Source of the DNA: an uncultured delta proteobacterium
GTDB lineage: Bacteria; Desulfobacterota; RBG-13-43-22
Assembly (NCBI GenBank): GCA_963790475.1
Contig: CAWBOS010000010.1
Coordinates: forward strand, 448,001 to 512,000
Reading direction: 5' to 3'
DNA length: 64,000 nucleotides
Part shown: positions 1 to 64,000 of the stretch, one piece after another
Layout of the letters: the number at the start of each line of letters is the position of its first letter
Position numbering within the stretch: the stretch's first letter is position 1
Translations under genes and position numbers: made by a program
The notes under the pieces: generated by a model
Told to the model about the DNA's origin: nothing
Database searches by the model: none
What the model saw: only the letters and a program-made list of their open reading frames with translations

Positions 1-608
1 CTTTTCACTTTAAGGGCAGAAACCCCGGTGGCGGAAAGCTGGGGCAGGATAAGTTTTCTGTGTGAAACGATCTTTTCCAGATTGGTCTTTCTTGCCCGGT
101 TGATGACTTCTTCACTGGAAAAATTCTTTTTACCGGCCGCACACCAGACATTGACCCCCCTGGTATCCAGGACCAATAACCAGGCATTTAAACCGGTCAT
201 TTCCTTCCTCAGGGTATCAAAGCTGAGTTTATAGTTGGCCGTGACCAGGACGATCGAATCCGGATCCGGACGGCCCAGGGCGTACAACCCCGGAGCAACC
301 TTGTAGTCGTTCCGTCGGAATCCAACCCTCACCCCAAAGGAGCCCAACAGATCCCGTCTGTCCAAACGAGTTTTGATCCTGGGCACAGGGCCAATAGGCG
401 TAGTAATAAAATCCTCCACATAAGACGAGATTCGGTATCCCGGTTTTTCAAAGAGATTGCTCCCGGGACCTTGTTTGGGTCCACAGCACACCTCGTCAAG
501 TTCTTCGGGAGGGGTAAACATGGGTAGGAGCCGATCTTTTAATTTGAGACCGGTAGGATTCTCCCAGGGAGAACAGAAAGCTGGGTTGGATTGATTTTTT
601 TCGGTCAC
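1..608 (-). CDS. hgcA: Mercury methylation corrinoid protein HgcA (5' part; runs off window edge)
   Basis: Manual translation from GTG at 608 (RBS AAGGAG) is open to the window edge: ...YKVAPGLYALGRPDPDSIVLVTANYKLSFDTLR...LDTRGVNVWCAAGKKNF...LILPQLSATGV. The cap-helix motif NVWCAAGK is at 152-129. Absent from the ORF track because it has no stop in the window. Confidence 0.93.
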   Translation of the reverse strand, partial: MTEKNQSNPAFCSPWENPTGLKLKDRLLPMFTPPEELDEVCCGPKQGPGSNLFEKPGYRISSYVEDFITTPIGPVPRIKTRLDRRDLLGSFGVRVGFRRNDYKVAPGLYALGRPDPDSIVLVTANYKLSFDTLRKEMTGLNAWLLVLDTRGVNVWCAAGKKNFSSEEVINRARKTNLEKIVSHRKLILPQLSATGVSALKVK

Positions 609-651
609 AAGAGTCTCCTTTTTTTTCTTATTGGACCAAGGGAGGAAAGAG

Positions 652-963
652 TCATAACTCGGCCGCCATTTTCTTGAATTGATCGAACATTTCCTGATTC
701 AGGCAATAACAGGTCCTCGGCCCATCGACCTCACCTCGAATCAGATCGGCTTCTTTTAAAACCTTCAGATGTTGGCTAACCGTGGATTGAGATAAGGGCA
801 AGGTGTCCACAATCGTACCGCAAATACATTGATCGACCTTTTTGAGGTATTGGATGATCTTGAGCCGGGCCGGGTGGCACAAAGCCTTACAGAGGCAGGC
901 AAAGGTCTCCCTGTCTCCTCGGATTTTTTTGTTTCTTATAGAGATCATTTTCTTTTTAGCCAT
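652..963 (-). CDS. ArsR/SmtB family transcriptional regulator
   Basis: KALCHPARLKII...CICGTIVDTLPLSQSTVSQHLKVLKEADLIRGEVDGPRTCYC winged HTH. Confidence 0.92.
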   Translation of the reverse strand: MAKKKMISIRNKKIRGDRETFACLCKALCHPARLKIIQYLKKVDQCICGTIVDTLPLSQSTVSQHLKVLKEADLIRGEVDGPRTCYCLNQEMFDQFKKMAAEL

Positions 964-983
964 TGAAATTGTTTCTCCATTTC

Positions 984-1028
984 ATTAATCGTTTATCGTA
1001 GATTAACGATTAATTGGCCTTTTGTCAA
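984..1028 (-). promoter_or_regulatory. Sigma70 promoter of arsR-hgcA with overlapping palindromic operator
   Basis: Minus strand TTGACA (1028-1023), 17 nt, TAATCT (1005-1000); perfect 10-bp inverted repeat ATTAATCGTT (984-993) / AACGATTAAT (1005-1014). Confidence 0.75.
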
Positions 1029-1268
1029 GAGAAGAAATTGTCTGGGACGATTTTAATTGACTCTCAAATATTTAAGACCGGGTTAAAGAGAGGTGGCAGA
1101 ATGTCTAATCAGCAGGTGAAGTGGAATTTCCAGGAAGGCCCATTCCACCGTTATTCTGGAGTTAAATTCGATCACATTGGGAAAAGGTAACTCCGCAATA
1201 GATCAAACAGAAGGCCGAGGCCGGGTATATCCAATCCCGGCCCCGGCGGTTCTTGCCTCCCAGAGGGA

Positions 1269-1964
1269 CTATCTCCTTATCGTGGGCTGGACGGTTCTCT
1301 GCTTTTTCACCGGCTGCTTTTTTCTGCAGTCGGCTTCGGCGGCTTTCAGGCCATTCCTCGCCGGCAGGTAATCGGGGTCCAGGGCCAAGGCCTGTTTATA
1401 GGCAGTGATGGCTGGTTTGCAGAAGTGTTCCCTTTGCTCGATCTCTCCCAGACAGTAATAAATTTCCGGGAGTTTACTTCCGAGCATTCTGGCTAGTTTT
1501 AAATGATTTTCCGACTCGTCAAATTTTTTCTGATGAAACCGATTCAGTCCCAGGGCCTCCCGGGCGGACAGATTATTGGGTTCAAGCTTAACGGCTTCCT
1601 CAAAGGCCGCTTCGGCTTCGCTGGCCTTGTTCAGCTTTTCGTAGGACTGCCCAAGGGCGAAGTAGGCGTTGAAGTATTTGCCGTCCTTTTTCAGGGCTTT
1701 TTTGAATTCAACTATGGCGTCTTCGAAATCCCCTTCCGTAAACTCCTTCATGCCTTTGAAGTAGAAGTCCTCAGCACTCTCCTCCTTGGCCTTTTCCTCC
1801 TTTACTTTTTCTTCTTTTTTTTCCTCCTTTTTTTCTTCTTTGTATTTTTCTTCCTTTTTAGCTTTTTCCTCTTTTTTTTCTTCCTTGGATGTGGTGGCAC
1901 AACTGCAGGCAAACAACATTACAAATAATAAAACAGCGCATTTCATCCACTCTCTCTTCATCAT
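1269..1964 (-). CDS. TPR-repeat lipoprotein
   Basis: Lipobox-like FACSC, K/E-rich linker, TPR motifs (AYFALGQSYEKL, AREALG, IYYCLGEI). Confidence 0.8.
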   Translation of the reverse strand: MMKREWMKCAVLLFVMLFACSCATTSKEEKKEEKAKKEEKYKEEKKEEKKEEKVKEEKAKEESAEDFYFKGMKEFTEGDFEDAIVEFKKALKKDGKYFNAYFALGQSYEKLNKASEAEAAFEEAVKLEPNNLSAREALGLNRFHQKKFDESENHLKLARMLGSKLPEIYYCLGEIEQREHFCKPAITAYKQALALDPDYLPARNGLKAAEADCRKKQPVKKQRTVQPTIRR

Positions 1965-2404
1965 GCCCTCCTCTTGTGAAATTATTATAGGTTTGTACCA
2001 GGATGAACCGAATATTAAATAGACAGGAAATGATAGTCAAGGATAAATTCATGGTAAAATAGCATAGTTGGCCTGCAGGATAAATCCCTTCAATTAAATC
2101 TCATGATCAATAACCGCTGCGGGGCTACGCCTCCCTGATCGCCCGCCGGATCGCCGAGGCATTAACCGCGCCCTCGTAACCAGGTGAACCAAAAGGCGTT
2201 TTGGTTTTAGAACGTAATACCGTCTATCACCTGTTATTGCTTCCTCTTTTCTCCTTGACTACCCCTTCTTTCCTATTTAATATCCGTACTGTTCTAGGCG
2301 GAAAGTTTTCAAACAGGTTGGTAGGATCAAGAATTTTAGGAATGGCAGGAGCCGGGAGGTCGGGTGGCTGGAGACCTAAGAAAGAGTCAGGGAAGGGGGA
2401 CATT

Positions 2405-3121
2405 ATGAAAAGAAGAGGGACCAAGACGGCCTTTTTATCAATCCTGATGCTAATGGTTTGCAGTTGCGCCACTGCGCCCAAGGCGGAAAAATCAGACAAA
2501 GCTATTCTTGAGAAGAGTGATGAAAAAAAAATAGAGAAAAGTGAGGAGAAAGGTCTCGAAAAAAATGATGAGAAGGCTATCAGAAAATTAGCTAGGGAAA
2601 TCGCTAAGGATAGATCCACGGACTTCTACCTGAAAGGGATGACGGAGTTTAACGAAGGGGACTTTAAGGATGCTATTATAGCCTTTAATAAAGCCGTGGG
2701 TGAGAATCCTAAAGACTACCAGGCCTATTATGCCCTGGGCCAGTCCTACGAGAAGCTGAACAAGGCCCAAGAAGCGGAAGCGGCCGGCGAAAGGGCCGTC
2801 AATATCAAATCCGATTACCTGCCCGCCAGAGAAGCCTTGGGACTGCTTTATTTTCACCAGATGAAATTTAAGGAAGCGGAACCGCATTTGAAGGAAGCCG
2901 GAACGTTAGGAAGCGAGGTGGTGGAAGTCTACTACGGTTTAGGAGAGATCGAGCAAAGGAAGAACGCCTGCGCAACAGCTATAATCGCCTATACTCAGGC
3001 GCTAAAACTGAATCCGGATTATCTGGCAGCCCGCAATGGTTTGAAAGTCGCAGAAGATAACTGCAGACAAAAGGAGTTGCCGAAGCAAAAGCCTACCCAA
3101 AAGCCGCAGCAACGGCAATAA
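2405..3121 (+). CDS. TPR-repeat lipoprotein, paralog of 1269-1964
   Basis: ATG 2405 after GGAAGGGGGA; VCSC lipobox; TPR motifs closely similar to the divergent paralog. Confidence 0.8.
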   Translation: MKRRGTKTAFLSILMLMVCSCATAPKAEKSDKAILEKSDEKKIEKSEEKGLEKNDEKAIRKLAREIAKDRSTDFYLKGMTEFNEGDFKDAIIAFNKAVGENPKDYQAYYALGQSYEKLNKAQEAEAAGERAVNIKSDYLPAREALGLLYFHQMKFKEAEPHLKEAGTLGSEVVEVYYGLGEIEQRKNACATAIIAYTQALKLNPDYLAARNGLKVAEDNCRQKELPKQKPTQKPQQRQ

Positions 3122-3234
3122 CTAAAGAAGCCCCCCAAGGCTACCCAACCGCGATAAGAGGGGGCTTTAGAAGGTTTAACTCACCGATCCGTCCGGGTTT
3201 CCCATAAGAGTGCAGAACAGCCCCTTGCCGGCTT

Positions 3235-4746
3235 TCAGTCGTTCATTTGGTATTCGCCGTTAAGGGCGAGAACATATTTTTCCCAGACACGCCGGTATTG
3301 AGCCTCGTCTCCCACGGCCCTGATCAACAGGATTTCTTTACAAAAGGCCCTTTGTTCGTCTTTGGTATTGTTCATACCGTAAATCTGCAGGGCGAATGAA
3401 GCGAAATCCCGCACCATGAAATCGAAGATCTGGTTGAGGATATCCTTATCCAGGTTGTCGAACCCGGCCTGTTCGAGGATGAGCTGGCCATAGACTACGA
3501 TAGAAAACATCTCGCCCAAGGGCAAAGAGAATGTGGGATCCATATCCTGGGCCTGGTCCGGATAGGCCCTGACCAGCAACTCCCGGAAGAGTTCGATCTG
3601 GGTGATGAAAGCAGCCACATTGGGCAGACCCTTGAAGGACTCGAAAACAGGTTTATAATCGTGGAACCGGACTTTGCCCAGTCCCTGGCCGGTCCCTGGT
3701 TAAAGAGGAACAGGTCATCCCGGGTTGAAAAATCCGGCATTACCGGGGGATAATTCAGCGGGTCGAAGAAGTAGTTCTTCATAAACTTCCGAATGAGCTG
3801 GATGTTGACATGAACGGTGCCTTCCAGCTTGGACGGACCCCTGATGTCGCTGGCGCCCATGGAGAAATAGGTGTCCTTCTCAAAGCCCTTGGCGGCGATA
3901 ACATCCCAGAGCAGATTGATCACCTCTTCGGCCTGCAGGGTGACCTTCATTTTGCTGGTGGGGTTGTAAAGGAGATATCGCCGGTCCGATGTTGAATTTG
4001 CCGATGTTGACCGTATTGAGTGCCGAATTCCAGGCTTCCGGGCCACGGGAAAGGAGATCGTCCGCGGTGATAGGGTAATCATGGAGGGCGAAGTTGGATA
4101 CATACTCCTGGTGGGAGATGAGGTTCTTCTTCAGCTCATAGGCCTTGTGTCGATAGTTGGTGACGAAAAAGGCGTAGTCATCCGTACCATCCTTGATCTT
4201 CCCCAGAGTGGAGACCATTTCGGCTTCATTGCCGTTGCCGATGTAATACTTTTCTCCGTTGGCCACCCAGGTCCCGTCGCCTTTCGGGGTGAGGGTCGTC
4301 TCTGTCGAATAGAGGTCCGCACCATGGGCTCGTTCGGAGAGCCCAAAAGCAAAAATTGCTCCTTGCTCGAGCAGCATCGCCGCCTTCTGTCCAATCTGTT
4401 CATTTGTACTCATCCAGATAGGGCCCAGGCCAAGGATAGAGACCTGGAAGCAATACCAGTAACCGAGCCCATAAAAGGCCAGGATCTCGCTGAGTTCATT
4501 GTTGCGGGCCGTATCCCAGCGGCAGTCCGGATCCGATCCGCCGTAAGCCCAGGGGGTAAGCATTTTGGCGAAAATCTGTTCCTTTACGATAAAATCGATA
4601 AACTCCTTATACCAGACCTTTTTATTGAAATCCTCAAGGAGCCGCGTCTTCCCCATGGTTTCAAAGAACTGGATGGTCTTGTTCATAATGGCTCTCGAGC
4701 CTTCATCGGTCATGAGGCTGGTGAATTTTTAGGATTGGGGGGGCAT
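3235..4746 (-). pseudogene. Acyl-CoA dehydrogenase, fragmented
   Basis: AFGLSERAHGADLY, NGEKYYIGN and KLEGTVHVN motifs spread over three frames (3880-4713, 3495-4103, 3235-3618), with an apparent internal deletion near 3985. Confidence 0.8.
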
Positions 4747-4781
4747 TGCTGAAGCCCCATTTTCTTAGGGAGGGGGTACCC

Positions 4782-5624
4782 ATGTCTTACTTCCGGTTCC
4801 TTTGTGCGATAATAGGTTCTGTCTTCTTATTCGGATGCTTCCAAACGGATACGGTTATACGCCTCAAACCGGATGGTAGCGGGATTATCGAGGAAACCTT
4901 TATGTTGTCCAATGATTTATTGGAATCCTTCCAGGACCTTTCCAAAGTATTTGCCGAAGAGGACAAAAATATCAAAAACGGAGCCGCGAAAGAAAAGCAG
5001 GACCCCATTCAGGGGATGATTAAAGAAGCCCGGGCGCGGGAAAATCAATATGGCCCTGACGTGAAATTCGTTTCGGCCGTTCCGCTGAAAACTAACACCA
5101 TGGGGGGGTACAAAGCGATCTATGCCTTCAGGGACATTAATACGCTCAAAGTGAATCAGAATCCCGGAAAGAAGGCTGAAAAATCGAGAGTGGGGGAAGA
5201 ACTCCCCGCCAAAGAAGAGAATATCTTATTCAAATTTACAAAAAGGCCGGTATCAACCCTGATCTTGACCATGCCCGAGGATAATGAAAAAAAGAAAACG
5301 CCGGTTGAAAAGAAAGAAGCCCAAGAGAAAAGCCAAAACGACCCCAAGGCCGCGGAACAGATGAAATTATTTTCCAAAGACATGGGAATCAGGATCACTC
5401 TGGAAATAGAAGGCACCATTATCAGAACCAATGCCACCTATCAAAAAAAGTTCGAAATTACTATCGTCGATCTGCAATTCGGCAAGCTGATCGAAACTCG
5501 GGAAAATTTCGAAAAGATAATAGCAGCCCAACCTAAGACTGTCGAAGAAGCGAAGGAACTGGCTAAAGGAATCGAAGGACTGAAAATCGAGTTGGCCAAT
5601 CCCCTGGTCGTTGAATTCAAATAA
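4782..5624 (+). CDS. Hypothetical lipoprotein
   Basis: ATG 4782 after GGGAGGGGG; LFGC lipobox. Confidence 0.7.
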   Translation: MSYFRFLCAIIGSVFLFGCFQTDTVIRLKPDGSGIIEETFMLSNDLLESFQDLSKVFAEEDKNIKNGAAKEKQDPIQGMIKEARARENQYGPDVKFVSAVPLKTNTMGGYKAIYAFRDINTLKVNQNPGKKAEKSRVGEELPAKEENILFKFTKRPVSTLILTMPEDNEKKKTPVEKKEAQEKSQNDPKAAEQMKLFSKDMGIRITLEIEGTIIRTNATYQKKFEITIVDLQFGKLIETRENFEKIIAAQPKTVEEAKELAKGIEGLKIELANPLVVEFK

Positions 5625-5625
5625 A

Positions 5626-6168
5626 TTATTCTGCCGGCTGCAACTCCTTCACCGCTGCCTGAACATAGGCCTGATAGGCCTGGTTTCCGAAAAGGACAAA
5701 TCCCACCCGGTCAAAAACCGGATTTCCCCTGATATAGTCAGTTACGGTTTTTACGGCGATCCGGGCGGCTTCATCCAAAGGATAGCCGTAAGCGCCGGTG
5801 CTGAGAGAAGGAAAGGCCACGGTGCGAATTCTTTTTTTTTGGGCCAGCTTCAGACTTTCCCGATAAGCGGAGGCTAACAGTCGGACTTCTTCGTGGTTTC
5901 CACCCTGATAAATGGGTCCGACGGTGTGAATGACATATTTGGCTTTGAGGTTGCCCCCGGTGGTGATCACCGCCTCTCCGGTGGGGCAGCCGCCGATCTT
6001 ACGGGATTCCTCCATAATAGCCGGTCCTCCGGCCCGATGGATCGCCCCGTCCACTCCGCCCCCTCCGGCCAAACGGGTATTAGCGGCATTGACAATGGCC
6101 TCGGTTTCCTGATGGGTGAGGTCTCCTTCTTCCAAGAAGAAAATGGTTTTACCTAATTTAAATTTCAT
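5626..6168 (-). CDS. Macro-domain protein (O-acetyl-ADP-ribose deacetylase, YmdB-like)
   Basis: GDLT...AIVNAAN..L.GGGGVDGAIHRAGG...VIHTVGP...FPSLSTGAYGYP. Confidence 0.9.
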   Translation of the reverse strand: MKFKLGKTIFFLEEGDLTHQETEAIVNAANTRLAGGGGVDGAIHRAGGPAIMEESRKIGGCPTGEAVITTGGNLKAKYVIHTVGPIYQGGNHEEVRLLASAYRESLKLAQKKRIRTVAFPSLSTGAYGYPLDEAARIAVKTVTDYIRGNPVFDRVGFVLFGNQAYQAYVQAAVKELQPAE

Positions 6169-6241
6169 AAAGTATCCTCCTTTCAATGGCTGTAAACCTT
6201 AAGAATAAGTTATTGTCTGATGGGAAAAATTATTCCTCCGT

Positions 6242-7231
6242 TTAAAAAGTCCGTTTAAAAGAAAAATTGAGGATAAAATCCGGAGCCCCTGTCGTATTCA
6301 GATCTTCGGTCAAAGACAGCTCAAAATAACTCCGATCCCGATAATATCTCCCGCCGATGGATAATAACAGGGCCGGATTATCCAGCGAATCGATTCCGGT
6401 TTCGGGGAAGGGAGAGGTTTGGGCCGAGATTTGACCCAAGACTGAAAGCCTTTTCCACGGTTTTGCTTCCACCCCGATCCCTCCATACCAATAGTTTTTA
6501 AGTTCAATCGTCTTTTGAGCCTTTAAATTGCCGGGAATGATATAGCCCAAGTTCCCAGTGGCTTGAAGATACTCGGTTATTTTTTTCTCCACCTGGACCA
6601 GTAAACCCAGGTCAAGGCTGCCGTTCCCATAGCCGGTATCCGGATTGCCGGTAGGCAGTTCGACAGCTCCCTTCAAACTTATCAAAGGTTGGTTGTCCAT
6701 ATTCATTAAAACCTGTTTGGCGGATATTCTCAGGTCTCCGAGCCCGAATTTGCCGCTTTCCCCTTCAACGACTAAGGTGTTGTCCTTTTTGACCTGGTAT
6801 AAAAATTGATTGGCCGGCCGGGAGCTGCGGCCATAATCAGGGAAACCGAAGGTTCTATGATACCATTCTAACCCATTATCCATAAAACCGCTATTGAAAG
6901 AGAGGATAGGCAGTTCCAGGCTTAATTCCAGGGAGTTGGAGATGGTTTTTCTGTATTTAAAGTTGAGCTCGGCCCATTCCATATCCAGGTGAACAGACCA
7001 TTGAGGGCTGTCTCTGAGAAAGAAGATGCTGGAATAGGAAAATTGAATCGAGAAGGAATCCTGGATAGCGGCTGATTCCAATACCGGGGCATTAAGATGA
7101 AGAAATAGAGGGAATTGATTTTTAATTTCCATAGGGCCGGCCAACGGGCCGGCCAAGGGATCAGTAAGCCCGGGGAAAGGATGGATTAATACAAAAAAAA
7201 GGAGGATAATTATACCCAAGGCCGGCTTCAT
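6242..7231 (-). CDS. Putative outer-membrane beta-barrel protein (DUF3187-like)
   Basis: Signal peptide, GLGDLRISAK / LPTG motifs, C-terminal F. Confidence 0.65.
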   Translation of the reverse strand: MKPALGIIILLFFVLIHPFPGLTDPLAGPLAGPMEIKNQFPLFLHLNAPVLESAAIQDSFSIQFSYSSIFFLRDSPQWSVHLDMEWAELNFKYRKTISNSLELSLELPILSFNSGFMDNGLEWYHRTFGFPDYGRSSRPANQFLYQVKKDNTLVVEGESGKFGLGDLRISAKQVLMNMDNQPLISLKGAVELPTGNPDTGYGNGSLDLGLLVQVEKKITEYLQATGNLGYIIPGNLKAQKTIELKNYWYGGIGVEAKPWKRLSVLGQISAQTSPFPETGIDSLDNPALLLSIGGRYYRDRSYFELSLTEDLNTTGAPDFILNFSFKRTF

Positions 7232-7366
7232 ACCTTGAAGATAGCGGATTTAAGAGGAATTTTCAAACTATTTTGGAAATTAATTAACCAGTTACAGTTA
7301 TGTTTGTGTTTGACAAAGAGCTGAAAATATTTTAAGATCAGTTCATTCTTTTTTACGGAGTTGACT

Positions 7367-7594
7367 ATGGAAAAGAGAGACGAGGAATTAATTGACCGAC
7401 TTATTCCTGAAAACGAAGAACTTGGAAAGTTGGTTAAGGAGCACAAGGAATTTGAATCTCAGTTGGAAGAATTGAACAAAAGGCTTTATCTTTCCGATGA
7501 GGAAAATCGGGAGAAGAGACGACTTCAAAAAGTAAAACTGGCCGGCCGGGATCGAATTGAGCAGATATTAAGAGACTACCGGGCGAAGAGGTAA
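7367..7594 (+). CDS. DUF465/YdcH-like small coiled-coil protein
   Basis: L..EH..FE.QL...[11 protein letters not shown] pattern. Confidence 0.7.
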
Positions 7595-7599
7595 AAACC

Positions 7600-9288
7600 T
7601 TGCGATTAAGTGGAGCCGGAATTGTCATTGAAAGCCTGATCCAGGAAGGGGTTACCACTATTTTTGGGTACCCCGGAGGGGTGATTACCGACATTTATGA
7701 CTACCTGGAAAAAAGCCCGATCCGTCACTATCTGGTGCGTCATGAACAGGGGGCCGTCCACATGGCCGACGGATATGCCCGCAGTTCGGGAAAGGTAGGG
7801 GTCTGTCTGGTTACCTCCGGTCCCGGGGCCACCAATACGGTAACCGGAATCGCTTCAGCCTTCATGGATTCCATCCCCTTGGTGGTGTTTACCGGTCAGG
7901 TTCCGACCCCCTTAATAGGCAACGACGCCTTTCAGGAGGTGGACATTGTCGGCATAACCCGGCCTTGTACCAAACATAATTATCTGGTCAAGAAAGTCGA
8001 AGACCTGGCCGGGATCATTCGGGAGTCTTTTTATCTGGCCCGGTCCGGTCGACCGGGACCGATCCTGGTGGATTTGCCCAAAGACGTGCTTCAAAATAAA
8101 ACGGAATTCAAGTATCCTAAAAAAGTGGAGATGCGCAGTTACCGGCCGACGTACAGTGCCCATAGCGGACAGATCGAAAAAGCGGTTGCCCAGATAATGA
8201 AGGCCAGACGACCGGTTATTTATGCCGGAGGGGGTGTGGTTTCCTCCCGTTCCTCCCGGGAGCTCAAGGCCCTGGCCGAGAGTATGACCATCCCGGTGAC
8301 CACTACTCTGATGGGACTAGGCGGTTTTCCCGGCCGGCATCCTTTATCGTTGGGAATGCTGGGTATGCACGGGACCTATTGGGCCAACATGGCCGTGGCC
8401 CAATGCGACCTGTTGATTGCCGTAGGGGCCCGGTTTGATGATCGGGTGACCGGGAAGGTGGATCTCTTTGCGCCGGAGGCCCGGATCATTCATATCGACA
8501 TCGATCCCACTTCGATCCGCAAGAATGTTTCGGTGGATATCCCGATTGTGGGTGATTGCAAAGATGCCCTGGACAAGTTGAATCAAACGCTCCACAAACA
8601 AGGGAAATCCGATTGGCTTAAGATGCGTCAGCCCTGGATAGAACAGATCAAAGAATGGAAAGAGACCCATCCTTTAACCTACGAACAGGGCCCAGATGTG
8701 ATCAAACCCCAATTTGTAGTGGAGAAGATTTATGAGGTGACTCAAGGTCGGGCCATCATTGCCACCGAGGTAGGCCAGAACCAGATGTGGGCCGCCCAAT
8801 TTTATCATTTTGACCAACCCAACTCCTTTATCACTTCCGGCGGTTTAGGGGTCATGGGTTATGGATTTCCGGCCGCCATCGGGGCACAGGTGGCTTGTCC
8901 GGACCGTATCGTCATCGATATTGCCGGGGACGGAAGTATCCAGATGAACATCCAGGAGATGGCCACGGCTGTAGCCAATCAGGTGCCGGTGAAGATAGCC
9001 ATTTTAAACAACGGCTATCTGGGCATGGTCCGTCAATTTCAGGAGCTCTTTTATGAAAAACGGTATTCCCAGACCTTCCTTAAAGGAAACCCTGATTTTG
9101 TTAAATTAGCCGAAGCCTATGGGGCCGCGGGCCTCCGGGCCTCCCGGCCTGAAGAGGTCGTTCCGGTCATTAAAAAAGCCTTGACCATTAAAGGCCCGGT
9201 GATTATGGATTTTGTCGTCTGCCCGGAAGAATGTGTCGCGCCCATGGTTCCGGCCGGCAGGGGCATGACCGAGATGCTGCTGGTGTAA
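7600..9288 (+). CDS. ilvB: Acetolactate synthase large subunit
   Basis: [28 protein letters not shown] ThDP motif. Confidence 0.96.
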
Positions 9289-9298
9289 AACCAGGGGA

Positions 9299-9373
9299 CA
9301 GCATTCAGCGTTCAGCAGTCAGCCGGAACAGAATGAATTCTAAAGACTGACCGCTGTCTGCTGATAGCTGATA
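9299..9373. repeat. Inverted pair of 7-nt tandem repeats (family C, TCAGCNN/GCTGANN)
   Basis: cagcatt cagcgtt cagcagt cagc ... gctgtct gctgata gctgata. Confidence 0.7.
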
Positions 9374-9382
9374 GGCTAATTT

Positions 9383-9937
9383 ATGGAAAATCAGGAACAG
9401 AAACACACTATTTCCGCATTGGTGGATAACGAACCTGGAGTCCTGTCCCGGGTTACGGGTTTATTCAGCGGCCGGGGGTTTAATATTGAAAGCCTCTGTG
9501 TGGCCGAAACCATGGAGCCTTTTGTTTCCCGAATTACTTTGGTGACTCATGGAAATGATCAAATCATCGAACAGATTACCAAACAGCTTAACAAGCTGGT
9601 CAATGTAATCAAGGTCATGGATTTCACCGATACCGAGTTCGTAGAAAGGGAAATGGCCTTGATCAAGGTCCGGGCTGAGGCCCAGACCCGGGCAGAAATA
9701 CTGCGGATCGTCGATATTTTCCGCTGCAAAGTGGTGGATGTCAGCCCCCAGTTCTATACTATTGAGGTCACCGGGAATGACAGTAAGATCAAGGCTATTC
9801 TTGATTTGCTCAATCACCTCGGTATTAAAGAGATCGCCAGAACCGGGGCTATTGCCATGGCCAGAAGCAAAAAGGAGATTTCTTCCAAAAAGGGAAAAAT
9901 GGCATCGGGTGAGATACCCCCCGGCGGAAGAAAATGA
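9383..9937 (+). CDS. ilvN: Acetolactate synthase small subunit
   Basis: LVDNEPGVLSRVTGLFSGRGFNIESL ACT domain. Confidence 0.95.
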   Translation: MENQEQKHTISALVDNEPGVLSRVTGLFSGRGFNIESLCVAETMEPFVSRITLVTHGNDQIIEQITKQLNKLVNVIKVMDFTDTEFVEREMALIKVRAEAQTRAEILRIVDIFRCKVVDVSPQFYTIEVTGNDSKIKAILDLLNHLGIKEIARTGAIAMARSKKEISSKKGKMASGEIPPGGRK

Positions 9938-10031
9938 AAATTTACAGGGAATAAACTCAGGGACCCGATAGTGGTGGGAGCCAAGAGTTCGACCAACGAC
10001 GAACACTCTACACCGAACGGTGTTTTTGCAT

Positions 10032-10667
10032 ATGCGCATACCAATCGCCTCTCAAGGGTATCCATTTATCGCCATTGGACTGTTCGGGGTTGCCCTTTTT
10101 CTGTGGTTGGACTTCAGGGTGGGTTGGGGGTTATTCGTATTGGTAACCCTGTTCCTCATTTCTTTTTTTCGGGATCCTGAACGGCAGGCCCCTCAAGATG
10201 AAAAAGCGGTATTAGCTCCTGCCGATGGCCGGATCCTGCTCATTGAGGAAAAGGAGATGACCCCTTTCTCCACCGGGCAGGCGATAAAAATCAGTATTTT
10301 TATGTCGATTTTCAACTGTCATGTTAACCGGATCCCCAAGAGCGGAAAAATAGAAAAAATTTTGTATCGGGCCGGGAAATTTTTCTCGGCCAACCAAGAC
10401 CGGGCTTCGGCCCAAAACGAACAAAATGCCGTGCTGCTGCGCACCGCGGAAGGTCAGGAGATCTGTTTTGTGCAGGTGGCCGGTTTGATTGCCCGCCGGA
10501 TTGTCTGTTGGGTCAAGCCGGGGGAAACGATTAAACGAGGAGAACGATTCGGATTGATCCGTTTTGGTTCGCGGGTGGATCTTTTTTTGCCGGCCTCGAC
10601 CAGGATTCGCATTCAGCGGGGAGACAAAGTGAAAGCCGGGCTGACCATTATAGGAGAATTACCATGA
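10032..10667 (+). CDS. psd: Phosphatidylserine decarboxylase
   Basis: FFRDPER, APADG, HVNR, FGLIRFGSRVD. Confidence 0.93.
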   Translation: MRIPIASQGYPFIAIGLFGVALFLWLDFRVGWGLFVLVTLFLISFFRDPERQAPQDEKAVLAPADGRILLIEEKEMTPFSTGQAIKISIFMSIFNCHVNRIPKSGKIEKILYRAGKFFSANQDRASAQNEQNAVLLRTAEGQEICFVQVAGLIARRIVCWVKPGETIKRGERFGLIRFGSRVDLFLPASTRIRIQRGDKVKAGLTIIGELP

Positions 10668-11431
10668 GAATCAAAAATCGAAGGAATAAAAATCGGGAGG
10701 ATCGGAGAAGAGGCATCTATGTTCTTCCCAATCTGGTGACTACCGCCAGTCTCTTCTGCGGTTTTTATGCCATCATTGCCGCCATTTCCGGTAATTTTTA
10801 CCATGCCGCCCTTTCGATCCTTATTGCTGCGGTTCTGGACGGGCTGGACGGCCGTATTGCCCGTCTGACCCGGACGACCAGCGCCTTTGGGATTCAGTAC
10901 GATTCTTTATCCGATCTGATCGCCTTTGGCTTGGCCCCGGGAATTCTTGTTTTTTTATGGGCCTTAAAACCGTTCAACCGGTTCGGATGGATGGCCGCCT
11001 TTCTCTATGTGGTTTGCGGTGCTTTGCGCCTGGCTCGTTTTAATGTTCAAACCGGGCAAATAAACAATAAATCTTTCGTCGGCCTGCCCATTCCGGCTTC
11101 GGCCACTATCGTAGCTACCACCATTTTATTCATCTACCAGATCGGCGGGACGGGGTCGACCGGGTACTTGGCGGTGTTGATTTTGATTTATATTCTTTCT
11201 TTTCTGATGGTCAGTAATATTCCCTATCCCAGTTTTAAGGGAATGAAATTAGGGGAACGGCGATCATTCAACTTCCTGGTGGCCGTGGTGCTGGTATTTG
11301 TTCTGGTGGCCCTGGAACCCTTTGTTATGTTATCCGTGGGAATATTGGGATATGTGCTGTCGGGTCCGGTCTTGGCCTTGTACCGGTTAAAAAAGAAGCC
11401 GGTGCCGGAAGCGGTGGAAAAGCTGGTCTGA
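10664..11431 (+). CDS. pssA: CDP-diacylglycerol--serine O-phosphatidyltransferase
   Basis: LPNLVT, DGLDGRIAR...FG..YDSLSD, LRLARFN. Confidence 0.93.
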   Translation: MRIKNRRNKNREDRRRGIYVLPNLVTTASLFCGFYAIIAAISGNFYHAALSILIAAVLDGLDGRIARLTRTTSAFGIQYDSLSDLIAFGLAPGILVFLWALKPFNRFGWMAAFLYVVCGALRLARFNVQTGQINNKSFVGLPIPASATIVATTILFIYQIGGTGSTGYLAVLILIYILSFLMVSNIPYPSFKGMKLGERRSFNFLVAVVLVFVLVALEPFVMLSVGILGYVLSGPVLALYRLKKKPVPEAVEKLV

Positions 11432-11516
11432 AGAATAGCTGAAAGCTAAAAGCAATCTCTTTCTTGCTTGGATTTTGAATAAAGAATAAATTAAGAAGAT
11501 AAGGAAATAAAAAAGT

Positions 11517-13058
11517 ATGGCCGATCGAATCATTGTTTTCGACACAACATTAAGGGACGGAGAACAATCCCCCGGGGCCAGTATGAATAAGGCTGAAAAA
11601 CTGCGCCTGGCCCGACAATTGGAAAAATTGAAGGTCGATGTCATCGAGGCCGGTTTTCCGATCACCTCTCAGGGAGATTTTGAGGCGGTATCCTTGATCT
11701 CCAAAGAGGTCCGGGGACTAACTGTTGCCGCCCTGGCCAGGGCGGACAAGGTGGATATCGACCGGGCCTGGGAGGCCGTAAAAGATGCGGCCAGTCCGCG
11801 GATACATATTGTTATCGCCACCTCGGATTTGCACCTAAAATATAAATTGCGTAAAACCCGGCGAGAGGTTCTGGAGATCATCCAAAGGGCCGTTTCTCAC
11901 GCCCATCGCTATACCACGAATATTGAATTTTCCACCGAAGACGGTTCCCGTACCGATCCTGAATATCTGGCTCGGGCGGCCCAAACAGCGATCAAGGCCG
12001 GGGCCACGACCATCAATATTCCCGATACCGTGGGCTATGCCTTGCCTGAAGAATTCGGGGAATTGATTCGGATTGTTAGAGAAAAGGTATCAGCCGATGA
12101 CCGGGTGGTCTGGAGTGTGCATTGTCATAATGATCTGGGGTTGGCCGTGGCCAATTCTTTAGCGGCCATTCACAATGGGGCCCGCCAGGTGGAAGTGACC
12201 GTCAACGGGATCGGAGAAAGGGCGGGTAATACCTCTTTGGAAGAATTAGTCATGGCCCTGCATACCCGGAAGGATCTGATGCCCTACTCGACCAGGATTG
12301 AAAAAAGGCAGATTTATTCCACCAGCCGGTTGGTCAGCCGCATCACCGGTCTGGTCATTCCCGTCAATAAGGCCGTAGTCGGGGCCAATGCCTTTTCTCA
12401 CGAATCCGGGATCCATCAGGACGGCGTACTCAAAAAGAGGTCGACCTATGAAATATTGACCCCGCAGGATATCGGTCTGGACAAAAGCATCCTGGTTCTG
12501 GGGAAACATTCCGGCCGTCATGCTTTTCAAGAGCGGTTGAAGGAACTGGGTTATGAGTTAAACCCGGGAGATATGCAAAAGGTCTTTGATCGCTTCAAGG
12601 AACTGGCCGACAAGAAAAAGGAAGTGGTCAACGAAGACATTGAGGCCCTGATCGCCGATGAAATCCTGATGATCCCGGATGTCTTTAAACTGGTTTATTT
12701 GAGCGTCATCAGCGGTAATATGGCTGTGCCCACCGCTACCGTGAAGATAGAGGTCAACGGGGATATCATCCAGAAAGCCGGTTTCGGGGTGGGCCCTATT
12801 GATGCCACGTTCAATACCATCAATAAGATCGTCCAGACCTGCACCAAGGCTTGCAAGCTGGTCAGTTTTTCGGTCAACGCCATCACCGGCGGCATGGACG
12901 CCCAGGGCCAGGTTAATGTTCGGGTGGAGCGAGACGGCAAGGTCATCTTGGGTAAAGGGTCGGATTCCGATATCATCACCGCCAGCGCCAAGGCCTATCT
13001 GAATGCCCTGAACCGCTTGGAATATTTGAAGAAGAATCCCATTAAAAAACTTTCATAA
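11517..13058 (+). CDS. leuA: 2-isopropylmalate synthase
   Basis: DTTLRDGEQ, HCHNDLG, GERAGN, HESGIHQDG. Confidence 0.95.
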   Translation: MADRIIVFDTTLRDGEQSPGASMNKAEKLRLARQLEKLKVDVIEAGFPITSQGDFEAVSLISKEVRGLTVAALARADKVDIDRAWEAVKDAASPRIHIVIATSDLHLKYKLRKTRREVLEIIQRAVSHAHRYTTNIEFSTEDGSRTDPEYLARAAQTAIKAGATTINIPDTVGYALPEEFGELIRIVREKVSADDRVVWSVHCHNDLGLAVANSLAAIHNGARQVEVTVNGIGERAGNTSLEELVMALHTRKDLMPYSTRIEKRQIYSTSRLVSRITGLVIPVNKAVVGANAFSHESGIHQDGVLKKRSTYEILTPQDIGLDKSILVLGKHSGRHAFQERLKELGYELNPGDMQKVFDRFKELADKKKEVVNEDIEALIADEILMIPDVFKLVYLSVISGNMAVPTATVKIEVNGDIIQKAGFGVGPIDATFNTINKIVQTCTKACKLVSFSVNAITGGMDAQGQVNVRVERDGKVILGKGSDSDIITASAKAYLNALNRLEYLKKNPIKKLS

Positions 13059-13062
13059 AAAA

Positions 13063-13143
13063 AGAATCCAGAATTCGGAAGTCAGAATTCAGAAGGGGTG
13101 TCGTAGGATTAATTCTGTGCTCTGACTCCTGGCTCCTGAATTC
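13063..13143. repeat. Inverted pair of 7-nt tandem repeats (family C, AGAATYC/TCTGRCT)
   Basis: agaatcc agaattc ggaagtc agaattc ... tctgact cctggct cctgaat. Confidence 0.7.
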
Positions 13144-13158
13144 CAAAAGGTGTTAAGA

Positions 13159-14436
13159 ATGCCTCAAACCATCACAGAAAAAATTTTAGCGGCTCATGCC
13201 GGGGTGAAAACGGTCCATCCGGGTCAATTGATTGAAGCATCGGTGGACCTGGCTCTGGCCAATGATATCACCGCTCCCATCGCAATAGACGTTTTTTATG
13301 AAGCCGGGGGTAAAAAGGTCTTTGACCCGAAAAAAGTGGTCCTGGTTCCCGATCATTTTGTCCCCAATAAGGATATCGCTGCGGCTGAACAATGCCGAAA
13401 AATGCGTCTTTTTGCCCGGGAGCAAAAACTGACCCATTATTTTGAGTTAGGTGAGATGGGCATCGAACACGCCCTGCTTCCGGAGAAAGGACTGGTCCTG
13501 CCTGGTGATCTGGTGATCGGGGCGGACAGCCATACCTGCACCTATGGGGCCTTGGGGGCCTTTGCCAGCGGCGTGGGGAGCACCGACCTGGGAGCGGCCA
13601 TGATCACCGGCCGGACCTGGCTCAAGATTCCGGAGACTATAAAACTGGTTTATCAGGGAAAACTTAAGCCCTGGGTCTCCGGCAAAGACCTGATCCTCTA
13701 TACCATCGGGGACCTGGGTGTGGATGGGGCCCGTTACCAGGCCATGGAATTCACCGGGCCCGCTTTGGCCCAATTATCCATGGCCGATCGGTTCACCATG
13801 GCCAATATGGCCATTGAGGCCGGTGCCAAAAATGGTATCTTCGAGCCCGATGATATAACACGGGCCTACGTGCAGGAACGCTCGAGGAAAAAAGGAAAGA
13901 TTTATCATTCCGATCCGGGGGCTGAATACAAGGAGATCAGGCAATATGATCTGGGAGAAATCGAACCCCAGGTGGCCTTCCCTCATTTGCCGGAGAATGC
14001 CCGACCTATATCCAAGGTAGGAAAAGTTTTCATCGATCAGGCGGTGATCGGGTCCTGTACCAACGGTCGATTGGAAGACTTGCGGATCGCGGCCAGGTGC
14101 TTAAAGGCCGGAAAATAGCCAAGGGAGTCCGGCTTGATCATTATCCCGGCCACGCCCTGGATTTATCGGCAGGCCATGGCCGAGGGATTATTTGATATCT
14201 TCCTGGAAGCCGGGGGGGTGATCAGCACCCCGACCTGTGGTCCTTGTCTGGGCGGGTATATGGGAATTCTGGCTCAAGGGGAGCGGGCCATTGCTACCAC
14301 CAACCGGAATTTTGTCGGCCGTATGGGTCATCCGGGAAGTGAGGTCTATCTGGCCGGCCCGGCCATTACCGCCGCCTCGGCCATTCTGGGGGTTATCGGT
14401 CCGGTGGAGGCCCTGCCCAAGAAAAAGAAAAAATAA
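13159..14436 (+). CDS. leuC: 3-isopropylmalate dehydratase large subunit (frameshift at ~14112)
   Basis: [10 protein letters not shown] and IGSCTNGR in the first frame; CGPCLG and [11 protein letters not shown] in the next; the break is in a short A-run. Confidence 0.92.
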
Positions 14437-14443
14437 TTTTTTG

Positions 14444-14633
14444 TTCACCGCAAAGTCGCAAAGGACGCAAAGGAAATCTTTTTTGTTCAATCCCGTGAGC
14501 GGCGGGATTGAAAAATGTTTTCCGGCCTCCGCGAAGTAATTACCCGGAGGGTAGCGAAGCTTTGTGTTTGTCCTGCAGAAAGCGGGACAAACACAATTTA
14601 TCCCCTTTGCGCTCTTTGCGCCTTTGCGGTGAA
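14444..14633 (-). repeat. Family A structured element, full copy (190 bp)
   Basis: TTCACCGCAAAG...CTTTGCGGTGAA ends; internal hairpin TTCAATCCCG-loop-CGGGATTGAA. Confidence 0.85.
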
Positions 14634-14657
14634 AACATTTACTTGAAGAGGTAAGAA

Positions 14658-15185
14658 ATGAAATATAAGGGAAAGGCCTGGAAATTCGGAGACCATGTTG
14701 ACACCGATGTGATCATACCGGCACGATATCTGACCACTTCGGATCCCAAAGAATTAGGAAGGCATTGTATGGAGGATGCCGATCCTGACTTTGTAAAGAA
14801 GATCCAGAAGGGAGACATTATTGTGGCCGGAAGAAATTTCGGCAGCGGTTCTTCCAGGGAACATGCCCCGATAGCCATTAAGGCGGCGGGTATTTCCTGC
14901 GTTATTGCGGAAAGTTTCGCCCGGATTTTTTATCGCAACGCCATTAATATGGGACTCCCGATATTTGAATCTCCGGAGGCCTCTCAAATGATCAAAGCGG
15001 GGGATATCGTGTCGGTCAATGCCCAAACCGGGGTCATTGAAGATCGAACCCTGAAGAAAAAATTCCAGGCCGAGCCGATCCCGCCTTTTATGCAGGAATT
15101 AATTCATGATGGGGGCTTGATAAAACACATAAAAAAAGGCATGAGGCTTGAGGGGAGAGGCAAAAGGAGAAAGGTAAAAGGTTAA
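14658..15185 (+). CDS. leuD: 3-isopropylmalate dehydratase small subunit
   Basis: [32 protein letters not shown]. Confidence 0.95.
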
Positions 15186-15196
15186 AGAGAAAAACG

Positions 15197-16255
15197 ATGA
15201 AAAAAACTTTTAAGATTGCAGTCATTCCGGGAGACGGCACCGGACCGGAAGTGGTAGCCGAAGGCCTGAAGGTGCTCAAGGCTGTGGAACAAAAAGGGGA
15301 AGGCTCTTTTACAATTATCCCTTTTGATTTAGGTGGGGAACGTTATTTGAAGACCGGCGACATTCTGCCGGATGCCGAATTGAGCAAGCTGAAAAAGATG
15401 GATGCCATTTATCTGGGGGCCATCGGCCATCCGGAGGTGAAACCGGGTATCCTGGAAAAAGGTTTGCTGCTGAAACTACGGTTTGATCTGGATCAATATA
15501 TCAATTTGAGGCCGGTTATCCTTTATCCCGGAGTGGAAACCCCTTTAAGAAATAAAAGGCCGGAGGATATCGATTTTATCGTCATCCGGGAGAACACGGA
15601 AGGCCTTTATGCCGGGGCCGGGGGCTTTCTGAAAAAAGGGACGGCCGATGAAGTGGCCATTCAGGAATCCATCAATACCCGCAAAGGGGTGGAACGCTGT
15701 ATCCGCTATGCCTTTGAACTTTGTCAAAAGAGGAACAGGAAACGCAAACTAACCTTGTGCGGAAAGACCAATGTCCTGACTTTTGCTTCTGATCTCTGGG
15801 AGCGGGTTTTTCATGAGCTGGCCCGAGAATATCCCCAGGTCACCATCGATTATGCCAATGTGGACGCGGTCTGCATGTGGATGGTCAAGAATCCGGAATG
15901 GTTTGATGTGATTGTCACCGATAATTTATTCGGAGATATTATCACCGATCTGGGGGCCATGATCCAGGGGGGCATGGGCATTGCCGCCGGGGGGAATATC
16001 AATCCTCAGGGGGTTTCCATGTTTGAGCCGATCGGCGGCTCGGCCCCTAAATATACAGGGAAAAATATCATCAATCCCCTGGCGGCCATCGGGGCCGTTC
16101 AAATGATGATGGTTCATCTGGGATTGGAACAGGCCGCCGGGCGGGTGGAAAAAGCCATTCGGGCGGTGGTCAAAAATGACATCAAAGACCTGACCGCCGG
16201 TAAGATGGGGTATACGACGCAGGAGGTCGGGGATTTGGTGGTATCCTATTTATAA
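15197..16255 (+). CDS. leuB: 3-isopropylmalate dehydrogenase
   Basis: [35 protein letters not shown]; operon context. Confidence 0.92.
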
Positions 16256-16278
16256 CAGGTATCAAGAATAAAGATAAC

Positions 16279-16336
16279 CGTTCGTCGTTTTCGTTCGTCG
16301 TTCGTCGATGAACACCGAACGCTGAACGCCTAACGG
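16279..16336. repeat. Inverted pair of 7-nt tandem repeats (family C, CGTTCGT/AACGCNN)
   Basis: cgttcgt cgtttt cgttcgt cgttcgt ... aacaccg aacgctg aacgcct aacg. Confidence 0.65.
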
Positions 16337-16355
16337 AATCCAAGGAAGGTGCCTA

Positions 16356-17363
16356 ATGAGCAGAACATGGAATGTGGCGGTGGCCGGGGCCACTGGTGCG
16401 GTGGGGAATCAGATGATCCGTTGCCTGGAAGAAAGAAATTTCCCCATTAAGAATATTAGATTTTTGGCTTCGGCCCGTTCGGTAGGTAAGACCCTCCCTT
16501 TTAAGGGCCAGCCGGTTGCGGTTGAAGAATTGAAGGAAGATTCATTTAAAGGAATGGAAATAGCCTTATTTTCCGCCGGGGCTTCGACCAGTCTGAAATT
16601 CGCTCCCTTGGCGGCCCAGGCCGGCTGTGTGGTGATTGATAATTCCAGCGCTTTCCGAATGGATCCCAAGATCCCTTTGGTGGTGCCGGAATGCAATCCC
16701 CATCGCATCGTCGCCGGCCCGGGGATCATTGCCAATCCGAATTGTTCGACCATCCAGATGGTGGTGGCCCTGAAACCGATTCATGAGCAGGTCCGGATCA
16801 AACGGATTATTGTTTCCACCTATCAGGCGGTATCCGGGACCGGACAGAAGGCGATTTTTGAACTCAGGAACCAGATCGCGGATTTGGCGGCGGGCAAGGA
16901 ACCGGAAATAAAGGTTTATCCGTATCAAATTGCCTATAATTGCCTCCCGCACATCGATGTCTTTCTGGAAAACGATTATACCAAGGAAGAGATGAAGATG
17001 GTCAATGAAACCCGTAAGATTTTGGAGGATGATTCTATCCGGATTTCGGCGACAACGGTTCGGGTGCCGGTATATTACGGCCATTCGGAAGCGGTTTATA
17101 TTGAAACCGACAAAAAGATCACCCCTCAGGAAGTCAAAGACCTCCTTCGAACCGCACCGGGAGTGGTGGTCATGGACGATGTGGCCAACAAGATATACCC
17201 GACCGCTTTGGTGTCCGAGGGAAAAGACGATGTCTTTGTCGGCCGTATCCGGGAGGATATTTCCCATGAAAAGGGAATCGTCCTATGGGTGGTGTCCGAC
17301 AATATCCGTAAGGGCGCGGCCACCAATGCGGTTCAGATTGCTGAAATCTGGGCTCAGAGATAG
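16356..17363 (+). CDS. asd: Aspartate-semialdehyde dehydrogenase
   Basis: GATGAVG, IANPNCSTIQ, YQAVSG, DNIRKGAATNAVQIAE. Confidence 0.96.
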   Translation: MSRTWNVAVAGATGAVGNQMIRCLEERNFPIKNIRFLASARSVGKTLPFKGQPVAVEELKEDSFKGMEIALFSAGASTSLKFAPLAAQAGCVVIDNSSAFRMDPKIPLVVPECNPHRIVAGPGIIANPNCSTIQMVVALKPIHEQVRIKRIIVSTYQAVSGTGQKAIFELRNQIADLAAGKEPEIKVYPYQIAYNCLPHIDVFLENDYTKEEMKMVNETRKILEDDSIRISATTVRVPVYYGHSEAVYIETDKKITPQEVKDLLRTAPGVVVMDDVANKIYPTALVSEGKDDVFVGRIREDISHEKGIVLWVVSDNIRKGAATNAVQIAEIWAQR

Positions 17364-17409
17364 AGAAAGAAGGTGACGGGTTTCGGGTGGCGAGTGAGGG
17401 GTTAACAAT

Positions 17410-17540
17410 GATGAACTCGAAAAAAATCGTCACTCCGGTGAAAACCGGGGTCCAGAGGTTTTTATGTGGTAAAATTTCCTGGATTCCGACTTTCGTCGGA
17501 ATGACGAAAATGGACTGAAGCAATTTATTCTAAGTCCATT
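17410..17540. repeat. Family B REP-like doublet in a MITE-like shell, nested in a family C heptamer pair (17371-17401/17570-17587)
   Basis: CGTCACTCCGGTGAAAACCGGGGTCCAG ... CTGGATTCCGACTTTCGTCGGAATGACG; outer GATGAACTCG end. Confidence 0.75.
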
Positions 17541-17603
17541 GAAAATGAAAAAGAAAAAGGATTTACCTTCTCGTCACCCGTTACTCTTCTCTATTTACTT
17601 TTT

Positions 17604-18173
17604 ATGCGGATCATTGCCGGGCAATGCAAAGGGCATCATTTAGCTCCCCTGAAGGGTGGGAAGACCAGACCGACGCAAGATCGGGTCAGGGAATCGATAT
17701 TCAATATCCTGGAGTCCTACGGTCCTTTTCTTAAGGTGGTCGATCTATTTGCCGGCAGCGGGGCCTTAGGTTTGGAGGCCATGAGCCGTTGGGGGGGAAC
17801 GGCCGTTTTTGTCGAATATGCCCGGCCGGCCATAGAGTGTCTCCGGGAAAATATCCGGCGTTTGAAAATGGAAGCCAGATCCCGATTGATCCAGCGGGAC
17901 CTGGGGCGCGGAGTTCATTTTCTGGTAAAAAGCGGCGCTCCTTTTGACCTTATCTTTATGGATCCTCCTTATAGTCAAGGATGGTGTAATCTGGTTATTG
18001 GCCCGCTGTTAAGCCTTCCTGTGCTTAGTGAAACCGGGATTCTGGTTCTGGAACACGATTTAAAAGAACCTATACCCGAAAACGTGGGAGATTGGGGAAT
18101 AGGGGATCAACGTCGCTATGGACAGACCAGGGTTTCTTTTTACAAATTCATGAAAGGACAAAATTCACTATGA
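17604..18173 (+). CDS. rsmD: 16S rRNA (guanine966-N2)-methyltransferase
   Basis: MRIIAG..KG, RPTQDRVRESIFN, DLFAGSGALGLEA, DPPY. Confidence 0.93.
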   Translation: MRIIAGQCKGHHLAPLKGGKTRPTQDRVRESIFNILESYGPFLKVVDLFAGSGALGLEAMSRWGGTAVFVEYARPAIECLRENIRRLKMEARSRLIQRDLGRGVHFLVKSGAPFDLIFMDPPYSQGWCNLVIGPLLSLPVLSETGILVLEHDLKEPIPENVGDWGIGDQRRYGQTRVSFYKFMKGQNSL

Positions 18174-18743
18174 GTCGTGTGGCTGTTTATCCGGGTTCTT
18201 TTGATCCCATTACCAACGGGCACCTCAGTCTGCTTCGCCGGGGCCTTCAGATATTCGATAAAATAATTATAGCCATTGCCATCAATCCGGTGAAAAAACC
18301 TTTGTTTACCCTGGAGGAACGGGTCGATATCCTCAAAGGGGTCCTGAAGGATTATCCCCGGATTGAAATCGATCATTTCCAGGGTTTGTTGGTGGACTAT
18401 GTTCAAAGAAGGGAAACCAATATCGTCTCTGCGGGGCTTGAGGGCCTTATCGGATTTTGAGTATGAATTCCAGTATTCCCTGATAAATCGAAAATTGAAC
18501 CAAAAGGTTGAGATGGTTTTTATGATGACCGACTATAAATGGTTTTATATCAGTTCAACCATTATCAAGGAGGCCGCTTCGCTGGGAGGCAATATTGACG
18601 GACTGGTCCCGGAAATAGTCAACCAGCGCTTGAGGGAAAAATTCGGATTTCCCCCCAAGTCCCCGGCCAAGAACCATTTAAAGGTCGATAACGGGATAAA
18701 AAATTCCGGGCGAAATTCCAGGAAAAGGGAAATCTGGGGGTAA
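18170..18743 (+). CDS. coaD: Phosphopantetheine adenylyltransferase (frameshift at ~18428)
   Basis: YPGSFDPITNGH in one frame; RGLRALSDFEYE...ISSTIIKE in the next. Confidence 0.92.
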
Positions 18744-18807
18744 TATCGGTCTATTTTCTGTACAACTTATCGGTTAACTTTAACCCGAGGAAAGTTGGAT
18801 GAAAATC

Positions 18808-18848
18808 AAAAGGCTCTTCTCTCTTTTTGGGAGAAGGGCCTTTTTTTT
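18808..18848 (+). terminator. Rho-independent terminator
   Basis: AAAAGGCTCTTCTC-loop-GAGAAGGGCCTTTTTTTT. Confidence 0.75.
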
Positions 18849-19285
18849 AGCTTGCACCAAGACTGCTGAAGAGCTCAGGAAGCGGTCGGTTAGCAGAGGA
18901 CAACGATGGTCAATGCCCTAGATCCGGTTATGAAAGGCGACAAAAAGATCATCCCTGAATTTTTGTGGCTGGCCTGGATGGTTTCCTGGACAGCCTGGCA
19001 GCGACACTCAAGAGATTTTTCTCCAACAAAGGACCAACAAAGGAACGGTAGGAGATAAAAAGGGGGCTTAGTCATTTCGGCTTGCCTTGAATAAGGGGCG
19101 TTATTCATAGACGGAGGAGGGGGTAGAAATATAAGAAGTCTGGTCTGTCGAAGGGGGAGGATTCTTTATGAAAACCTATTCCCGGGAGAATAATTCCAAA
19201 AAGGGAAAAAACCAAAGGGTTTTTATGTAAATTGAATTTGGCGACCTCACAAGTCCGCAAAAAACATAGTCATACGATACAACGA

Positions 19286-19910
19286 GTCGAGTAGCCCGGG
19301 GGAATTTCACCCCCAGGCCCTCACAGGTCCGGACGTGACAGTCTCCCGTCCTCCGGCTCCTATCATCCAGTTGCCTTTTATGGCGACCTTTCCTTACCTC
19401 TTGGTTCCTCCCATCGCTGGTTGACCAAAAGGCAAGGACAGATGATCCAACCCCTTCGCTCCATCCCCATTACAGAGATTTCAACACTACTACGAGTTGG
19501 TCCGTCCCTGTGCCCCGCATCGGTACTCTCATTCCTGTTGGGTCCTCCACTTGAATTTCTCCCTTATCATCGGGACGACAGGTTCCCACGTTCCACACCA
19601 GAGCCTAAATCAGGTTCGCGCCACCTTTATGCCGGATGCCGCCCAAGCAGTAAACAGGTTCCCCCTGAACTTATCCTGGAGATCAGTAAGCCCCCCAGTT
19701 TTGACATCATCCATTCATTTCGACACCTCAGAAGTAGTTCGCTTGCGCTCGCCTCCCTGATCCTTACCTGACAGGGTCGTGGCCCTGCCTCTTCCTTAAC
19801 GCCCACCACCATGGCCCTTTACCATCGCAGCTTAAGGTGGTTTGAAGCCTGCTCCTGCAAGCCGACTTCGAGGGACCTCCCCTCATCTCTTGTGCAGCTT
19901 CGTGGCACAC
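19286..19910 (-). mobile_element. ORF-less group II intron (IIB, class D-like)
   Basis: 5' end GTGTGC at 19910; domain V GAGCCGGAGGACGGGAGACTGTCACGTCCGGACC; domain VI GGGGGTGAAATTCCCC..GCTACTCGAC; no RT ORF; the joined flanks match an empty site at 33353-33369. Confidence 0.9.
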
Positions 19911-19932
19911 TTATCGATTTGAAATATGCATT

Positions 19933-19962
19933 AAAAAAGCAGGGCCAAATGACCCTGCCTTT
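19933..19962 (-). terminator. Terminator-like hairpin after the PEP-CTERM gene (also part of a family D site)
   Basis: GCAGGGTC-ATTT-GGCCCTGC-TTTTTT; homolog at 33314-33343. Confidence 0.7.
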
Positions 19963-19985
19963 GAGGAAAGAGATGATTGATATAA

Positions 19986-20921
19986 TTATTTTCTAAACTT
20001 CCTCCTGAATCCTACAAGCCCAAGCAAACCAGACCCAAGAAGCAGCATGGTGGCGGGTTCTGTGACAGGCTCTGAGTTATACGAAGGGGATTGATAAGTT
20101 TGCATATTGAAATATTCTTCTGATAACGTAACAGGTTCTCCATATCCAAGTCCGTATGCTTCCATACCTTTATATTTATCATAATTATAATTATCTGCTA
20201 GATAGGCAACCAAATTATTGAAGGTAAAACCACCACCATTTAGTTCACCTAAAAATTTATCAATTTCCCTACCAAAATATGAAACTCCAGAAAAATCATA
20301 AGCACTACCAGAAGTTTTACTAGCAGATGTAAGTATTGAGATGTTATCAAGCTGGCTTAGTTCGTCAATAAAACCACCTGAATTGCAAGAATCAATAATA
20401 ACAATTTTATTCTTATTAGAAGGAAAATAACTTAGATATTGTTTTAGCTCTTTATCAGTAATTCCATAGTTATTGCTTACGCCGTCGCTACCTATAAATA
20501 CTGTATAGTCAGGATTTTCAGAATTTACTTCCAATCCGTGTCCAGTAATATAAAACAAAAAATTTTCTGATTTTGTAAAACTATCGGTCATTAAATTAGC
20601 ATAATTTTGAAAAGTATATCCAATGTTACCTGAAGTTTCATTTAAATTTCCACCAGGTCCACTCTTTCCTGTTTGATATAATGTAAAGCCATAAAAATTA
20701 TCATTATAATATCCAAATTTCCTTGCAAGAACTTCCGCAACTGTTGCTCCTTTATAATCTCGACCTGTATCGTCATTTATCCCAACAAACAATGCAAGCG
20801 TTTTACTGTCATAAAGATTATTATTTGCGGGGTGATCAAAATATATTTCTGAAGAAAAAGCTCCTGACACCAAAAGCAGATAAATCAAAATTCCAAAAAT
20901 AAAGTGTCTCAAAAGTCTCAT
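19986..20921 (-). CDS. Caspase/legumain-like (clan CD) peptidase with PEP-CTERM sorting signal
   Basis: Signal peptide; YITGHG and IIDSCNSG dyad; C-terminus PVTEPATMLLLGSGLLGLVGFRRKFRK; AT-rich body. Confidence 0.8.
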   Translation of the reverse strand: MRLLRHFIFGILIYLLLVSGAFSSEIYFDHPANNNLYDSKTLALFVGINDDTGRDYKGATVAEVLARKFGYYNDNFYGFTLYQTGKSGPGGNLNETSGNIGYTFQNYANLMTDSFTKSENFLFYITGHGLEVNSENPDYTVFIGSDGVSNNYGITDKELKQYLSYFPSNKNKIVIIDSCNSGGFIDELSQLDNISILTSASKTSGSAYDFSGVSYFGREIDKFLGELNGGGFTFNNLVAYLADNYNYDKYKGMEAYGLGYGEPVTLSEEYFNMQTYQSPSYNSEPVTEPATMLLLGSGLLGLVGFRRKFRK

Positions 20922-20968
20922 TTTATATCTCCTTAAACATTAATATTAATTCATTAAAACTGAAGCTA

Positions 20969-21070
20969 CTATGCTGCGTCCGTGAAGACGGCGTCCGCAA
21001 ATGCTGACGTCGACATGATGACCATGAAAAGCATTACAATAAAAAAACAATTGCGTCTTAAAGAACCCAT
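20969..21070 (-). pseudogene. Signal-peptide-only stub of a secreted protein
   Basis: RBS AAGGAG; MGSLRRNCFFIVMLFMVIMSTSAFA-DAVFTDAA*. Confidence 0.45.
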
Positions 21071-21154
21071 AAAATCTCCTTTCTCAATGTCATCCACGCC
21101 TTGCTGAAAAGTGTGGAAGAGTCGCAAAGCCCTTTCATTTAATCCTTATACTTA

Positions 21155-21374
21155 TGCAACTGCTAAGCCAAAAATATAACAATCAGTAATTATTATATAA
21201 TTATAGATATGTCAAGGATAAAAGTTCCCAAATCTGTAAAGTAATCTGACAATAAAACGGGATACCGCAAGTCATAAAAATAGGCACATAGAAAAATATC
21301 AAGTTATTTCGATGAGAAACAAAGAAATAGGCCGGATTTGGGGAGAGATTAAAATTATGTAAAGAATCCCGACA
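21155..21374 (-). promoter_or_regulatory. Sigma54 promoter with two TGT-N11-ACA enhancer sites
   Basis: TGGCTTAGCAGTTGCA (21170-21155, GG-N10-GC); TGTAAAGTAATCTGACA 21235-21251; TGTAAAGAATCCCGACA 21358-21374. Confidence 0.75.
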
Positions 21375-21496
21375 TTTTTACAAAAAACCCAAATGGCCTG
21401 GTCCGAGAGAGTCTTGTTAAGGGATGCTAAAAGAAAAAGTGTTTTTTTTGTGCTCAGAGATTAAAAAAGATTTTTATTGTGTTATGCAACCTCATT

Positions 21497-21655
21497 AACG
21501 ATTATCGATTGAACTCTTGTCTTTTTTCAAAAATGAAAATCTGAAGAGTTCAGGTCAGGAAGAACCCATCAAGTTTCCTCGAAAATTACCCCAAAACCCC
21601 TAATTCAATGATTGCACCTTCTCATGTTTGCTATGTACTGGAGAATTGTGAGATG
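21497..21655 (-). repeat. Family D site, near-full unit
   Basis: TCCAG-N10-ACATGAGAAGGTGCAA-N44-GGGTTCTTCCTGA...ATTTTTGAAAAAAGACAAGAGTTCAATCGATAATCGTT. Confidence 0.7.
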
Positions 21656-21725
21656 TCCCTCTCCTTGCAGGACAAAAATTCCGATCTGATGCTTGATGAA
21701 AACCTTAAAAAAGCCACAGTCAGGT

Positions 21726-22487
21726 TCACCATAGACCGGGAATCAGGGCCCTTCGCTCCGGGGGATAATCAGGAAAATATCCCTTGTACCAACGATGATG
21801 TGCCCGAGCCCGTGGGATTAAATTTGCCATCGTCCACAAGGCAAAGGAAAATCCTGCCAGAGACCAGGTTGCGATCGCCCAGCCAATCCAAATGAGAATT
21901 TCACCCAGGTAATTCGGGCAAGAGATAAAACGGAACATTCCCTTGTCGGTGATTTTATAATTTTTTTCCCCCGGCTGACGTAGATTTCTAAGTTCCATAT
22001 CCGCCTGACGGTTCAATACAAAACCGATGAGGAATAAGGCGACTCCGCAAATCAACCGGGGATCCCTGAGCCATTCGTTGCCGTAGCCTTCAGAAAACGA
22101 AAACAGATAACTTCCATTCAAATAGGCATTTGCCGAGTTGAAAATTAATCCGAGACTCATCACCAGAACCGGCATTCGTTTTACCGTAGTCCGCAAAGTA
22201 AACGGGTAAATAAAAGCGCGGTGGATGTAGTGGGCTTCCCACAGGCAGAAAAAGAGGAATAGAACCGGAGTTTTTTCATTGCCGCCAACCACAAAACACA
22301 CGGCAAACAATACCGGTGATATGGATTCCATGACCACCCATCCTATCCTGTCGGACACGGTTGCCCCCCAACCCCTGCGGGCGTAACGTCCATAGGGTGC
22401 TGCTATATAAAAAAGGGAAATGAAAATAATCAGCGCCAGAACGACCCATCCTACAACCAATCCATTATAAAATGTCAGGCCGGTCAT
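21726..22487 (-). CDS. 3-oxo-5-alpha-steroid 4-dehydrogenase (SRD5A) family membrane reductase
   Basis: APYGRY, HYIHRAFIYP, LRNLR, FISCPNYLGEILIW, RARAHHRWY. Confidence 0.85.
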   Translation of the reverse strand: MTGLTFYNGLVVGWVVLALIIFISLFYIAAPYGRYARRGWGATVSDRIGWVVMESISPVLFAVCFVVGGNEKTPVLFLFFCLWEAHYIHRAFIYPFTLRTTVKRMPVLVMSLGLIFNSANAYLNGSYLFSFSEGYGNEWLRDPRLICGVALFLIGFVLNRQADMELRNLRQPGEKNYKITDKGMFRFISCPNYLGEILIWIGWAIATWSLAGFSFALWTMANLIPRARAHHRWYKGYFPDYPPERRALIPGLW

Positions 22488-22505
22488 CCGATATCTTTCA
22501 GTATT

Positions 22506-23486
22506 TCAGGGAAGCCGGCCATTCGACTTGAACCAATTAAGGGTATCAGCAATGGTTTCTTTGAGCGGCCGCGGATGATAACCGAGCTCTGTGCTCGCTT
22601 TGGCATGGCTGACCTTCTTATTTCCCCGGAGGGCAGCCAAAGACACTTTGGTAAAAAGGGGCCGTTTCCCGGAAAAGTGAGCCAGGCGGGTTGCAATCGG
22701 GGCCCCGATATCGGCCAGCCATAAAGGGCAGGTCCATCGGGGTGGAGTTATCTCCAAGATCTCTTTCAGCATGAACGCCAGATCAGGCATCGAGGCCCAG
22801 TGTCCTGACAGAAGATATTTCGAGCCCCGCGTGGCCAGTTCTTCGGCTCTCATCGCCCCATAGGCGACATCGCGCGCGTCAACCCAGTCAAATCCGCCAT
22901 TGACCAGGGCGGGGAACTTCCCACAGGCCATGGATAACAGGACCTCACCGAAATGGGAAGGATAATAGTCATAGGGGCCGATCACGCCGGTCGGATTGAT
23001 AATTACGGCGTTGAGTCCTCTTTCCATCCCTCTTAGAATTTCTTTTTCTCCTCCGGCCTTGGAAATATCGTAAGGAGGGGCACCTTCCGAGGAGACCGGC
23101 GGCCGGGTCTCATCCACGGGACTATCTAAAGGTTCCTGTTCCAGGGCGTGGATCGAACTGAAATGAATCAGCCGACTCACGCCGTGGCGAAGACAGGCTT
23201 CCACCACATTCTTGGTGCCGGCCACATTGATTGACTGGCACTTTTCCCTCTCATTCATTCGCAGAGATATATATCCCGCCAGATGATAAACGACATCAAC
23301 CCCTTCAAAGGCCCTAAGAAGGGAATCAAGGTCACAGGTATTCCCTTTAACGATATCTACATCCAATCCTTCAAAGGCCTGTCCATTCAGGTGCTGCAGC
23401 ACACTCACCTTTCTACCCTCAGCCATCAATGCTCGGATCAGATTGGCTCCGATATGCCCGCTGGCACCGGTTACTATTGTTTTCAT
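22506..23486 (-). CDS. NAD-dependent epimerase/dehydratase (dihydroflavonol-reductase/HpnA-like SDR)
   Basis: TGASGHIG, YDISK, NPTGVIGP, VDARDVA. Confidence 0.85.
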   Translation of the reverse strand: MKTIVTGASGHIGANLIRALMAEGRKVSVLQHLNGQAFEGLDVDIVKGNTCDLDSLLRAFEGVDVVYHLAGYISLRMNEREKCQSINVAGTKNVVEACLRHGVSRLIHFSSIHALEQEPLDSPVDETRPPVSSEGAPPYDISKAGGEKEILRGMERGLNAVIINPTGVIGPYDYYPSHFGEVLLSMACGKFPALVNGGFDWVDARDVAYGAMRAEELATRGSKYLLSGHWASMPDLAFMLKEILEITPPRWTCPLWLADIGAPIATRLAHFSGKRPLFTKVSLAALRGNKKVSHAKASTELGYHPRPLKETIADTLNWFKSNGRLP

Positions 23487-23602
23487 AAAATTTCAGAAAT
23501 TTCAATTAGGTTTGTTAGATCCTGGCAATGATCATCCGAGAATTTATCTCTAACATTCTATCCAAGGCCCCCTATGACCCCCCCAATTTCAAATATATTT
23601 GG

Positions 23603-24682
23603 TTAGGTTTTGAAGCAATGCAGAAAGTCATAGATCACCTTTCCCGTATCGGCCCAGTTGGGATGCTTAACAAAAGTCCGGCGTGCGGCCAAGCTCATCC
23701 CCAGGAGGCCTTCCCGGTTTTCGGCCAGCTCATGAATATGGGAGCTTAAGGTTTCTGCATCCCCGGGTGCGACGAGAAAGCCGTTGAGACCATGGGTCAC
23801 GATTTCGTCTGCTCCTCCCGCCTGCGAGGCGATAGCCGGCAGACCAAAGCCCATCCCCTCCAGGTAGACGATCCCAAAACCCTCCCATGACGAGGGGACT
23901 ACAAGAAGTTGACTCTGCCTAAATAGCTGTTCCAGGTCCGGATCAGAAACTTCACCCACAAAGGATATCCGGTCACCAAGCTGCGCCTCGCGGATTTGCC
24001 TATGAATAGCACTAACATAACCTTGGTCCCAGGCCGGGTTCCCGACCACGGTGAGACGCCAGAGCCTGGTTTCGATCGTTGAAAGGGCGGAAATCACGGT
24101 ATGGAGAGATTTTCGGGGAATGAGAGCCCCGAGAAAAAGAAGTTCGAGAGGGCCAGGCCTGGTTGCCCTTAAGACCAGGTCCTTTTCCGTGAGTGTGCTT
24201 GAGAATCGGTCTCCCGCCGGGTAGGCCACTACCCACGGCTTATCGTTCCCGATCAGCCGGAGGGCTGCCTGAGCGGTGTTCCGGCTGTTGCAAACCAATC
24301 CATCGACAATAGAGAAAAATCGTTTTTCGATAATCCGGTAAAATCGGTTTTTCCTCCTTGGGTGTTCCTCTTGGCAGCGAAGATGATGAACCACGGTAAT
24401 AATCGGAACCGGGAGGGTGCGGCGCAGGCGGTTGTTGAGCAGGAAGAACGAAGGGTGGACCAGTTCATCTTCCAGGACCAGGTCCGGGGAGAAGTCCTTT
24501 AGCTTAGGCAAAAAGGAAAACGAAATATTAAAGATCAGGGACCGCCCATAGCGTCTCCAAGGCACGGAGAAGACCTCGACCGTATCCCCCTGTTCCCGGA
24601 GATAGCGGACGAACATGCGGTCATAGAGAAATCCACCGGTCATCGTCTCGATGTCGCCGTAGACGATAAGTCCGATTCTCAC
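23603..24682 (-). CDS. Glycosyltransferase family 4
   Basis: TGGFLYDR N-terminus; PSSWEGFGIVYLEGM. Confidence 0.88.
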   Translation of the reverse strand: MRIGLIVYGDIETMTGGFLYDRMFVRYLREQGDTVEVFSVPWRRYGRSLIFNISFSFLPKLKDFSPDLVLEDELVHPSFFLLNNRLRRTLPVPIITVVHHLRCQEEHPRRKNRFYRIIEKRFFSIVDGLVCNSRNTAQAALRLIGNDKPWVVAYPAGDRFSSTLTEKDLVLRATRPGPLELLFLGALIPRKSLHTVISALSTIETRLWRLTVVGNPAWDQGYVSAIHRQIREAQLGDRISFVGEVSDPDLEQLFRQSQLLVVPSSWEGFGIVYLEGMGFGLPAIASQAGGADEIVTHGLNGFLVAPGDAETLSSHIHELAENREGLLGMSLAARRTFVKHPNWADTGKVIYDFLHCFKT

Positions 24683-25059
24683 GAGAGTACTTCGGAGTAA
24701 GAGGCCCAGGCCTGATTATTCTCCCAGATTTTTACCGTAAGTGCTGCCAGGTGGGGCAAAGGGCCCTCCTGTCGGATATCGGTCGAGATAATTCGGGCCA
24801 AGTGCTCGATACTGGGATTGAGCCCGTCAAACTGGGACAAATCATTGAGGAGCCTGTCCTGGTAAAAGGTCAAGATTTTTTCCAATCTCGTTTCCAGGTC
24901 AACAATGTCAATCAAATATCCGTGGGTGTCCAGCCCTGGCCCCGAGACCTCCACCTCAATGCGGTATTGATGGGCATGGGCGAAATTCTCAGGCCCCCAG
25001 TTCCCTCCGAAGAGGAAGTGCCGGGCAACAAACTCACGCTGAATGGCAACGCTGTACAT
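24679..25059 (-). CDS. 6-pyruvoyl-tetrahydropterin synthase (COG0720) family protein
   Basis: FVARH...HAHQYRIEV...GYLIDI...NPSIE...IWEN; lacks the QueD catalytic Cys. Confidence 0.82.
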   Translation of the reverse strand: MYSVAIQREFVARHFLFGGNWGPENFAHAHQYRIEVEVSGPGLDTHGYLIDIVDLETRLEKILTFYQDRLLNDLSQFDGLNPSIEHLARIISTDIRQEGPLPHLAALTVKIWENNQAWASYSEVLS

Positions 25060-25071
25060 AGTCAGATTCTT

Positions 25072-26094
25072 TCAATAGGCCAAAACAACCTGGAGGCAGT
25101 CTCCGGGGTTTTCATCCAACAGGGAATAGGCTTCTCCCGCCTCGGAAAAGGGAAAGGAGTGGGTAATGAGACCTGAAGGCTTAGCCTCCGCCAGAAGGCG
25201 CCAGGCGAGCCCAAGAAGCCGTTTCTTGGTCCACCTCTCCTCCAAGCTGGGATCAATGCTGCTCACTTGGCTGCTCATGATCCGGATCCGGCTTCTGTGG
25301 AAAGACCCTCCCAGGTGCAGGGTAGCGTCTTTCGTGCCATACCAGGAGCCGATTACAATCCTGCCGGCGAATCCGGTAATGGCGATGGCCTGATCCAGGG
25401 CTTCCGGGTTTCCCGATATCTCATAGGTCAGATCTGCCCCCCGATACTCTCCCAGCCCCTGAAGAAGGGAGATAATCTCCTGGTCTGGGCACCCGGCCGG
25501 GTCGATACTTTTGTCGGCCCCTATTTGTTCGGAAGCTTTACGCCTGGCCGGAAAGCGGTCGAGAGTGAGGAGGCAGGCCAAAGGCATCCGGGATAGGATG
25601 GCCGTGACCAGGAGCCCCACAACTCCCTGTCCAAAAACGGCCACCTGTTCCCCTACCGATGGGTTCCCATCCAGGAGAAGGGTTAAGGCGGTCTCCATAT
25701 TGGGGAGAAAAACCGCATCCGGGATCGCCAGGTTGGAAGGAACAGGGTAAAGCTCGGTCACCTTGGCTGAAAAATAATTCTGATGAGGTTGGAAGGCAAA
25801 AACTTTCCTCCCCTGCCACAGAGGATCTACTCCGGGACCCAGGGAGACCACCTCGCCAACCGCGGCATATCCGTACTTCATGGGAAAGGAGAAGGTCCCC
25901 TCGAGGGCTTCGATGGTGGCGTCCACTGCCAGGCCCGACGGGGTTTGGCCCCGATAGAGAAGAAGTTCTGTTCCCGCACTGATGGCTGAAACAATTGTTT
26001 TGACGGTTACCTCGGCCTCGGAAGGGCCGGAGAGTTCTTCCTCTCTGATTCCCACTTGATAAGGGGCCTCAAACCAGAGGGCCTGTCTCTTCAT
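25072..26094 (-). CDS. Zinc-binding alcohol dehydrogenase family oxidoreductase
   Basis: SAISAGTE, GYAAVG, GQGVVG, FHRSRIRIMSSQV. Confidence 0.85.
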   Translation of the reverse strand: MKRQALWFEAPYQVGIREEELSGPSEAEVTVKTIVSAISAGTELLLYRGQTPSGLAVDATIEALEGTFSFPMKYGYAAVGEVVSLGPGVDPLWQGRKVFAFQPHQNYFSAKVTELYPVPSNLAIPDAVFLPNMETALTLLLDGNPSVGEQVAVFGQGVVGLLVTAILSRMPLACLLTLDRFPARRKASEQIGADKSIDPAGCPDQEIISLLQGLGEYRGADLTYEISGNPEALDQAIAITGFAGRIVIGSWYGTKDATLHLGGSFHRSRIRIMSSQVSSIDPSLEERWTKKRLLGLAWRLLAEAKPSGLITHSFPFSEAGEAYSLLDENPGDCLQVVLAY

Positions 26095-26813
26095 TCCCCA
26101 GCCCAATCCGGATCGGCCCGGAGCATCATATCGTTTCCAACCTTCTCATAACAAATGTTGACAAAACGGGGGAAACGGTTCGGCTCGACATCGGCAATGG
26201 CATCAATGATACGAATGCCTCCCACCAGAAGGGGGGTTATGCTGACCACGATCTGGTTCACTGCTTTGGCCAGGAGAAAGCTCTTGATCACCTCGGCGCC
26301 GCCCTCGACCATTATACTGAGAATACCCATCTGGCCCAGATGAGTGAGCAGAGTCCTAATATCGATGCGCCCATCTGGGCCGGAGGGAAGACGAAAGACC
26401 TTGGCTCCGCAGGCTTCCAGGGACCGCTCCCGGTCCGCACCAGCGCTATCGGTGGTAAAGATCCAAGGCTTACGACCGTTACAGTCTAAAAGCCTGGCGT
26501 AGGGAGGAAACCTGAGCCGGCTGTCCAGGATCAGGGGCTGGGGATCTCGACCTTCCACCATTCTGACCGTAAGCCGGGGATCATCGGCCAGCACCGAACC
26601 AATACCAACGAGGATGGCATCATGCATGGCCCGAAGATTGTGGGTGAGAACGAGGGACTCGGCGCAGCTTATGGCCAGAGGATATCCCGGTCGAAGAGCA
26701 ATGCTCCCGTCAAGACTTTGAGCGTAGCTTATAGTCACGAAGGGGAGCCCTGATTCTTTGGTGAAGTTTTTCCCGAGTTCGAGTTTGTGTTGTACTTCGC
26801 TGAGTAGGGTCAT
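26091..26813 (-). CDS. RibD C-terminal reductase domain protein (no deaminase domain)
   Basis: PFVTISYAQSLDGSIA, DAILVGIG..LADDPRLTVR, MVEGGA. Confidence 0.85.
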   Translation of the reverse strand: MTLLSEVQHKLELGKNFTKESGLPFVTISYAQSLDGSIALRPGYPLAISCAESLVLTHNLRAMHDAILVGIGSVLADDPRLTVRMVEGRDPQPLILDSRLRFPPYARLLDCNGRKPWIFTTDSAGADRERSLEACGAKVFRLPSGPDGRIDIRTLLTHLGQMGILSIMVEGGAEVIKSFLLAKAVNQIVVSITPLLVGGIRIIDAIADVEPNRFPRFVNICYEKVGNDMMLRADPDWAGE

Positions 26814-27096
26814 TTTCGGCTGCCTAATCCCTTGGCCGTGAAGGCCGGTTTTTTGACGAGTGTCCCCGGGCAACGGAAAATAGGCTAAAAGACTTTAATA
26901 CCAGTGTGCAATAAGTTCAATTGATCGGAGAAACGACCGCCCACCCCGGGTTCCCATAAGAAAAGGCGGTTTACCCTGACCAGTCCTGCCGGTCCTGCCA
27001 CTTTCAAAGAACTTACTTGGTGATCAGAAAAGTATAAAACAAGGAAAAGACATGGTCAAGGAGAAAACAAGGAGAAAACAAGTAAGATTCCAAACC

Positions 27097-27125
27097 TTGA
27101 CCTTTCCCCTCTTTTTTTCTATAAT
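27097..27125 (+). promoter_or_regulatory. Sigma70 promoter
   Basis: TTGACC-17 nt-TATAAT. Confidence 0.6.
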
Positions 27126-27315
27126 AAAAACTGGTCTGGTGAACCGGGGCCTTTTATTAATAAGCAGATTGAAACAGCGGGCCTGCATTGCCGAAACACT
27201 GACTATGTTTTTTCTTTAAACATTGGGCATGCTGCAATTTTCCATAAATTTTTACACTAACGAGGTGAAGATTGAGGGTAGGGGTTGTCTATAATAACTT
27301 GGAAAGGACTTACCA

Positions 27316-28773
27316 GTGAAGATTAAAACCGCCCAGGATTATTTGAAGAGTTTGAGAAAATTAAATCATGTGGTTTACTACAAAGGAAAAAGGATCAAGG
27401 ATGTGACCCGCCATCCGGCCACGGCTCCCCACGTGCGGGCTGCAGCCGTGACTTATGCCCTGGCCAATGATCCGGAGTATAAGGAACTGGCTACGGCCGT
27501 CTCCCATTTGACCGGTCAGACCATCAGCCGCTTTACCCATGTTCACCAGAATGTGGAAGATTTGATCAAGAAGGTCAAACTGCTGCGTGTTCTGGGGCAA
27601 AAAACCGGTTCTTGCTTCCAGCGCTGTGTGGGTTTGGACGGGATCAATGCCGTCTATTCCGTGGCTTATGAGATCGATCAGAAATACAAGACCAATTATT
27701 TCGAACGGTTTAAAAAATGGTTGATCGTGATTCAAGAGGAAAATTATATGGTAGTCGGGGCCATGACCGATCCCAAAGGGGACCGCTCCAAAGGCCCGGC
27801 CGAACAAATCGACCCGGATCAATATGTCCATATCGTTGAACGCCGGGAAGACGGTCTGATTATTCGAGGGGCCAAATTGCACATGACCGGGGGGGTTAAT
27901 TCTCACGAGATCCTGATTATGCCTACCACGGCTATGGATGAAAAATCCAAGGACTATGCTTTGGTCTGCGCTGTTCCGGCCAATGCCCCCGGGATAACCA
28001 TGATTTTCGGCCGTCAGGCCAATGACAACCGCAAGGATAATCGAGAACGGATCGATGCCGGAAACCCTGTCTTCGGGGGGGTCGGCGGAGAAGCGGTTAT
28101 TGCCTTTGAAAATGTTTTTGTGCCCTGGGACCGGGTATTCATGAACGGGGAAACGGAATTTACCAGTCCCCTGGTTTATCGTTTCGCCGCTCATCACCGG
28201 GCCAATTACGGAGGCTGTAAAACAGGTTTGATTGATGTCCTGACCGGTGCCGTGACCTATCTGACCCAGATTCAGGGTACGTCCAAGGCCTCTCACGTAA
28301 GGGATAAGATTACGGAGATGATCCATTTGGGTGAAACCCTTTACAGTTCTTCTATCGCCTGTGCCGCAGAGGGCTGTCCCACCCCTTCCGGGGCCTATAT
28401 GGTGGATACCATGCTGGCCAATGTGGGTAAGCAGAATGTGACCCGTTTCCATTTCGAGGTGGCCCGGTTGGCCGCCGACCTGGCCGGAGGGTTTCTGGCC
28501 ACCCTGCCCAGCGAATACGATCTTAAAAGTGAGGATGTGGGGCACCTGGTCAAGAAATATTTTTCAGGGGTGAATCATATTCCTACCGAAGATCGGATCA
28601 AGATCGGACGGCTGATCGAAAGCATGACCGGAGGTACGGCCCTGGTGGAATCCATGCACGGGGCCGGGTCCCCCCAAGCCCAGCGGGTCATGATTCTGCG
28701 GGAAGGGGATTTGGAAAAGAAGGTGAATCTGGCCAAAGCCCTGGCCGGAATACCCCCTACCCGGGGGAAATAA
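27316..28773 (+). CDS. 4-hydroxybutyryl-CoA dehydratase-like (AbfD/HpaB family) protein
   Basis: CFQRCVGLD, MTDPKGDRS, HRANYGGCK, ESMHGAGSPQAQ. Confidence 0.85.
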   Translation: MKIKTAQDYLKSLRKLNHVVYYKGKRIKDVTRHPATAPHVRAAAVTYALANDPEYKELATAVSHLTGQTISRFTHVHQNVEDLIKKVKLLRVLGQKTGSCFQRCVGLDGINAVYSVAYEIDQKYKTNYFERFKKWLIVIQEENYMVVGAMTDPKGDRSKGPAEQIDPDQYVHIVERREDGLIIRGAKLHMTGGVNSHEILIMPTTAMDEKSKDYALVCAVPANAPGITMIFGRQANDNRKDNRERIDAGNPVFGGVGGEAVIAFENVFVPWDRVFMNGETEFTSPLVYRFAAHHRANYGGCKTGLIDVLTGAVTYLTQIQGTSKASHVRDKITEMIHLGETLYSSSIACAAEGCPTPSGAYMVDTMLANVGKQNVTRFHFEVARLAADLAGGFLATLPSEYDLKSEDVGHLVKKYFSGVNHIPTEDRIKIGRLIESMTGGTALVESMHGAGSPQAQRVMILREGDLEKKVNLAKALAGIPPTRGK

Positions 28774-28961
28774 ACTTGATAAATAGTATCAATTTAGCTT
28801 TTTGGGAAAAGTTGTTCTAATAATTGTCTGATTGGTCATGAGTTTCAAAAACCTAAAGTGTTTCGATAAATATTATTAAGTTCGCTTCATTATTCCTATC
28901 GAACTTTTAACCGGCTGAACGGTTACGATATTCGGGAAGTCTCTTTTCTGATTTCTTTTAG

Positions 28962-29245
28962 GTAAACCCCCGGCTCTGCCGGAGGATCCTAAAGTTTGAC
29001 CATTCCGGGATTATGGTTTTTTAATAGCGACAACGAGTAACAGATGTTTTCCATTTGAAGACCAAACTTTGCCTGGATCGTCATTCCGGAGAAATCCGGA
29101 ATCTAGAGATTCTAAAAGGGTTAGGAAAAGCTCTGGACCCCGGCTTTCGCCGGGGAGACGGCTACAAAGGTTTTAGATTTTTTTTGTGAGCCCCTTTAAG
29201 GGGCTAAAATATTCAAGCCTCCGGCTCTGCCGGAGGTGGGTGACT
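28962..29245 (+). mobile_element. IS200/IS605-like non-autonomous remnant containing a family B doublet (29079-29160)
   Basis: Direct-oriented subterminal hairpins CCCCGGCTCTGCCGGAGG and CCTCCGGCTCTGCCGGAGG; no transposase between them. Confidence 0.6.
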
Positions 29246-29260
29246 TTCAAAGGAAGTGGA

Positions 29261-29971
29261 ATGGTAACAATGATAACGTGTGAAAGAGCGATCAGGGAAG
29301 AATTCAAAGATTCAGACCAAATATTGACCACAGACCAGGTCATTGATCAAATTCAAAAAAAATATCCTGGAAAATGGAAAGAGATCACCATTAGGACTCA
29401 CCTTATTGGCTGTAGTATCAACCATAAGTCCAGTAAGTTTTATCCAACTTTTCAGAAATTTCTCTATACCGTTGAACCGGGAAAAATGAGACTTTTCGAT
29501 TTGGAAAAAGACGATAAATTTAAGAAACTATCCCCCAGGTTGAAGATACAATTCGTGTCAGAAGAGATGATCCCAACTGAAGTAAAAGCCCACGAAGCAA
29601 AACCAACCATTCTAAAAAATTTGCGGAAAAATCTAAGAAGGGATATCGCCCAGCTTGAACCCGGGCTAAAACTTTTCCAGGACCAGGGTCTTGATAGCTT
29701 AATGGAAGCCACCAAAATCGATATCCTCGCCAAGGATGTTAATGATAACCTCGTCGTAATTAAGCTCAAGGGGGATATTGCCCAGATCAACACTCTTAGC
29801 CAGATATTAAACTCTATAGCTTCAATCAAAAATGAGCTTGGTGAGACAAACATCAGAGGCCTAATCGTCGCCAAAGATTTTGACAATCAAATAGTCCTGG
29901 CGTCAAGAGAAGTGCCGGATGTTTCTCTTTTTAAATATAAGATGAAATTTGATTTCGAAGTAGTCAATTGA
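29261..29971 (+). CDS. NucS/DUF91-like PD-(D/E)XK protein with extra N-terminal domain
   Basis: LEPGLKL...KIDILAKDVNDNLVVIKLK...Q...RGLIVA.DF. Confidence 0.7.
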   Translation: MVTMITCERAIREEFKDSDQILTTDQVIDQIQKKYPGKWKEITIRTHLIGCSINHKSSKFYPTFQKFLYTVEPGKMRLFDLEKDDKFKKLSPRLKIQFVSEEMIPTEVKAHEAKPTILKNLRKNLRRDIAQLEPGLKLFQDQGLDSLMEATKIDILAKDVNDNLVVIKLKGDIAQINTLSQILNSIASIKNELGETNIRGLIVAKDFDNQIVLASREVPDVSLFKYKMKFDFEVVN

Positions 29972-30142
29972 CGTTTTCCGGTACAACCATAGAAGTGCCA
30001 TAATCCCACCCAGACAATATGTTCCCCGCTAAAAAGTACTGGGATTAGTCGTTCAGTGCCCGACTCTTCCAGGCTAATTTAAGAATTAAAAAGTAAAAGA
30101 TTCGGGAGCTGGGGGATTTTTTTTCAAAATAAAAACGGACCA

Positions 30143-30290
30143 CTGCCGGAAAAGGATTTACTCAAACCAAGAGAAGGGGCGAAATATTTTTCCGCATCAA
30201 CCAGGACCATCTATTCTGGATTGAAATAGGAAAGCTGGAAGCCGTGGAAATTGGACCCAAACTTATCCGGGTTCGGAGGTCTGCCACTTA
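30143..30290 (+). pseudogene. Excisionase-like HTH remnant
   Basis: LPEKDLLKPREGAKYFSASTRTIY/fs/WIEIGKLEAVEIGPKLIRV. Confidence 0.6.
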
Positions 30291-30648
30291 AAAAGTGTCG
30301 AGGCCTGGGTATTAACAGGAGTCCTCCAAACAGGTAAGGAAAAGAAGCGCTTGGACTTGAGCGGAAGGCTGGTTCAAGGTATTAGAGGAGAGAGAATATA
30401 GCGTGAATTTAGATCGTGGCTTAGAATGGATTTTAGGAGGCCGGGGGGAATATACCTTCCGGCTTTAACTGCTGCTATCTTTTTAAGGAGGCTCTGCCTG
30501 CCGATGCCTCCTGGATCAACCTCGGCAGGCAGATATGCGAGATCAAGGAATAGGCCATGCTGGCCGGACTGGCTGCCCTCCCGCCGCTGGGGCTGCTCCT
30601 ATTTCGAACCCGATATTTTAGTTCGCTGCAGGGAAAGGTAGGGAAGAA

Positions 30649-30712
30649 GTGCTTCCTGAAGTCCTCTAAATCCAATTTTTGAAAAAAGACAAGAGTTCAA
30701 ATCGTAATCGTC
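30649..30712 (+). repeat. Family D site, partial
   Basis: 26-bp exact match (30675-30700) to the reverse complement of 21509-21534, then ATCGTAATCGTC. Confidence 0.75.
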
Positions 30713-31157
30713 GATAAAAGGGTCTTGATATTTCTTGGCCTTAGAAACGGCAAGAGATCTCAAGGCTTTCAAAAAACAAGTAGTATGCCATCGTTCTCCT
30801 AAGAGACTAACTCGATTAATCCCTAAAAAAACCTTTAGAAAAGACCTCTTCCTTCTTGCCGGGGCGATGAAGGGTTTATGAAGTTATTGACAGTCTCATG
30901 ACAAAATGTCGACCGATTTCTATTCCAAATCTTTTGACTGAGCCAAGTCCTGGGATGCTTTCCCTTGGAATTATCCGAATCCGATAAGATCAGCCAGGCC
31001 TTGGATGGATTGACCTATATCTTGTAGCGAATATAAAAAAACATACCATATGTTGAGTTTTATCTTGACTTTTTTAGATTTTAACAGTAAAAACTTTATG
31101 TGGAAAAAGTATATTGGCAACCAACGGGAAGAGCCTTTTTGAAACAGAAAAATAACC

Positions 31158-31711
31158 ATGAGCACCCAGGAACAGAAAACCATTCTTCTCGTTGAAGACG
31201 AGATTCTTATCGAGGTGGTCGAGAAGGAGAGGATCAAGAGTTTCGGCTACAAAGTCATCACAGCGGATTCCGGTGAAGAGGCGATTAACATTGCGATAGG
31301 TAATAAAAGAATTAATCTCGTGCTCATGGATATTAATCTTGGTCGAGGAATCGACGGGCTGGAAGCCGCCAAACAAATCCCAAGAAGAAAAATATGCCCA
31401 TCGTTTTTCTAACCAGCCACTCTGAAAAAGAATATGTGGATAAATTAAAGGAAATTACCTGTTATGGGTGCGTGTTCAAGGCCTCCGGAGACTTTGTTCT
31501 TCGAGCCTCCATCGAAACTGCCTTGGACCTTTTTGAGGTAAACAAAAATTTACAATTAAAGATGGACTTGATGCGGGAGAGCCAGGGAAAATACTGGAAT
31601 GTATTTGCCCCTGATAGTGACGCCCTTTTTCTCGTTGATAAGGGAATGGTTGAGGCAGTTATCAAAACAAAAGGTGCATCTCGAATAAAATCGGAAGATT
31701 CACCTATTTAA
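31158..31711 (+). pseudogene. Response regulator receiver protein, frameshifted/truncated
   Basis: ILLVEDE...VLMDINL then PIVFLT...K in a second frame. Confidence 0.75.
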
Positions 31712-31726
31712 TTAATGGGGATTAAA

Positions 31727-32854
31727 ATGAAAATTGCAGTCATAGGGTGCGGCTATCGAGGACCCAATTTGGTTAGAAATTTTTTCCAATTAAATAAGGT
31801 CGATGAATTATTTTGCTGTGATCTGGATCCAGAGAAGCTGGATCGGCTAAAAAACCTTTACCCATCCGTTAAAAGAATACAGGATTACAAGGAATTTCTA
31901 AAAATGCCGGATCTGGACGGGGTGGTTATTTCCACTCCGGTTTACAGCCATTACCCCTTGGCCAAGGATTTTCTGGAGAATGGCCAACATGTGATGGTGG
32001 AAAAACCCCTGACCCATTCCCAGGAAAGCAGCCTGGAGTTGATCAAGATAGCCGAAGAAAAGAAACGAATCCTGATGGTGGGCCACACCTTTGAATATAC
32101 AGCCGCTGTAAACAAGATTAAAGAGATCATCGAAAGTGGGGAATTGGGGAAGATACTCTATGTTAGTTGTACCCATACAAACTTGGGACTCCTTCAAAAG
32201 GATATCAATGTGGTTTGGGATCTTGCCCCCCACGATATATCCATCATTCTTTATGTCCTGGGCGAATTTCCGGTTTCGGTCAACTGCCAAGGGAAAGCGC
32301 ATTATAAATCTGATATTGAAGATGTGGCGATCACCTCGCTCAACTTCAATAATGGCTTAATAGCCTTTATACATAACAGTTGGCTTGATCCGAAAAAAAT
32401 CCGGGAGACAACAATTGTCGGAACAAGGAAGATGTTGGTTTACGATGACATGAAATTGCAGGAAAAGATAAAGATATATGACAAGGGGTTGGAAATACCC
32501 CCTTATTATGATACCTTTGCTGAGTTCCATTTCGCCTACCGGTCAGGAGATACTTATAGCCCAAGAATTGACGAATATGAACCCCTCAGGAAACAGTGTG
32601 ATACCTTTTTGGAATGTATAAAAGAAGAGATTCATCCTCCATCCGACGGAAATGACGGATTGAGGGTGGTAGCCATCCTGGAAGCATCCTCCAACTCATT
32701 AAAGCAAGCGGGTAAGGAGGTGCCCTTGCGACTGCCCAAAGAAAAAAAAGCCATCCAGACAAATGGAAATGGATACCCTGTTTTTTTAAGGGTCCCCCTA
32801 GAGAATAAGATATTGACCCCGTTAAGGGCGCTGGGAAAAAAGAGGGTTGCTTAG
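31727..32854 (+). CDS. Gfo/Idh/MocA family oxidoreductase
   Basis: IAVIGCGY.G, VEKP, WDLAPHD. Confidence 0.88.
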   Translation: MKIAVIGCGYRGPNLVRNFFQLNKVDELFCCDLDPEKLDRLKNLYPSVKRIQDYKEFLKMPDLDGVVISTPVYSHYPLAKDFLENGQHVMVEKPLTHSQESSLELIKIAEEKKRILMVGHTFEYTAAVNKIKEIIESGELGKILYVSCTHTNLGLLQKDINVVWDLAPHDISIILYVLGEFPVSVNCQGKAHYKSDIEDVAITSLNFNNGLIAFIHNSWLDPKKIRETTIVGTRKMLVYDDMKLQEKIKIYDKGLEIPPYYDTFAEFHFAYRSGDTYSPRIDEYEPLRKQCDTFLECIKEEIHPPSDGNDGLRVVAILEASSNSLKQAGKEVPLRLPKEKKAIQTNGNGYPVFLRVPLENKILTPLRALGKKRVA

Positions 32855-33039
32855 CCGAAGTTTTCTTCTATAACACTAAATATGAAATTGGTGAAAACAT
32901 AAAGGCATATGATTTTATGGATCTTTTTGGTTTAAAAATTGGAGGCGGACAAAAAAGCTTTTATTAAAAGAAGCAGAGAAGAGAGGGTCTGCTCTTTTTA
33001 AGGTTTAATATCTATTAACCAGATTGAGAGAAATCAGAA

Positions 33040-33232
33040 ATGATCTCATATGAATTTTACAGGAGTAACCCGGTAACAAAAATAGAAGAGTTGCTTGGAG
33101 TTCTGGAGGAAAGAAGAAAAGAATCCTTCCAGAATTACCCGGGAATCAGTCATGGGTTGGGCAGAAAAAGTTTTTGGTCAAGATGTAGGTGTTAAAGACA
33201 TTTATTTTATTCCAGTAAATATTAATAAATAG
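33040..33232 (+). pseudogene. Small hypothetical protein, frameshifted
   Basis: MISYEFY...LLGVLEERRK/fs/PSRITRESVMGWAEKVFG..IYFIPV*. Confidence 0.4.
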
Positions 33233-33313
33233 ACAAGAAATACTTGAGACCCACTCCGTTCTTCCTTACAAGCACGAGGTTAAAACGTAAATCAATATCT
33301 GGTAAGCTGGACG

Positions 33314-33409
33314 AAAGTAGGGTCAGAAATGGCCCTGCTTTTTCTATGCCCCTTCAAACGATAATCGTTAAATCTCCGAACCATTCCAGAACAAGACTTG
33401 TAGGTGTAA
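33314..33409 (+). repeat. Family D site (hairpin-core-N25-GACTTGTAGGTG); intron-free homolog of the intron target
   Basis: AGGGTCAGAAATGGCCCTGCTTTTT..ATGC...TTCAAACGATAATCGTT-N25-GACTTGTAGGTGTAA. Confidence 0.75.
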
Positions 33410-33599
33410 TTTAAGTATTGCTTATGCTTAATAAATTCGAAATTAAATGAACAACCTTCTGGAGGGAATGGCCCAGATATTGGGCTCGGTCGGAACGGGG
33501 TCGGGCCATGTTAACTGACTGATATAATATAATATGAAATCAAGTTAGGCCTTTAAAATGGGTCTATATTGAGCTTTTTATGGGCAAAAAGAGCAATAT

Positions 33600-33700
33600 A
33601 GAAAACTAATGGCTGTGGATTGAGGGATACTTGAATGCCGGGAAACAAACCCGGGAAGATGAATGGACGGGAAGCATTACTGTCGGAAGTAAAATACTTT
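33600..33700 (+). pseudogene. Possible Y1/RAYT-like transposase C-terminal fragment
   Basis: WIEGYLNAGKQTREDEWTGSITVGSK resembles the W..S.AVGS tail I associate with such transposases (recall only). Confidence 0.35.
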
Positions 33701-33770
33701 ACTTGGCTGGTCCCCAATTCCATCATCGTTAGGAGTGTGAAAGCGATTATATTTGGCAGGAGGAAATGAT

Positions 33771-34358
33771 ATGAGTCTGAATAACGAAGTCCTAAACTGC
33801 ATTCATGAACGAAGGAGTACGCGTCGATTTACTGACCAACAAATATCATCTGAACAACTGGATGCTCTGCTTGATGCCGCAATATGGGCGCCTAGCGGCG
33901 GCAACAATCAAAGTTGGTTGTTTACGGCTATTCAGAAAAAAGATGTGCTTCTCCATTTAAATGAGCTTGTTCGTGAAGGATTTCAACATTGGATTCCCGA
34001 TGACGATTACCCCGGAAAGCTAGGTATGAAGAAGCTTTCACAAAAGAAAGGCTATAACTTCTATCACAAAGCACCAACGCTCATTATTGCCTCCAATAAA
34101 CCGAATTACGAAAATGCAATGGCAGATTGCGCCCTGGCGCTCCAGAATATTTTCCTTGCGGCTCAGTCTCTGGGGTTGGGAAGTTGTTATATCAACCAAC
34201 TTCATTGGCTTCGGGATGATCCGCCTGTCCGCGCGTATCTGCTTGAATTGGGCATCCCAAAGGAGCATACGATCTGCTCTTCCGCGGCTATCGGTTTTAT
34301 AGGTAAGGAATCGACCGCGCCTATTCGTAAAGAAGGCACGATACACATTATTCGATAA
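33771..34358 (+). CDS. Nitroreductase family protein
   Basis: RRSTRRF, WAPSGGNNQSW, LAAQSLGLGSC. Confidence 0.9.
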   Translation: MSLNNEVLNCIHERRSTRRFTDQQISSEQLDALLDAAIWAPSGGNNQSWLFTAIQKKDVLLHLNELVREGFQHWIPDDDYPGKLGMKKLSQKKGYNFYHKAPTLIIASNKPNYENAMADCALALQNIFLAAQSLGLGSCYINQLHWLRDDPPVRAYLLELGIPKEHTICSSAAIGFIGKESTAPIRKEGTIHIIR

Positions 34359-34400
34359 AGTAAAGTCGTATCGGAATGGTGAGAAAAAAAAGAGCTCTCT

Positions 34401-34563
34401 TTCAATCGGAAATCATCAACTTTTTGTTCAGACTAATCCCCACATTTGTAGGTGTAAGGGGTTAATTGGGAGGAGAAGGCGATTTTTATTGTAATTTAGA
34501 GGGGTTCTTCCTGAACTCCAAAACCTCCATTATGAAAAAAATGCAAGTGTTTAAAACATAATT
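34401..34563 (+). repeat. Family D site, full unit
   Basis: TTCAATCGGAAATCATC..TTCAG-N10-ACATTTGTAGGTGTAA-N44-GGGTTCTTCCTGAACTC..TGAAAAAAATGCAAGTGTTTAAAACATAAT. Confidence 0.7.
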
Positions 34564-34591
34564 CTATTTGCCTCCCTTTTTTGTTCTAATG

Positions 34592-35998
34592 TTACCATTT
34601 TGGTTTCTGTTGAAAACTCTGATCCGCTCCATAAGTGGTTCCTGCACTGTTGGTGGCCACTAGACGGTAATGATAAACGGTATAAAATCTCAGTCCGGTT
34701 ATCCTGGCCGAAGCAGCAACATAGCCGGTGCCACTGCCGGCTGAGGTAACCACTGTGGCAAACCCGTAGGAAGTGGTCCGCCCCCACTGAAAGATATAGG
34801 TCGTTGATAAGCCGTTGGGATTAACCGTTCCATTCAAAGTGGCGGAATTAAAAATCACAGACGAGGCCGCGCCGGTATTGGCCACCGGTGCCTTTGTGCT
34901 AATCGCAGAGAAGGTTGCTGTCACATTGAGATTCGAGTTCATTGTTACCCGGCAGGTGGACAATGTTCCAGAACAGGCCCCTGACCACCCTCCAAAAGCA
35001 GAGTTGGCATCAGGAATAGCTGTTAAGGTGACTCCCGTACCAGAAGCGAAAGTGGTCCCTACCGGATTAGTGGAGACATTGCCATTACCTGTCCCATTTT
35101 TGCTAACAGTGACGGTATAAGTTGCTGAGGAAATAAGCGAAAAAGAAGCTGCTATGGTGTGATTGGCGCCTACGGAAGAAAAGGTGTAGGAAGTAATCGA
35201 TCCTTTTGAGACACCGTCCACATTCACATTGGCAACCTTGTAACCGGAATTGGGGGTAATAGTGAATGTCTGTCCGCCCCCTGCCGGAACAGAAACCTGT
35301 CCGGAAGGGGAAATAGTCCCGCCAGATCCGGCCGAAGAAGTGATAATGTAAGCGGCCGAACCGTTTTCACTCACCGTAAACACATTCCCGGCGACAGTCA
35401 GACTGTCTGAGCGGGTAATGCCGGTGTTGGGAGAAACCGTATACCTCATTGTTCCACTTCCAATACCGGACCCCGAATTAATCGTTATCCAGGAGGCAGA
35501 AGCCGAAGTCCCCCAATTACAACCAGCCTGAGTAGTGATGGACACACTTCCCGACCCACCGGAGGTGGGAAAAGAGGCACTTGAAGGGGATATGGCGAAG
35601 GTGCAGGAAGGGACTGTATAAATTACCTCATTGGAGAACCCGCTCTCTAACCCCTGGGCATTATAAGCAGTAGCCGCAATATAGTAAGTCGGTCCCGAAG
35701 TCAGGCCATTTAAAATGTAGGTGGTTACGTTACCCACATCTATTTTATTCTGGTAGTTTCCTGATTGCGTCCCGGAATAGATCTTATAACCGGCCAAGTC
35801 CGATTCGCTGTTGGGATCCCAAGTGAGTGTGACCTGGGCACAATGACCTGGCGGGCCAAGATTAGAAAAAAGTATGGTCAGGACTAAGAAAGAAAGAAAT
35901 TTGGGGGAAAAAATAGCGCCAAGCGATTTGGAACAGCCAGAGAAATTCTTTTTCAAAAGTTTGAGACTATCATTCCTAAATACGGCAAAAAAAGACAT
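34592..35998 (-). CDS. Secreted Fn3/BACON/InlB-B-repeat surface protein (start uncertain)
   Basis: VTLTWDPNSESDLAGYKIY..ESGFSNEV Fn3; S/T/G-rich beta repeats; FGGWSGAC; C-terminal Fn3-like domain. Confidence 0.8.
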   Translation of the reverse strand: MSFFAVFRNDSLKLLKKNFSGCSKSLGAIFSPKFLSFLVLTILFSNLGPPGHCAQVTLTWDPNSESDLAGYKIYSGTQSGNYQNKIDVGNVTTYILNGLTSGPTYYIAATAYNAQGLESGFSNEVIYTVPSCTFAISPSSASFPTSGGSGSVSITTQAGCNWGTSASASWITINSGSGIGSGTMRYTVSPNTGITRSDSLTVAGNVFTVSENGSAAYIITSSAGSGGTISPSGQVSVPAGGGQTFTITPNSGYKVANVNVDGVSKGSITSYTFSSVGANHTIAASFSLISSATYTVTVSKNGTGNGNVSTNPVGTTFASGTGVTLTAIPDANSAFGGWSGACSGTLSTCRVTMNSNLNVTATFSAISTKAPVANTGAASSVIFNSATLNGTVNPNGLSTTYIFQWGRTTSYGFATVVTSAGSGTGYVAASARITGLRFYTVYHYRLVATNSAGTTYGADQSFQQKPKW

Positions 35999-36012
35999 AA
36001 CATCTTTTCGTT

Positions 36013-36029
36013 ACGCAAATACTATACCA
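36013..36029 (-). promoter_or_regulatory. Sigma54 promoter
   Basis: TGGTATAGTATTTGCG (GG-N10-GC) upstream of the Fn3 gene. Confidence 0.55.
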
Positions 36030-36181
36030 GATTTTATTAATTGTAAATCTCATTGAAATAATAGGAATTAATTTAAAATAAAAAAAAATAAAAGGAACAA
36101 ATAACACTTTTTATCTACAGGAATGGATAAAATTTGAGGGAAAAATCATACATATTAATGGGTAGGCCAACCATTTCTTCC

Positions 36182-36237
36182 ATCTATCTGTAATTTTCAA
36201 TTTTTAGTCCAGCTCCCAAGCAACATTTGTAGGTGAA
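36182..36237 (+). repeat. Family D site, degenerate core
   Basis: TCCAG-N10-ACATTTGTAGGTG, same spacing as 34427-34454. Confidence 0.6.
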
Positions 36238-36702
36238 GTCAATAAACCACTCCGTCTCAGGCAGCAAGGAATAGCTCCTAATAAACTAATACCGTTACTG
36301 TCATTTGATCCGGAATGGCATGTCTATCCGATAGGGACTCCCTTCTCGGCGTACTTGAATAACTACCCCGTCCCCCACTTAAACAGCTCACTCAAAAAAA
36401 ACCCTATTCATACTCCTAGAGCGATGATCTTGGGGATCATGGATGGACTGGGTGCTGGAATAAGAATTCAAACTATTTACCATTCGAATTTTTATTTTGG
36501 TTTCCGTTTTCAAGGGGAGAACAAGTCGAGGGGTCTTAAAATCCATGGCGTTCTAAGTTTCGAAAACGGGCTTTGGGGGTATTTTTTAAAATGCGGACAG
36601 AGTGCGGACAAAATGCAAAAAATAGCAAAAAACTTGATGAAAAAGAAAAAGGACTTAAAGCCTGTATGTGCCATAAGCCCTTTCATTTTATACTATTTTA
36701 AC

Positions 36703-36779
36703 TGGTGCCCCCGGCGAGACTTGAACTCACGGCCTACAGATTAGGAATCTGCCGCTCTATCCACCTGAGCTACGGGGGC
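36703..36779 (-). tRNA. tRNA-Arg(CCT)
   Basis: GCCCCCG acceptor stem, anticodon loop TTCCTAA, GTTCAA T-loop, encoded CCA. Confidence 0.95.
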
Positions 36780-36824
36780 ATGGTTTACCTATAATAGATT
36801 TGGGGGGAGAACTCAATAAGAAAG

Positions 36825-36918
36825 TAGAATCCAGGAGTCAGAATCCAGAATCCAGAATAACCCCTCAACCCTTTACTGCTGTTTCTCATTCTGAATTCTG
36901 GCTTCTGGATTCCAGAAT
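36825..36918. repeat. Inverted pair of 7-nt tandem repeats (family C, AGAATCC/TCTGGAT)
   Basis: agaatcc aggagtc agaatcc agaatcc ... tctgaat tctggct tctggat. Confidence 0.7.
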
Positions 36919-37812
36919 TTAAGAGAGACTTTTCAAATACCCTACAAACCCATTGATACTGTTAGCCATAAAAAAACGTTCTCGTTGTTGAGACAAGGCA
37001 TCCATTTGATGAAAGCAGGCCAGCAGGGGGTCTTTTTCCAAGAGGAGTTCCGTCGCCCGTTCAATCACATCCTCGGACCCGGACTGAAGGACCTCGGCAA
37101 TCAATTCCTTCCACAGAAAAAGTTGCTCTCGATATAATCTCAGCATTTTTTGGCTGTTTGGATGGCTGCCGGCGTGGCCATAATAGATGACTTGGTCTTC
37201 CAAAGCCAGCATTTTATCCACACTGGCCACGGTTTGGTCCAAGAAAAATCGGGGCGGGGTAGGGGGGCGAAGATATATTTTTTCTCCGAAAGACAGATAA
37301 ACGCCGGCCGATTCACCGCAAAATAAATAATCCTGATAACAAAAACTCAGATGAAAGGGGGCGTGACCCGGGGTTTCCAGGATAGTCAATGCCTCCAAAG
37401 TGATATCGTCCAGTGAAAAAAGGCATCCCGGTGGGACCGGGTCTATGGGGCCATAGGCCAGGGCTTTCTCTCCCAACGTGGCCAGGCTTCCTTCCCATAG
37501 TCGAGTGGGATCAATCAAATGAGGAATTCCCTTGGTTGGGGCAATTACCTTTGCCGTAGGAAATCGTTTCAGGAAAGGGGCCAGACCGCCGGCGTGATCG
37601 ATATGAATATGGGTCAGCCAGACCTGGTCCACCTGCCGTATTCCCCTTTGATCTAATTGAGTGATCAACCAATTGATGGAGGCCCTTGGTCCCACATCGA
37701 CGACAATGGTCGGATTCCCCTGAATCACCCAGGAGCCGATAAATTTTTCCCACCCGGGAATTTTCTGGGGAAGTTCTATAAAAAAAGGGGGAGATGAAAT
37801 AGAATTGGTCAT
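36919..37812 (-). CDS. MBL-fold metallo-hydrolase
   Basis: THIHIDHAGG, TPGHAPFH; start moved to ATG 37812 because the upstream extension lies in repeat A. Confidence 0.88.
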   Translation of the reverse strand: MTNSISSPPFFIELPQKIPGWEKFIGSWVIQGNPTIVVDVGPRASINWLITQLDQRGIRQVDQVWLTHIHIDHAGGLAPFLKRFPTAKVIAPTKGIPHLIDPTRLWEGSLATLGEKALAYGPIDPVPPGCLFSLDDITLEALTILETPGHAPFHLSFCYQDYLFCGESAGVYLSFGEKIYLRPPTPPRFFLDQTVASVDKMLALEDQVIYYGHAGSHPNSQKMLRLYREQLFLWKELIAEVLQSGSEDVIERATELLLEKDPLLACFHQMDALSQQRERFFMANSINGFVGYLKSLS

Positions 37813-37849
37813 AATTGCCAAACCTTCAAAAATCAGCCAAGAGTTTTTG

Positions 37850-37952
37850 TTCACCGCAAAGCCGCAAAGAACGCAGAGGGAATTATTTTTGTTCAATCCC
37901 GTGAGAGGCGGGATTGAATAAAATCACTTCTTTGCGTTCTCTGCGGCTTTGC
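37850..37952 (-). repeat. Family A element, short copy (one internal hairpin)
   Basis: TTCACCGCAAAGCCGCAAAG..TTCAATCCCGTGAGAGGCGGGATTGAA..CTCTGCGGCTTTGC. Confidence 0.8.
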
Positions 37953-38004
37953 TCCTTTGCAGGGAAAACAGTTATTTCAAGAAACTAAATTCGAACCAAA
38001 TTGA

Positions 38005-38652
38005 TTATTCCTTAGTTTTCGATAATAATCGCCAACCGGTCAGATTAATAAGGGACCAAAGGACATCCAAGGGAAGATGCCGGTAAACACTGCGGTCGAA
38101 ATTGATGGTGATCTGAGCAGGAAACTCCTCATCGGCAGTGTAAAGAATATATTCGACCGGAATACGGGGAAGGAGCAGGAGCTCGAATGAGGCATCTCCT
38201 CTTCCGGTTTTCCGACCGCCGAGATTAAGACCGGCTTGAAGAAAACCTTCAGGGTCTTTTTCGAAGGCTTTTTCCAAAGGTTCTTTAAAAAGCGCATGGG
38301 GCCCCCGAAAAAACAATTCCCCGCCGGGAATCTCTCTTTCGTTAATCTTCTGGCCTTCAACCGCTTTATCCTGGGCTTTCATTAGATACATCAGGAGAAC
38401 CAGGTATTCCTGGAAACTCAGATTTTTCTCAGGGGCATCCTTTCTCCAGATATGTTGCATGTCCGGGCGGCAAAAATAAATCCGATTCCAAAAAGGTATT
38501 CGGTATCCTTCTTCGAATTGAAAGGTGACTAAGGCCCTTTGACTGACATCCTCGGGATCCATGGCTCGTAGATCCTGCCAGTAGTGAATAGGGATGTGAC
38601 TGCTGTCCCGGAACGTAGAAGTCGTGTTGGGATCAATAGAGGGCATAGACAT
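38005..38652 (-). CDS. DUF3786 domain protein
   Basis: REIPGGELFFRGPH, GDASFE..LPRIP..Y.ADEEFPA..FD. Confidence 0.8.
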   Translation of the reverse strand: MSMPSIDPNTTSTFRDSSHIPIHYWQDLRAMDPEDVSQRALVTFQFEEGYRIPFWNRIYFCRPDMQHIWRKDAPEKNLSFQEYLVLLMYLMKAQDKAVEGQKINEREIPGGELFFRGPHALFKEPLEKAFEKDPEGFLQAGLNLGGRKTGRGDASFELLLLPRIPVEYILYTADEEFPAQITINFDRSVYRHLPLDVLWSLINLTGWRLLSKTKE

Positions 38653-40461
38653 TTATTTAGGCAGGGTTTTCCGGTAGAACTCGATATATTTGACCAGTTC
38701 CCGTTTCAAGTCTTTTCGTTCGGTTACCTGATGAATGCCACGGATGTCAAAAAAATAATCCAGATGCTGATAAATCAGACCCGATAACTGCTGGAGGGAA
38801 TTGGACCGAACCAGGCCTTCATCCACTTCAAACCCCCTGGAGGCCATGACCCGTGGTCCGGTGAAAATAACCAGGGCGTTGGGTTCAGCCAGAATAATAT
38901 CTCCCAAAGAGGCATAACTGGCAATAGCCCCGCCGGTGGAAGGGTCTCCCAAAATCGAAATAAAAGGCAGACCCTGTTTTTTCAAGCGATTTATCGAAGC
39001 AATGGTTTTGACCATCTGCATCAAGGCCAGGATCCCTTCGTACAAATTGGCCCCACCGGAACAGCAAAGACTAATGAAAGGGTATTTTTTTTCAATAGCC
39101 AGATCTATGGCCCTTTTGAACTTTTCCCCAAAGGCCACCCCCATCGAACCGCCGCCGAAATAAAATTCAGAAATGGCCAGCATGACCGGTTGACCGAAAA
39201 TCAAAGCCTCACCAGTGACCAGGGAGTCATTGAAATGAGAACGTTGTTTATCCAGAAAATCCCGGTAATACTGGGTGATCGTTTGATTGTCCAGAAGACT
39301 TTCCGCCGTTAAATTCCGGTTGATCTCAAAGAAGCTGTCCGGATCTGAGAGGCATTCAATCCAGCCTCCGGCATCGAGGATGTTCTGCCGGTTACAATAA
39401 GGGCAGACCTGATAATTTTTTAAATAGTCCTCCAGTTTTATTAAGCGGCCGCAGCCTCCGGAAGATTTAGCACTTCGCTCCTGGCCGCAGCGGATATACT
39501 CCTGGTTAAGTTCTAACGGTTCAATGCCGGCATAGTCATCGGGAATTTGGGTGGGGCTGTGATAGGTGACCACCTGGATATCGGGCGGCACCTTGTAAAA
39601 AAATTTTTTGATTGGTTTTTCCAGGAGCTGCCTCAGTTCATGAAGCTTGCCGTGATGCCGGGGCAATCCATAAGCCAAGGCCCTTTTTTCCCGGTGTTCC
39701 AGAAGTCTTTTAACCTTGGTTCGGAAAAGATCCCGGATAGATCTTTGAAGGTAATGCTCAATAGGGGTGACAAATCCTTTCAGGTCTTTAATATCTTCCG
39801 GTACGGGAAGGACCTGATCGATCACTCCTATTTTTTTAAGATCCTGGGCGGTTGGTTTGGAGATCAGCAAAGCCTCCCGGATTCGGGAATCGTCCCGAAA
39901 AATAATGGAAGCCATGGATTCGGGAGGGGCCGTAGCATATAAGGCGTCTTCCAGTTGGGCCCTCCGGTCGGTAACCTGGAGGGCCAACGCCCCTCCGCTT
40001 CCCCCTTCGCCGATGACTATGGATATCGTCCGGATAGGGATGGTGAGGAACTCGTAGATCAAATGACTGATAAAATAGGCCTGAAACCGTCGGGCTGAGG
40101 TCATGGAGATGTCGGCCCCATAAGTGTCAATCAAACAAAGAATAATCAGCTCGTTGGGATCCATGGATCGGGCCTGTTTCAATATCCCCAGGATTTGGGA
40201 GTGTTCATCGGCAGACAACATACCCAGATTGAGTTTTTTGGCATTTTCGGAGTTTCGTAATTTTTCCAGACTCGGTTTTTCCTGACCGATGACCAGGACC
40301 CTCTTGTCCAGATATTTAGCCTCGCCGCAGATTAAGGATTCTCCGCTCGGAGAAAAAGGTTTGAAATGGGTAAAGAGGTTTTGAATCAGATGGGAAGATC
40401 TCGGGCGAAAGGGATTGCGCGTTCGACGTTTAAAAATTTCGACAATATCTTCTTCTTTCAT
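38653..40461 (-). CDS. Acetyl-CoA carboxylase carboxyltransferase, fused alpha-beta subunits
   Basis: N-half IDTYGA, IGEGGSGGALAL (AccA); C-half Cys zinc finger, GGSMG, SGGA..EG...LMQM, PSTGG (AccD). Confidence 0.85.
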   Translation of the reverse strand: MKEEDIVEIFKRRTRNPFRPRSSHLIQNLFTHFKPFSPSGESLICGEAKYLDKRVLVIGQEKPSLEKLRNSENAKKLNLGMLSADEHSQILGILKQARSMDPNELIILCLIDTYGADISMTSARRFQAYFISHLIYEFLTIPIRTISIVIGEGGSGGALALQVTDRRAQLEDALYATAPPESMASIIFRDDSRIREALLISKPTAQDLKKIGVIDQVLPVPEDIKDLKGFVTPIEHYLQRSIRDLFRTKVKRLLEHREKRALAYGLPRHHGKLHELRQLLEKPIKKFFYKVPPDIQVVTYHSPTQIPDDYAGIEPLELNQEYIRCGQERSAKSSGGCGRLIKLEDYLKNYQVCPYCNRQNILDAGGWIECLSDPDSFFEINRNLTAESLLDNQTITQYYRDFLDKQRSHFNDSLVTGEALIFGQPVMLAISEFYFGGGSMGVAFGEKFKRAIDLAIEKKYPFISLCCSGGANLYEGILALMQMVKTIASINRLKKQGLPFISILGDPSTGGAIASYASLGDIILAEPNALVIFTGPRVMASRGFEVDEGLVRSNSLQQLSGLIYQHLDYFFDIRGIHQVTERKDLKRELVKYIEFYRKTLPK

Positions 40462-40763
40462 GAATAGTCCTCTGAGAATCGGCCTTGAGCGGTGCCCGAC
40501 CGGCTTTGCATAAATAGCCTGAAAACATTCGGTTCTTCAGACGAGAGCAGGGATCCAGACGTCGTCCCGACGAAAGACGGATCAGGTCCGGGGGAGGCGT
40601 CTGGAACCGGTTCCTTTTCTAGATTCCCGTTTCCAAGGGAATGACATACACGGGGCACTTTATTTTCAGCTAATGGGCAAGGATTTTTTTAAAGAAAGAT
40701 TGTTACAAAATTACCTGAATAAGTCAAGGATAAAGGATTCCAGCCGATAATTATAAAATTTCC

Positions 40764-40792
40764 TTGCAAGATTTATTTCTTCTGAATATAAT
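40764..40792 (+). promoter_or_regulatory. Sigma70 promoter of tRNA-His
   Basis: TTGCAA-17 nt-TATAAT. Confidence 0.65.
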
Positions 40793-40803
40793 CGGAGTTT
40801 CAT

Positions 40804-40882
40804 GGTGAGTGTAGCTCAGTTTGGTTAGAGCACCAGGTTGTGGCCCTGGGGGTCGAGGGTTCGAGTCCCTTCACTCACCCCA
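40804..40882 (+). tRNA. tRNA-His(GTG)
   Basis: G-1, GTGAGTG/CACTCAC acceptor, anticodon loop TTGTGGC, CCA. Confidence 0.95.
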
Positions 40883-40921
40883 TTGTTTTTCCACTGATCC
40901 GGATTCAAAGGAAATTGCCAT

Positions 40922-41584
40922 TTGAGACTGTCATTGAGAGTCTTCGCAAAAATCGCTTGTTTATTGTGCGTTGTCCTGACCCTGTATGCCTGCTCCTCGC
41001 ATAGTTCCGATTCAGGTGGTGGCGGTTATTCATCGGATTATCAATTCCTTTATGACCACAATGCCAAAGAATTGAATGGGTACACAGTGCGTTGGGCATC
41101 AAACACCATAAAAGTCTATACCGGGGGAATTTCAGGGGCGGAGTCAGACATTAATCATTGGGCAGGGCCGGTGAATTTTCAATTCGTCGGAAGTCCTCCT
41201 TCGGACGGGATTTCCTTCAGTACCGTCAGTTCAAGCGGTTACTGCGGGGTAACAAATACTTTTTATTACAATTCCGGCAGGCTCTATCAAGCACAAGTAA
41301 GGATTGATTCCAATCAGATTTTTTGCCGCGGGGGTCTTGATAATTCGGTCACCCATGAAATGGGACATGCCCTCGGTTTTTTTGGCCATACTTCCAATGG
41401 AGGGCTTATGGATCCTGACGGAGGAAATGGGAATATTACTTCGCAGGTGAGAAGATTCATGAACCTTCTTTATAGTAACCCTTACGGTACGGATATCACC
41501 CCTTATCTTTCTTTGAAACCCAAGGCGCTTGGCAGGCTCTACCAACCAAACGGCACCCAAACCATAGAAAGGGTTGATTATTGA
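40922..41584 (+). CDS. Zinc metalloprotease lipoprotein (matrixin/metzincin-like)
   Basis: LYAC lipobox; HEMGHALGFFGH followed by LM Met-turn. Confidence 0.8.
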   Translation: MRLSLRVFAKIACLLCVVLTLYACSSHSSDSGGGGYSSDYQFLYDHNAKELNGYTVRWASNTIKVYTGGISGAESDINHWAGPVNFQFVGSPPSDGISFSTVSSSGYCGVTNTFYYNSGRLYQAQVRIDSNQIFCRGGLDNSVTHEMGHALGFFGHTSNGGLMDPDGGNGNITSQVRRFMNLLYSNPYGTDITPYLSLKPKALGRLYQPNGTQTIERVDY

Positions 41585-42015
41585 TTAAAGCAACCTTCCT
41601 TCTTTTTCTTGCCCTTTTATTGGCTTCTAACGGACTGGCCTGCCGGGAGATCCCCAAAAGGTTCTCGCCCTCCATGGTTAATGTCATGATTCATGATATG
41701 ACCTGCAACGATGTTAACGACAGACTTATAAAGGAATTTAAAAATCAACACCTTCCGTTCGAGTGGATAGACAAAGAGCGGGGACTCTTATCTGTTGGTC
41801 CAGCGATTACCCCTCCCTTGTCATCAGATTCTTTTGTAAAAATGGAAGAAACGTATCAATTAGAAATAAAATGTATCGATCCGATCAGTACCCGAATTTC
41901 AGTCCAGATAAAACTGAAAGGCTTTTCTTCGGACAATAGGTGGGTAGAGATTAAAGAGGCGGAGAAGTTAACCGCTTATGGAAAACGGTTTTTAGACAGT
42001 TTCATCAATAAATAA
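41581..42015 (+). CDS. Hypothetical exported protein
   Basis: Signal peptide; overlaps the upstream stop. Confidence 0.6.
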   Translation: MIKATFLLFLALLLASNGLACREIPKRFSPSMVNVMIHDMTCNDVNDRLIKEFKNQHLPFEWIDKERGLLSVGPAITPPLSSDSFVKMEETYQLEIKCIDPISTRISVQIKLKGFSSDNRWVEIKEAEKLTAYGKRFLDSFINK

Positions 42016-42145
42016 TAACCAGGCATTGCCTTTTAACAACGGGCGATCGGATTAAAATCATCTCAAATATCATTTTCCTCCGCCTACCCCACCCGAGATC
42101 TTTGTATTCAAAAAAATGGTTACATTTTTAAAAACGGAAAATTTT

Positions 42146-42811
42146 ATGATTAATCCATCACTATTTTTTTCCCCCGAACAATGGGGATTGATCCGGAAAC
42201 TGGTTCAAAAAGAAATGAACTTGTCACCACCCAGCCACGGCTGGGATCATGTCCAACGGGTCTATGAACTGTGCCTCAAAATAGGAAAAAAAGAAAAGGC
42301 CGATTTGACGATTCTGGGTTTGGCCGCCCTACTGCATGACATCGGACGAAAAGAAGAACAGGCTTCCAAAGGGAAAATCTGCCATGCCCAGGTTGGGGCT
42401 GAAAAGGCTGATGGATTTTTAGCTCGACTGGGAGTTCCTGATCCGATCAAAAAAGAGGTTCTCCACTGTATTCGCAGTCATCGTTTCCGGGGAAAGCAGG
42501 TGCCTAATTCCCTGGAGGCCAGAATATTATTTGATGCCGACAAACTGGATTCCATAGGAGCCGTGGGTCTGGGCCGGGCTTTCCTTTTTGCGGGGGAGGT
42601 CGGGGCCAGGCTTCATAATTCCCACCAGGACCTTTCCAAAACCGTTTCCTACAGCCAGGAAGATACCGCCTATCGGGAATTTCAGGTTAAACTGATCAAG
42701 ATTAAAGACCGGATGTTGACTTCTTCGGGAAGATCATTGGCTGAAGGCCGGCATCGGTTTATGATTCGATTTTTTAAACGGCTGGATGAAGAAGTGAAAG
42801 GAAAAAGATAA
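42146..42811 (+). CDS. HD-domain phosphohydrolase
   Basis: HGWDHVQRV, LLHDIGR, DADKLDSIGAVG. Confidence 0.88.
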   Translation: MINPSLFFSPEQWGLIRKLVQKEMNLSPPSHGWDHVQRVYELCLKIGKKEKADLTILGLAALLHDIGRKEEQASKGKICHAQVGAEKADGFLARLGVPDPIKKEVLHCIRSHRFRGKQVPNSLEARILFDADKLDSIGAVGLGRAFLFAGEVGARLHNSHQDLSKTVSYSQEDTAYREFQVKLIKIKDRMLTSSGRSLAEGRHRFMIRFFKRLDEEVKGKR

Positions 42812-42817
42812 AGACTT

Positions 42818-42910
42818 TTCACCGCAGAGCCCCAGAGGGCGCAAAGAAAAAATATTTTTCGATTGTCGGTGAGTGGCCGACAATCGAAAAGCTTCGCTAC
42901 CCTCGGGTAA
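42818..42910 (+). repeat. Family A element, left half immediately upstream of the GxxExxY gene
   Basis: TTCACCGCAGAG end, hairpin TTTTCGATTGTCGG-TGAGTGG-CCGACAATCGAAAA, CTTCGCTACCCTCGGGTAA. Confidence 0.8.
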
Positions 42911-42934
42911 GGTTTTGGTTCTCAAGGGGGAGAA

Positions 42935-43324
42935 ATGAGTTTGGATCTCAACCAATTAAGCAGTGAAATAATTGGTGTCGCTATTGAGGTACATAAAGAA
43001 TTAGGGCCTGGATTGCTTGAATCAACATATGAAGAATGTATGTGCTATGAATTTCGCATCAGAAATATCAGTTTCGAGAGGCAGAAACCGATGCCAATCA
43101 CTTATAAAGGTAATACATTGGACTGTGGTTACCGCTTGGACATACTTGTTGAGCATGCGATTATAATTGAATTGAAAGCCTGTGAGAAACTTGAGCCAAT
43201 TCATAAAGCACAGCTCTTGACTTATCTCAAATTGTCAAATCTTAAACTAGGATTGATTCTGAACTTTAATGTGCCTCTAATGCGGGATGGAATAACAAGA
43301 GTAGTCAACAAGCTGGATGAATAA
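42935..43324 (+). CDS. GxxExxY protein (PD-(D/E)XK nuclease fold)
   Basis: VHKELGPGLLESTYEEC, YRLDILVE..IIIELK, AQLLTYLK, GLILNF. Confidence 0.92.
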   Translation: MSLDLNQLSSEIIGVAIEVHKELGPGLLESTYEECMCYEFRIRNISFERQKPMPITYKGNTLDCGYRLDILVEHAIIIELKACEKLEPIHKAQLLTYLKLSNLKLGLILNFNVPLMRDGITRVVNKLDE

Positions 43325-43361
43325 TTTGTATTGCTTGATAGAACTTTTTCAACCGACTGCT

Positions 43362-43552
43362 TTCACCGCAGAGTCGCAGAGGACGCAGAGAAGAATATTT
43401 ATCAATTGCCGTTGAGAGGCCGGCAATTGATAACCTTCGCCACCCTCCGGGTAATTATTTGGCCAAAGGCCATAGATGTGCTGTTCAATCCCGCCTCTCA
43501 CGGGATTGAACAACAAGTGTTAGCTCTGCGCTCTTTGCGGCTTTGCGGTGAA
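43362..43552 (+). repeat. Family A element, full copy (191 bp)
   Basis: Terminal inverted repeats plus two hairpins with loops TGAGAGG and CCTCTCA. Confidence 0.85.
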
Positions 43553-43555
43553 AAA

Positions 43556-44149
43556 ATGTATTTAAAAACAAACAAGTCAGTGTGTCAGGCACTCTTTTTA
43601 GACCGGGACGGGGTAATAAATGAAGACCGGGAGGATTATATCAAATCCTGGGAGGAATTCCGGTTTATTAAAGGAGTCCGTCCGGCTTTGAAACAGTTCC
43701 ATCAAGCCGGAATTCCGGTGGTGGTGGTCACTAACCAATCGGTAATTGGACGGGGGTTGGTCACCGAAGGCAAATTGTCGGTTATTCATGACCGAATGTG
43801 TCAAGCCGTCCAAAAATCAGGCGGCCGGATAACCAAGATTTATTATTGCCCCCATCACCCTGATGACCATTGCCGATGCCGGAAGCCTCGCATCGGGATG
43901 TTGAAAAAGGCGGCCCGGGAATTAAGCTTGGATTTAAAAAAATGCATTTTCGTAGGGGATGCCCTCAAGGATATCCAAGCCGGAAAACGCGCGGGATGTC
44001 GAACCCTCCTGGTTCAAACCGGACAAGGGAGGGAATCCTTAATAAAAGTCCTTTCGCGGAAAACACGGATAAAACCGGATTGGGTTTGCGCGTCCTTGAC
44101 CGAAGCAACGCCTTTGATTTTGGATTGTTTCCGGAAAGCGAAACTATGA
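43556..44149 (+). CDS. gmhB: D-glycero-beta-D-manno-heptose 1,7-bisphosphate 7-phosphatase
   Basis: FLDRDGVIN, VTNQS, YCPHHPDDHCRCRKP, VGD...DIQAG. Confidence 0.88.
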   Translation: MYLKTNKSVCQALFLDRDGVINEDREDYIKSWEEFRFIKGVRPALKQFHQAGIPVVVVTNQSVIGRGLVTEGKLSVIHDRMCQAVQKSGGRITKIYYCPHHPDDHCRCRKPRIGMLKKAARELSLDLKKCIFVGDALKDIQAGKRAGCRTLLVQTGQGRESLIKVLSRKTRIKPDWVCASLTEATPLILDCFRKAKL

Positions 44150-44230
44150 GACGGTACTAATGATGAAGATTGAACTTCCGGTTCTGCCGGTGGTTATAAC
44201 CAAATTGGGGAGGCCGAAGGCCCGTGTAAA

Positions 44231-44533
44231 CTAAGCGGCGTAGAGGCTTTTTGCCTCGTCAGCCTTGAGCGATTTGTCAGGAGCAGTTTTCCCATTTGTC
44301 CACAGTTCGTATTCACTCAGGTCAATATCATCACTCCACGAAATCCCATACCTCCCTGGATCAACTTGAACAGCATTGAAAAAAGCAGGATTCGCAAGCA
44401 AGTCAAACTGCGGTCCAGAAAGAAGAAAACTACAATCATAAATTTTTTTAATTCCATTCTCGAAAGTGACGAGTAATCGCGCATCCCCTATGGGTTGTAC
44501 AGAGTTAATTTTTGGTATCTTTTCCATGTTCAA
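44231..44533 (-). CDS. DUF2442 domain protein (putative antitoxin)
   Basis: LLVTFENG..K.YD...F..V.VD...YGISWSDDIDL. Confidence 0.75.
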   Translation of the reverse strand: MNMEKIPKINSVQPIGDARLLVTFENGIKKIYDCSFLLSGPQFDLLANPAFFNAVQVDPGRYGISWSDDIDLSEYELWTNGKTAPDKSLKADEAKSLYAA

Positions 44534-44648
44534 TTTACTCCAATCCGGGCAGTTGCTTATATTCCTTTTATTGGGTTGGGTCCCAATTCCTCGAGGTAAA
44601 GCCGTATCCCCTTAATAGATCTGTCCCCTTCATGAAAGTTTATGATCT

Positions 44649-44888
44649 TCACGAGATCGCGGCCCTTGCCCGGCGAAAGGCCTCTTCTGCGGGTATTTCC
44701 TTGGCCTTGCCTTCCTTAAGTTCTTTTAGCCGTCTTTCGGCTTCGGCAACCCAGAGATTAAGATTTTCTTCTTCCGTGGGTGCATCCAGGCTCAGAATAA
44801 GCTTTTCGGCAAGTTGAGCGAGCCTTTCGAGACCGAGGCTCAAAACCTCCGATTCCAAGAATTGAACGATCTTTGATATAGCTCTCAT
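44649..44888 (-). CDS. Putative addiction-module antitoxin component
   Basis: LAEKLILSLD...WVAEAERRLKELKEGKAKEIPAEE. Confidence 0.8.
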   Translation of the reverse strand: MRAISKIVQFLESEVLSLGLERLAQLAEKLILSLDAPTEEENLNLWVAEAERRLKELKEGKAKEIPAEEAFRRARAAIS

Positions 44889-45033
44889 TTAAATATCCTA
44901 AATTTTCTTTTTAAAACTGCCGATATAAGAAGTGCTGGCAAGGTAGGATGGTAGAAAAATCCTTGACAAACATACTTGTCTGGTATTATTTTAATATCAT
45001 TCACCACCCAAAAAGAAAAAGAGGAAACCCAAA

Positions 45034-45348
45034 ATGAATAAAATATTAAAATTAAGATGTTATGGGTTTAAAGCTTCTTCTGGTAAGTGGGAAGGGGTGT
45101 GTCTTGAATTTAATTTAGCTACTCAGGCAGACACATTCGAGCAATTAAGACAAAAGATGAATGAAATTATAATTAGTTATATTGGAAGTGTTTTTGATAC
45201 TACAGACAAATCTTCTATCCCAAGACTATTAAACCGCAAAGCCCCACTTAAAGATTATTTTTTGTATTACTTGATTAAATCAATAAGAACAATAAAAGAC
45301 ATACCCACCCGAATTATCTTCCAAGAATTAGCCCCTCTCCCGGCATAA
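45034..45348 (+). CDS. HicB-like protein
   Basis: WEGVCLEFNLATQADTFEQ RNase-H-like HicB pattern; AT-rich. Confidence 0.65.
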   Translation: MNKILKLRCYGFKASSGKWEGVCLEFNLATQADTFEQLRQKMNEIIISYIGSVFDTTDKSSIPRLLNRKAPLKDYFLYYLIKSIRTIKDIPTRIIFQELAPLPA

Positions 45349-45355
45349 TATTAAA

Positions 45356-45601
45356 ATGGGGGGCCAATATCCACCCTTAGACGAAAACCAAGTAGAGGGT
45401 ATCCTTAAAAAGCTTGGGTTCTACTTGAAAAGACAAAATTCAACGAGTCATGCCCAATGGGAAGGTATTGTTAATGGAGACCGCAAAATAGTAACGGTTG
45501 ATTCATTAAAAAGTAGAAAAGAAAAATATGGGAAATCCCTTCTTAACAGAATGATTAATCAATTTGGCCTTTCGAAAAAAGAATTTTATTCGTATTTATA
45601 G
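45356..45601 (+). CDS. HicA family toxin
   Basis: ILKKLGFYLKRQNSTSHAQW...VTV...LL..MI.Q.GLSKKEFY. Confidence 0.75.
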   Translation: MGGQYPPLDENQVEGILKKLGFYLKRQNSTSHAQWEGIVNGDRKIVTVDSLKSRKEKYGKSLLNRMINQFGLSKKEFYSYL

Positions 45602-45809
45602 AAACGCTCTCCTTATTCCCTGGTTCTTAAACCTTGAACAATCGCCGCCCTTACCGCCTTATCTGGTGAATCGAACATTGTGATAGACTTTTTCCATATG
45701 ACAAACCTATAAAAACAGAAATGGAAACCAAGGATTATAATGAAGCCTTAACCGCGGCCATGGATGATTTAGTAAAAAATCGGAGACACTATCGAAGGAG
45801 ATACGAAGA

Positions 45810-46117
45810 ATGGCCCAGAAGAAAATAGAAATAAAGACCCCCTCAACGTGTTGTGGAACGAAATATTTTATTGGTTGGCGAGATCATGAAATATCTATTA
45901 AATGATCCACAGGTCTTCGATTCTCTCCCGGATAAATTTGAACTGGTTGTCCTGCCCGATGATGATCCTGAGATGCGTTTGTATAACCTGGAGTTATTGG
46001 ATAAGTGGGAGAGCGAAAACAAGCCAATTGTTTTTGCCCGAATTAAAACACTACGGGACAAAGGATCCAATGCCATCAAAACCAAGCCTGTTTGTTCCAA
46101 TTCCTGTTGCGGCCTGA
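45810..46117 (+). pseudogene. DUF5647-like small protein, frameshifted
   Basis: ATG 45810 after AAGGAG is out of frame with VERNILL...LVVLPDDDPEMRLYN; the tail continues in a third frame. Confidence 0.5.
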
Positions 46118-46296
46118 CCCTTTCTTTTTTAACCATACCCCTGAGACCCCTTGAGTAAATTTTATGCGGAGGGATGCTTGGTCCCCTTTCCATCCCTTCC
46201 CACCAAGGGACGTTTTTTCAACCTGGCAAACTTTTTCTTGTCTCCTGAACCCCCTTCCGGTTATTATGAACCTCTCTCTTTCATTCTGAAAGTTTC

Positions 46297-46544
46297 TTGA
46301 AAAGAGGGCCAGGGGATTAAGCTTGGATTTAAAAAAATGTGTTTTTGTTGGAGACAGCCTCAAAGACATTCAGGCCGGAAACCGTGCTTGGATGCCGAAC
46401 CCTCCTGGTTCAGACCGGACAGGGAGGGGAATCCGTAAAAAAATTCTGACCGGAAAAACCAAGATCAAGCCTGATTGGGTCTGCGACTCCTTGGCTTCAT
46501 CTACCGCCGTCTTGCTAGGCTTTTTAAAGGGGGAAGGTTCATAA
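46297..46544 (+). pseudogene. Diverged duplicate of the gmhB 3' end
   Basis: LSLDLKKCVFVGDSLKDIQAG...KTKIKPDWVC parallels 43901-44149. Confidence 0.8.
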
Positions 46545-46547
46545 TTC

Positions 46548-48308
46548 ATGGAGGACGTATTAATAAAAGGACCGGGCTTGAAAGAAAAATTCCACCTTTT
46601 GAACAACAGATATATCCTCTTCCTATTTCTCTTTTTGGCGGCTATCTCTTTGAAACTATTTATTTTTTTGACACTTTCCCAACCCATTGTTTTTTTCAAA
46701 TATCCTTTCTTCGCCGATCAAATAAATAAAGGGATTGATATCGGGGAGCGAATCCTGGATTTGAGCCCCCTTTATCTCTACGGAATGGTCTTACTCCAAA
46801 AAATCTACGGCTCAAACTGGGAGGCCATGATCATCTTCCAGTTGCTGGCCGGAAGCTTAAATTGCATTTTTATTTTTTTGATCGGAGAAAAAATTTTTAA
46901 CCGGACCGTGGGCTTGATAACCGCCGTCTTTTTGATTCTCTATGGGAACCTGACCCTTTTTGAAATGACCTTGGAACCTGACTCTTTTGCCCTTTTTTTA
47001 AATTCACTTTTTGTTCTGACCGTATTCTGGGCACAAGATAAACGTTTATTGAAACAGTCCCCTATCTGGTTCTTGACCGGCGTTATTCTCGGGCTTTCAA
47101 TCATCACCAAACCCAATGCCCTACTTCTTATTCCCTTCTCTTTGGTTTATTTTTTTTGGGTTATTCCCGGGAAAACTGAAAAGATTCAATCAATGCTCCT
47201 TTTTTTGATGGGAATATCCCTAATGGTCCTCCCCGTCACCCTAAGAAATTATGTTAAATTTCATGATCCAGTTTTAGTCACAGCCGATTTCGGCAAGGTT
47301 TTCTTCCACGGTAACGGGCCGGGGGCCACCGGATTGGAGAGAGCCGATTTGCCGAATCAGGGATTCATGGAAGAAACCAGCATAGAACCGGATTATGCCC
47401 ACACCCTTTTTCGAGTAACGGCCAGAAGGCTTTCCGGTCGCCATCTGACCCCCTCGGAGTGCTCCAAGTTTTGGATGTCCCGAACCCTGGAATATATGGC
47501 AGCCCACCCCTGGCAAAGTCTCAAATCGTTTTCTAAGAAATTTATTTTGTTCTGGCTGAACTATGAGGTCCAGGATTTGGATACCAATTATGCCTATTAT
47601 CAAACCATCCGAACGTGGCCGCTATTGCCCTTTGGTTTGGTTTCCGCCTTGGGTCTGGTGGGGATGATCGCGGGCCGGAAAAAATTTAAACAAGCCTATT
47701 GGCCTTATGTAATGGTTTTGATTTATCTGCTGACCCTTATGGTATTTTTCGACGCCTCCCGCTATCGTTTACCGGCCGTTCCTTTTTTATGCCTTTTTGC
47801 CGCTTCCGGTTGTCTATTAACCTGGGATCTTTTCAAGAAGAGATTATTTCCGAGGGGTATGCTCATACTGGGGTCGATCCTCCTTCTTTCAATTTTTTCT
47901 TTCTTTTTTTTGAAGGGAGAGGTCGATGCCCTGGACCGCTGGCAGCAGGCCACGCGAATCCATTATAATCTGGGAGGGAATTTCCATTTTAAAAAAGGAG
48001 AATATAAGGCCGCCATTGAGGAATATAAAAAGGCCATCGCTCTGGCACCCAATTTTGCTCCGGCCTATAACCAATTAGGGAAATCTTATGCCCTTTTGAA
48101 TGCCCAGGGGGAGGCGGAAGAAAACTTTTTAAGAGTAACCGCCCTGTCCCCGAACAGCGATCAGGGGTACATGAATCTTGGTTTTCTTTATGAGTTACGA
48201 GGAGATATCCGTAAAGCCACGGCCTTTTTCCTAAAGGCCTATTCCCTGAATCCCGATAATTTAAAGGTTCGAGAACAATTGAAGCATTTAGAACCCGTTA
48301 AAAAGTGA
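46548..48308 (+). CDS. GT-C fold (PMT/GT39-like) membrane glycosyltransferase with C-terminal TPR
   Basis: Multiple TM helices, PLY, KPN, RNY, RYRLP, TPRs. Confidence 0.75.
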   Translation: MEDVLIKGPGLKEKFHLLNNRYILFLFLFLAAISLKLFIFLTLSQPIVFFKYPFFADQINKGIDIGERILDLSPLYLYGMVLLQKIYGSNWEAMIIFQLLAGSLNCIFIFLIGEKIFNRTVGLITAVFLILYGNLTLFEMTLEPDSFALFLNSLFVLTVFWAQDKRLLKQSPIWFLTGVILGLSIITKPNALLLIPFSLVYFFWVIPGKTEKIQSMLLFLMGISLMVLPVTLRNYVKFHDPVLVTADFGKVFFHGNGPGATGLERADLPNQGFMEETSIEPDYAHTLFRVTARRLSGRHLTPSECSKFWMSRTLEYMAAHPWQSLKSFSKKFILFWLNYEVQDLDTNYAYYQTIRTWPLLPFGLVSALGLVGMIAGRKKFKQAYWPYVMVLIYLLTLMVFFDASRYRLPAVPFLCLFAASGCLLTWDLFKKRLFPRGMLILGSILLLSIFSFFFLKGEVDALDRWQQATRIHYNLGGNFHFKKGEYKAAIEEYKKAIALAPNFAPAYNQLGKSYALLNAQGEAEENFLRVTALSPNSDQGYMNLGFLYELRGDIRKATAFFLKAYSLNPDNLKVREQLKHLEPVKK

Positions 48309-48312
48309 CCCC

Positions 48313-48450
48313 ATGCCGGCGGACCGATTCAAATTTATCGTCGTCCCATTTTTAGACGCTGGATTATATCTTTTCTTCGTGGCCCTGTTCAGCCGTAATC
48401 TGGCCGACTATGATCTGTGGGGGTATCTGAGTTTGAGCAAATCTGCTCCG
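48313..48450 (+). pseudogene. N-terminal stub of a GT-C-like membrane protein
   Basis: TM helix then ADYDLWGYL, resembling LDNDLWYHL of 54563-56719. Confidence 0.4.
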
Positions 48451-48518
48451 CCGGCTCTTATATTCGTTGGATGGAGAGAGAAACCAGCAATTTGATATTC
48501 GGAAATAGGTTCTGAACA

Positions 48519-49526
48519 ATGAGAACAGCGAAGGATTCCAATTGGGAGATAAAAGGAGAACCACCCTGTCTTTCCTGCGGGGGAAGACGGTTTGTGTCTC
48601 TTTTTGCTGCCTTAGACTTTGATGGCGGGACAGAATCCTTTTGTCTGATGGAATGTGAAAAATGCCGTCTGGTGAGAACGGCACCCATATTGAGCGATGC
48701 TCAATTGCAAAAATTTTATTCTTTACCCTATTATGGCGGCGGGAAAGAAAAATTCAATGGTCTAACCGAGAACCTGACCCGTTGGTTCAATTCCTTACGG
48801 GCCGGTTCGATTATGTCCCGAATGCCGGACATTCGAATATCTTCCCCAAGATACCCTCCTAAAGTTCTGGATATTGGTTGTGGGCGTGGTCATCTCCTGA
48901 AGATTTTAAAACAAAAAGGGTGTGACTGTTATGGCTTGGAAAGAAAGGCCTTTCCGGTGAATAGCCAATCCCAGGGCATTCATTTTTATAAAGAAAATCT
49001 TCAAGACATTAGGTTTGAGGACGATTTCTTCGATGCTGTCATCCTCTGGCATGTCTTAGAGCATCTGGAAAATCCCATATCTATTATTCAAGAAGCAGCC
49101 CGTATACTCCGACCCGGGGGTTTGCTGGCCTTGGCCGTCCCGAATTTCGGCAGCCTTCAGGCCAAGCTCTTTCGAGGGGACTGGTTTCATCTGGATTTAC
49201 CCAGACACACCCATCATTTTAGCTGGGATCCGCTTTGCCAGGTCTTAAATCAACAGGGCTTCCGGGTCGTTAAAAAAAGGACTTTTTCAGTAGAGCAAAA
49301 TATTTTCGGATTTATACAAAGTCTTTTTAATAAGACAATCCTGTGGTCCAAACCCAACCGGTTTTATTCCTTGTTGAAAAGAATGAACGGTACTGCTCCC
49401 ATCCCGAATTTTTTAATCTGGGCGGGCTTGGCTTTCTTGATTTTTCCCTTTGCTTTTCTGGAATATTTGATATCCGGGATGTCGGGCAAAGGGGCCACCT
49501 TAATGGTGTATGCTGAAAAATCTTGA
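48519..49526 (+). CDS. Class I SAM-dependent methyltransferase with Zn ribbon
   Basis: CLSC..CEKC, VLDIGCGRG, WHVLEHL, PRHTHHF. Confidence 0.85.
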   Translation: MRTAKDSNWEIKGEPPCLSCGGRRFVSLFAALDFDGGTESFCLMECEKCRLVRTAPILSDAQLQKFYSLPYYGGGKEKFNGLTENLTRWFNSLRAGSIMSRMPDIRISSPRYPPKVLDIGCGRGHLLKILKQKGCDCYGLERKAFPVNSQSQGIHFYKENLQDIRFEDDFFDAVILWHVLEHLENPISIIQEAARILRPGGLLALAVPNFGSLQAKLFRGDWFHLDLPRHTHHFSWDPLCQVLNQQGFRVVKKRTFSVEQNIFGFIQSLFNKTILWSKPNRFYSLLKRMNGTAPIPNFLIWAGLAFLIFPFAFLEYLISGMSGKGATLMVYAEKS

Positions 49527-49541
49527 TTTGACTTAGACCTC

Positions 49542-51416
49542 ATGTCCCTGACATATTTTCACTTCCTTTTGACCCTGTTTTTTTTAGCCCTCTTTATTTT
49601 TGTTTCCACCGGTCTCGGAATGCTGGTGTTAAGAAAAGTGGGCATCTCATTCATCGATTTCGGTGAATTATTTTTCTTTTCCATCGGAACCGGATTTGGA
49701 GTCCTCGGATATTCCATATTCGTTCTTGGGAGTTTTCAACTCCTTCGTCCTCAGATATTATATGGGCTGTTGGGCTCCCTGACAGCTTTGTCACTGCTCG
49801 GTTGGTTCGGGGGTAGACCTTTGCCGGCTTATCCAACATTCAACTTAAGAGAAAAGTCGCTATTAGAGCAATCGTCGGCCTTATTTCTTTTATTTGCTCT
49901 GCTGGCCGGCATGATCTTGGTTCTTACGCCGGAAACAGGAAAGGACGCCCTGATCTATCATCTGGCCGTCCCTAAACTTTTTTTAAAACACCAGGGATTT
50001 TACTTTATTCCCGGGAATATCTTTGCCAACTACCCCCTGTTCAATGAAATGCTTTTTCTTGCGGGTCTTTTTATTCAAGGGGAAGTGCTGGCCAAAGGAA
50101 TGCATTTTGTCGCCCTTCTTGGAATCCTTCTGGGCATAAGACAATTTAGCGGATTACCAAAGATCGAAAATCCCTTTCCATTTTTGAGTTCACTTATATT
50201 TTTGACCATCCCCTCTGTTTTCATAACCTCGCATTCGGCGTATAATGATCTTTTTATAACTTACTATTCCATGGCGGCAGTCCTCGCTTTTATCCATTGG
50301 TTTCAGCAGAGAAGCGATCGATGGCTGGTGGTATCGGGCATTTTTTCAGGATTGGCTGTCGCCAGCAAATATACGGCTCTTCTTCTACCCATCCTGGGCT
50401 GTTTGGGGATCTTATGGGCTTCTTCTTTCTATCGAGAGAAATTGAGGCAGGCGGGCCGATCCCTTTTTATATTTTTAACCTCAATGGCTCTTTTGGGCGC
50501 CCCATTTTACATCAAAAATTGGCTCGTGACCGGAAATCCATTTTATCCCTTTCTCTATCAGATTTTCGGCGGCCGTGGATGGGACCCCGATCAGGCCCGG
50601 CTTTATGAGACCTTTGTACGAAATTTAGGCCTGGGTCGGGATTTTTGGGACTATCTGCTTCTTCCCTGGAATTTAAGTTTTCAGGCCAGGCTGGGCAGCC
50701 CGCGATTTGATGGTCTTTTGGGCCCGATCTTTTTGCTAACCCTTCCTTTCCTGATCGGAGTGGGTCGCCTGGAGAAGCCGGTCAAGATCTTTTGTATTTA
50801 CTGCGCCTTCACTTTCTTGTTTTGGGCCTCTTCCGCCCAACAAATTCGTTATCTGATCCCGATTTTTCCTTTCTTGTCCTTGTTGACTGGCATCATTCTT
50901 GCTAAATATAAAAAGCAGCAGGTCTTGTGGATATTGTTGAGCTTCCTAATTATTGGGAGTATATTTTTTAATAGTACTTATATCATCCGTCATTTTGAGG
51001 CCATCAAACCCATAGGGGTCGTTATTGGGACTGAAGACCGAGACTCATTCTTAAGCCGAAGACTCCCATCTTACGGAATGTTTAATTATATCAATAAAAA
51101 TTTGCCTGGCAATTCCAAGCTTTTTTTGATTTATATGAGAAATTGGGGGTTTTTGTTGGATCGTGATTATTATTCCGATTCCATGTTTGAATCTTATACC
51201 ATTCAAAAGATCCTCTCCGAATCCCAATCGACAGGGGATATTAATCACGCGTTACGGTCCAGGGGATTCACCCACCTTTTTTATGACCAGAACTATATTT
51301 ATCGAGGTCTAAGTACCTTTTCCTCTGAAGAAAAAGAGAAGTTTTTAAATTTTCAAAAAAAATACCTGTCTTTAATAAAAAAAGAGGAGCCCTATTATCT
51401 CTTTCGGCTTAACTGA
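49542..51416 (+). CDS. GT-C fold membrane glycosyltransferase (ArnT/PMT-like)
   Basis: DALIYHLAVPK, SKYT, KNWLVTGNPFYPF, RYLIP. Confidence 0.75.
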   Translation: MSLTYFHFLLTLFFLALFIFVSTGLGMLVLRKVGISFIDFGELFFFSIGTGFGVLGYSIFVLGSFQLLRPQILYGLLGSLTALSLLGWFGGRPLPAYPTFNLREKSLLEQSSALFLLFALLAGMILVLTPETGKDALIYHLAVPKLFLKHQGFYFIPGNIFANYPLFNEMLFLAGLFIQGEVLAKGMHFVALLGILLGIRQFSGLPKIENPFPFLSSLIFLTIPSVFITSHSAYNDLFITYYSMAAVLAFIHWFQQRSDRWLVVSGIFSGLAVASKYTALLLPILGCLGILWASSFYREKLRQAGRSLFIFLTSMALLGAPFYIKNWLVTGNPFYPFLYQIFGGRGWDPDQARLYETFVRNLGLGRDFWDYLLLPWNLSFQARLGSPRFDGLLGPIFLLTLPFLIGVGRLEKPVKIFCIYCAFTFLFWASSAQQIRYLIPIFPFLSLLTGIILAKYKKQQVLWILLSFLIIGSIFFNSTYIIRHFEAIKPIGVVIGTEDRDSFLSRRLPSYGMFNYINKNLPGNSKLFLIYMRNWGFLLDRDYYSDSMFESYTIQKILSESQSTGDINHALRSRGFTHLFYDQNYIYRGLSTFSSEEKEKFLNFQKKYLSLIKKEEPYYLFRLN

Positions 51417-51417
51417 A

Positions 51418-53271
51418 ATGGAATTAAAATCACTACCTGCTGTCAACAAAAGATTATTGATTTCAGTCATTTTGATTGGAATGACCCTCTTGGTTTATTG
51501 GCCGGTGACCCGTTACCCATTTATTAATTTTGACGATGGGGGTTATGTCTTTAAAAATTTCGATGTCCAGGGTGCGCTGACCCTAAAAAAAATCGGTTGG
51601 GCTTTCACTACCACTCAACTCGCCAATTGGCATCCGCTGACTTGGCTGTCTTATCTGATGGATTATCAACTCTTTGGTTTGAATGCCGGAGGATATCATC
51701 TAACTAATTTATTTTTTCATTTGGCTAATTCCATATTACTTTTCCTTTTATTGGCAAGAATGACTAAAGGACTCTGGGCCGGTGCCCTGGTGGCCGCCCT
51801 CTTTGCCGTACATCCGCTCCATGTGGAATCCGTCGCCTGGATCGCTGAGCGCAAAGATGTCTTAAGTGCCTTTTTCTGGATACTCTCCATGATAACCTAC
51901 GTGTATTACGTCGAGCGTCCATCGGTTTATAGATACGTGCTGGTTCTCCTGACCTTTATATCCGGTCTGATGGCCAAACCGATGGTGGTGACTCTTCCCT
52001 TTGTCTTGATTCTGTTGGATTATTGGCCTTTGGGGCGCTTCCCCATTGGGAGAGCCGTTCATGGGAGAGATTCTTCGGGGACTCATCAAAGAAAGAATTT
52101 TTCTTTTCTTCTGTTGGAAAAGCTCCCCCTGCTCATCTTTTCGGTCGCCTCCTCTGTCATGACCTTTTATGCCCAACAAAGTGCCGGTGCCGTCAATCAA
52201 GAAATCCCCTTAGCGCCCCGAATTTCGAATATCATTTTGTCCTATATATCCTATCTGGAGAAAATGTTCTGGCCCTTGGATTTGAGCATCTTTTATCCAT
52301 TTTCAACGCACCTGCCCCTTTGGCAAATCATAGGGTCCGGATTTGTCCTGGTAGGCATCTCTTTTGGGGTAATGTGGAAATTAAAGCGGTATCCCTATCT
52401 GGCCGTGGGATGGTTATGGTTCCTCGGGACCTTGGTTCCAGTCATCGGTCTAGTCCAGGTAGGATCCCAGGCCTTAGCCGATCGATATACCTATATCCCC
52501 TACATAGGGTTATTTGTTATGATAACCTGGGGGATATCGGATCTACTTTTCCGCTGGTCCTGGAAGAGGATTTTTTTAGGTTTCATGGCCGGTATTTTAT
52601 TATCGATCTTATCGATCCTTTCCTGGGTCCAGGTCAATTACTGGGAAAATAGTATTACCCTCTTCCAACATGCTTTGAAGGTGTCGGCCGAGAATTATAA
52701 GGCCCATGATATTTTGGGCGTCACCTTAATGGAACAGGGGAAATGGGATGAAGCCGTTTTTCATTTCCGAGAGGCGATCCGGCTTAGACCCAATTATGGT
52801 TCAGCTTACAATAATATGGGGGTGGCTTTGGAGAAACAAGGAAAGGTAAGTCAGGCCATGGCCCAATATTCGGAAGCCCTAAGGGTCCGACCCGGCTTTT
52901 CGGAGGCGCAATATAACCTGGGGATCATCGAGTATCGTCAAGGAAATCTTGAAGAGGCCAAGGTTCATTTTCGCGCGGCGCTGCGGATAAATCATCAGTA
53001 CGCTGAAGCCTATAATAACCTGGCGGTGGTTCTTCTTAGTGAAGGCAAGATCGGGGAAGCCATAAATCAACTCTCTGAGGCTTTGAAAATAACGCCCTCC
53101 TACGCCGATGCCCATTATAATCTGGGAAGGGCACTGGCTTGTGTCGGTAAAATTGAGGAAGCTATGGGGCATTATCGGGAAGCGTTGAGAATTCAACCCG
53201 GCTTCCAAAAGGCTCTTAATAGCTTGAAACTGGCCCAAGAGAAAAAAAATAAACCGGAGGAAAAGTATTGA
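51418..53271 (+). CDS. TMTC-like membrane glycosyltransferase with TPR repeats
   Basis: FINFDD, WHPLTWLS, HPLHVESVAWIAERKDVL, ADRYTY, many TPRs. Confidence 0.82.
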   Translation: MELKSLPAVNKRLLISVILIGMTLLVYWPVTRYPFINFDDGGYVFKNFDVQGALTLKKIGWAFTTTQLANWHPLTWLSYLMDYQLFGLNAGGYHLTNLFFHLANSILLFLLLARMTKGLWAGALVAALFAVHPLHVESVAWIAERKDVLSAFFWILSMITYVYYVERPSVYRYVLVLLTFISGLMAKPMVVTLPFVLILLDYWPLGRFPIGRAVHGRDSSGTHQRKNFSFLLLEKLPLLIFSVASSVMTFYAQQSAGAVNQEIPLAPRISNIILSYISYLEKMFWPLDLSIFYPFSTHLPLWQIIGSGFVLVGISFGVMWKLKRYPYLAVGWLWFLGTLVPVIGLVQVGSQALADRYTYIPYIGLFVMITWGISDLLFRWSWKRIFLGFMAGILLSILSILSWVQVNYWENSITLFQHALKVSAENYKAHDILGVTLMEQGKWDEAVFHFREAIRLRPNYGSAYNNMGVALEKQGKVSQAMAQYSEALRVRPGFSEAQYNLGIIEYRQGNLEEAKVHFRAALRINHQYAEAYNNLAVVLLSEGKIGEAINQLSEALKITPSYADAHYNLGRALACVGKIEEAMGHYREALRIQPGFQKALNSLKLAQEKKNKPEEKY

Positions 53272-53343
53272 TGATCCATCCTGATCCGTCGGCCATCCAA
53301 AAGGGGTCGTCAATAATTACTTCAAAAAATAAAAAAATAGATC

Positions 53344-54087
53344 ATGTATAAAAACAAAAAAGTAGTCGTGGTCATGCCGGCCTACAACGCCGCCCGGACA
53401 CTGCGGAAAACGTATGAAGAAGTCATGGATCAAGGCGTCGTGGATCTGATCATTGTAGTCGATGACGGAAGTCAAGATGAAACAGGATCTATCGCCGGAA
53501 CATTAGCTCATACGAAAGTCTATCATCATAAAAAGAATCTCGGATATGGGGCCAATCAAAAATCCTGTTATCGACTGGCCATGGAAGAATCCGGGGACAT
53601 CATTATCATGGTCCACCCGGATTATCAATACACCCCAAAACTCATTCCCGCCATGGCCTCCCTTATCGGGAATGACCTTTACGATTGTGTCTTAGGATCA
53701 AGGATTTTGGGTGGGTATGCCCTTAAGGGGGGAATGCCTTTTTGGCGATACATTTCCAATAGATTATTAACACTGATAGGAAATATTTTTCTGGGAGCAA
53801 AGCTGTCCGAATATCATACGGGTTACCGGGCCTTTTCCCGCAGCCTGTTGGAAAAAATACCCTTCGAACTGAATTCCTATGATTTTGTTTTCGATAATCA
53901 GATGCTGGCCCAAATTATCTGGTATGGCTATGTCATTGCAGAAGTCAGTTGCCCTACTAATTATTATGCCGAGTCTTCATCTATTAATTTTTTCAGGAGT
54001 GTAAAGTACGGATTGGGATGTTTATGGACGGCCCTGACCTTTCGTCTGGCCAGGATGAAAATCATTCACGTCAAGCGGTTTTCATGA
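53344..54087 (+). CDS. Glycosyltransferase family 2 (polyprenol-phosphate glycosyltransferase-like)
   Basis: VVMPAYNAA, VDDGS, NLGYGANQK, HPDYQY, HTGYRAF. Confidence 0.88.
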   Translation: MYKNKKVVVVMPAYNAARTLRKTYEEVMDQGVVDLIIVVDDGSQDETGSIAGTLAHTKVYHHKKNLGYGANQKSCYRLAMEESGDIIIMVHPDYQYTPKLIPAMASLIGNDLYDCVLGSRILGGYALKGGMPFWRYISNRLLTLIGNIFLGAKLSEYHTGYRAFSRSLLEKIPFELNSYDFVFDNQMLAQIIWYGYVIAEVSCPTNYYAESSSINFFRSVKYGLGCLWTALTFRLARMKIIHVKRFS

Positions 54088-54562
54088 GGAGGTCCATTGA
54101 AAGGTTATTATTGTAGATTGTAGTGGGGTGAAATTTTTCTTATACTTCGAGTAAATTTTTCTCATTAAGCATAATGAGTTCAGGGGGCATAAGGTTGGCG
54201 AAGTGGATACCAACAGAGCCATCAACGGGAGCCTGAATGGATATATAAATAAGGTAGATTTCATAATCGCCCCGGATCCAGGTAATCCGGATTTCTTTAC
54301 TATCCTTCACTGTCTTTTATAAATTTGTAAAAATTGACTCCCGAAGATGCCGGTTGGGATCGGACCCTCCAATTGATATTCCCCAAGAAACCATGCCTCC
54401 CGATTCAAAGAATTTTTTATGAAGGCATCCAGGCTAATTAAATAATTGGGTTTGCTAGTCCAAATGAGATTCGGAGGAATAGCAGAATTGATATAGTACA
54501 TGCGCCTGGGGAGAGGATAATAACTTAAGGCTTCGGGGGAGACCAGTAATGAAGTGTTGTTG

Positions 54563-56719
54563 CTAAATCGCATAATCTTTCAGATTGACATCCCAATCTT
54601 TAAGCTGTTTTTCGATCCTTTTTTTCCATTCGGCCTCCCCCAAAGGGACTTTTATGTAGGCGTATATCATCAGCTTAGCGGCTTCGTCGGTTTTACCGGA
54701 TAACATGGCCATGGAGCTAAGATCAAAAAGTTCCTTATAAGTTGTTTCAGGATAAAAGATATCTATGCCCTTTTTTAAAAAATAGTAGGCTTTCCCGTAT
54801 TGGTGTGTCTCAATATAGGCCAGACCTAATGGTTTATAGACTTTAAATTTACTGGGCTCATCCGATTTTTTAATGGCAGTCTTATAAACCAAAATCGATT
54901 CGTCGTAATGTTTCAAACCTCGGAGAGCGTCCCCTTTCAACAGGTAACCATTAGGGTCCTCCGGGAAGTTTTTAATAATCGAATCGGCAAAGGTGAGTGT
55001 TCCACTATAATTCCCTTCCTTGTTAAAAATTGTGGCTAAAATCTGATTGGTCAACGAACAATCGGGAAAAATCTCCCTCATTTTTAACAATTTTTGTTTG
55101 ACTAAGTCTTTATTTTTCAGAGAATCGATGCTGTTATCCACTAATTCAAAAGGGTTTAAATCTCCTAAATCATATTGCACCGCCAGTTCGGGATAATGTT
55201 TTCGATTGAGGTAGAGCACATCGGAATAATCAAAAAAAACCAAGGTAAAGTCAGGGAATTTCTCAATTATTTTTGGAAAATTCTTATTATCATTGGGTAC
55301 CATGATAAAAGATGGATCATATTTTATCAAAAATTTTTTTAGCACATATTCATCATTCCGAGCATTGGTAGACAGAAAAGAGTCTTCGTCTTTAAAAAGA
55401 AAAGGTACTTCCATATCCGAGAAGATTTTATATTTCGGATATAGCATCCATTGTAAATAGCCTCCTTTATTAGGATGATTGAATATCTTACCTTTTGCCG
55501 GAATATAGTTTAAAAAGGTGACCACCCCTTGAGGAAGGTTTAACGTGGAGAAAGGGTACTTGGGTGGGTTGCCGAAATAATTTTTTAAACCGTAAAGTGG
55601 AAACAATAATATAAGACTGACCAGAGGGATCATCAGCCATTTGGTTTTTTTTGCCTGGAGATAAAATGACTGTGATAAAGGACGGATATTGATTAATGGA
55701 AGGGCCAGAAAGACGAATTCATAAGTAAAACGGAGTCCTTTAAAAAGTAATATCACACCACCTAAAAAGATGAAGAGATGGCTTATCCTGATTTTTCTTC
55801 TATTCCAAAGAGTCATTCCCACCGAAAAAATCACAACAAAAAAAATGATATTAAAAAGAGTGGTAGTCATCCGGGGTATTTTGGTGAATTGAAAGGAGAA
55901 AAGCTCATCTAAGCTTAAGGGTTTAAACTCTCTGATATACTGGGAGGCATGAGCAATAGAGCTGGTGGAAACCGTGATTAATTTCGAACCATGAGGGGTG
56001 ATATAGGGAGATCCTAAGGTAATAACTAAAGGAATTACATATAGTAAATCCTTGGGATTTAAATGGGTCTTTTGTCGAATATGGATATAAAAAAATTCGA
56101 GAAGATATCCGATGGTGATTAATAGTATAACCGGATATTCGATACCGTGAAGATTACACCAAAAAATGGCAATGATGGGCAGGAGAAAAACTTTTTGGGG
56201 ATGAAATTCAAGGATATAAAGGAAGAGCACGATGAAGAGGTAGCTAAAGTCATGGGGCCTGATCAATTCAAATCGTGTTAATAAAAAGAACGAATAAAGG
56301 GCGAAAATAATGATCAATGATAGGAGAGAATTTCTTTCCTCCCGGTTTTTGATTAGATATATGAAGATTATAGTTATTGTAGCCAGATAAAGAAAGGTTC
56401 TGAACTGAATAAGACCGTAGTAATCAAAAAGGGAATAGATCAGATAAACAGCCGCTTGAAAAAGCCAGTAATAGTCAACAAACTCCCGGGGAGGATCGAT
56501 GAAGGAGAAGTAACTGGTGTGGGGAAGAGCATGATTATTAAAGATGTATCTCCCGCTATTGAGATGATACCATAAGTCATTGTCAAGGGCTATAATCGGC
56601 CAATTAATAAGATAATAGGAAGCAAGGGATAAGAAAAGTAAGAAATACAAGGTGATTCCGGTCATGGGGTTCAGGTTATTGGGCAGGTGTAATTTAAATG
56701 TTTTAAGGAAGGACATCAT
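54563..56719 (-). CDS. GT-C-like membrane protein with C-terminal TPR, downstream of pilA
   Basis: DNDLWYHLNSGRYI, RPHDFS, WCNLHG, GGYL.W, TPRs. Confidence 0.7.
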   Translation of the reverse strand: MMSFLKTFKLHLPNNLNPMTGITLYFLLFLSLASYYLINWPIIALDNDLWYHLNSGRYIFNNHALPHTSYFSFIDPPREFVDYYWLFQAAVYLIYSLFDYYGLIQFRTFLYLATITIIFIYLIKNREERNSLLSLIIIFALYSFFLLTRFELIRPHDFSYLFIVLFLYILEFHPQKVFLLPIIAIFWCNLHGIEYPVILLITIGYLLEFFYIHIRQKTHLNPKDLLYVIPLVITLGSPYITPHGSKLITVSTSSIAHASQYIREFKPLSLDELFSFQFTKIPRMTTTLFNIIFFVVIFSVGMTLWNRRKIRISHLFIFLGGVILLFKGLRFTYEFVFLALPLINIRPLSQSFYLQAKKTKWLMIPLVSLILLFPLYGLKNYFGNPPKYPFSTLNLPQGVVTFLNYIPAKGKIFNHPNKGGYLQWMLYPKYKIFSDMEVPFLFKDEDSFLSTNARNDEYVLKKFLIKYDPSFIMVPNDNKNFPKIIEKFPDFTLVFFDYSDVLYLNRKHYPELAVQYDLGDLNPFELVDNSIDSLKNKDLVKQKLLKMREIFPDCSLTNQILATIFNKEGNYSGTLTFADSIIKNFPEDPNGYLLKGDALRGLKHYDESILVYKTAIKKSDEPSKFKVYKPLGLAYIETHQYGKAYYFLKKGIDIFYPETTYKELFDLSSMAMLSGKTDEAAKLMIYAYIKVPLGEAEWKKRIEKQLKDWDVNLKDYAI

Positions 56720-56782
56720 AACTAAGATTTTAATGTGGGATTCTTAATAAGGCAAGATATTTGGTAATCTTATTTTAAAATG

Positions 56783-56815
56783 ATGAAAAAGGGTGTGTTC
56801 CACACCCTTTTTCAT
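56783..56815 (-). terminator. Rho-independent terminator (bidirectional form)
   Basis: ATGAAAAAGGGTGTG-TTC-CACACCCTTTTTCAT. Confidence 0.75.
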
Positions 56816-56845
56816 TACGGTCAAAAGAAAAGATCTGGGATGAAA

Positions 56846-56923
56846 TTATCTGTTAAGGGTGTCATTTATCGCGCCGGAAGCATCCATAGTATAGACACCG
56901 GTGATTTGGGAACTGGCGCCGGA
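56846..56923 (-). pseudogene. Orphan pilin C-terminal fragment
   Basis: SGASSQITGVYTMDASGAINDTLNR* aligns with PilA ...TTYSIDANGALTP*. Confidence 0.55.
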
Positions 56924-56944
56924 TTAGGTTGAGGTCTAAATAAT

Positions 56945-57004
56945 AAAGCCGTCAATGGGTCTCTTGGCCCTCGCAAAATGGAAGGAGACCCATAGACGGT
57001 TCTT
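56945..57004 (-). terminator. Terminator after pilA
   Basis: CCGTC.ATGGGTCTC...GAGACCCAT.GACGG stem, T-rich tail on the minus strand. Confidence 0.65.
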
Positions 57005-57034
57005 CTTTAATGCGTTTGGAAATTAATTATTCTA

Positions 57035-57406
57035 TTACGGTGTTAATGCCCCATTAGCATCTATTGAATACGTTGTAGTCCCAGTGGTATGGGAAGAACT
57101 GAGGGCAAAAGCTTGCTGCGAACCGCTAGTGACGTTAACGTTTACATTCTTTGAGGGGTTATACCCGTAGAGTTTAATTGAGGGGAGATCTACCGTAGCG
57201 GCCGGGTTGTCTCCAAAATAGGCTTGACCTGCCGTATAGGCATTTTTGATGTCCGCCAGGGCGGAGGCATTATAAGCTCTCACGCGATATTGCGAAAACT
57301 GGGGGATGGCGATGGCCGCCAGGATGCCGATGATGGCGATGACGATCAACAATTCAACCAGGGTAAAACCTTTTTGATTCTTCTTTCTGTTTAATTTCTT
57401 CAACAT
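57035..57406 (-). CDS. pilA: Type IVa major pilin
   Basis: QKG|FTLVELLIVIAIIGILAAIAIPQF prepilin site; own sigma54 promoter and terminator. Confidence 0.9.
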   Translation of the reverse strand: MLKKLNRKKNQKGFTLVELLIVIAIIGILAAIAIPQFSQYRVRAYNASALADIKNAYTAGQAYFGDNPAATVDLPSIKLYGYNPSKNVNVNVTSGSQQAFALSSSHTTGTTTYSIDANGALTP

Positions 57407-57561
57407 GTTCTTTCTCCTTTTTTAATTTTTATTTTTTTAATCAATAGATCAAACTTTTTTGCTTTCTTAATAGTCCCTCCTCGATTAACCCACCTCCTTG
57501 CTCATTTAATTGAATGGTTTGAATTCCATTTTTTTTTAATGGGTAGATGAATATTTGGATA

Positions 57562-57577
57562 TGCAACAGGAGTGCCA
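57562..57577 (-). promoter_or_regulatory. Sigma54 promoter of pilA
   Basis: TGGCACTCCTGTTGCA, near-consensus. Confidence 0.85.
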
Positions 57578-57751
57578 GGTGGGGAGGAAATGGTTGTATG
57601 GAAAATTAGTTAACTATTTTAAATAGTTAGTATGGAGGAAAAAAGGAGAGGATTTCCCTGCATTTGTTTTCTGACAAAAATTGTTCCTAAAAAATGAAAA
57701 ATTGCTGGGAATTTTGTTTCCAACCCAACTCCCTAATAAAGTCTTTTTTTT

Positions 57752-57985
57752 GCCACAGACCTACACGGACAAAAGAAAGGACGAAATTCATATCTCTCAC
57801 AGAGCTCACAGAGCCACAGAGGTTGCCTAATTTATTGATTGCCGGTGAGAGGCCGGCAATAAGTGACCTTCGCTACCCTACGGGTAATTTTTTGGCCGGA
57901 GGCCTGAGATGTTTTGTTCAATCCCGCCTCTCACGGGATTGAACAATAATGATTCTCTCGGCGTTCTTTGCGGCTTTGCGGTGAA
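57752..57985 (+). repeat. Family A element, variant left end (CACAGAG repeats)
   Basis: CTCTCACAGAGCTCACAGAGCCACAGAG..TTGCCGGTGAGAGGCCGGCAA..TTCAATCCCGCCTCTCACGGGATTGAA..GCGGTGAA. Confidence 0.82.
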
Positions 57986-58035
57986 CAAAAACTTTGGGAG
58001 AAATCAGTAAGGTAATAAAGGATTCTCTTTACTAT

Positions 58036-58131
58036 TTATAGGATCGCTTTGTCTATGGCGACACGGAGATTATGTGGAATTTTTGCGGATTCTTTCTGTG
58101 CTTGTCTTTCGATGATGATTCTATGACTCAC
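58036..58131 (-). pseudogene. Truncated RelE/ParE-like toxin
   Basis: GTG overlaps the antitoxin stop; SHRIIIERQAQKESAKIP..LRVAIDKAIL*. Confidence 0.55.
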
Positions 58132-58337
58132 TGTGAAAGCCAATTCTTGCGGAATTTTTCATAAGGAATAAAAGAAACGGCTTCCCTCTCCGCTTTGAGG
58201 AGGTCGATAGTGTCTTCTAAATCTTCAATAAACTCCTCAAGCCTCTGAAAGTCTTTCGAGCTAATCAGTACACCTTTCCTCTTACCCCTTTCATCAATAA
58301 GGAATTTAGGTTTCGTCTCAAGTTCCAGCCTTTCCAT
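58128..58337 (-). CDS. Putative antitoxin
   Basis: FLIDERGKRKGVLIS.KDF..LEE..EDLED; coupled to the toxin stub. Confidence 0.65.
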   Translation of the reverse strand: MERLELETKPKFLIDERGKRKGVLISSKDFQRLEEFIEDLEDTIDLLKAEREAVSFIPYEKFRKNWLSQ

Positions 58338-58363
58338 CGAAAACCTCCTTCTATATTAATTCT

Positions 58364-58496
58364 GATGAACAGGTAAAAAGTCGTCACCCCGGTGAAAACC
58401 GGGGTCCAGAAGAATTATAACTACTTTAAAATACTGGATTCCGGCTTTCGCCGGAATGACATAGCTTGGGTTTCGGCCACTTTTTACGAACTTGTG
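58364..58496. repeat. Family B doublet in a MITE-like shell
   Basis: GATGAACAGGTAAAAAGT-CGTCACCCCGGTGAAAACCGGGGTCCAG..CTGGATTCCGGCTTTCGCCGGAATGAC..ACTTTTTACG. Confidence 0.78.
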
Positions 58497-58591
58497 AACT
58501 TTAAGGTATAAGGTATTCGGCCTGATTATAAATTATACGATTATAAAAAAATTTTCAAATAAAAACAATCTACAACTTCACCGGTTTATCA

Positions 58592-59428
58592 TTATTCTTT
58601 ATTCTGTCTGAGCAGTGCATCCCCTAATTCCCTGGACCTCCGGGTGGCGGCCTCGACCGCATCCATCAAAGTGCCGTGAAGACCGGCCTTTTCCAGAACA
58701 TGAAGACCATAAATAGTGGTCCCACCCGGGGAGGTGACCATTTCCTTGAGTTGGCTGAGGGGCCAATCCATTTTGCGGGCCATTTGACTTGCCCCCCAGA
58801 CTGTCTGGATGGCCAATTTTTGGGCGATTGAACGGGCCAAGCCCATTTTCACCCCGCCCTCGGTCAGCCCTTCTAAAATATGAAAGACATAAGCCGGTCC
58901 GCTTCCGGAGAGTCCGGTTACGGCATCCAGTTGATTCTCTTCCACCCGTACTGTTTCTCCGATGGCTTTAAACAAAGATTCGGCTAAATCAAAATCTTTT
59001 TCATCAGCAACGGCATTCTTAGATAAAGCGCTGATGCCTGATAAAACCAGGGCCGGGGTGTTGGGCATGACCCGGATGATTTTAGGGGTCTTGGAAAAGA
59101 ATCCGCTCAGATAAGATATGGGTACCCCGGCCGCGATGGAAATAAGGATTTTTTCCGGTGACCAGACGGGGGCCAGGATGGATAAAGCCTTGTCGATGTT
59201 TTGCGGTTTCACCGCCAGGATAACCGCCCGGGAAGATCGGATGACCAGGGGGGTGTCAAGGACGGCCTTAACCCCGTAGGTTTTCTTGAGGTGGGAGAGA
59301 CGTTCTTCGATAATATCAGAGACCCAACAGTCGGAGGGGACAACAGTTTTACTACCCAAAAGACCCTTGATCAGGGCCTCGGCCATGTTACCGCCACCGA
59401 TAAAACCCAAAGAAATTTTCAGTTTCAT
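58592..59428 (-). CDS. proC: Pyrroline-5-carboxylate reductase
   Basis: FIGGGNMAEA, LAVKPQ, RVMPNTP, LSGSGPAY, VTSPGGTT. Confidence 0.95.
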   Translation of the reverse strand: MKLKISLGFIGGGNMAEALIKGLLGSKTVVPSDCWVSDIIEERLSHLKKTYGVKAVLDTPLVIRSSRAVILAVKPQNIDKALSILAPVWSPEKILISIAAGVPISYLSGFFSKTPKIIRVMPNTPALVLSGISALSKNAVADEKDFDLAESLFKAIGETVRVEENQLDAVTGLSGSGPAYVFHILEGLTEGGVKMGLARSIAQKLAIQTVWGASQMARKMDWPLSQLKEMVTSPGGTTIYGLHVLEKAGLHGTLMDAVEAATRRSRELGDALLRQNKE

Positions 59429-59459
59429 TTATCAAACCTCCATATTAAATTATATTCGT

Positions 59460-59600
59460 CACAGAACCACAAGGACAAAACTGGACAAAAACGTATCTCT
59501 CACAGAGCCCACAGAGCCACAGAGGCAACCTAATGTATTGATTGCCGGTGAGAGGCTGGCAATCAATAACCAGCCTGTTGCCTGTTGGCAAACCCGGTTT
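59460..59600 (+). repeat. Family A variant, left portion
   Basis: Closely similar to 62834-62978. Confidence 0.75.
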
Positions 59601-59639
59601 TAAATGATCGTATCAAATTAACTCCTTAAAAAAAATATT

Positions 59640-59829
59640 TTCACCGCAAAGGCTCAGAGGGCGCAAAGAAGAAAATTTCTCCATTGCCGGTGAGAGGCCG
59701 GCAATGGAGAAGCTTGGCTACCCTCCGGTTAATTATTTGGCCGGAGGCCTGAACTGCTTTTTCAATCCCGCTTCTCACGGGATTGAAAAAAAATGATTTT
59801 CTCGGCGTGCTTTGCGGCTTTGCGGTGAA
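59640..59829 (+). repeat. Family A element, full copy (190 bp)
   Basis: TTCACCGCAAAG...GCGGTGAA; hairpin TTCTCCATTGCCGG-TGAGAGG-CCGGCAATGGAGAA. Confidence 0.85.
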
Positions 59830-59856
59830 AAAAACTCTCTTTTCGGTATTTTCGTT

Positions 59857-60939
59857 CTAGTGGTCTATCAAAAATTCTTTTTTATATATGTCAAACAGGG
59901 TCATCAAAAAAGAAAGGACGACAGGTCCCAGAATAAATCCAAGAAATCCGAAGTAGAGTAACCCGCCAAGCACACTTAGAAAAGTGAGCAAGGGGTGCAG
60001 ATTGGCTGCCCCTTTAAGCAGTATGGGGCGAAGGACGTTATCGGCTCCGGAAATAATCAAAGCTCCCCAAAGGGCCAGCCCCAGGGCCATCCAGAAGGAA
60101 GAAGTGAAAGCCAGATAAAGGGCGGCCGGGATCCAAATGATGCTCGTTCCTACCAGGGGGATGACCGAACTAAAGACCATACAGACTCCCCAAAAAGCGG
60201 CCGAAGGGATATTGAAAATCCAGAAACCGATTCCTCCCAATAATCCTTGGGTCAAGGCCACAATGATGGATCCCTTAAGAGTGGCCTTGACGGTTTTTTC
60301 CAATTGAAGAATTATCCGGTCATGATGGGAGACTTCCAGAGGGCTGAAGACTCTTATTTCATGTAGAAATTTTTCACCATCGATCAACAGGAAAAAGCTG
60401 ATGAACAGGACAATAATCAAATCAAACAGGGTTCCGGCCAACCCTCTGGCCAGAGCGGTCATTTCCGTATAAATGAATTCCGAAAAGGAGGTCAGAAATC
60501 TTCCCGCATATTCCTCAAGACTCAGTGTTTGAATATTGATCTGCCAACGATCAAAAAAAAGATTGAAATAGACTAATTTGAGATCGATTGCTTTTTTAAT
60601 GGTTCCGTCCTGGAGACCTTTGGATATTTGTTGGTACAAATCCAGGGATTGGCCGGTGATGACACCGGACAATAAGGAAATGGGAATAAGAAAAGCCAAC
60701 ATCATAATAAAGATAGTCACTAAAGCCGAGAGGATTTTCCAGCCTCTAAAAAGCTTAAGAAATTTTTTGTATAGTGGATAAAAGACCATGGCGATCACAG
60801 TGGCGACAAAAAGGTCGGTCAGGAAAGGATGGATTACCAGATAGAAAAGGTAAAGGACCCCGATGAGAAAAGCCAGGAAGACGTAATTGGAAAAAGGGGT
60901 TCGGGAATCCTCATTTTTTTTAAAATAGGGTTGGGCCAT
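59857..60939 (-). CDS. AI-2E family transporter
   Basis: FFLLIDG, ALTQG, IPLVGT, DNVLRP, GFILGP. Confidence 0.88.
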   Translation of the reverse strand: MAQPYFKKNEDSRTPFSNYVFLAFLIGVLYLFYLVIHPFLTDLFVATVIAMVFYPLYKKFLKLFRGWKILSALVTIFIMMLAFLIPISLLSGVITGQSLDLYQQISKGLQDGTIKKAIDLKLVYFNLFFDRWQINIQTLSLEEYAGRFLTSFSEFIYTEMTALARGLAGTLFDLIIVLFISFFLLIDGEKFLHEIRVFSPLEVSHHDRIILQLEKTVKATLKGSIIVALTQGLLGGIGFWIFNIPSAAFWGVCMVFSSVIPLVGTSIIWIPAALYLAFTSSFWMALGLALWGALIISGADNVLRPILLKGAANLHPLLTFLSVLGGLLYFGFLGFILGPVVLSFLMTLFDIYKKEFLIDH

Positions 60940-61143
60940 AGGATTACTTTTTAATGGTTATTATAATCCTTTATAGCTTATTCAAACCTTCTATTGCAAC
61001 CAGAAATATGGATTCTTAAGCATGAATCAGTGAACTCATGCAACTATTGAGAATTTCTCGCTTTTGGTGGAAACAAGCTATGAGCGTCCTATTTAATTCA
61101 GGGAGGGTGGAAAAATGTTATTAGATGACTTATAGTAAATCCC

Positions 61144-62187
61144 ATGAACCCTGTATTTCATCCCCAATTGGTTAACGGCCCGCTGGGAGACCCGGTCCTT
61201 TATATAGACATGAAATTTGCTCATCGGGCTATCCTGTTCGATCTTGGGGAAATCCGCTCCTTGACGCCGCGCAAAATCTTAAAGACTTCCCATGTCTTTA
61301 TCTCCCATACTCATATGGATCATTTTATCGGATTTGACCATCTTCTTCGGATCTGTTTGGGCAGACCCAAGGTGGTGAACTTGTATGGTCCACCAAATTT
61401 TTTGGATCAGGTGAAGAATAAAATCTCGGCCTATACCTGGAATCTGGTCGAAAATTATTCCGATTCTCTGGATCTGATAGTGCATGAGGTCCATCCTGAT
61501 CGAGTAATAAAAGCCCGATTAAGGTCTTCCGCGGGCTTCAAAATGGAACCTGACCTGGAGGTCAAATCTTTTAACGGGATTCTTCATGAAGAAATGTCTT
61601 TTCTCGTCCGGGCCGTTTTATTAGACCATAAAATTCCTTGCTTGGCCTTTGCCTTGGAAGAGAAATTTCATCTTAATATCATGAAGACTGAACTGGATAA
61701 AATGGGCCTGGTCAAAGGACCTTGGTTGCGGTATTTAAAGGAAGCCGTCTGGAGAGGGGAAAACCAAAAATTTCCTATTCGGGCCTTCGGATATAGGGAT
61801 GGGAAGTTGGAGGAACGGTTGTTCCCCCTGGGAACCTTACAAAACCATATCCTTAAGATCACGCCCGGCCAGAAGATCGGCTATGTGGTGGATAGTATTT
61901 ATAACGAAGATACCCAAGAGGCCATTAAGACCCTGGTCTCAGGTGCCGATCATCTCTTCATCGAATCAGCCTTTTTGGAGGAAGAGGGCCAACGGGCAAA
62001 GGAGAAATATCATCTCACGGCCAGGCAGGCGGGGACTATTGCCCGCCTGGCCGGGGTGAAGCAGATGACCCCTTTTCATCTTTCCCCCAAATACAGCTTG
62101 GAACCAAATCAGGTTTTCAGGGAAGCTCACCAGGCCTTCGGGAAAACCTCCGAGAAGAAAAAGGTATCGATTGAGAACGGTTTTTGA
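61144..62187 (+). CDS. Ribonuclease Z-like MBL-fold hydrolase
   Basis: LFDLG, SHTHMDHFIG, LDHKIP, HLTARQAG, FHLSPKY. Confidence 0.82.
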   Translation: MNPVFHPQLVNGPLGDPVLYIDMKFAHRAILFDLGEIRSLTPRKILKTSHVFISHTHMDHFIGFDHLLRICLGRPKVVNLYGPPNFLDQVKNKISAYTWNLVENYSDSLDLIVHEVHPDRVIKARLRSSAGFKMEPDLEVKSFNGILHEEMSFLVRAVLLDHKIPCLAFALEEKFHLNIMKTELDKMGLVKGPWLRYLKEAVWRGENQKFPIRAFGYRDGKLEERLFPLGTLQNHILKITPGQKIGYVVDSIYNEDTQEAIKTLVSGADHLFIESAFLEEEGQRAKEKYHLTARQAGTIARLAGVKQMTPFHLSPKYSLEPNQVFREAHQAFGKTSEKKKVSIENGF

Positions 62188-62232
62188 TATATAAATACCG
62201 ACGAAAGATATTTGAAAACGGTGAAACAATAA

Positions 62233-62444
62233 TAGATTCCGGCTTTCACCGTAATGACGTCACTGGACTTTTACAAAAGACCTTTGTTGATGGACTCGTA
62301 AAAAATCGTCGCCCCGGCGAACCCCGGATCGGGTCCGGGGCAGGCGCCGGGGTCCAGGATCCTTATAACTTATTAAAGATACTGGATTCCGGCTTTCGCC
62401 GGAATGACCAAAATGAGGTTTCATCGACTTTTTACGTGGTTATC
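62233..62444. repeat. Family B half copy plus doublet in a MITE-like shell (62289-62444)
   Basis: GATGGACTCGTAAAAAAT...CTGGATTCCGGCTTTCGCCGGAATGAC...GACTTTTTACGTGGTTATC. Confidence 0.75.
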
Positions 62445-62467
62445 TTTGTTAAATTTGTTAAAAAGGA

Positions 62468-62821
62468 ATGAATATTAATATGGAAGAAGACCACCGTCCC
62501 TGGGGGTATTATCAGGTCCTGGCCGATGAACCCGATCATAAGGTTAAACGGATCATCGTTTATCCCGGGAAAAGACTGAGTCTCCAAAGACATCGTCTCC
62601 GGGAGGAACATTGGTATATCCTATCCGGCCAGGCCCTGGTAACCAGAAATCAGGATAAAATCTCTCTAAAAAAGGGGGGGGCTGTGGATATTCCTCAAGG
62701 AGCCATTCACCGGATTGAAAATATCGGTTCGGAAAACGTGTCCTTTATCGAGGTCCAATCCGGGGAATATTTTGGGGAAGACGATATTGAGCGGATCGAA
62801 GATGACTTTGGGCGGTTGTAA
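62468..62821 (+). CDS. Mannose-6-phosphate isomerase type II C-terminal cupin
   Basis: RPWGYY, RLSLQRH..REEHW, EVQSGEYFGEDDIER. Confidence 0.88.
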   Translation: MNINMEEDHRPWGYYQVLADEPDHKVKRIIVYPGKRLSLQRHRLREEHWYILSGQALVTRNQDKISLKKGGAVDIPQGAIHRIENIGSENVSFIEVQSGEYFGEDDIERIEDDFGRL

Positions 62822-62833
62822 TCCCTTCTTTTA

Positions 62834-62978
62834 GCCACAGACGCAGATGGACAAAAAGAGGACAAAAAGGGGTCTCTCACAGAGCCCACAGAGCCACAGA
62901 GGCAACCTAATGTATTGATTGCCGGTGACAGGCCGGCATTCAATAACCAGCCTGTCGCCTGGCGGCGAAAGGGGTTTA
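62834..62978 (+). repeat. Family A variant, left portion
   Basis: CTCTCACAGAGCCCACAGAGCCACAGAGGCAACCTAATGTATTGATTGCCGGTGACAGGCCGGCA. Confidence 0.75.
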
Positions 62979-63017
62979 TTAATGTCTGAAGGAATTGAAC
63001 GGGAAAAGGGAAAAGAT

Positions 63018-63554
63018 ATGGAAAAAGTTGATCCGGTTTATCTCAGGCCCACAGCGATTATTGACAGCGATCATCCCACCATAATTGAATTCGCACAAAA
63101 GGCTGCCGACGGCATCCAGGATCCTGTGGACCAAGCGATAAGCATCTATCTGGCCGTCAGGGACGGGATTCGTTACGATCCCTACAGTCCCTTTTATCGT
63201 CCGGAACACTATCGGGCCAGTAATGTCCTGAAAATCGGGCGGGGATATTGTGTCTGTAAGGCCTCTTTGTTGTGTGCCCTGGGCAGGAGTTTGGGAATTC
63301 CCTCCAGAGTTGGGTTTGCCACGGTCCGAAACCATCTGGCCACCAAGCAGTTATTGGAACGTCAGGGGTCGGACCTCTTCGTTTACCATGGATATACGGA
63401 ATTTCTCGGAACCTATGCCGATATTCCGGTCGAAATAATCGTGAGCGGCTGGGAAAAAGCCTACGGTCGGGAAAAGGTCCAGGCCTGGATTAGGGAGATG
63501 GAAGAAGCCCAAGGCAAAACGATCTGGAATTTTTACCAGGAAGATGTCGTTTAG
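63018..63554 (+). CDS. Transglutaminase-like protein (apparently internally deleted)
   Basis: VRDGIRYDPY, GYCVCKASLLCALGR..GIPSR, YHGYTE. Confidence 0.75.
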   Translation: MEKVDPVYLRPTAIIDSDHPTIIEFAQKAADGIQDPVDQAISIYLAVRDGIRYDPYSPFYRPEHYRASNVLKIGRGYCVCKASLLCALGRSLGIPSRVGFATVRNHLATKQLLERQGSDLFVYHGYTEFLGTYADIPVEIIVSGWEKAYGREKVQAWIREMEEAQGKTIWNFYQEDVV

Positions 63555-63567
63555 ATAACTATAAAAT

Positions 63568-63698
63568 GAGACCTTTGAAAAAGTCTCCTATTACGTCATA
63601 CCGGCGAAAGCCGGTATCCAGAACCAATTTAAAATACTGGATTCCGTGTCAAGCACGGAATGACGAAAAGGAAGTTGGCATAATAATTCAAAGGTCTC
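63568..63698. mobile_element. MITE with GAGACCTTTGAA terminal inverted repeats carrying a family B doublet
   Basis: Perfect 12-bp TIR; flanking AAAAT direct repeat (63563-63567 / 63699-63703). Confidence 0.75.
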
Positions 63699-63783
63699 AA
63701 AATGTTAACATGTTAGATGCTTCAAAAGAAATTTTTTTAAAACGCTAAACTGACATGAAAAATGGAGTTAAGGAGGAAAGATA

Positions 63784-64000
63784 TTGAAGAACCGATTGAT
63801 GCAAACTGAGTTTGATGACTTGAAACTAATCAACCGGGGAAAGGTTAGGGATATTTATGATCTGGGAGAACACCTTTTGATAGTAGCCACAGACCGGATT
63901 TCGGCCTTCGATGTGGTTATGCCCAATCCCATTCCGGGAAAGGGAATTATCCTCACCCAGATATCCAAATTTTGGTTCGGGATCATGGAATCTTTTATCC
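63784..64000 (+). CDS. purC: SAICAR synthetase (5' part)
   Basis: RBS AGGAGG, TTG start; RGKVRDIY...[24 protein letters not shown]. Confidence 0.93.

Follow-up and report, generated by a model that had tools for sequence, protein, structure and literature searches.

Family D repeats as cassette junctions and probable landing pads of two-recombinase elements in an uncultured delta proteobacterium

The window analysed here, a 64,000-nucleotide stretch from an uncultured delta proteobacterium, raises the question of what the multi-box repeats between its unrelated genes (family D) are, and whether they mark the joints at which these genes have been exchanged. An earlier note on this DNA had described conserved boxes at fixed spacing and proposed that recombination takes place within a shared "core" (TTCAATCGATAATCGTT). 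Every copy listed there was read, and the sites proved to be present. The long spacer indeed counts 44 nt in each of the full units (34458-34501; 21611-21568), the interval between the core end and the box B start is 25 nt, as described, at 33369/33394, 34417/34442 and 19281/19256, and the partial copy at about 30649-30712 was recovered by a repeat search (21498-21554 vs. 30655-30711, 57 nt, 79% complementary). Box B (ACATTTGTAGGTGTAA, up to three mismatches) was matched four times in the window, where 0.30 matches are expected, at least four being reached in 0 of 100 shuffles; three of them are the previously described sites at 33394, 34442 and 36223. The 21-nt box D had two exact matches in the window against 0.02 expected. 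The 17-nt core, again with up to three mismatches, matched the window only at 21497 (−) and 33353 (+) (0.31 expected; two matches reached in 5 of 100 shuffles), indicating that the remaining "core" copies are more diverged.

The genome-wide profile scan that the earlier note had suggested was performed with iterated nhmmer profiles for siteL (hairpin-core-N-TTGTAGGTG) and siteR (CTTCCTG-boxD-core), and yielded 25 siteL, 33 siteR and 5 R1 linkers (E ≤ 1e-3). In this genome the pieces are grouped in same-strand arrays, and 35 of the 58 siteL and siteR copies have a neighbour at 0.3-15 kb (random mean 13.2, maximum 27 in 2000 trials). SiteL comprises a terminator hairpin, the core, about 28 nt and TT-GTAGGTG; siteR comprises CTTCCTG, about 20 nt, a −35-like TTGAAA and a core bearing a −10-like GATAAT; between the two lies the 52-nt linker R1 or one of the alternative right flanks. 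The "unit" of the earlier note is better read as a cassette's 3′ end (siteL), then R1, then the 5′ end of the following cassette (siteR), so that family D, in our best reading, is a junction of two gene cassettes and not a single site. With naive ORFs, many siteL copies lie less than 100 nt past the end of a same-strand ORF, and siteR is mostly located ahead of an ORF start. Eight same-strand siteR-to-siteL pairs, 0.8-2.9 kb apart, were found in this genome, and their cargo (a cyclase, PEP-CTERM proteins, a kinase/regulator, a glycosyltransferase-like protein) bears out the proposal that directly oriented sites enclose unrelated genes. It counts against this reading, however, that only 13 of 25 siteL and 18 of 33 siteR copies have the 7-mer in its exact form.

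The leftward array closes on its outer side with the 3′ part of a siteL at 19244..19285 (−), whose layout, as read, fits the siteL profile alignment and which terminates in the degenerate 7-mer GTGAGGT (19250->19244). It forms the exon 2 side of an ORF-less group II intron (19286..19910, −; Rfam RF01999, 109.7 bits; RF00029, 41.6 bits), which interrupts the family D core between ..TCGATAA and TCGTT and thereby accounts for the intron-split site 19962-19911/19285-19244 noticed earlier. The 5′ half of the core, together with a terminator-like hairpin (19962->19935; DNA-parameter fold −7.7 kcal/mol, z = −4.5), occupies 19911..19962 (−), immediately 3′ of the cargo gene for a PEP-CTERM protein that weakly matches peptidase C13 (19986..20921, −; Pfam PF07589, 8.8e-07; PF01650, 3.2e-05). 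The full junction unit at 21497..21655 (−), read in the sequence and scoring 10/12 in the promoter scan, consists of a degenerate siteL carrying GAAGGTG (21621->21615), an R1-like linker, CTTCCTG (21562->21556) and a siteR carrying a −35 TTGAAA and a −10 GATAAT (21530->21501).

On the plus strand, a broken helix-turn-helix remnant with an in-frame stop (30143..30290), whose translation is excisionase-like by eye only, precedes a junction at 30600..30712 made up of a degenerate siteL core, a shortened linker, CTTCCTG (30652-30658) and a siteR (box D 30675-30695, core 30696-30712). Module A (30652..33406, +; blastn, Pfam) contains a response-regulator fragment, a 105-aa ORF, a Gfo/Idh/MocA oxidoreductase and its own siteL at 33314..33406 (+; hairpin 33314-33341, core 33353-33369, GTAGGTG 33400-33406; fold −8.2 kcal/mol, z = −2.5). 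Module B (33400..34454, +), with GTAGGTG at both ends, carries a leader, the nitroreductase gene (33753-34358) and its own siteL. The B/C junction (34448..34563, +) runs from GTAGGTG (34448-34454) through R1 (34455-34506) and CTTCCTG (34507-34513), the latter within a small dyad GGGGTTC/GAACTCC, to a siteR-like stretch ending at 34563. Module C, taken by sequence comparison and Pfam as the extent common to its copy on C13 (34446..35874, +), includes R1, siteR′ and most of the gene for an Fn3/InlB-repeat surface protein (34592-35998, minus strand). The terminal siteL of the rightward array (36182..36235, +; GTAGGTG 36229-36235) was recognised by profile alignment and box B matches. A tRNA-Arg(CCT) gene (36703..36779, −; ARAGORN, synteny with G009 and G011) marks the right edge of a variable island: the stretch at 18.76-36.66 kb is swapped for 4.1 kb in genome G009 and about 31 kb in G011, while the flanking genes are the same.

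Modules A, B and C, adjacent in the window, are each duplicated at a different locus of this genome, which allowed their limits to be determined. The paralogue of A (C10:824299-822114, −) is 96.8-100% identical in three pieces and lacks 31310-32077 (blastn), that of B (C15:11274-10201, −) is 99.3% identical, and the copy of C (C13:262366-263802) 93.6% identical. Five of the six module ends fall within 0-2 nt of GTAGGTG (in box B) or CTTCCTG (in box C), confirming that the sites coincide with recombination breakpoints. When 40 nt on either side were compared between each window module and its copy, identity was 40/40 inside and 24/40 outside at B-left, 40/40 and 9/40 at B-right, 40/40 and 16/40 at A-right, 31/40 and 23/40 at C-left, and 39/40 and 12/40 at A-left, the 7-mer itself being 7/7 at all five. 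A fourth duplicated pair (C6:359632-359112 / C12:1016027-1016546) has one end inside GTAGGTG. Against the reading, no 7-mer lies at C-right (35874, within the gene) or where the C6/C12 pair ends on the left.

The module B limits recur elsewhere. Contig X2 (1111 nt), with another sample code but under the study code of the main holder X1, lies on 33400-34454, and the 53 letters that it has ahead of 33400 are unlike the window; contig X3, with another sample code and from a different study than X1, begins at 33398 and is preceded by 41 unlike letters; and genome G013 has 33398-33696 at 95% with a different siteL in front. The nitroreductase gene was found in four relatives, and in three of them (98% in G005, 96% in G004, 89% in G001) identity is restricted to about 33729-34364, that is, the ORF with about 25 nt before and 6 nt after it, stopping short of the 7-mers, so that other exchange processes are also at work.

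These breakpoints do not agree with a crossover within the core. With five module ends at 7-mers outside it, this candidate was rejected. The core behaves instead as the −10 part of a promoter-like siteR (sigma-70-like TTGAAA-18-GATAAT in the promoter scan, with a dyad around −35 in the alignment of many copies), as a terminator-proximal motif and as a group II intron homing site: a second full intron copy (C10:1529208-1529829) is located in another siteL core.

As for the recombinase, a tyrosine recombinase system does accompany the sites, as had been anticipated, and is encoded elsewhere in the genome, outside the window. It belongs to an element present in three copies of 2109-2110 bp (C13:165909-168017, C13:39577-41686 and C10:824299-826407), bounded by perfect 10-bp inverted repeats (CTATACGTAC...GTACGTATAG) and containing only two overlapping ORFs of 379 and 295 aa. 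Both are full-length Pfam Phage_integrase and Xer-like, but score below the NCBIfam cut-offs. All three copies are located within family D, with CTTCCTG at both sides and siteR on the right. All 8 loci read in this subfamily 1 (two being copies of the source genome, G000, already counted) have the repeat directly next to CTTCCTG or its complement. Subfamily 2, 55% identical and found in relatives, shows the complement of GTAGGTG (CACCTAC) in 3 of 4 loci (G010 and two in G013), either at both ends or at the sole visible one; one flank there is siteL in reverse complement, and the opposite flank is R1 or R2. Element-end remnants also adjoin family D 7-mers at C15:13688, C15:131824 and C6:359106, so that every one of the six copies or remnants in G000 lies at a family D site. 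The elements clearly insert precisely at 7-mers inside family D, one subfamily at CTTCCTG and the other at GTAGGTG, leaving one 7-mer copy on each side. Although an intact GTAGGTG-type element was not found in G000, where only a remnant occurs, we consider it probable that family D is the landing pad of two-recombinase elements, and that promoter-to-terminator cassettes are shuffled at the two 7-mers in a variable island beside tRNA-Arg.

The principal alternative, which we regard as unlikely but worth serious attention, is that family D is mainly cis-regulatory, a "mobile promoter" with shared promoter, operator and terminator that has spread among accessory genes, in which the elements just use safe landing sites, the module duplicates were made otherwise and the 7-mer breakpoints are insertion/excision scars. 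The promoter motif and dyad of siteR, the terminator-like folding of siteL hairpins and the nitroreductase ORF crossing species without 7-mer ends agree with it, and PMC3575422 describes near-identical promoters reused ahead of unrelated genes. However, no regulator was identified, and this explanation accounts neither for the identity limits of A, B and C at 7-mers (five of six ends) nor for GTAGGTG at both module B ends at two loci, the left end recurring in further contexts. Ordinary homologous or microhomology-mediated recombination among dispersed repeats, without a dedicated recombinase, appears quite improbable. The repeats are numerous and 60-90 nt long, and the genome is rich in other repeat families; yet identity outside the junctions is far below the RecA-type need, the common stretch is 7-9 nt, and one 7-mer serves four independent junctions and, as a duplication, also flanks a recombinase element.

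Assembly artefacts could be suspected because the genome is a MAG with estimated contamination of 9.68%, in which 1-kb repeats are prone to mis-joining and two contexts might be two strains. But mis-joining alters the pairing of flanks and not where a repeat starts or ends, the same ends occur in contigs of other runs and in the genome of another species, and even with two strains the module still occupies two places, making this very improbable. Hardly credible is an integron-like array of attC sites without integrase ("CALIN"), which would fit the small cassettes in same-strand arrays, the conserved 3′ site of each and the intron in the site, as some group II introns target attC. The integron integrase is absent (best TIGR02249 match 105 bits vs. 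a cut-off of 265), the breakpoints GTAGGTG/CTTCCTG differ from the attC consensus G|TTRRRY, in line with the earlier view that the sites are neither attC nor dif, and the cassettes bear their own promoter-like siteR, with one gene reversed.

If family D is indeed a landing pad, GTAGGTG and CTTCCTG would be the overlap (crossover) sequences for site-specific recombination by this compact element family. We infer that the modules were relocated by these recombinases, which might act in trans on pairs of 7-mers; alternatively, two inserted elements might carry the intervening DNA as one circle and later excise singly. Each moved module would take along half a landing pad, so that the number of landing pads would grow and self-expressed cassettes would accumulate as same-strand arrays in variable islands. 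The bases beside the family D 7-mers are unlike the 10-bp repeats of the element, which makes recombinase binding to cassette ends only hypothetical. Neither an excised circle nor an empty site nor a cassette-sized joint was found among the assembled contigs, and two metagenome pattern scans gave no relevant match. A single-copy DNA query for family D hit 12 of 20 relatives from the same family and none of 20 genomes from other families; for the recombinase, one query hit 7 of 20 and 0 of 20, respectively. Against the landing-pad reading, just 4 of the 12 family D-positive relatives also had a recombinase match, as judged from incomplete MAGs and single queries, and the G009 and G011 islands at the same locus gave no family D matches.

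Integrons (IntI, attI, attC) resemble this system in their same-strand arrays of small unrelated cassettes with a conserved site at each 3′ end, in the involvement of a tyrosine recombinase and in a group II intron targeting the site. Here, in contrast, there is no integron integrase, two other crossover 7-mers alternate, the cassettes have their own promoter-like and terminator-like ends, and the candidate recombinases are paired on their own 2.1-kb mobile element away from the array. Plasmid dif (pdif) sites are 28 bp long, with 11-bp XerC and XerD arms. Those modules alternate in orientation, are plasmid-borne and are served by the host chromosomal XerC/XerD, whereas the system described here is chromosomal and directly oriented, with 7-bp cores, only short dyads beside them and long conserved flanks, and has a mobile recombinase pair dedicated to it. 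What the two share, judging from PMC13141974, PMC10132070 and PMC6449649 on Acinetobacter, are discrete accessory-gene modules bounded by Xer-type sites in varied contexts, and insertion elements that target the sites. According to PMC10214605, Tn554, SE (strand-biased circularizing integrative elements), GInt and RIT are moved by two or three tyrosine recombinases; they are likewise specific for their targets and have a sequence of 6-7 bp at their joints, but all depend on an extra protein (TnpC, Srap plus Tfp, GinC/GinD) or else on a third recombinase, and most are much larger (median 15.7 kb for SE). The element found here has only two ORFs in 2.1 kb, perfect 10-bp repeats and identical flanking 7-mers, and none of the five recognised groups listed in that paper fits it. 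The cargo-carrying tycheposons of Prochlorococcus, as outlined in bioRxiv 10.1101/2020.12.28.424599, integrate at seven tRNA genes, and such repeated integration at fixed sites similarly builds variable islands; here, however, a dedicated dispersed repeat family provides the sites, the cassettes themselves encode no recombinase, and the 2.1-kb recombinase element is a unit apart from them. What is linked here are two-recombinase elements with promoter/terminator-bounded cassette arrays, and two element subfamilies with two boxes of one repeat family.

Inspection of each copy of the multi-box repeat described in the earlier note (family D) showed that the sites are present throughout. Box B, searched with ≤3 mismatches, matched the window 4 times against 0.30 expected, and 0/100 shuffles reached 4; box D (21 nt) gave 2 exact matches against 0.02 expected. 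The spacer said to be fixed at 44 nt counts exactly 44 nt in both full units, and the 25-nt distance from the core to box B holds at all three places for which it was claimed. The 17-nt core itself, at ≤3 mismatches, matched just twice, which was equalled by 5/100 shuffles, so that the remaining "cores" are to be regarded as diverged. The site taken to be split by an intron (19962-19911/19285-19244) is indeed interrupted by an ORF-less group II intron at 19286-19910(-), as identified by Rfam. The observation is confirmed, and its interpretation is borne out in part: we read the repeat as a junction composed of siteL (the 3′ end of a cassette), a 52-nt linker, R1, and siteR (the 5′ end of a cassette).

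The region 17-40 kb was compared with the source genome (G000), and the matches were then aligned pairwise. Three adjacent segments were each found to have a near-identical copy at a different locus: module A with the response regulator and Gfo/Idh/MocA genes (30651-33406, matching C10:824299-822114), module B with the nitroreductase gene (33381-34454, matching C15:11274-10201, 99.3% identical), and module C with the Fn3 protein gene (34446-35874, matching C13:262366-263802, 93.6% identical). The alignments and the counts over 40 nt on each side of the junctions showed that identity switches on or off at one of two 7-mers, GTAGGTG inside box B of siteL or CTTCCTG inside box C at the start of siteR, the 7-mer itself being identical at 5/5 junctions. 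Inside versus outside the module, identity amounted to 39/40 and 12/40 at the left end of A, 40/40 and 16/40 at its right end, 40/40 and 24/40 at the left end of B, 40/40 and 9/40 at its right end, and 31/40 and 23/40 at the left end of C. Module B therefore has GTAGGTG at both ends; module A begins with CTTCCTG and ends with GTAGGTG. All five sharp ends fall at one of these 7-mers, as expected if the sites coincide with module breakpoints, and the crossover supposed to occur in the core is rejected, since the paralogue breakpoints lie 28-35 nt away from it. A fourth duplicated pair, on contigs C6 and C12, has an end inside GTAGGTG, where the C12 copy lacks 7 nt. Two ends lie away from any 7-mer, namely the right end of C, within a gene, and the left end of the C6/C12 pair.

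Module B keeps its ends outside G000 as well. Among assembled contigs of other sequencing runs, one of 1111 nt from run X2 covers 33400-34454 preceded by 53 unlike letters, one from run X3 begins at 33398 after 41 unlike letters, and another stops at 34454; X2 carries the study code of the main holder, X1, and X3 is filed under a different study. In a relative's genome (G013), 33398-33696 follows another siteL than in the window, at 95% identity. Neither the assembled contigs nor pattern scans of metagenome contigs revealed a circle or an empty site: a 28-mer pattern, meant to pick up such joints or module B in other surroundings, gave 0 matches, and a 19-mer pattern for the same joints gave 1, in unrelated sequence. 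Nor did the assembled contigs of other runs contain a cassette-sized joint, the sole joint being a 123-nt skip inside the Fn3 gene. G000 is a metagenome-assembled genome (MAG) with 9.68% estimated contamination, so that two contexts of one module might come from two strains; the module ends are unaffected by this.

The paired copies also differ internally. Module A's second copy lacks 768 bases (31310-32077 of the window, at C10:823641), reaching from the end of the response-regulator fragment across a 105-aa ORF into the start of the Gfo/Idh/MocA gene; a deletion or an insertion has affected one copy or the other, and the window's response regulator has no more than 84 aa. The same copy has about 176 extra bases because of a 190-226-bp repeat at the siteL hairpin. 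Copies of this repeat, 94-99% identical, are inserted at or next to siteL terminator hairpins in G000 (C10:822397-822172, C12:1019094-1019319, C12:1185566-1185780, C13:58073-57880). The Fn3/InlB-repeat gene is a single ORF of 468 aa in the window, and its first 41 codons differ from those of the copy at C13:262366-263802 (locus L004, 5525-6831), which is split into ORFs of 280 and 122 aa.

A 2109-bp element adjoins the left side of module A's second copy and is present in G000 in three copies: C13:165909-168017, C13:39577-41686 (its first gene with a stop) and C10:824299-826407, the one beside module A. The only ORFs of ≥80 aa between its repeats (locus L001) are two overlapping ones of 379 and 295 aa, both matching Phage_integrase over the full length; the closest models are XerC, XerD and XerA, all below cut-offs (XerC/XerD 145-202 bits vs. 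330-335). The element ends in perfect inverted repeats, CTATACGTAC...GTACGTATAG, flanked on both sides by CTTCCTG, so that a circular joint would read repeat-CTTCCTG-repeat. A repeat, a 7-mer and a repeat in this order are the classic layout of a tyrosine recombinase core site. The right flank of every element copy in G000 is siteR.

A 7-mer abuts the repeat in all 3 G000 copies and in 9/10 of the relatives' loci read. In subfamily 1, CTTCCTG or its complement does so in 8/8 loci read (2 of them G000 copies). Subfamily 2 shares 55% identity with it and has A, not C, as the last base of its repeat; CACCTAC, the reverse complement of GTAGGTG, flanks the repeat in 3/4 loci read, with reverse-complemented siteL on one side and R1 or an alternative right flank, R2, on the other. 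No intact copy of subfamily 2 was found in G000; a remnant at C15:13688 abuts TAGTAGGTG and adjoins module B's second copy, and repeat remnants of 8-9 nt lie at C6:359106 and C15:131824. Taken together, the element flanks and remnants indicate that both breakpoints of the window modules are crossover sequences of the two element subfamilies. The bases beside the 7-mers in family D are unlike the element repeats, short dyads excepted. A scan of genome contigs for repeat-N7-repeat joints returned 11 loci, mostly unrelated palindromes by look, and GTAGGTG or CTTCCTG in 0/11. The idea that a conserved recombinase accompanies the sites was supported: the tyrosine recombinase pair occurs in G000, outside the window, and was matched in 7/20 genomes of the same family and 0/20 others, but the association is loose, being seen in 4/12 relatives with family D, a count from single queries of incomplete genomes.

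A Desulfatiglandales MAG (JAQYVK010000213.1, 4580-5004; locus L060) contains an element end, CCAAGTG, a mini-element of about 50 bp consisting of the two inverted repeats alone, and CCAAGTG again. Here one insertion stands in tandem behind another at a 7-mer that was regenerated, and the core sequence is again a different one.

Iterated nhmmer profiles (E≤1e-3) were used to find the pieces throughout G000, of which the window is C10:448001-512000. They revealed at least 25 copies of siteL (terminator-like hairpin, core, about 28 nt, TTGTAGGTG), at least 33 of siteR (CTTCCTG, about 20 nt, a TTGAAA-like −35 and the core with a GATAAT-like −10) and at least 5 of R1 joining siteL to siteR. These counts are conservative because the profiles miss copies visible by eye, e.g., siteL at 34401-34454. 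The exact 7-mer is kept in 13/25 siteL (GTAGGTG) and 18/33 siteR (CTTCCTG). The sites are clustered, 35/58 having a neighbour at 0.3-15 kb (random mean 13.2, maximum 27 in 2000 trials), and neighbours in arrays share a strand. That direct-oriented sites enclose unrelated cargo holds genome-wide: 8 same-strand siteR-to-siteL pairs, 0.8-2.9 kb apart, carry a cyclase with DUF4881, PEP-CTERM proteins, a kinase with a response regulator, and a TMEM260-like glycosyltransferase. By naive ORF calling, many siteL copies follow a same-strand ORF at <100 nt, and such an ORF usually comes 100-450 nt after siteR. Folding of siteL hairpins gave z = −2.5 and −4.5; they were missing from the output of a simple terminator scan. 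The siteR at 21530-21501(−) is one of the four best promoter-like matches within 18 kb, in a scan whose total is near chance (33 vs. 25.5 expected from shuffles) and includes only one siteR. Near CTTCCTG only a small dyad forms in DNA folding, and R1 was rejected as a structured element, its DNA folding no better than shuffles (z = 0.5 and 1.6).

The core, which carries the −10-like hexamer of siteR, is the homing site of the group II intron. Both full G000 copies, in the window and at C10:1529208-1529829, lie between ..GTAA or ..ATAA and TCGTT of a siteL core; in a contig of run X3 the intron 5′ end falls within a siteR core, and in G013 another intron ends in a siteL core. Several partial copies exist, including C12:1501417-1501820 and C15:220494-220803. 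The window copy matches RF01999 (109.7 bits) and RF00029 (41.6 bits), the only Rfam matches over 19-36 kb, and each of the full copies is inserted about 24 nt downstream of a hairpin. With the RNA models matched and the insertion just after a hairpin, this is a bacterial group II intron of the terminator-targeting type. Its 625 nt are too short for an ORF of reverse-transcriptase size, and it would need a reverse transcriptase in trans.

Two relatives (G009 and G011) share the window's flanking genes as far as about 18.75 kb on the left and, on the right, from about 36.66 kb (tRNA-Arg) onward; the DNA in between, 4.1 kb in G009 and about 31 kb in G011, is unrelated to the window's. The 17.9 kb of the window is thus a variable island. 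It consists of two arrays reading outward from a divergent point at 26873/27316, with siteL at the end of each; no family D profile match was obtained in the corresponding islands of G009 and G011, and self-blast revealed no tRNA-fragment direct repeat at the left island edge. Other abundant short repeats, unrelated to family D, lie at 17400-17510 with 29078-29163, at 37839-37923, at 28951-29010 and at 36825-36920. Each family has dozens of genome copies, 75-93% identical, and some have hairpins. Elsewhere in G000, a conserved unit of about 140 nt begins with a consensus extended −10 (TGTGTATAAT) and ends in a terminator hairpin (C15:12829-12690(−); also, e.g., C13:14249-14108, C15:131941-132082, C12:1010392-1010533). 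At E≤1e-3 the unit occurs 17 times, with 4 copies ≤400 nt downstream of siteR, and it may be a small RNA or encode a leader peptide of about 16 aa (MEEF..P.FS.ER.GF); the single copy scanned had no Rfam match.

The nitroreductase gene was also found in G005, G004 and G001 (loci L040, L041 and L042), where identity (89-98%) is confined to about 33729-34364, beginning about 25 nt ahead of the start codon and ending right after the stop; the leader in front of it, which these genomes share, is a different one, ..GGATGTTTGATTGGTTGGATGGAGTTCTTGATTATCAAAG... Exchange on the scale of a gene therefore also occurs without the 7-mers, which hints at a second process of this size.

We rate the system as a gene-cassette system of the site-specific recombination kind and infer its key mechanistic step, cassette movement driven by the recombinases. 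Tentatively, and with somewhat more doubt than confidence, we propose a third bacterial gene-cassette platform beside integrons and dif modules, in which chromosomal arrays would hold self-expressed cassettes, each with its own promoter and terminator, bounded by the 7-bp overlaps of two element subfamilies, and the autonomous two-recombinase element would mobilise recombinase-less cassettes in trans. The carried 7-mer alone would set the target, because the subfamilies have 9/10 repeat bases in common yet different 7-mers. If true, this would account for the assembly of variable genomic islands in one group of uncultured sediment bacteria, and it would offer a compact recombination system of two proteins, for which a match of 7 bp seems to be most of what defines the target. 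It would also give a concrete genomic function to a recombinase element outside the groups set out in PMC10214605. As a lesson, an apparent single multi-box "site" can be two cassette ends and two crossover points.

Full-text literature searches, covering main texts, turned up neither these sites nor a two-ORF element. According to PMC10214605, Tn554, SE, GInt and RIT all depend on a further protein (TnpC, Srap/Tfp, GinC/D) or on a third recombinase; the element here has two Phage_integrase ORFs only, and it fits none of the five tyrosine-recombinase transposon groups described there. A MITE would have terminal inverted repeats and target duplication, and a REP repeat a palindrome with its own RAYT-type transposase. 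By its repeats and folding family D is neither: the siteL, siteR and R1 alignments reveal no terminal inverted repeats, and the folding of R1 is not significant.

An integron, or an integrase-less array (CALIN), would likewise line up unrelated cassettes. TIGR02249 gave 25 weak tyrosine-recombinase matches in G000, 0 above cut-off (best 105 bits vs. 265), so no integron integrase was found there. The attC crossover lies in G|TTRRRY of R′, whereas the five sharp ends here are at GTAGGTG or CTTCCTG; integron cassettes are mostly promoterless behind one platform promoter and all read one way, whereas these start with a promoter-like siteR and the Fn3 gene is on the opposite strand. The integrase, the crossover and the promoters together led us to reject an integron or CALIN. 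A dif module site has 28 bp, with two 11-bp Xer arms around a 6-bp spacer, alternates in orientation and is recombined by the chromosomal XerC and XerD of the host; here the 7-bp cores have only 5-6-bp dyads (e.g., GGGGTTC/GAACTCC), and the array sites are all on one strand. The earlier statement that the sites are neither attC nor dif thus holds, by the crossover for attC and by arm structure and orientation for dif. Closest in their working are the dif modules of Acinetobacter plasmids (PMC13141974), from which the system differs in site structure, orientation, replicon and recombinase source.

Follow-up and report, generated by a model that had tools for sequence, protein, structure and literature searches.

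A group II intron that carries no gene for a reverse transcriptase (RT) raises the question of how it reached its site, and whether it can still splice or move. Such an intron, 625 nt long, lies in the 64,000-nt stretch of DNA from an uncultured delta proteobacterium that we analysed here (the window), within a short sequence that recurs, empty, elsewhere in the window. A preliminary description of the locus had likened its targeting to that of class C introns at integron attC sites. We arrive at a different picture, in which we place considerable, though not full, confidence: the intron would be a decaying ORF-less copy of an RmInt1-like lineage (class D, IIB3-type), sited by EBS/IBS pairing in the left box of a repeated element that we call D, once mobile in trans and now a fossil.

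To delimit the intron, we scanned the locus with Rfam at gathering thresholds, which placed two models on the minus strand: RF01999 (group-II-D1D4-2) at 19766-19884, with 109.7 bits against a cut-off of 36 and all 118 model positions aligned, and RF00029 (domains V-VI) at 19286-19361, with 41.6 bits against a cut-off of 40 and two non-standard pairs flagged. Read on the minus strand, the intron begins with GTGTGCC at 19910 and is closed by CTACTCGAC at 19286. We consider these boundaries fixed because the genome contains another full copy, 96% identical (C10:1529213-1529826), whose termini agree although its flanks are unrelated. The hallmarks of a group II intron are present, namely six domains, a 5' GUGUG, the domain I architecture, and domain V followed by domain VI (Table 1). 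The only ORFs of at least 50 aa that overlap the intron encode 116, 87, 61 and 61 aa, and domain IV consists of a hairpin of about 20 nt where relatives have a 430-aa ORF. The Rfam matches, the ORF list and the joining of the exons all uphold what had been proposed at the outset, a 625-nt ORF-less group II intron placed exactly in the D core; the exon strings given at that time are to be taken as minus-strand reads, as the element lies on the minus strand.

Table 1. Coordinates of the intron, its parts and insertion site, and the empty D-type sites in the window.
Feature	Position	Strand	Details and evidence
ORF-less group II intron	19286-19910	-	625 nt; 5' end 19910, 3' end 19286; Rfam and second copy
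Domain I, 5' part, matching Rfam group-II-D1D4-2	19766-19884	-	109.7 bits
Loop AAUGAAUGG with candidate EBS2 (UGAA(U)), pairing with UUCA of the 5' exon UUUCA	19711-19719	-	Alignment of relatives
EBS1 UUACUGA, terminal loop of hairpin 19698-19693/19681-19676	19683-19689	-	MFE fold; covariation with IBS1
Domain IV remnant hairpin	19370-19388	-	Alignment of ORF-less and ORF-bearing copies
Domain V; departs from the family consensus at three positions, two of which face the catalytic AGC triad	19326-19359	-	Rfam alignment; copy comparison
Domain VI, bulged A seven bases 5' of the 3' splice site	19289-19322	-	RF00029 alignment; fold
5' exon recognition: IBS2 UUUCA (19924-19920) and IBS1 UCGAUAA (19917-19911), in the D left box	19911-19924	-	
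3' exon part of D: IBS3 (T, 19285), TCGTT, spacer, degenerate right box CTTGTGAGGTC (19253-19243)	19243-19285	-	
Terminator-like hairpin and T-run behind the PEP-CTERM gene, 21 nt 5' of the insertion site	19939-19959	-	Sequence
Upstream gene for a 311-aa PEP-CTERM protein, on the intron's strand	19986-20921	-	Pfam PF07589, 29.2 bits
Empty D element; core 33353-33369, right box ending at 33406	33345-33408	+	nhmmer, E 3.4e-11
Empty D-type core at the 3' end of a P-type ~65-nt repeat (~21497-21560)	21497-21513	-	
Empty core TTCAAATCGTAA/TCGTC at the end of a P-type repeat (30651-30714)	30693-30714	+	
Empty D element behind the nitroreductase gene	34397-34456	+	nhmmer, E 4.3e-06
Weak D element; right box clear, left box poor	36184-36236	+	nhmmer, E 0.061

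Intron matches were found in 18 of 61 related genomes, the own genome counted. The latter (6.34 Mb in 20 contigs) contains eight intron-like places, comprising two full ORF-less copies, three 5'-truncated copies (query positions 225-625, 317-625 and 540-625) and three internal fragments. Two of the truncated copies retain the proper 3' splice site, adjoining TCAAT, which suggests incomplete reverse transcription, since copies of this form are its expected products. In several relatives the match falls into two parts, 1-508 and 541-625 of the query, separated by about 1.25 kb, and this insert encodes a protein of 430 aa, P0001, that scores 441.9 bits with TIGR04416; because only the RVT_1 and GIIM domains were matched in it, we take P0001 to lack an endonuclease domain. 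RT-encoding relatives, for which a search had been suggested from the outset, are present in sister genomes and were not found in the own genome: the best RT of the own assembly is 39% identical to P0001, accompanied by a 154-aa fragment with 51% identity over residues 71-190. Repeats in this assembly are incomplete and its estimated contamination is 9.68%, so that an RT-bearing copy could be unassembled.

The ORF-less copies themselves carry a record of their descent. Among the 12 that we compared, eight copies from four genomes (G000, the own genome, and G004, G008 and G009) have one domain IV remnant in common; of the other four, three have a second type of remnant and one has a third. Copies with the same remnant occupy different sites and two copies are truncated at the 5' end, and on these grounds it is plausible that the lineage was mobilised in trans in the past. 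Present-day mobilisation is unlikely because no cognate RT was found in the own genome. The earlier proposal of mobilisation in trans thus seems to hold for the history of the intron and not for its current state. We also sought a pre-insertion allele of the locus in the 13 other genomes of the genus; as only the coaD-side flank and the intron gave matches there, none was obtained.

Relatives of the intron are present in Sinorhizobium. P0001 has its best match in a plasmid collection, at 67.6% identity, in an S. meliloti pSymA record, which contains three groups of related intron RTs that are 68%, 55% and 56% identical to P0001; at the nucleotide level, an S. meliloti intron is 78% identical across intron positions 9-508. 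The group with 56% identity is inserted behind ...GATGAGA and has UUUCGUC in the loop that is homologous to the EBS1 loop of the window intron. These motifs match the IBS1 and EBS1 (GATGAGA and UUUCGUC) given for RmInt1 in the accessible text of PMC4075523, and we therefore identify this group as RmInt1, an intron that PMC5894124, in the portion available, describes as a IIB3/class D intron without an En domain. The solved IIC, IIB and IIA RTs gave 115-172 bits. The class D arrangement of the protein, with RT and maturase and no En domain, is found in the ORF-bearing relatives only, the window copy having no ORF. IIB-type recognition is apparent in the RNA, with EBS2/IBS2, EBS1/IBS1 and a single +1 T (EBS2 and EBS3 being assigned by eye). 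Going by pairwise identity and shared architecture rather than by a tree, we find membership in the RmInt1-like class D/IIB3 introns to be the best explanation of these data.

The sequence into which the intron is inserted belongs to a dispersed repeat. When we excised the intron by script, the joined exons were identical to 33317-33369 in 43 of 55 columns, the exact 11-mer CGATAATCGTT included. This 11-mer occurs unsplit twice in the window (21497-21507 on the minus strand and 33359-33369 on the plus strand; 0.03 occurrences expected from 100 shuffles), and the longer core TTCAA-N1-2-CGATAATCGTT has three unsplit occurrences in the entire genome. The two empty homologous cores that had been reported at 33353-33369 and 21497-21513 are therefore real. 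We derived a profile from nine sites, after excising the intron from two of these, and obtained 36 nhmmer matches in the own genome at E <= 0.05. The profile describes D as a repeat of about 65 nt that consists of a left box, TTTCAAAC(A/G)GTAATCGTTAATTTTT, about 30 variable bases, and a right box, (A/T)TT(A/G)GTAGGTGTA. The site in the window scores 32.0 bits, though it is itself a seed of the profile. According to a crude ORF caller, the nearest upstream ORF lies on the same strand at 32 of the 36 matches and the nearest downstream ORF at 21 of the 36; given this upstream excess, we locate D behind the 3' ends of genes, where a conserved terminator-like hairpin with a T-run often precedes it. 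At some loci, a P-type repeat trails D by about 60 nt. The right box of D is identical to the 5' exon (..TTAGTAGGTGAWA, directly before the insertion point) of a sister intron lineage. A further intron of the own genome, IIC-like, is inserted between the boxes of another D.

Several identities for D were considered. Rfam at a relaxed threshold returned two chance-level matches only (E 2.5 and 2.7) in 33200-33760, so that D corresponds to no curated RNA family. An attC-like hairpin was rejected, as the boxes have no conserved complementarity and differ among copies without compensation (by eye), and integron attC cores (RYYYAAC ... GTTRRRY) in the right order were likewise not seen in D by eye. 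The 20 window ORFs that were scanned with Pfam include no recombinase. An IS-like repeat, tried as a D-specific inserter, adjoins D at two of its 14 copies and at unequal distances (9 and ~45 nt), which speaks against precise targeting.

What the intron recognises in D can be read from the pairing of its loops with the exons. EBS1 (TTACTGA; intron positions 222-228) occupies the terminal loop of hairpin CUGGGG/CUCCAG in the MFE fold. It had been placed at ~19681-19689 with six of seven bases complementary to the core, and we now locate it at 19689-19683 with the same score: five Watson-Crick pairs and one G.U with the 5' exon TCGATAA, and a C.A mismatch at -4. To examine covariation, we collected 27 junctions, made up of ten hand-checked copies and all relatives of at least 80% identity, that represent 25 distinct exon/EBS1 combinations; relatives below ~78% identity do not enter the counts, as their 5' boundaries are set by a nearby GTGYG and are unreliable. 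Pairing between EBS1 and IBS1 is complete (7/7) in 14 of the 25, reaches 6/7 in four (the window copy among them) and is 5 or less in seven. Mean pairing is 5.68 of 7, as against 4.73 after the exons have been permuted among the introns; 5.68 was reached in 0 of 10,000 such shuffles, and the same outcome was obtained for positions -4 to -7 alone. Covarying examples of EBS1 and IBS1 are UUACCAAU with AUUGGUAA, UUAUCAU with AUGAUAA, and UCGUUGG with UCAACGA. The poor pairers include L029 and L056 (3/7 each), L069 (4/7) and the tandem L053_3626 (1/7); three rows of the sister lineage (L029, L046 and L033) are aligned one base out of register, and L046 and L033, counted as 2/7, pair at 6/7 by eye.

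The contacts follow the layout reported for RmInt1 (PMC4075523), with IBS2 at -13 to -9, IBS1 at -7 to -1 and IBS3 at +1. The candidate EBS2 loop AAAUGAA(U/A/G) stands opposite the exon UUUCA, and in the sister lineage ACUAA stands opposite UUAGU (by eye), so EBS2 and IBS2 appear to change concordantly between the two lineages. The first base of the 3' exon is T in 21 of the 25 rows. Among ten close full-length copies, the 5' exon ends in TAA in all ten and in GTAA in nine, with TTCAA upstream in seven. From this EBS/IBS pairing it follows that the D core TTCAA-N-CGATAA/TCGTT (slash, insertion point) is the homing-site sequence of the intron family. Neither an EBS1 folded elsewhere without complementarity to the core nor insertion of related introns at unrelated sequences, the two outcomes that would have counted against the preliminary description, was encountered; relatives use the same kind of sequence. 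Outside the own genome, only about 10 of the 23 junctions give any score with the D profile, in most cases a weak one, and the targeting of D by the family seems to be a tendency rather than a rule. Intact cores in and near the window all bear the GATAA variant. Considered with the C.A misfit at -4, this suggests that the site may have changed after insertion or that the insertion may have been ectopic.

These data bear directly on the idea that the intron recognises D through a DNA stem-loop, as class C introns do at attC sites and terminators. A terminator-like hairpin does precede the intron, another is found at 33320-33340 and many D copies have one, and D resembles a cassette boundary in its behaviour. 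The hairpin, however, lies 21-28 nt from the insertion point, and the P-type sites at which relatives likewise carry introns either lack it or have a different one. EBS2/IBS2 is present, while IIC introns lack it according to the accessible text of PMC4075523, the ribozyme is 625 nt long, the RT of the lineage is closest to that of RmInt1, and the covariation of EBS1 with IBS1 contradicts recognition by a stem-loop. The separate IIC-like intron of this genome, which sits 9 nt behind hairpins, provides a contrast. We therefore give very little credence to this reading, and the class C/attC type of mechanism that had been proposed for the intron gives way to IIB-type EBS2/EBS1/EBS3 pairing of an RmInt1-like class D intron. 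The analogy with attC fits the location and not the mechanism.

To assess whether the intron is still functional, we compared its domain V with that of the other 11 ORF-less copies and three ORF-bearing copies. The helix reads GAGCCGGAGGAC-GGGAGA-CUGUC-AC-GUCCGGACC. Relative to the ORF-bearing relatives (GAGCUGGAUGAC...GUCCAGUUC), it has G for U at helix position 9, and the bases that face the A and G of the catalytic triad are AC instead of UU. With 41.6 bits, the window copy ranks last among the nine RF00029 matches in the own genome; three other copies score 50.9-58. This comparison and the Rfam alignment confirm the domain V mismatches that had already been noticed and taken as a sign of possible inactivity. 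The G.A pair, one of these domain V changes, is shared by six of the 12 ORF-less copies, which nevertheless spread, so not every deviation in this domain need inactivate. We conclude that the window intron is probably inactive.

Empty sites point in the same direction. The left boxes of 18 of 34 D elements pair with EBS1, EBS2 and EBS3 at 11 or more of 13 positions, as against 166 of 5000 (3.3%) random 46-nt windows. All D elements that we found are empty except for two intron-occupied sites, and the 17-mer at which the second full copy is inserted also occurs, empty, at C13:54538. We also examined sequencing runs. None of the runs contained more than 0.15 of the sampled words, and in the four that we mapped, cover was nearly confined to the intron and derived from relatives with 90-99% identity. 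No contig in these four runs joined the exons (19911 to 19285), a weak result that is uninformative for the uncovered parts. One 151-nt contig of run X1, possibly the source sample, bridges the 3' junction (19147-19297) without differences.

Alternatively, the intron could still splice and move with an RT supplied in trans, either from a cognate copy that was not assembled or from one of the three RT families resident in the genome. This genome does encode eight GIIM-bearing RT/maturase ORFs of three families (436, 488 and 445 aa), and its assembly is fragmented and contaminated. Some copies are 96-98% identical to one another, and sequence that is 90-99% identical to the intron is present in contigs of two metatranscriptome runs, although such libraries can contain DNA. 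The resident RTs, however, are at most 39% identical to P0001, and the introns of their families have no blastn similarity to the window intron. Maturases are generally specific to their own intron, which argues against help from these families. The three domain V deviations, including those at both partners of the triad A and G, the many compatible D elements that have stayed empty, the vacant 17-mer at C13:54538 and, to a lesser degree, the missing exon-exon contig all argue against continued activity as well. We thus regard a functional intron as improbable and hold to the decayed copy.

D is also where duplicated gene modules break. A module of the nitroreductase gene with its own D (33398-34454) is 99.8% identical to C15:11257-10201, while the preceding module matches C10:823219-822114 and the following one matches C13 from 262366 onward; the junctions between modules share a 9-nt overlap at the right boxes. 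We examined 38 long similarities to other loci at 28 D elements, and none reaches further than 10 nt from the end of the right box in both directions at once; four reciprocal pairs begin or end within 10 nt of it. In the sister genomes, the nitroreductase gene, the 300 nt that precede it and the D units each occur separately. Site-specific recombination, insertion of a small element, or recombination between repeats may have caused this pattern. A bolder version, which we consider unlikely but worth stating, holds that D is the boundary or recombination site of a cassette-like system, with one D variant per module, exchange at the 9-nt box (..TGTAGGTGT) and at least three intron lineages specialised on D. 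Were it true, these lineages would be the IIC-like intron between the boxes and, for each box, one of the two sister lineages of class D, and the D cassette would be a non-integron parallel to the IIC-attC introns.

The reverse relationship, in which the introns would have spread the D boxes, for instance as co-converted flanking exon left behind after precise intron loss, has its attractions. The two boxes coincide with the homing sites of the two sister lineages and the ~30 nt between them are variable, sister genomes hold discrete D units of ~60-75 nt in otherwise unrelated contexts, and remnants of mobile elements cluster near D. Reverse splicing, however, inserts the intron RNA only, and we know of no bacterial pathway that disperses exon flanks to new loci. 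D is moreover conserved beyond the paired positions (TCGTTAATTTTT; the hairpin and T-run), and almost all of its copies are empty. We consider a spread of D by introns to be very improbable, and retain the reading in which the introns target D.

The history that we propose for the intron is as follows. Its lineage would have lost the RT/maturase ORF from domain IV, after which the ORF-less RNA would have spread with the RT of full-length relatives acting in trans. Insertion would have taken place by reverse splicing into DNA sites picked via EBS2-IBS2 (~-13 to -9), EBS1-IBS1 (-7 to -1) and EBS3 with the first base of the 3' exon, with TTTCAA-N-YRGTAA/TC, that is the D left box, as the preferred site. 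As D usually lies behind genes and terminators, an intron there would be harmless, and D could have served as a safe haven. The sister lineage may have retargeted both EBS1 and EBS2 to the right box of D. The window copy would have entered D behind the PEP-CTERM gene, subsequently gained its domain V damage, and would now persist as an immobile fossil that splices poorly or never.

Known systems provide both precedents and contrasts for this history. RmInt1 resembles the lineage in its RT, which is 56% identical to P0001 and equally devoid of an En domain, in its RNA (~66% identical over domains I-III), in an EBS1 that lies in the homologous terminal loop, in the same geometry of IBS2, IBS1 and IBS3, and in homing into a multi-copy element. 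The window copy differs in being ORF-less, in its damaged domain V and in a 5' end that is ~45 nt shorter. Whereas the target of RmInt1 is the insertion sequence ISRm2011-2, that of the window intron is a non-coding intergenic repeat of ~65 nt. RmInt2, also of class D, homes into both inverted repeats of ISRm17, as stated together with the ISRm2011-2 homing of RmInt1 in the available portion of PMC5894124. One intron tolerates both sites in that case, whereas here two sister lineages with diverged EBS1 and EBS2 each use one box of D.

Introns without an ORF have precedents too. An excerpt of PMC2882425 describes ORF-less group II introns of a thermophilic cyanobacterium that are mobilised by related IEPs; these copies multiply as the present ones did, presumably in trans likewise, but the related IEPs are in the same genome, whereas the assembly here has none. 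According to PMC4424553, ORF-less introns are uncommon in bacteria and usually occur together with a related IEP, C.te.I1 of Clostridium tetani being an exception. C.te.I1, like the window intron, resides in a genome without a related IEP gene; it self-splices robustly by the same account, whereas domain V of the window copy is degenerate and the copy lies between genes, where no splicing is required. Class C introns such as the IIC-attC intron S.ma.I2 resemble the window intron in location: both follow a gene with its terminator and lie in a repeat that marks module boundaries. They use terminators and attC sites via a stem-loop and without EBS2 (PMC4424553 and PMC4075523, in the parts accessible), whereas the window intron has IIB-type EBS2 and EBS1, a larger RNA and a class D-like RT. 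Among the papers that our literature searches listed, none deals with a class D ORF-less lineage in an intergenic repeat, and, at the level of the main text, none of those listed that mention Syntrophales, Smithella or Syntrophus contains "group II intron".

Class D introns that home into multi-copy elements have been described before. What the locus adds is an ORF-less class D-like lineage that extends across several species of one genus and family in at least three deletion variants. In the own genome, the lineage occurs where no cognate RT was found, and it thereby offers a natural series in which to follow spread in trans and subsequent decay. The EBS/IBS covariation table documents target-site drift, and retargeting from one box of D to the other. 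The repeat also matters in its own right, being a terminator-associated element of ~65 nt at which duplicated gene modules break. If site-specific recombination is the cause, D would represent a novel type of cassette boundary to which retroelements are drawn.

Duplicated gene modules in this genome break at the right box of the D element, the ~65-nt intergenic repeat in which a left box (the homing site of the 625-nt intron) and a right box (the target of a sister intron lineage) enclose about 30 variable bases. The nitroreductase gene with its own D element exemplifies such duplicated modules: its loci are 99.8% identical, and their breakpoints fall inside a 9-nt overlap at the right box. 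Around 28 D elements, none of the 38 long similarities crosses the right-box break point. In sister genomes, we found the nitroreductase gene, its 300-nt leader and D units each apart from one another.

A second repeat, the P-type, ends in the same core as D and sometimes follows D by ~60 nt. It has the layout CTTCCTGAA...TTTTTGAAAAAAGACAAGAG + TTCAA-N-GGTAATCGT, and about 10 copies occur in the genome beyond the two in the window. The arms GAACTCTT and AAGAGTTC are able to pair, and one copy carries a compensatory change (TGTACT/AGTACA) in them. A module recurring downstream of D and P-type elements combines a TTGACT promoter-like box, TTGGCAACCCTTAA, a mini-ORF of 3-5 codons (e.g. ATG GAA AAA TAG) and a terminator hairpin; it resembles an attenuator or leader region. 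The minus-strand tRNA gene of the window lies about 470 nt from a weak D element (36184-36236).

Features discussed in this section (G000, own genome; C, contig; L, extracted locus)
Feature	Location	Strand	Details
Right-box overlaps at module breaks	window 33398-33406 and 34446-34454		
Matching module loci	G000 C15:10201-11257, C10:822114-823219, C13:262366-263284		
P-type repeat	window 21497-21560	-	~65 nt
P-type repeat	window 30651-30714	+	~65 nt
Recurring module downstream of D/P elements	G000 C13:251517+, C10:244599-, C15:71945-, C12:1016489+, C12:1019315+		
tRNA gene	window 36706-36779	-	66.1 bits
tRNA gene	window 40805-40879	+	65.8 bits
IS-like repeat	L167 680-2521 = G000 C13:46.7-48.5 kb, and 13 further loci		at least 834 nt; 613-aa ORF
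436-aa-RT intron	L009 / G000 C10:351.3-353.5 kb; L010 C10:894.3-897.5 kb		~2163 nt; two copies
488-aa-RT intron	L011-L015 = G000 C10:897951, C13:43927, C13:214497, C15:64419, C15:448037		~1980 nt; five copies
RT fragment	G000 C10:2007649-2007948		154-aa open frame
Head-to-tail tandem copies of the intron	L053 1794-3625 and 3626-5457; G013:C100:1073-2878		
Closest named relative	L144 1290		S. meliloti pSymA record CP140947.1; RT 68% identical

Other mobile elements also lie close to D. Two of the 14 copies of an IS-like repeat (99.2-100% identity) stop 9 and about 45 nt short of a D left box. Both insertions of the 436-aa-RT intron are 9 nt behind hairpins, an IIC-like behaviour, and one copy sits inside a D element, with the left box on one side and the right box on the other. 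The 488-aa-RT intron, whose copies are 99.7-100% identical (the RT is 339 aa in one), has 5' exons ending in ATG/CTG-YYY; one copy starts 62-67 nt past a D right box, and one lies ~180 nt behind a 436-aa-RT intron. An RT fragment adjoined by D matches (C10:2004455 and C10:2008777) shares 51% identity with the RT of the 625-nt intron's family over residues 71-190 of the latter; no intact RT of the genome is as close to that RT.

Contigs from two wetland and soil metatranscriptome libraries (X3 and X6) cover the 625-nt intron (window 19276-19933) at 90-99% identity, with hardly any cover of its flanks. These intron-like contigs derive from relatives, and DNA carry-over may be present among them.

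Among relatives of the intron, the tandems comprise ORF-bearing and ~640-nt ORF-less kinds, the 3' end of the first copy being followed immediately by the start of the second. EBS1, an intron loop pairing with the 5' exon, forms just 1/7 pairs at the tandem junction; the arrangement may have arisen by recombination or through an unusual route of insertion, or it may be an artefact of assembly. Two further copies (L029, from the related genome G009, and L056) combine the EBS1/EBS2 region of one lineage with the target site of the other, with 3/7 EBS1 pairs each. Domain I of L029 is a mosaic in the alignment, which points to intron copies having recombined once they were inserted. The S. meliloti relative is inserted directly 3' of the YADD codons in another RT gene, and its EBS1 AGUCGU, which recurs in Bryobacterales relatives, pairs with the exon ACGACU. 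The insertion resembles a case of homing in which the target is another retroelement's RT ORF.
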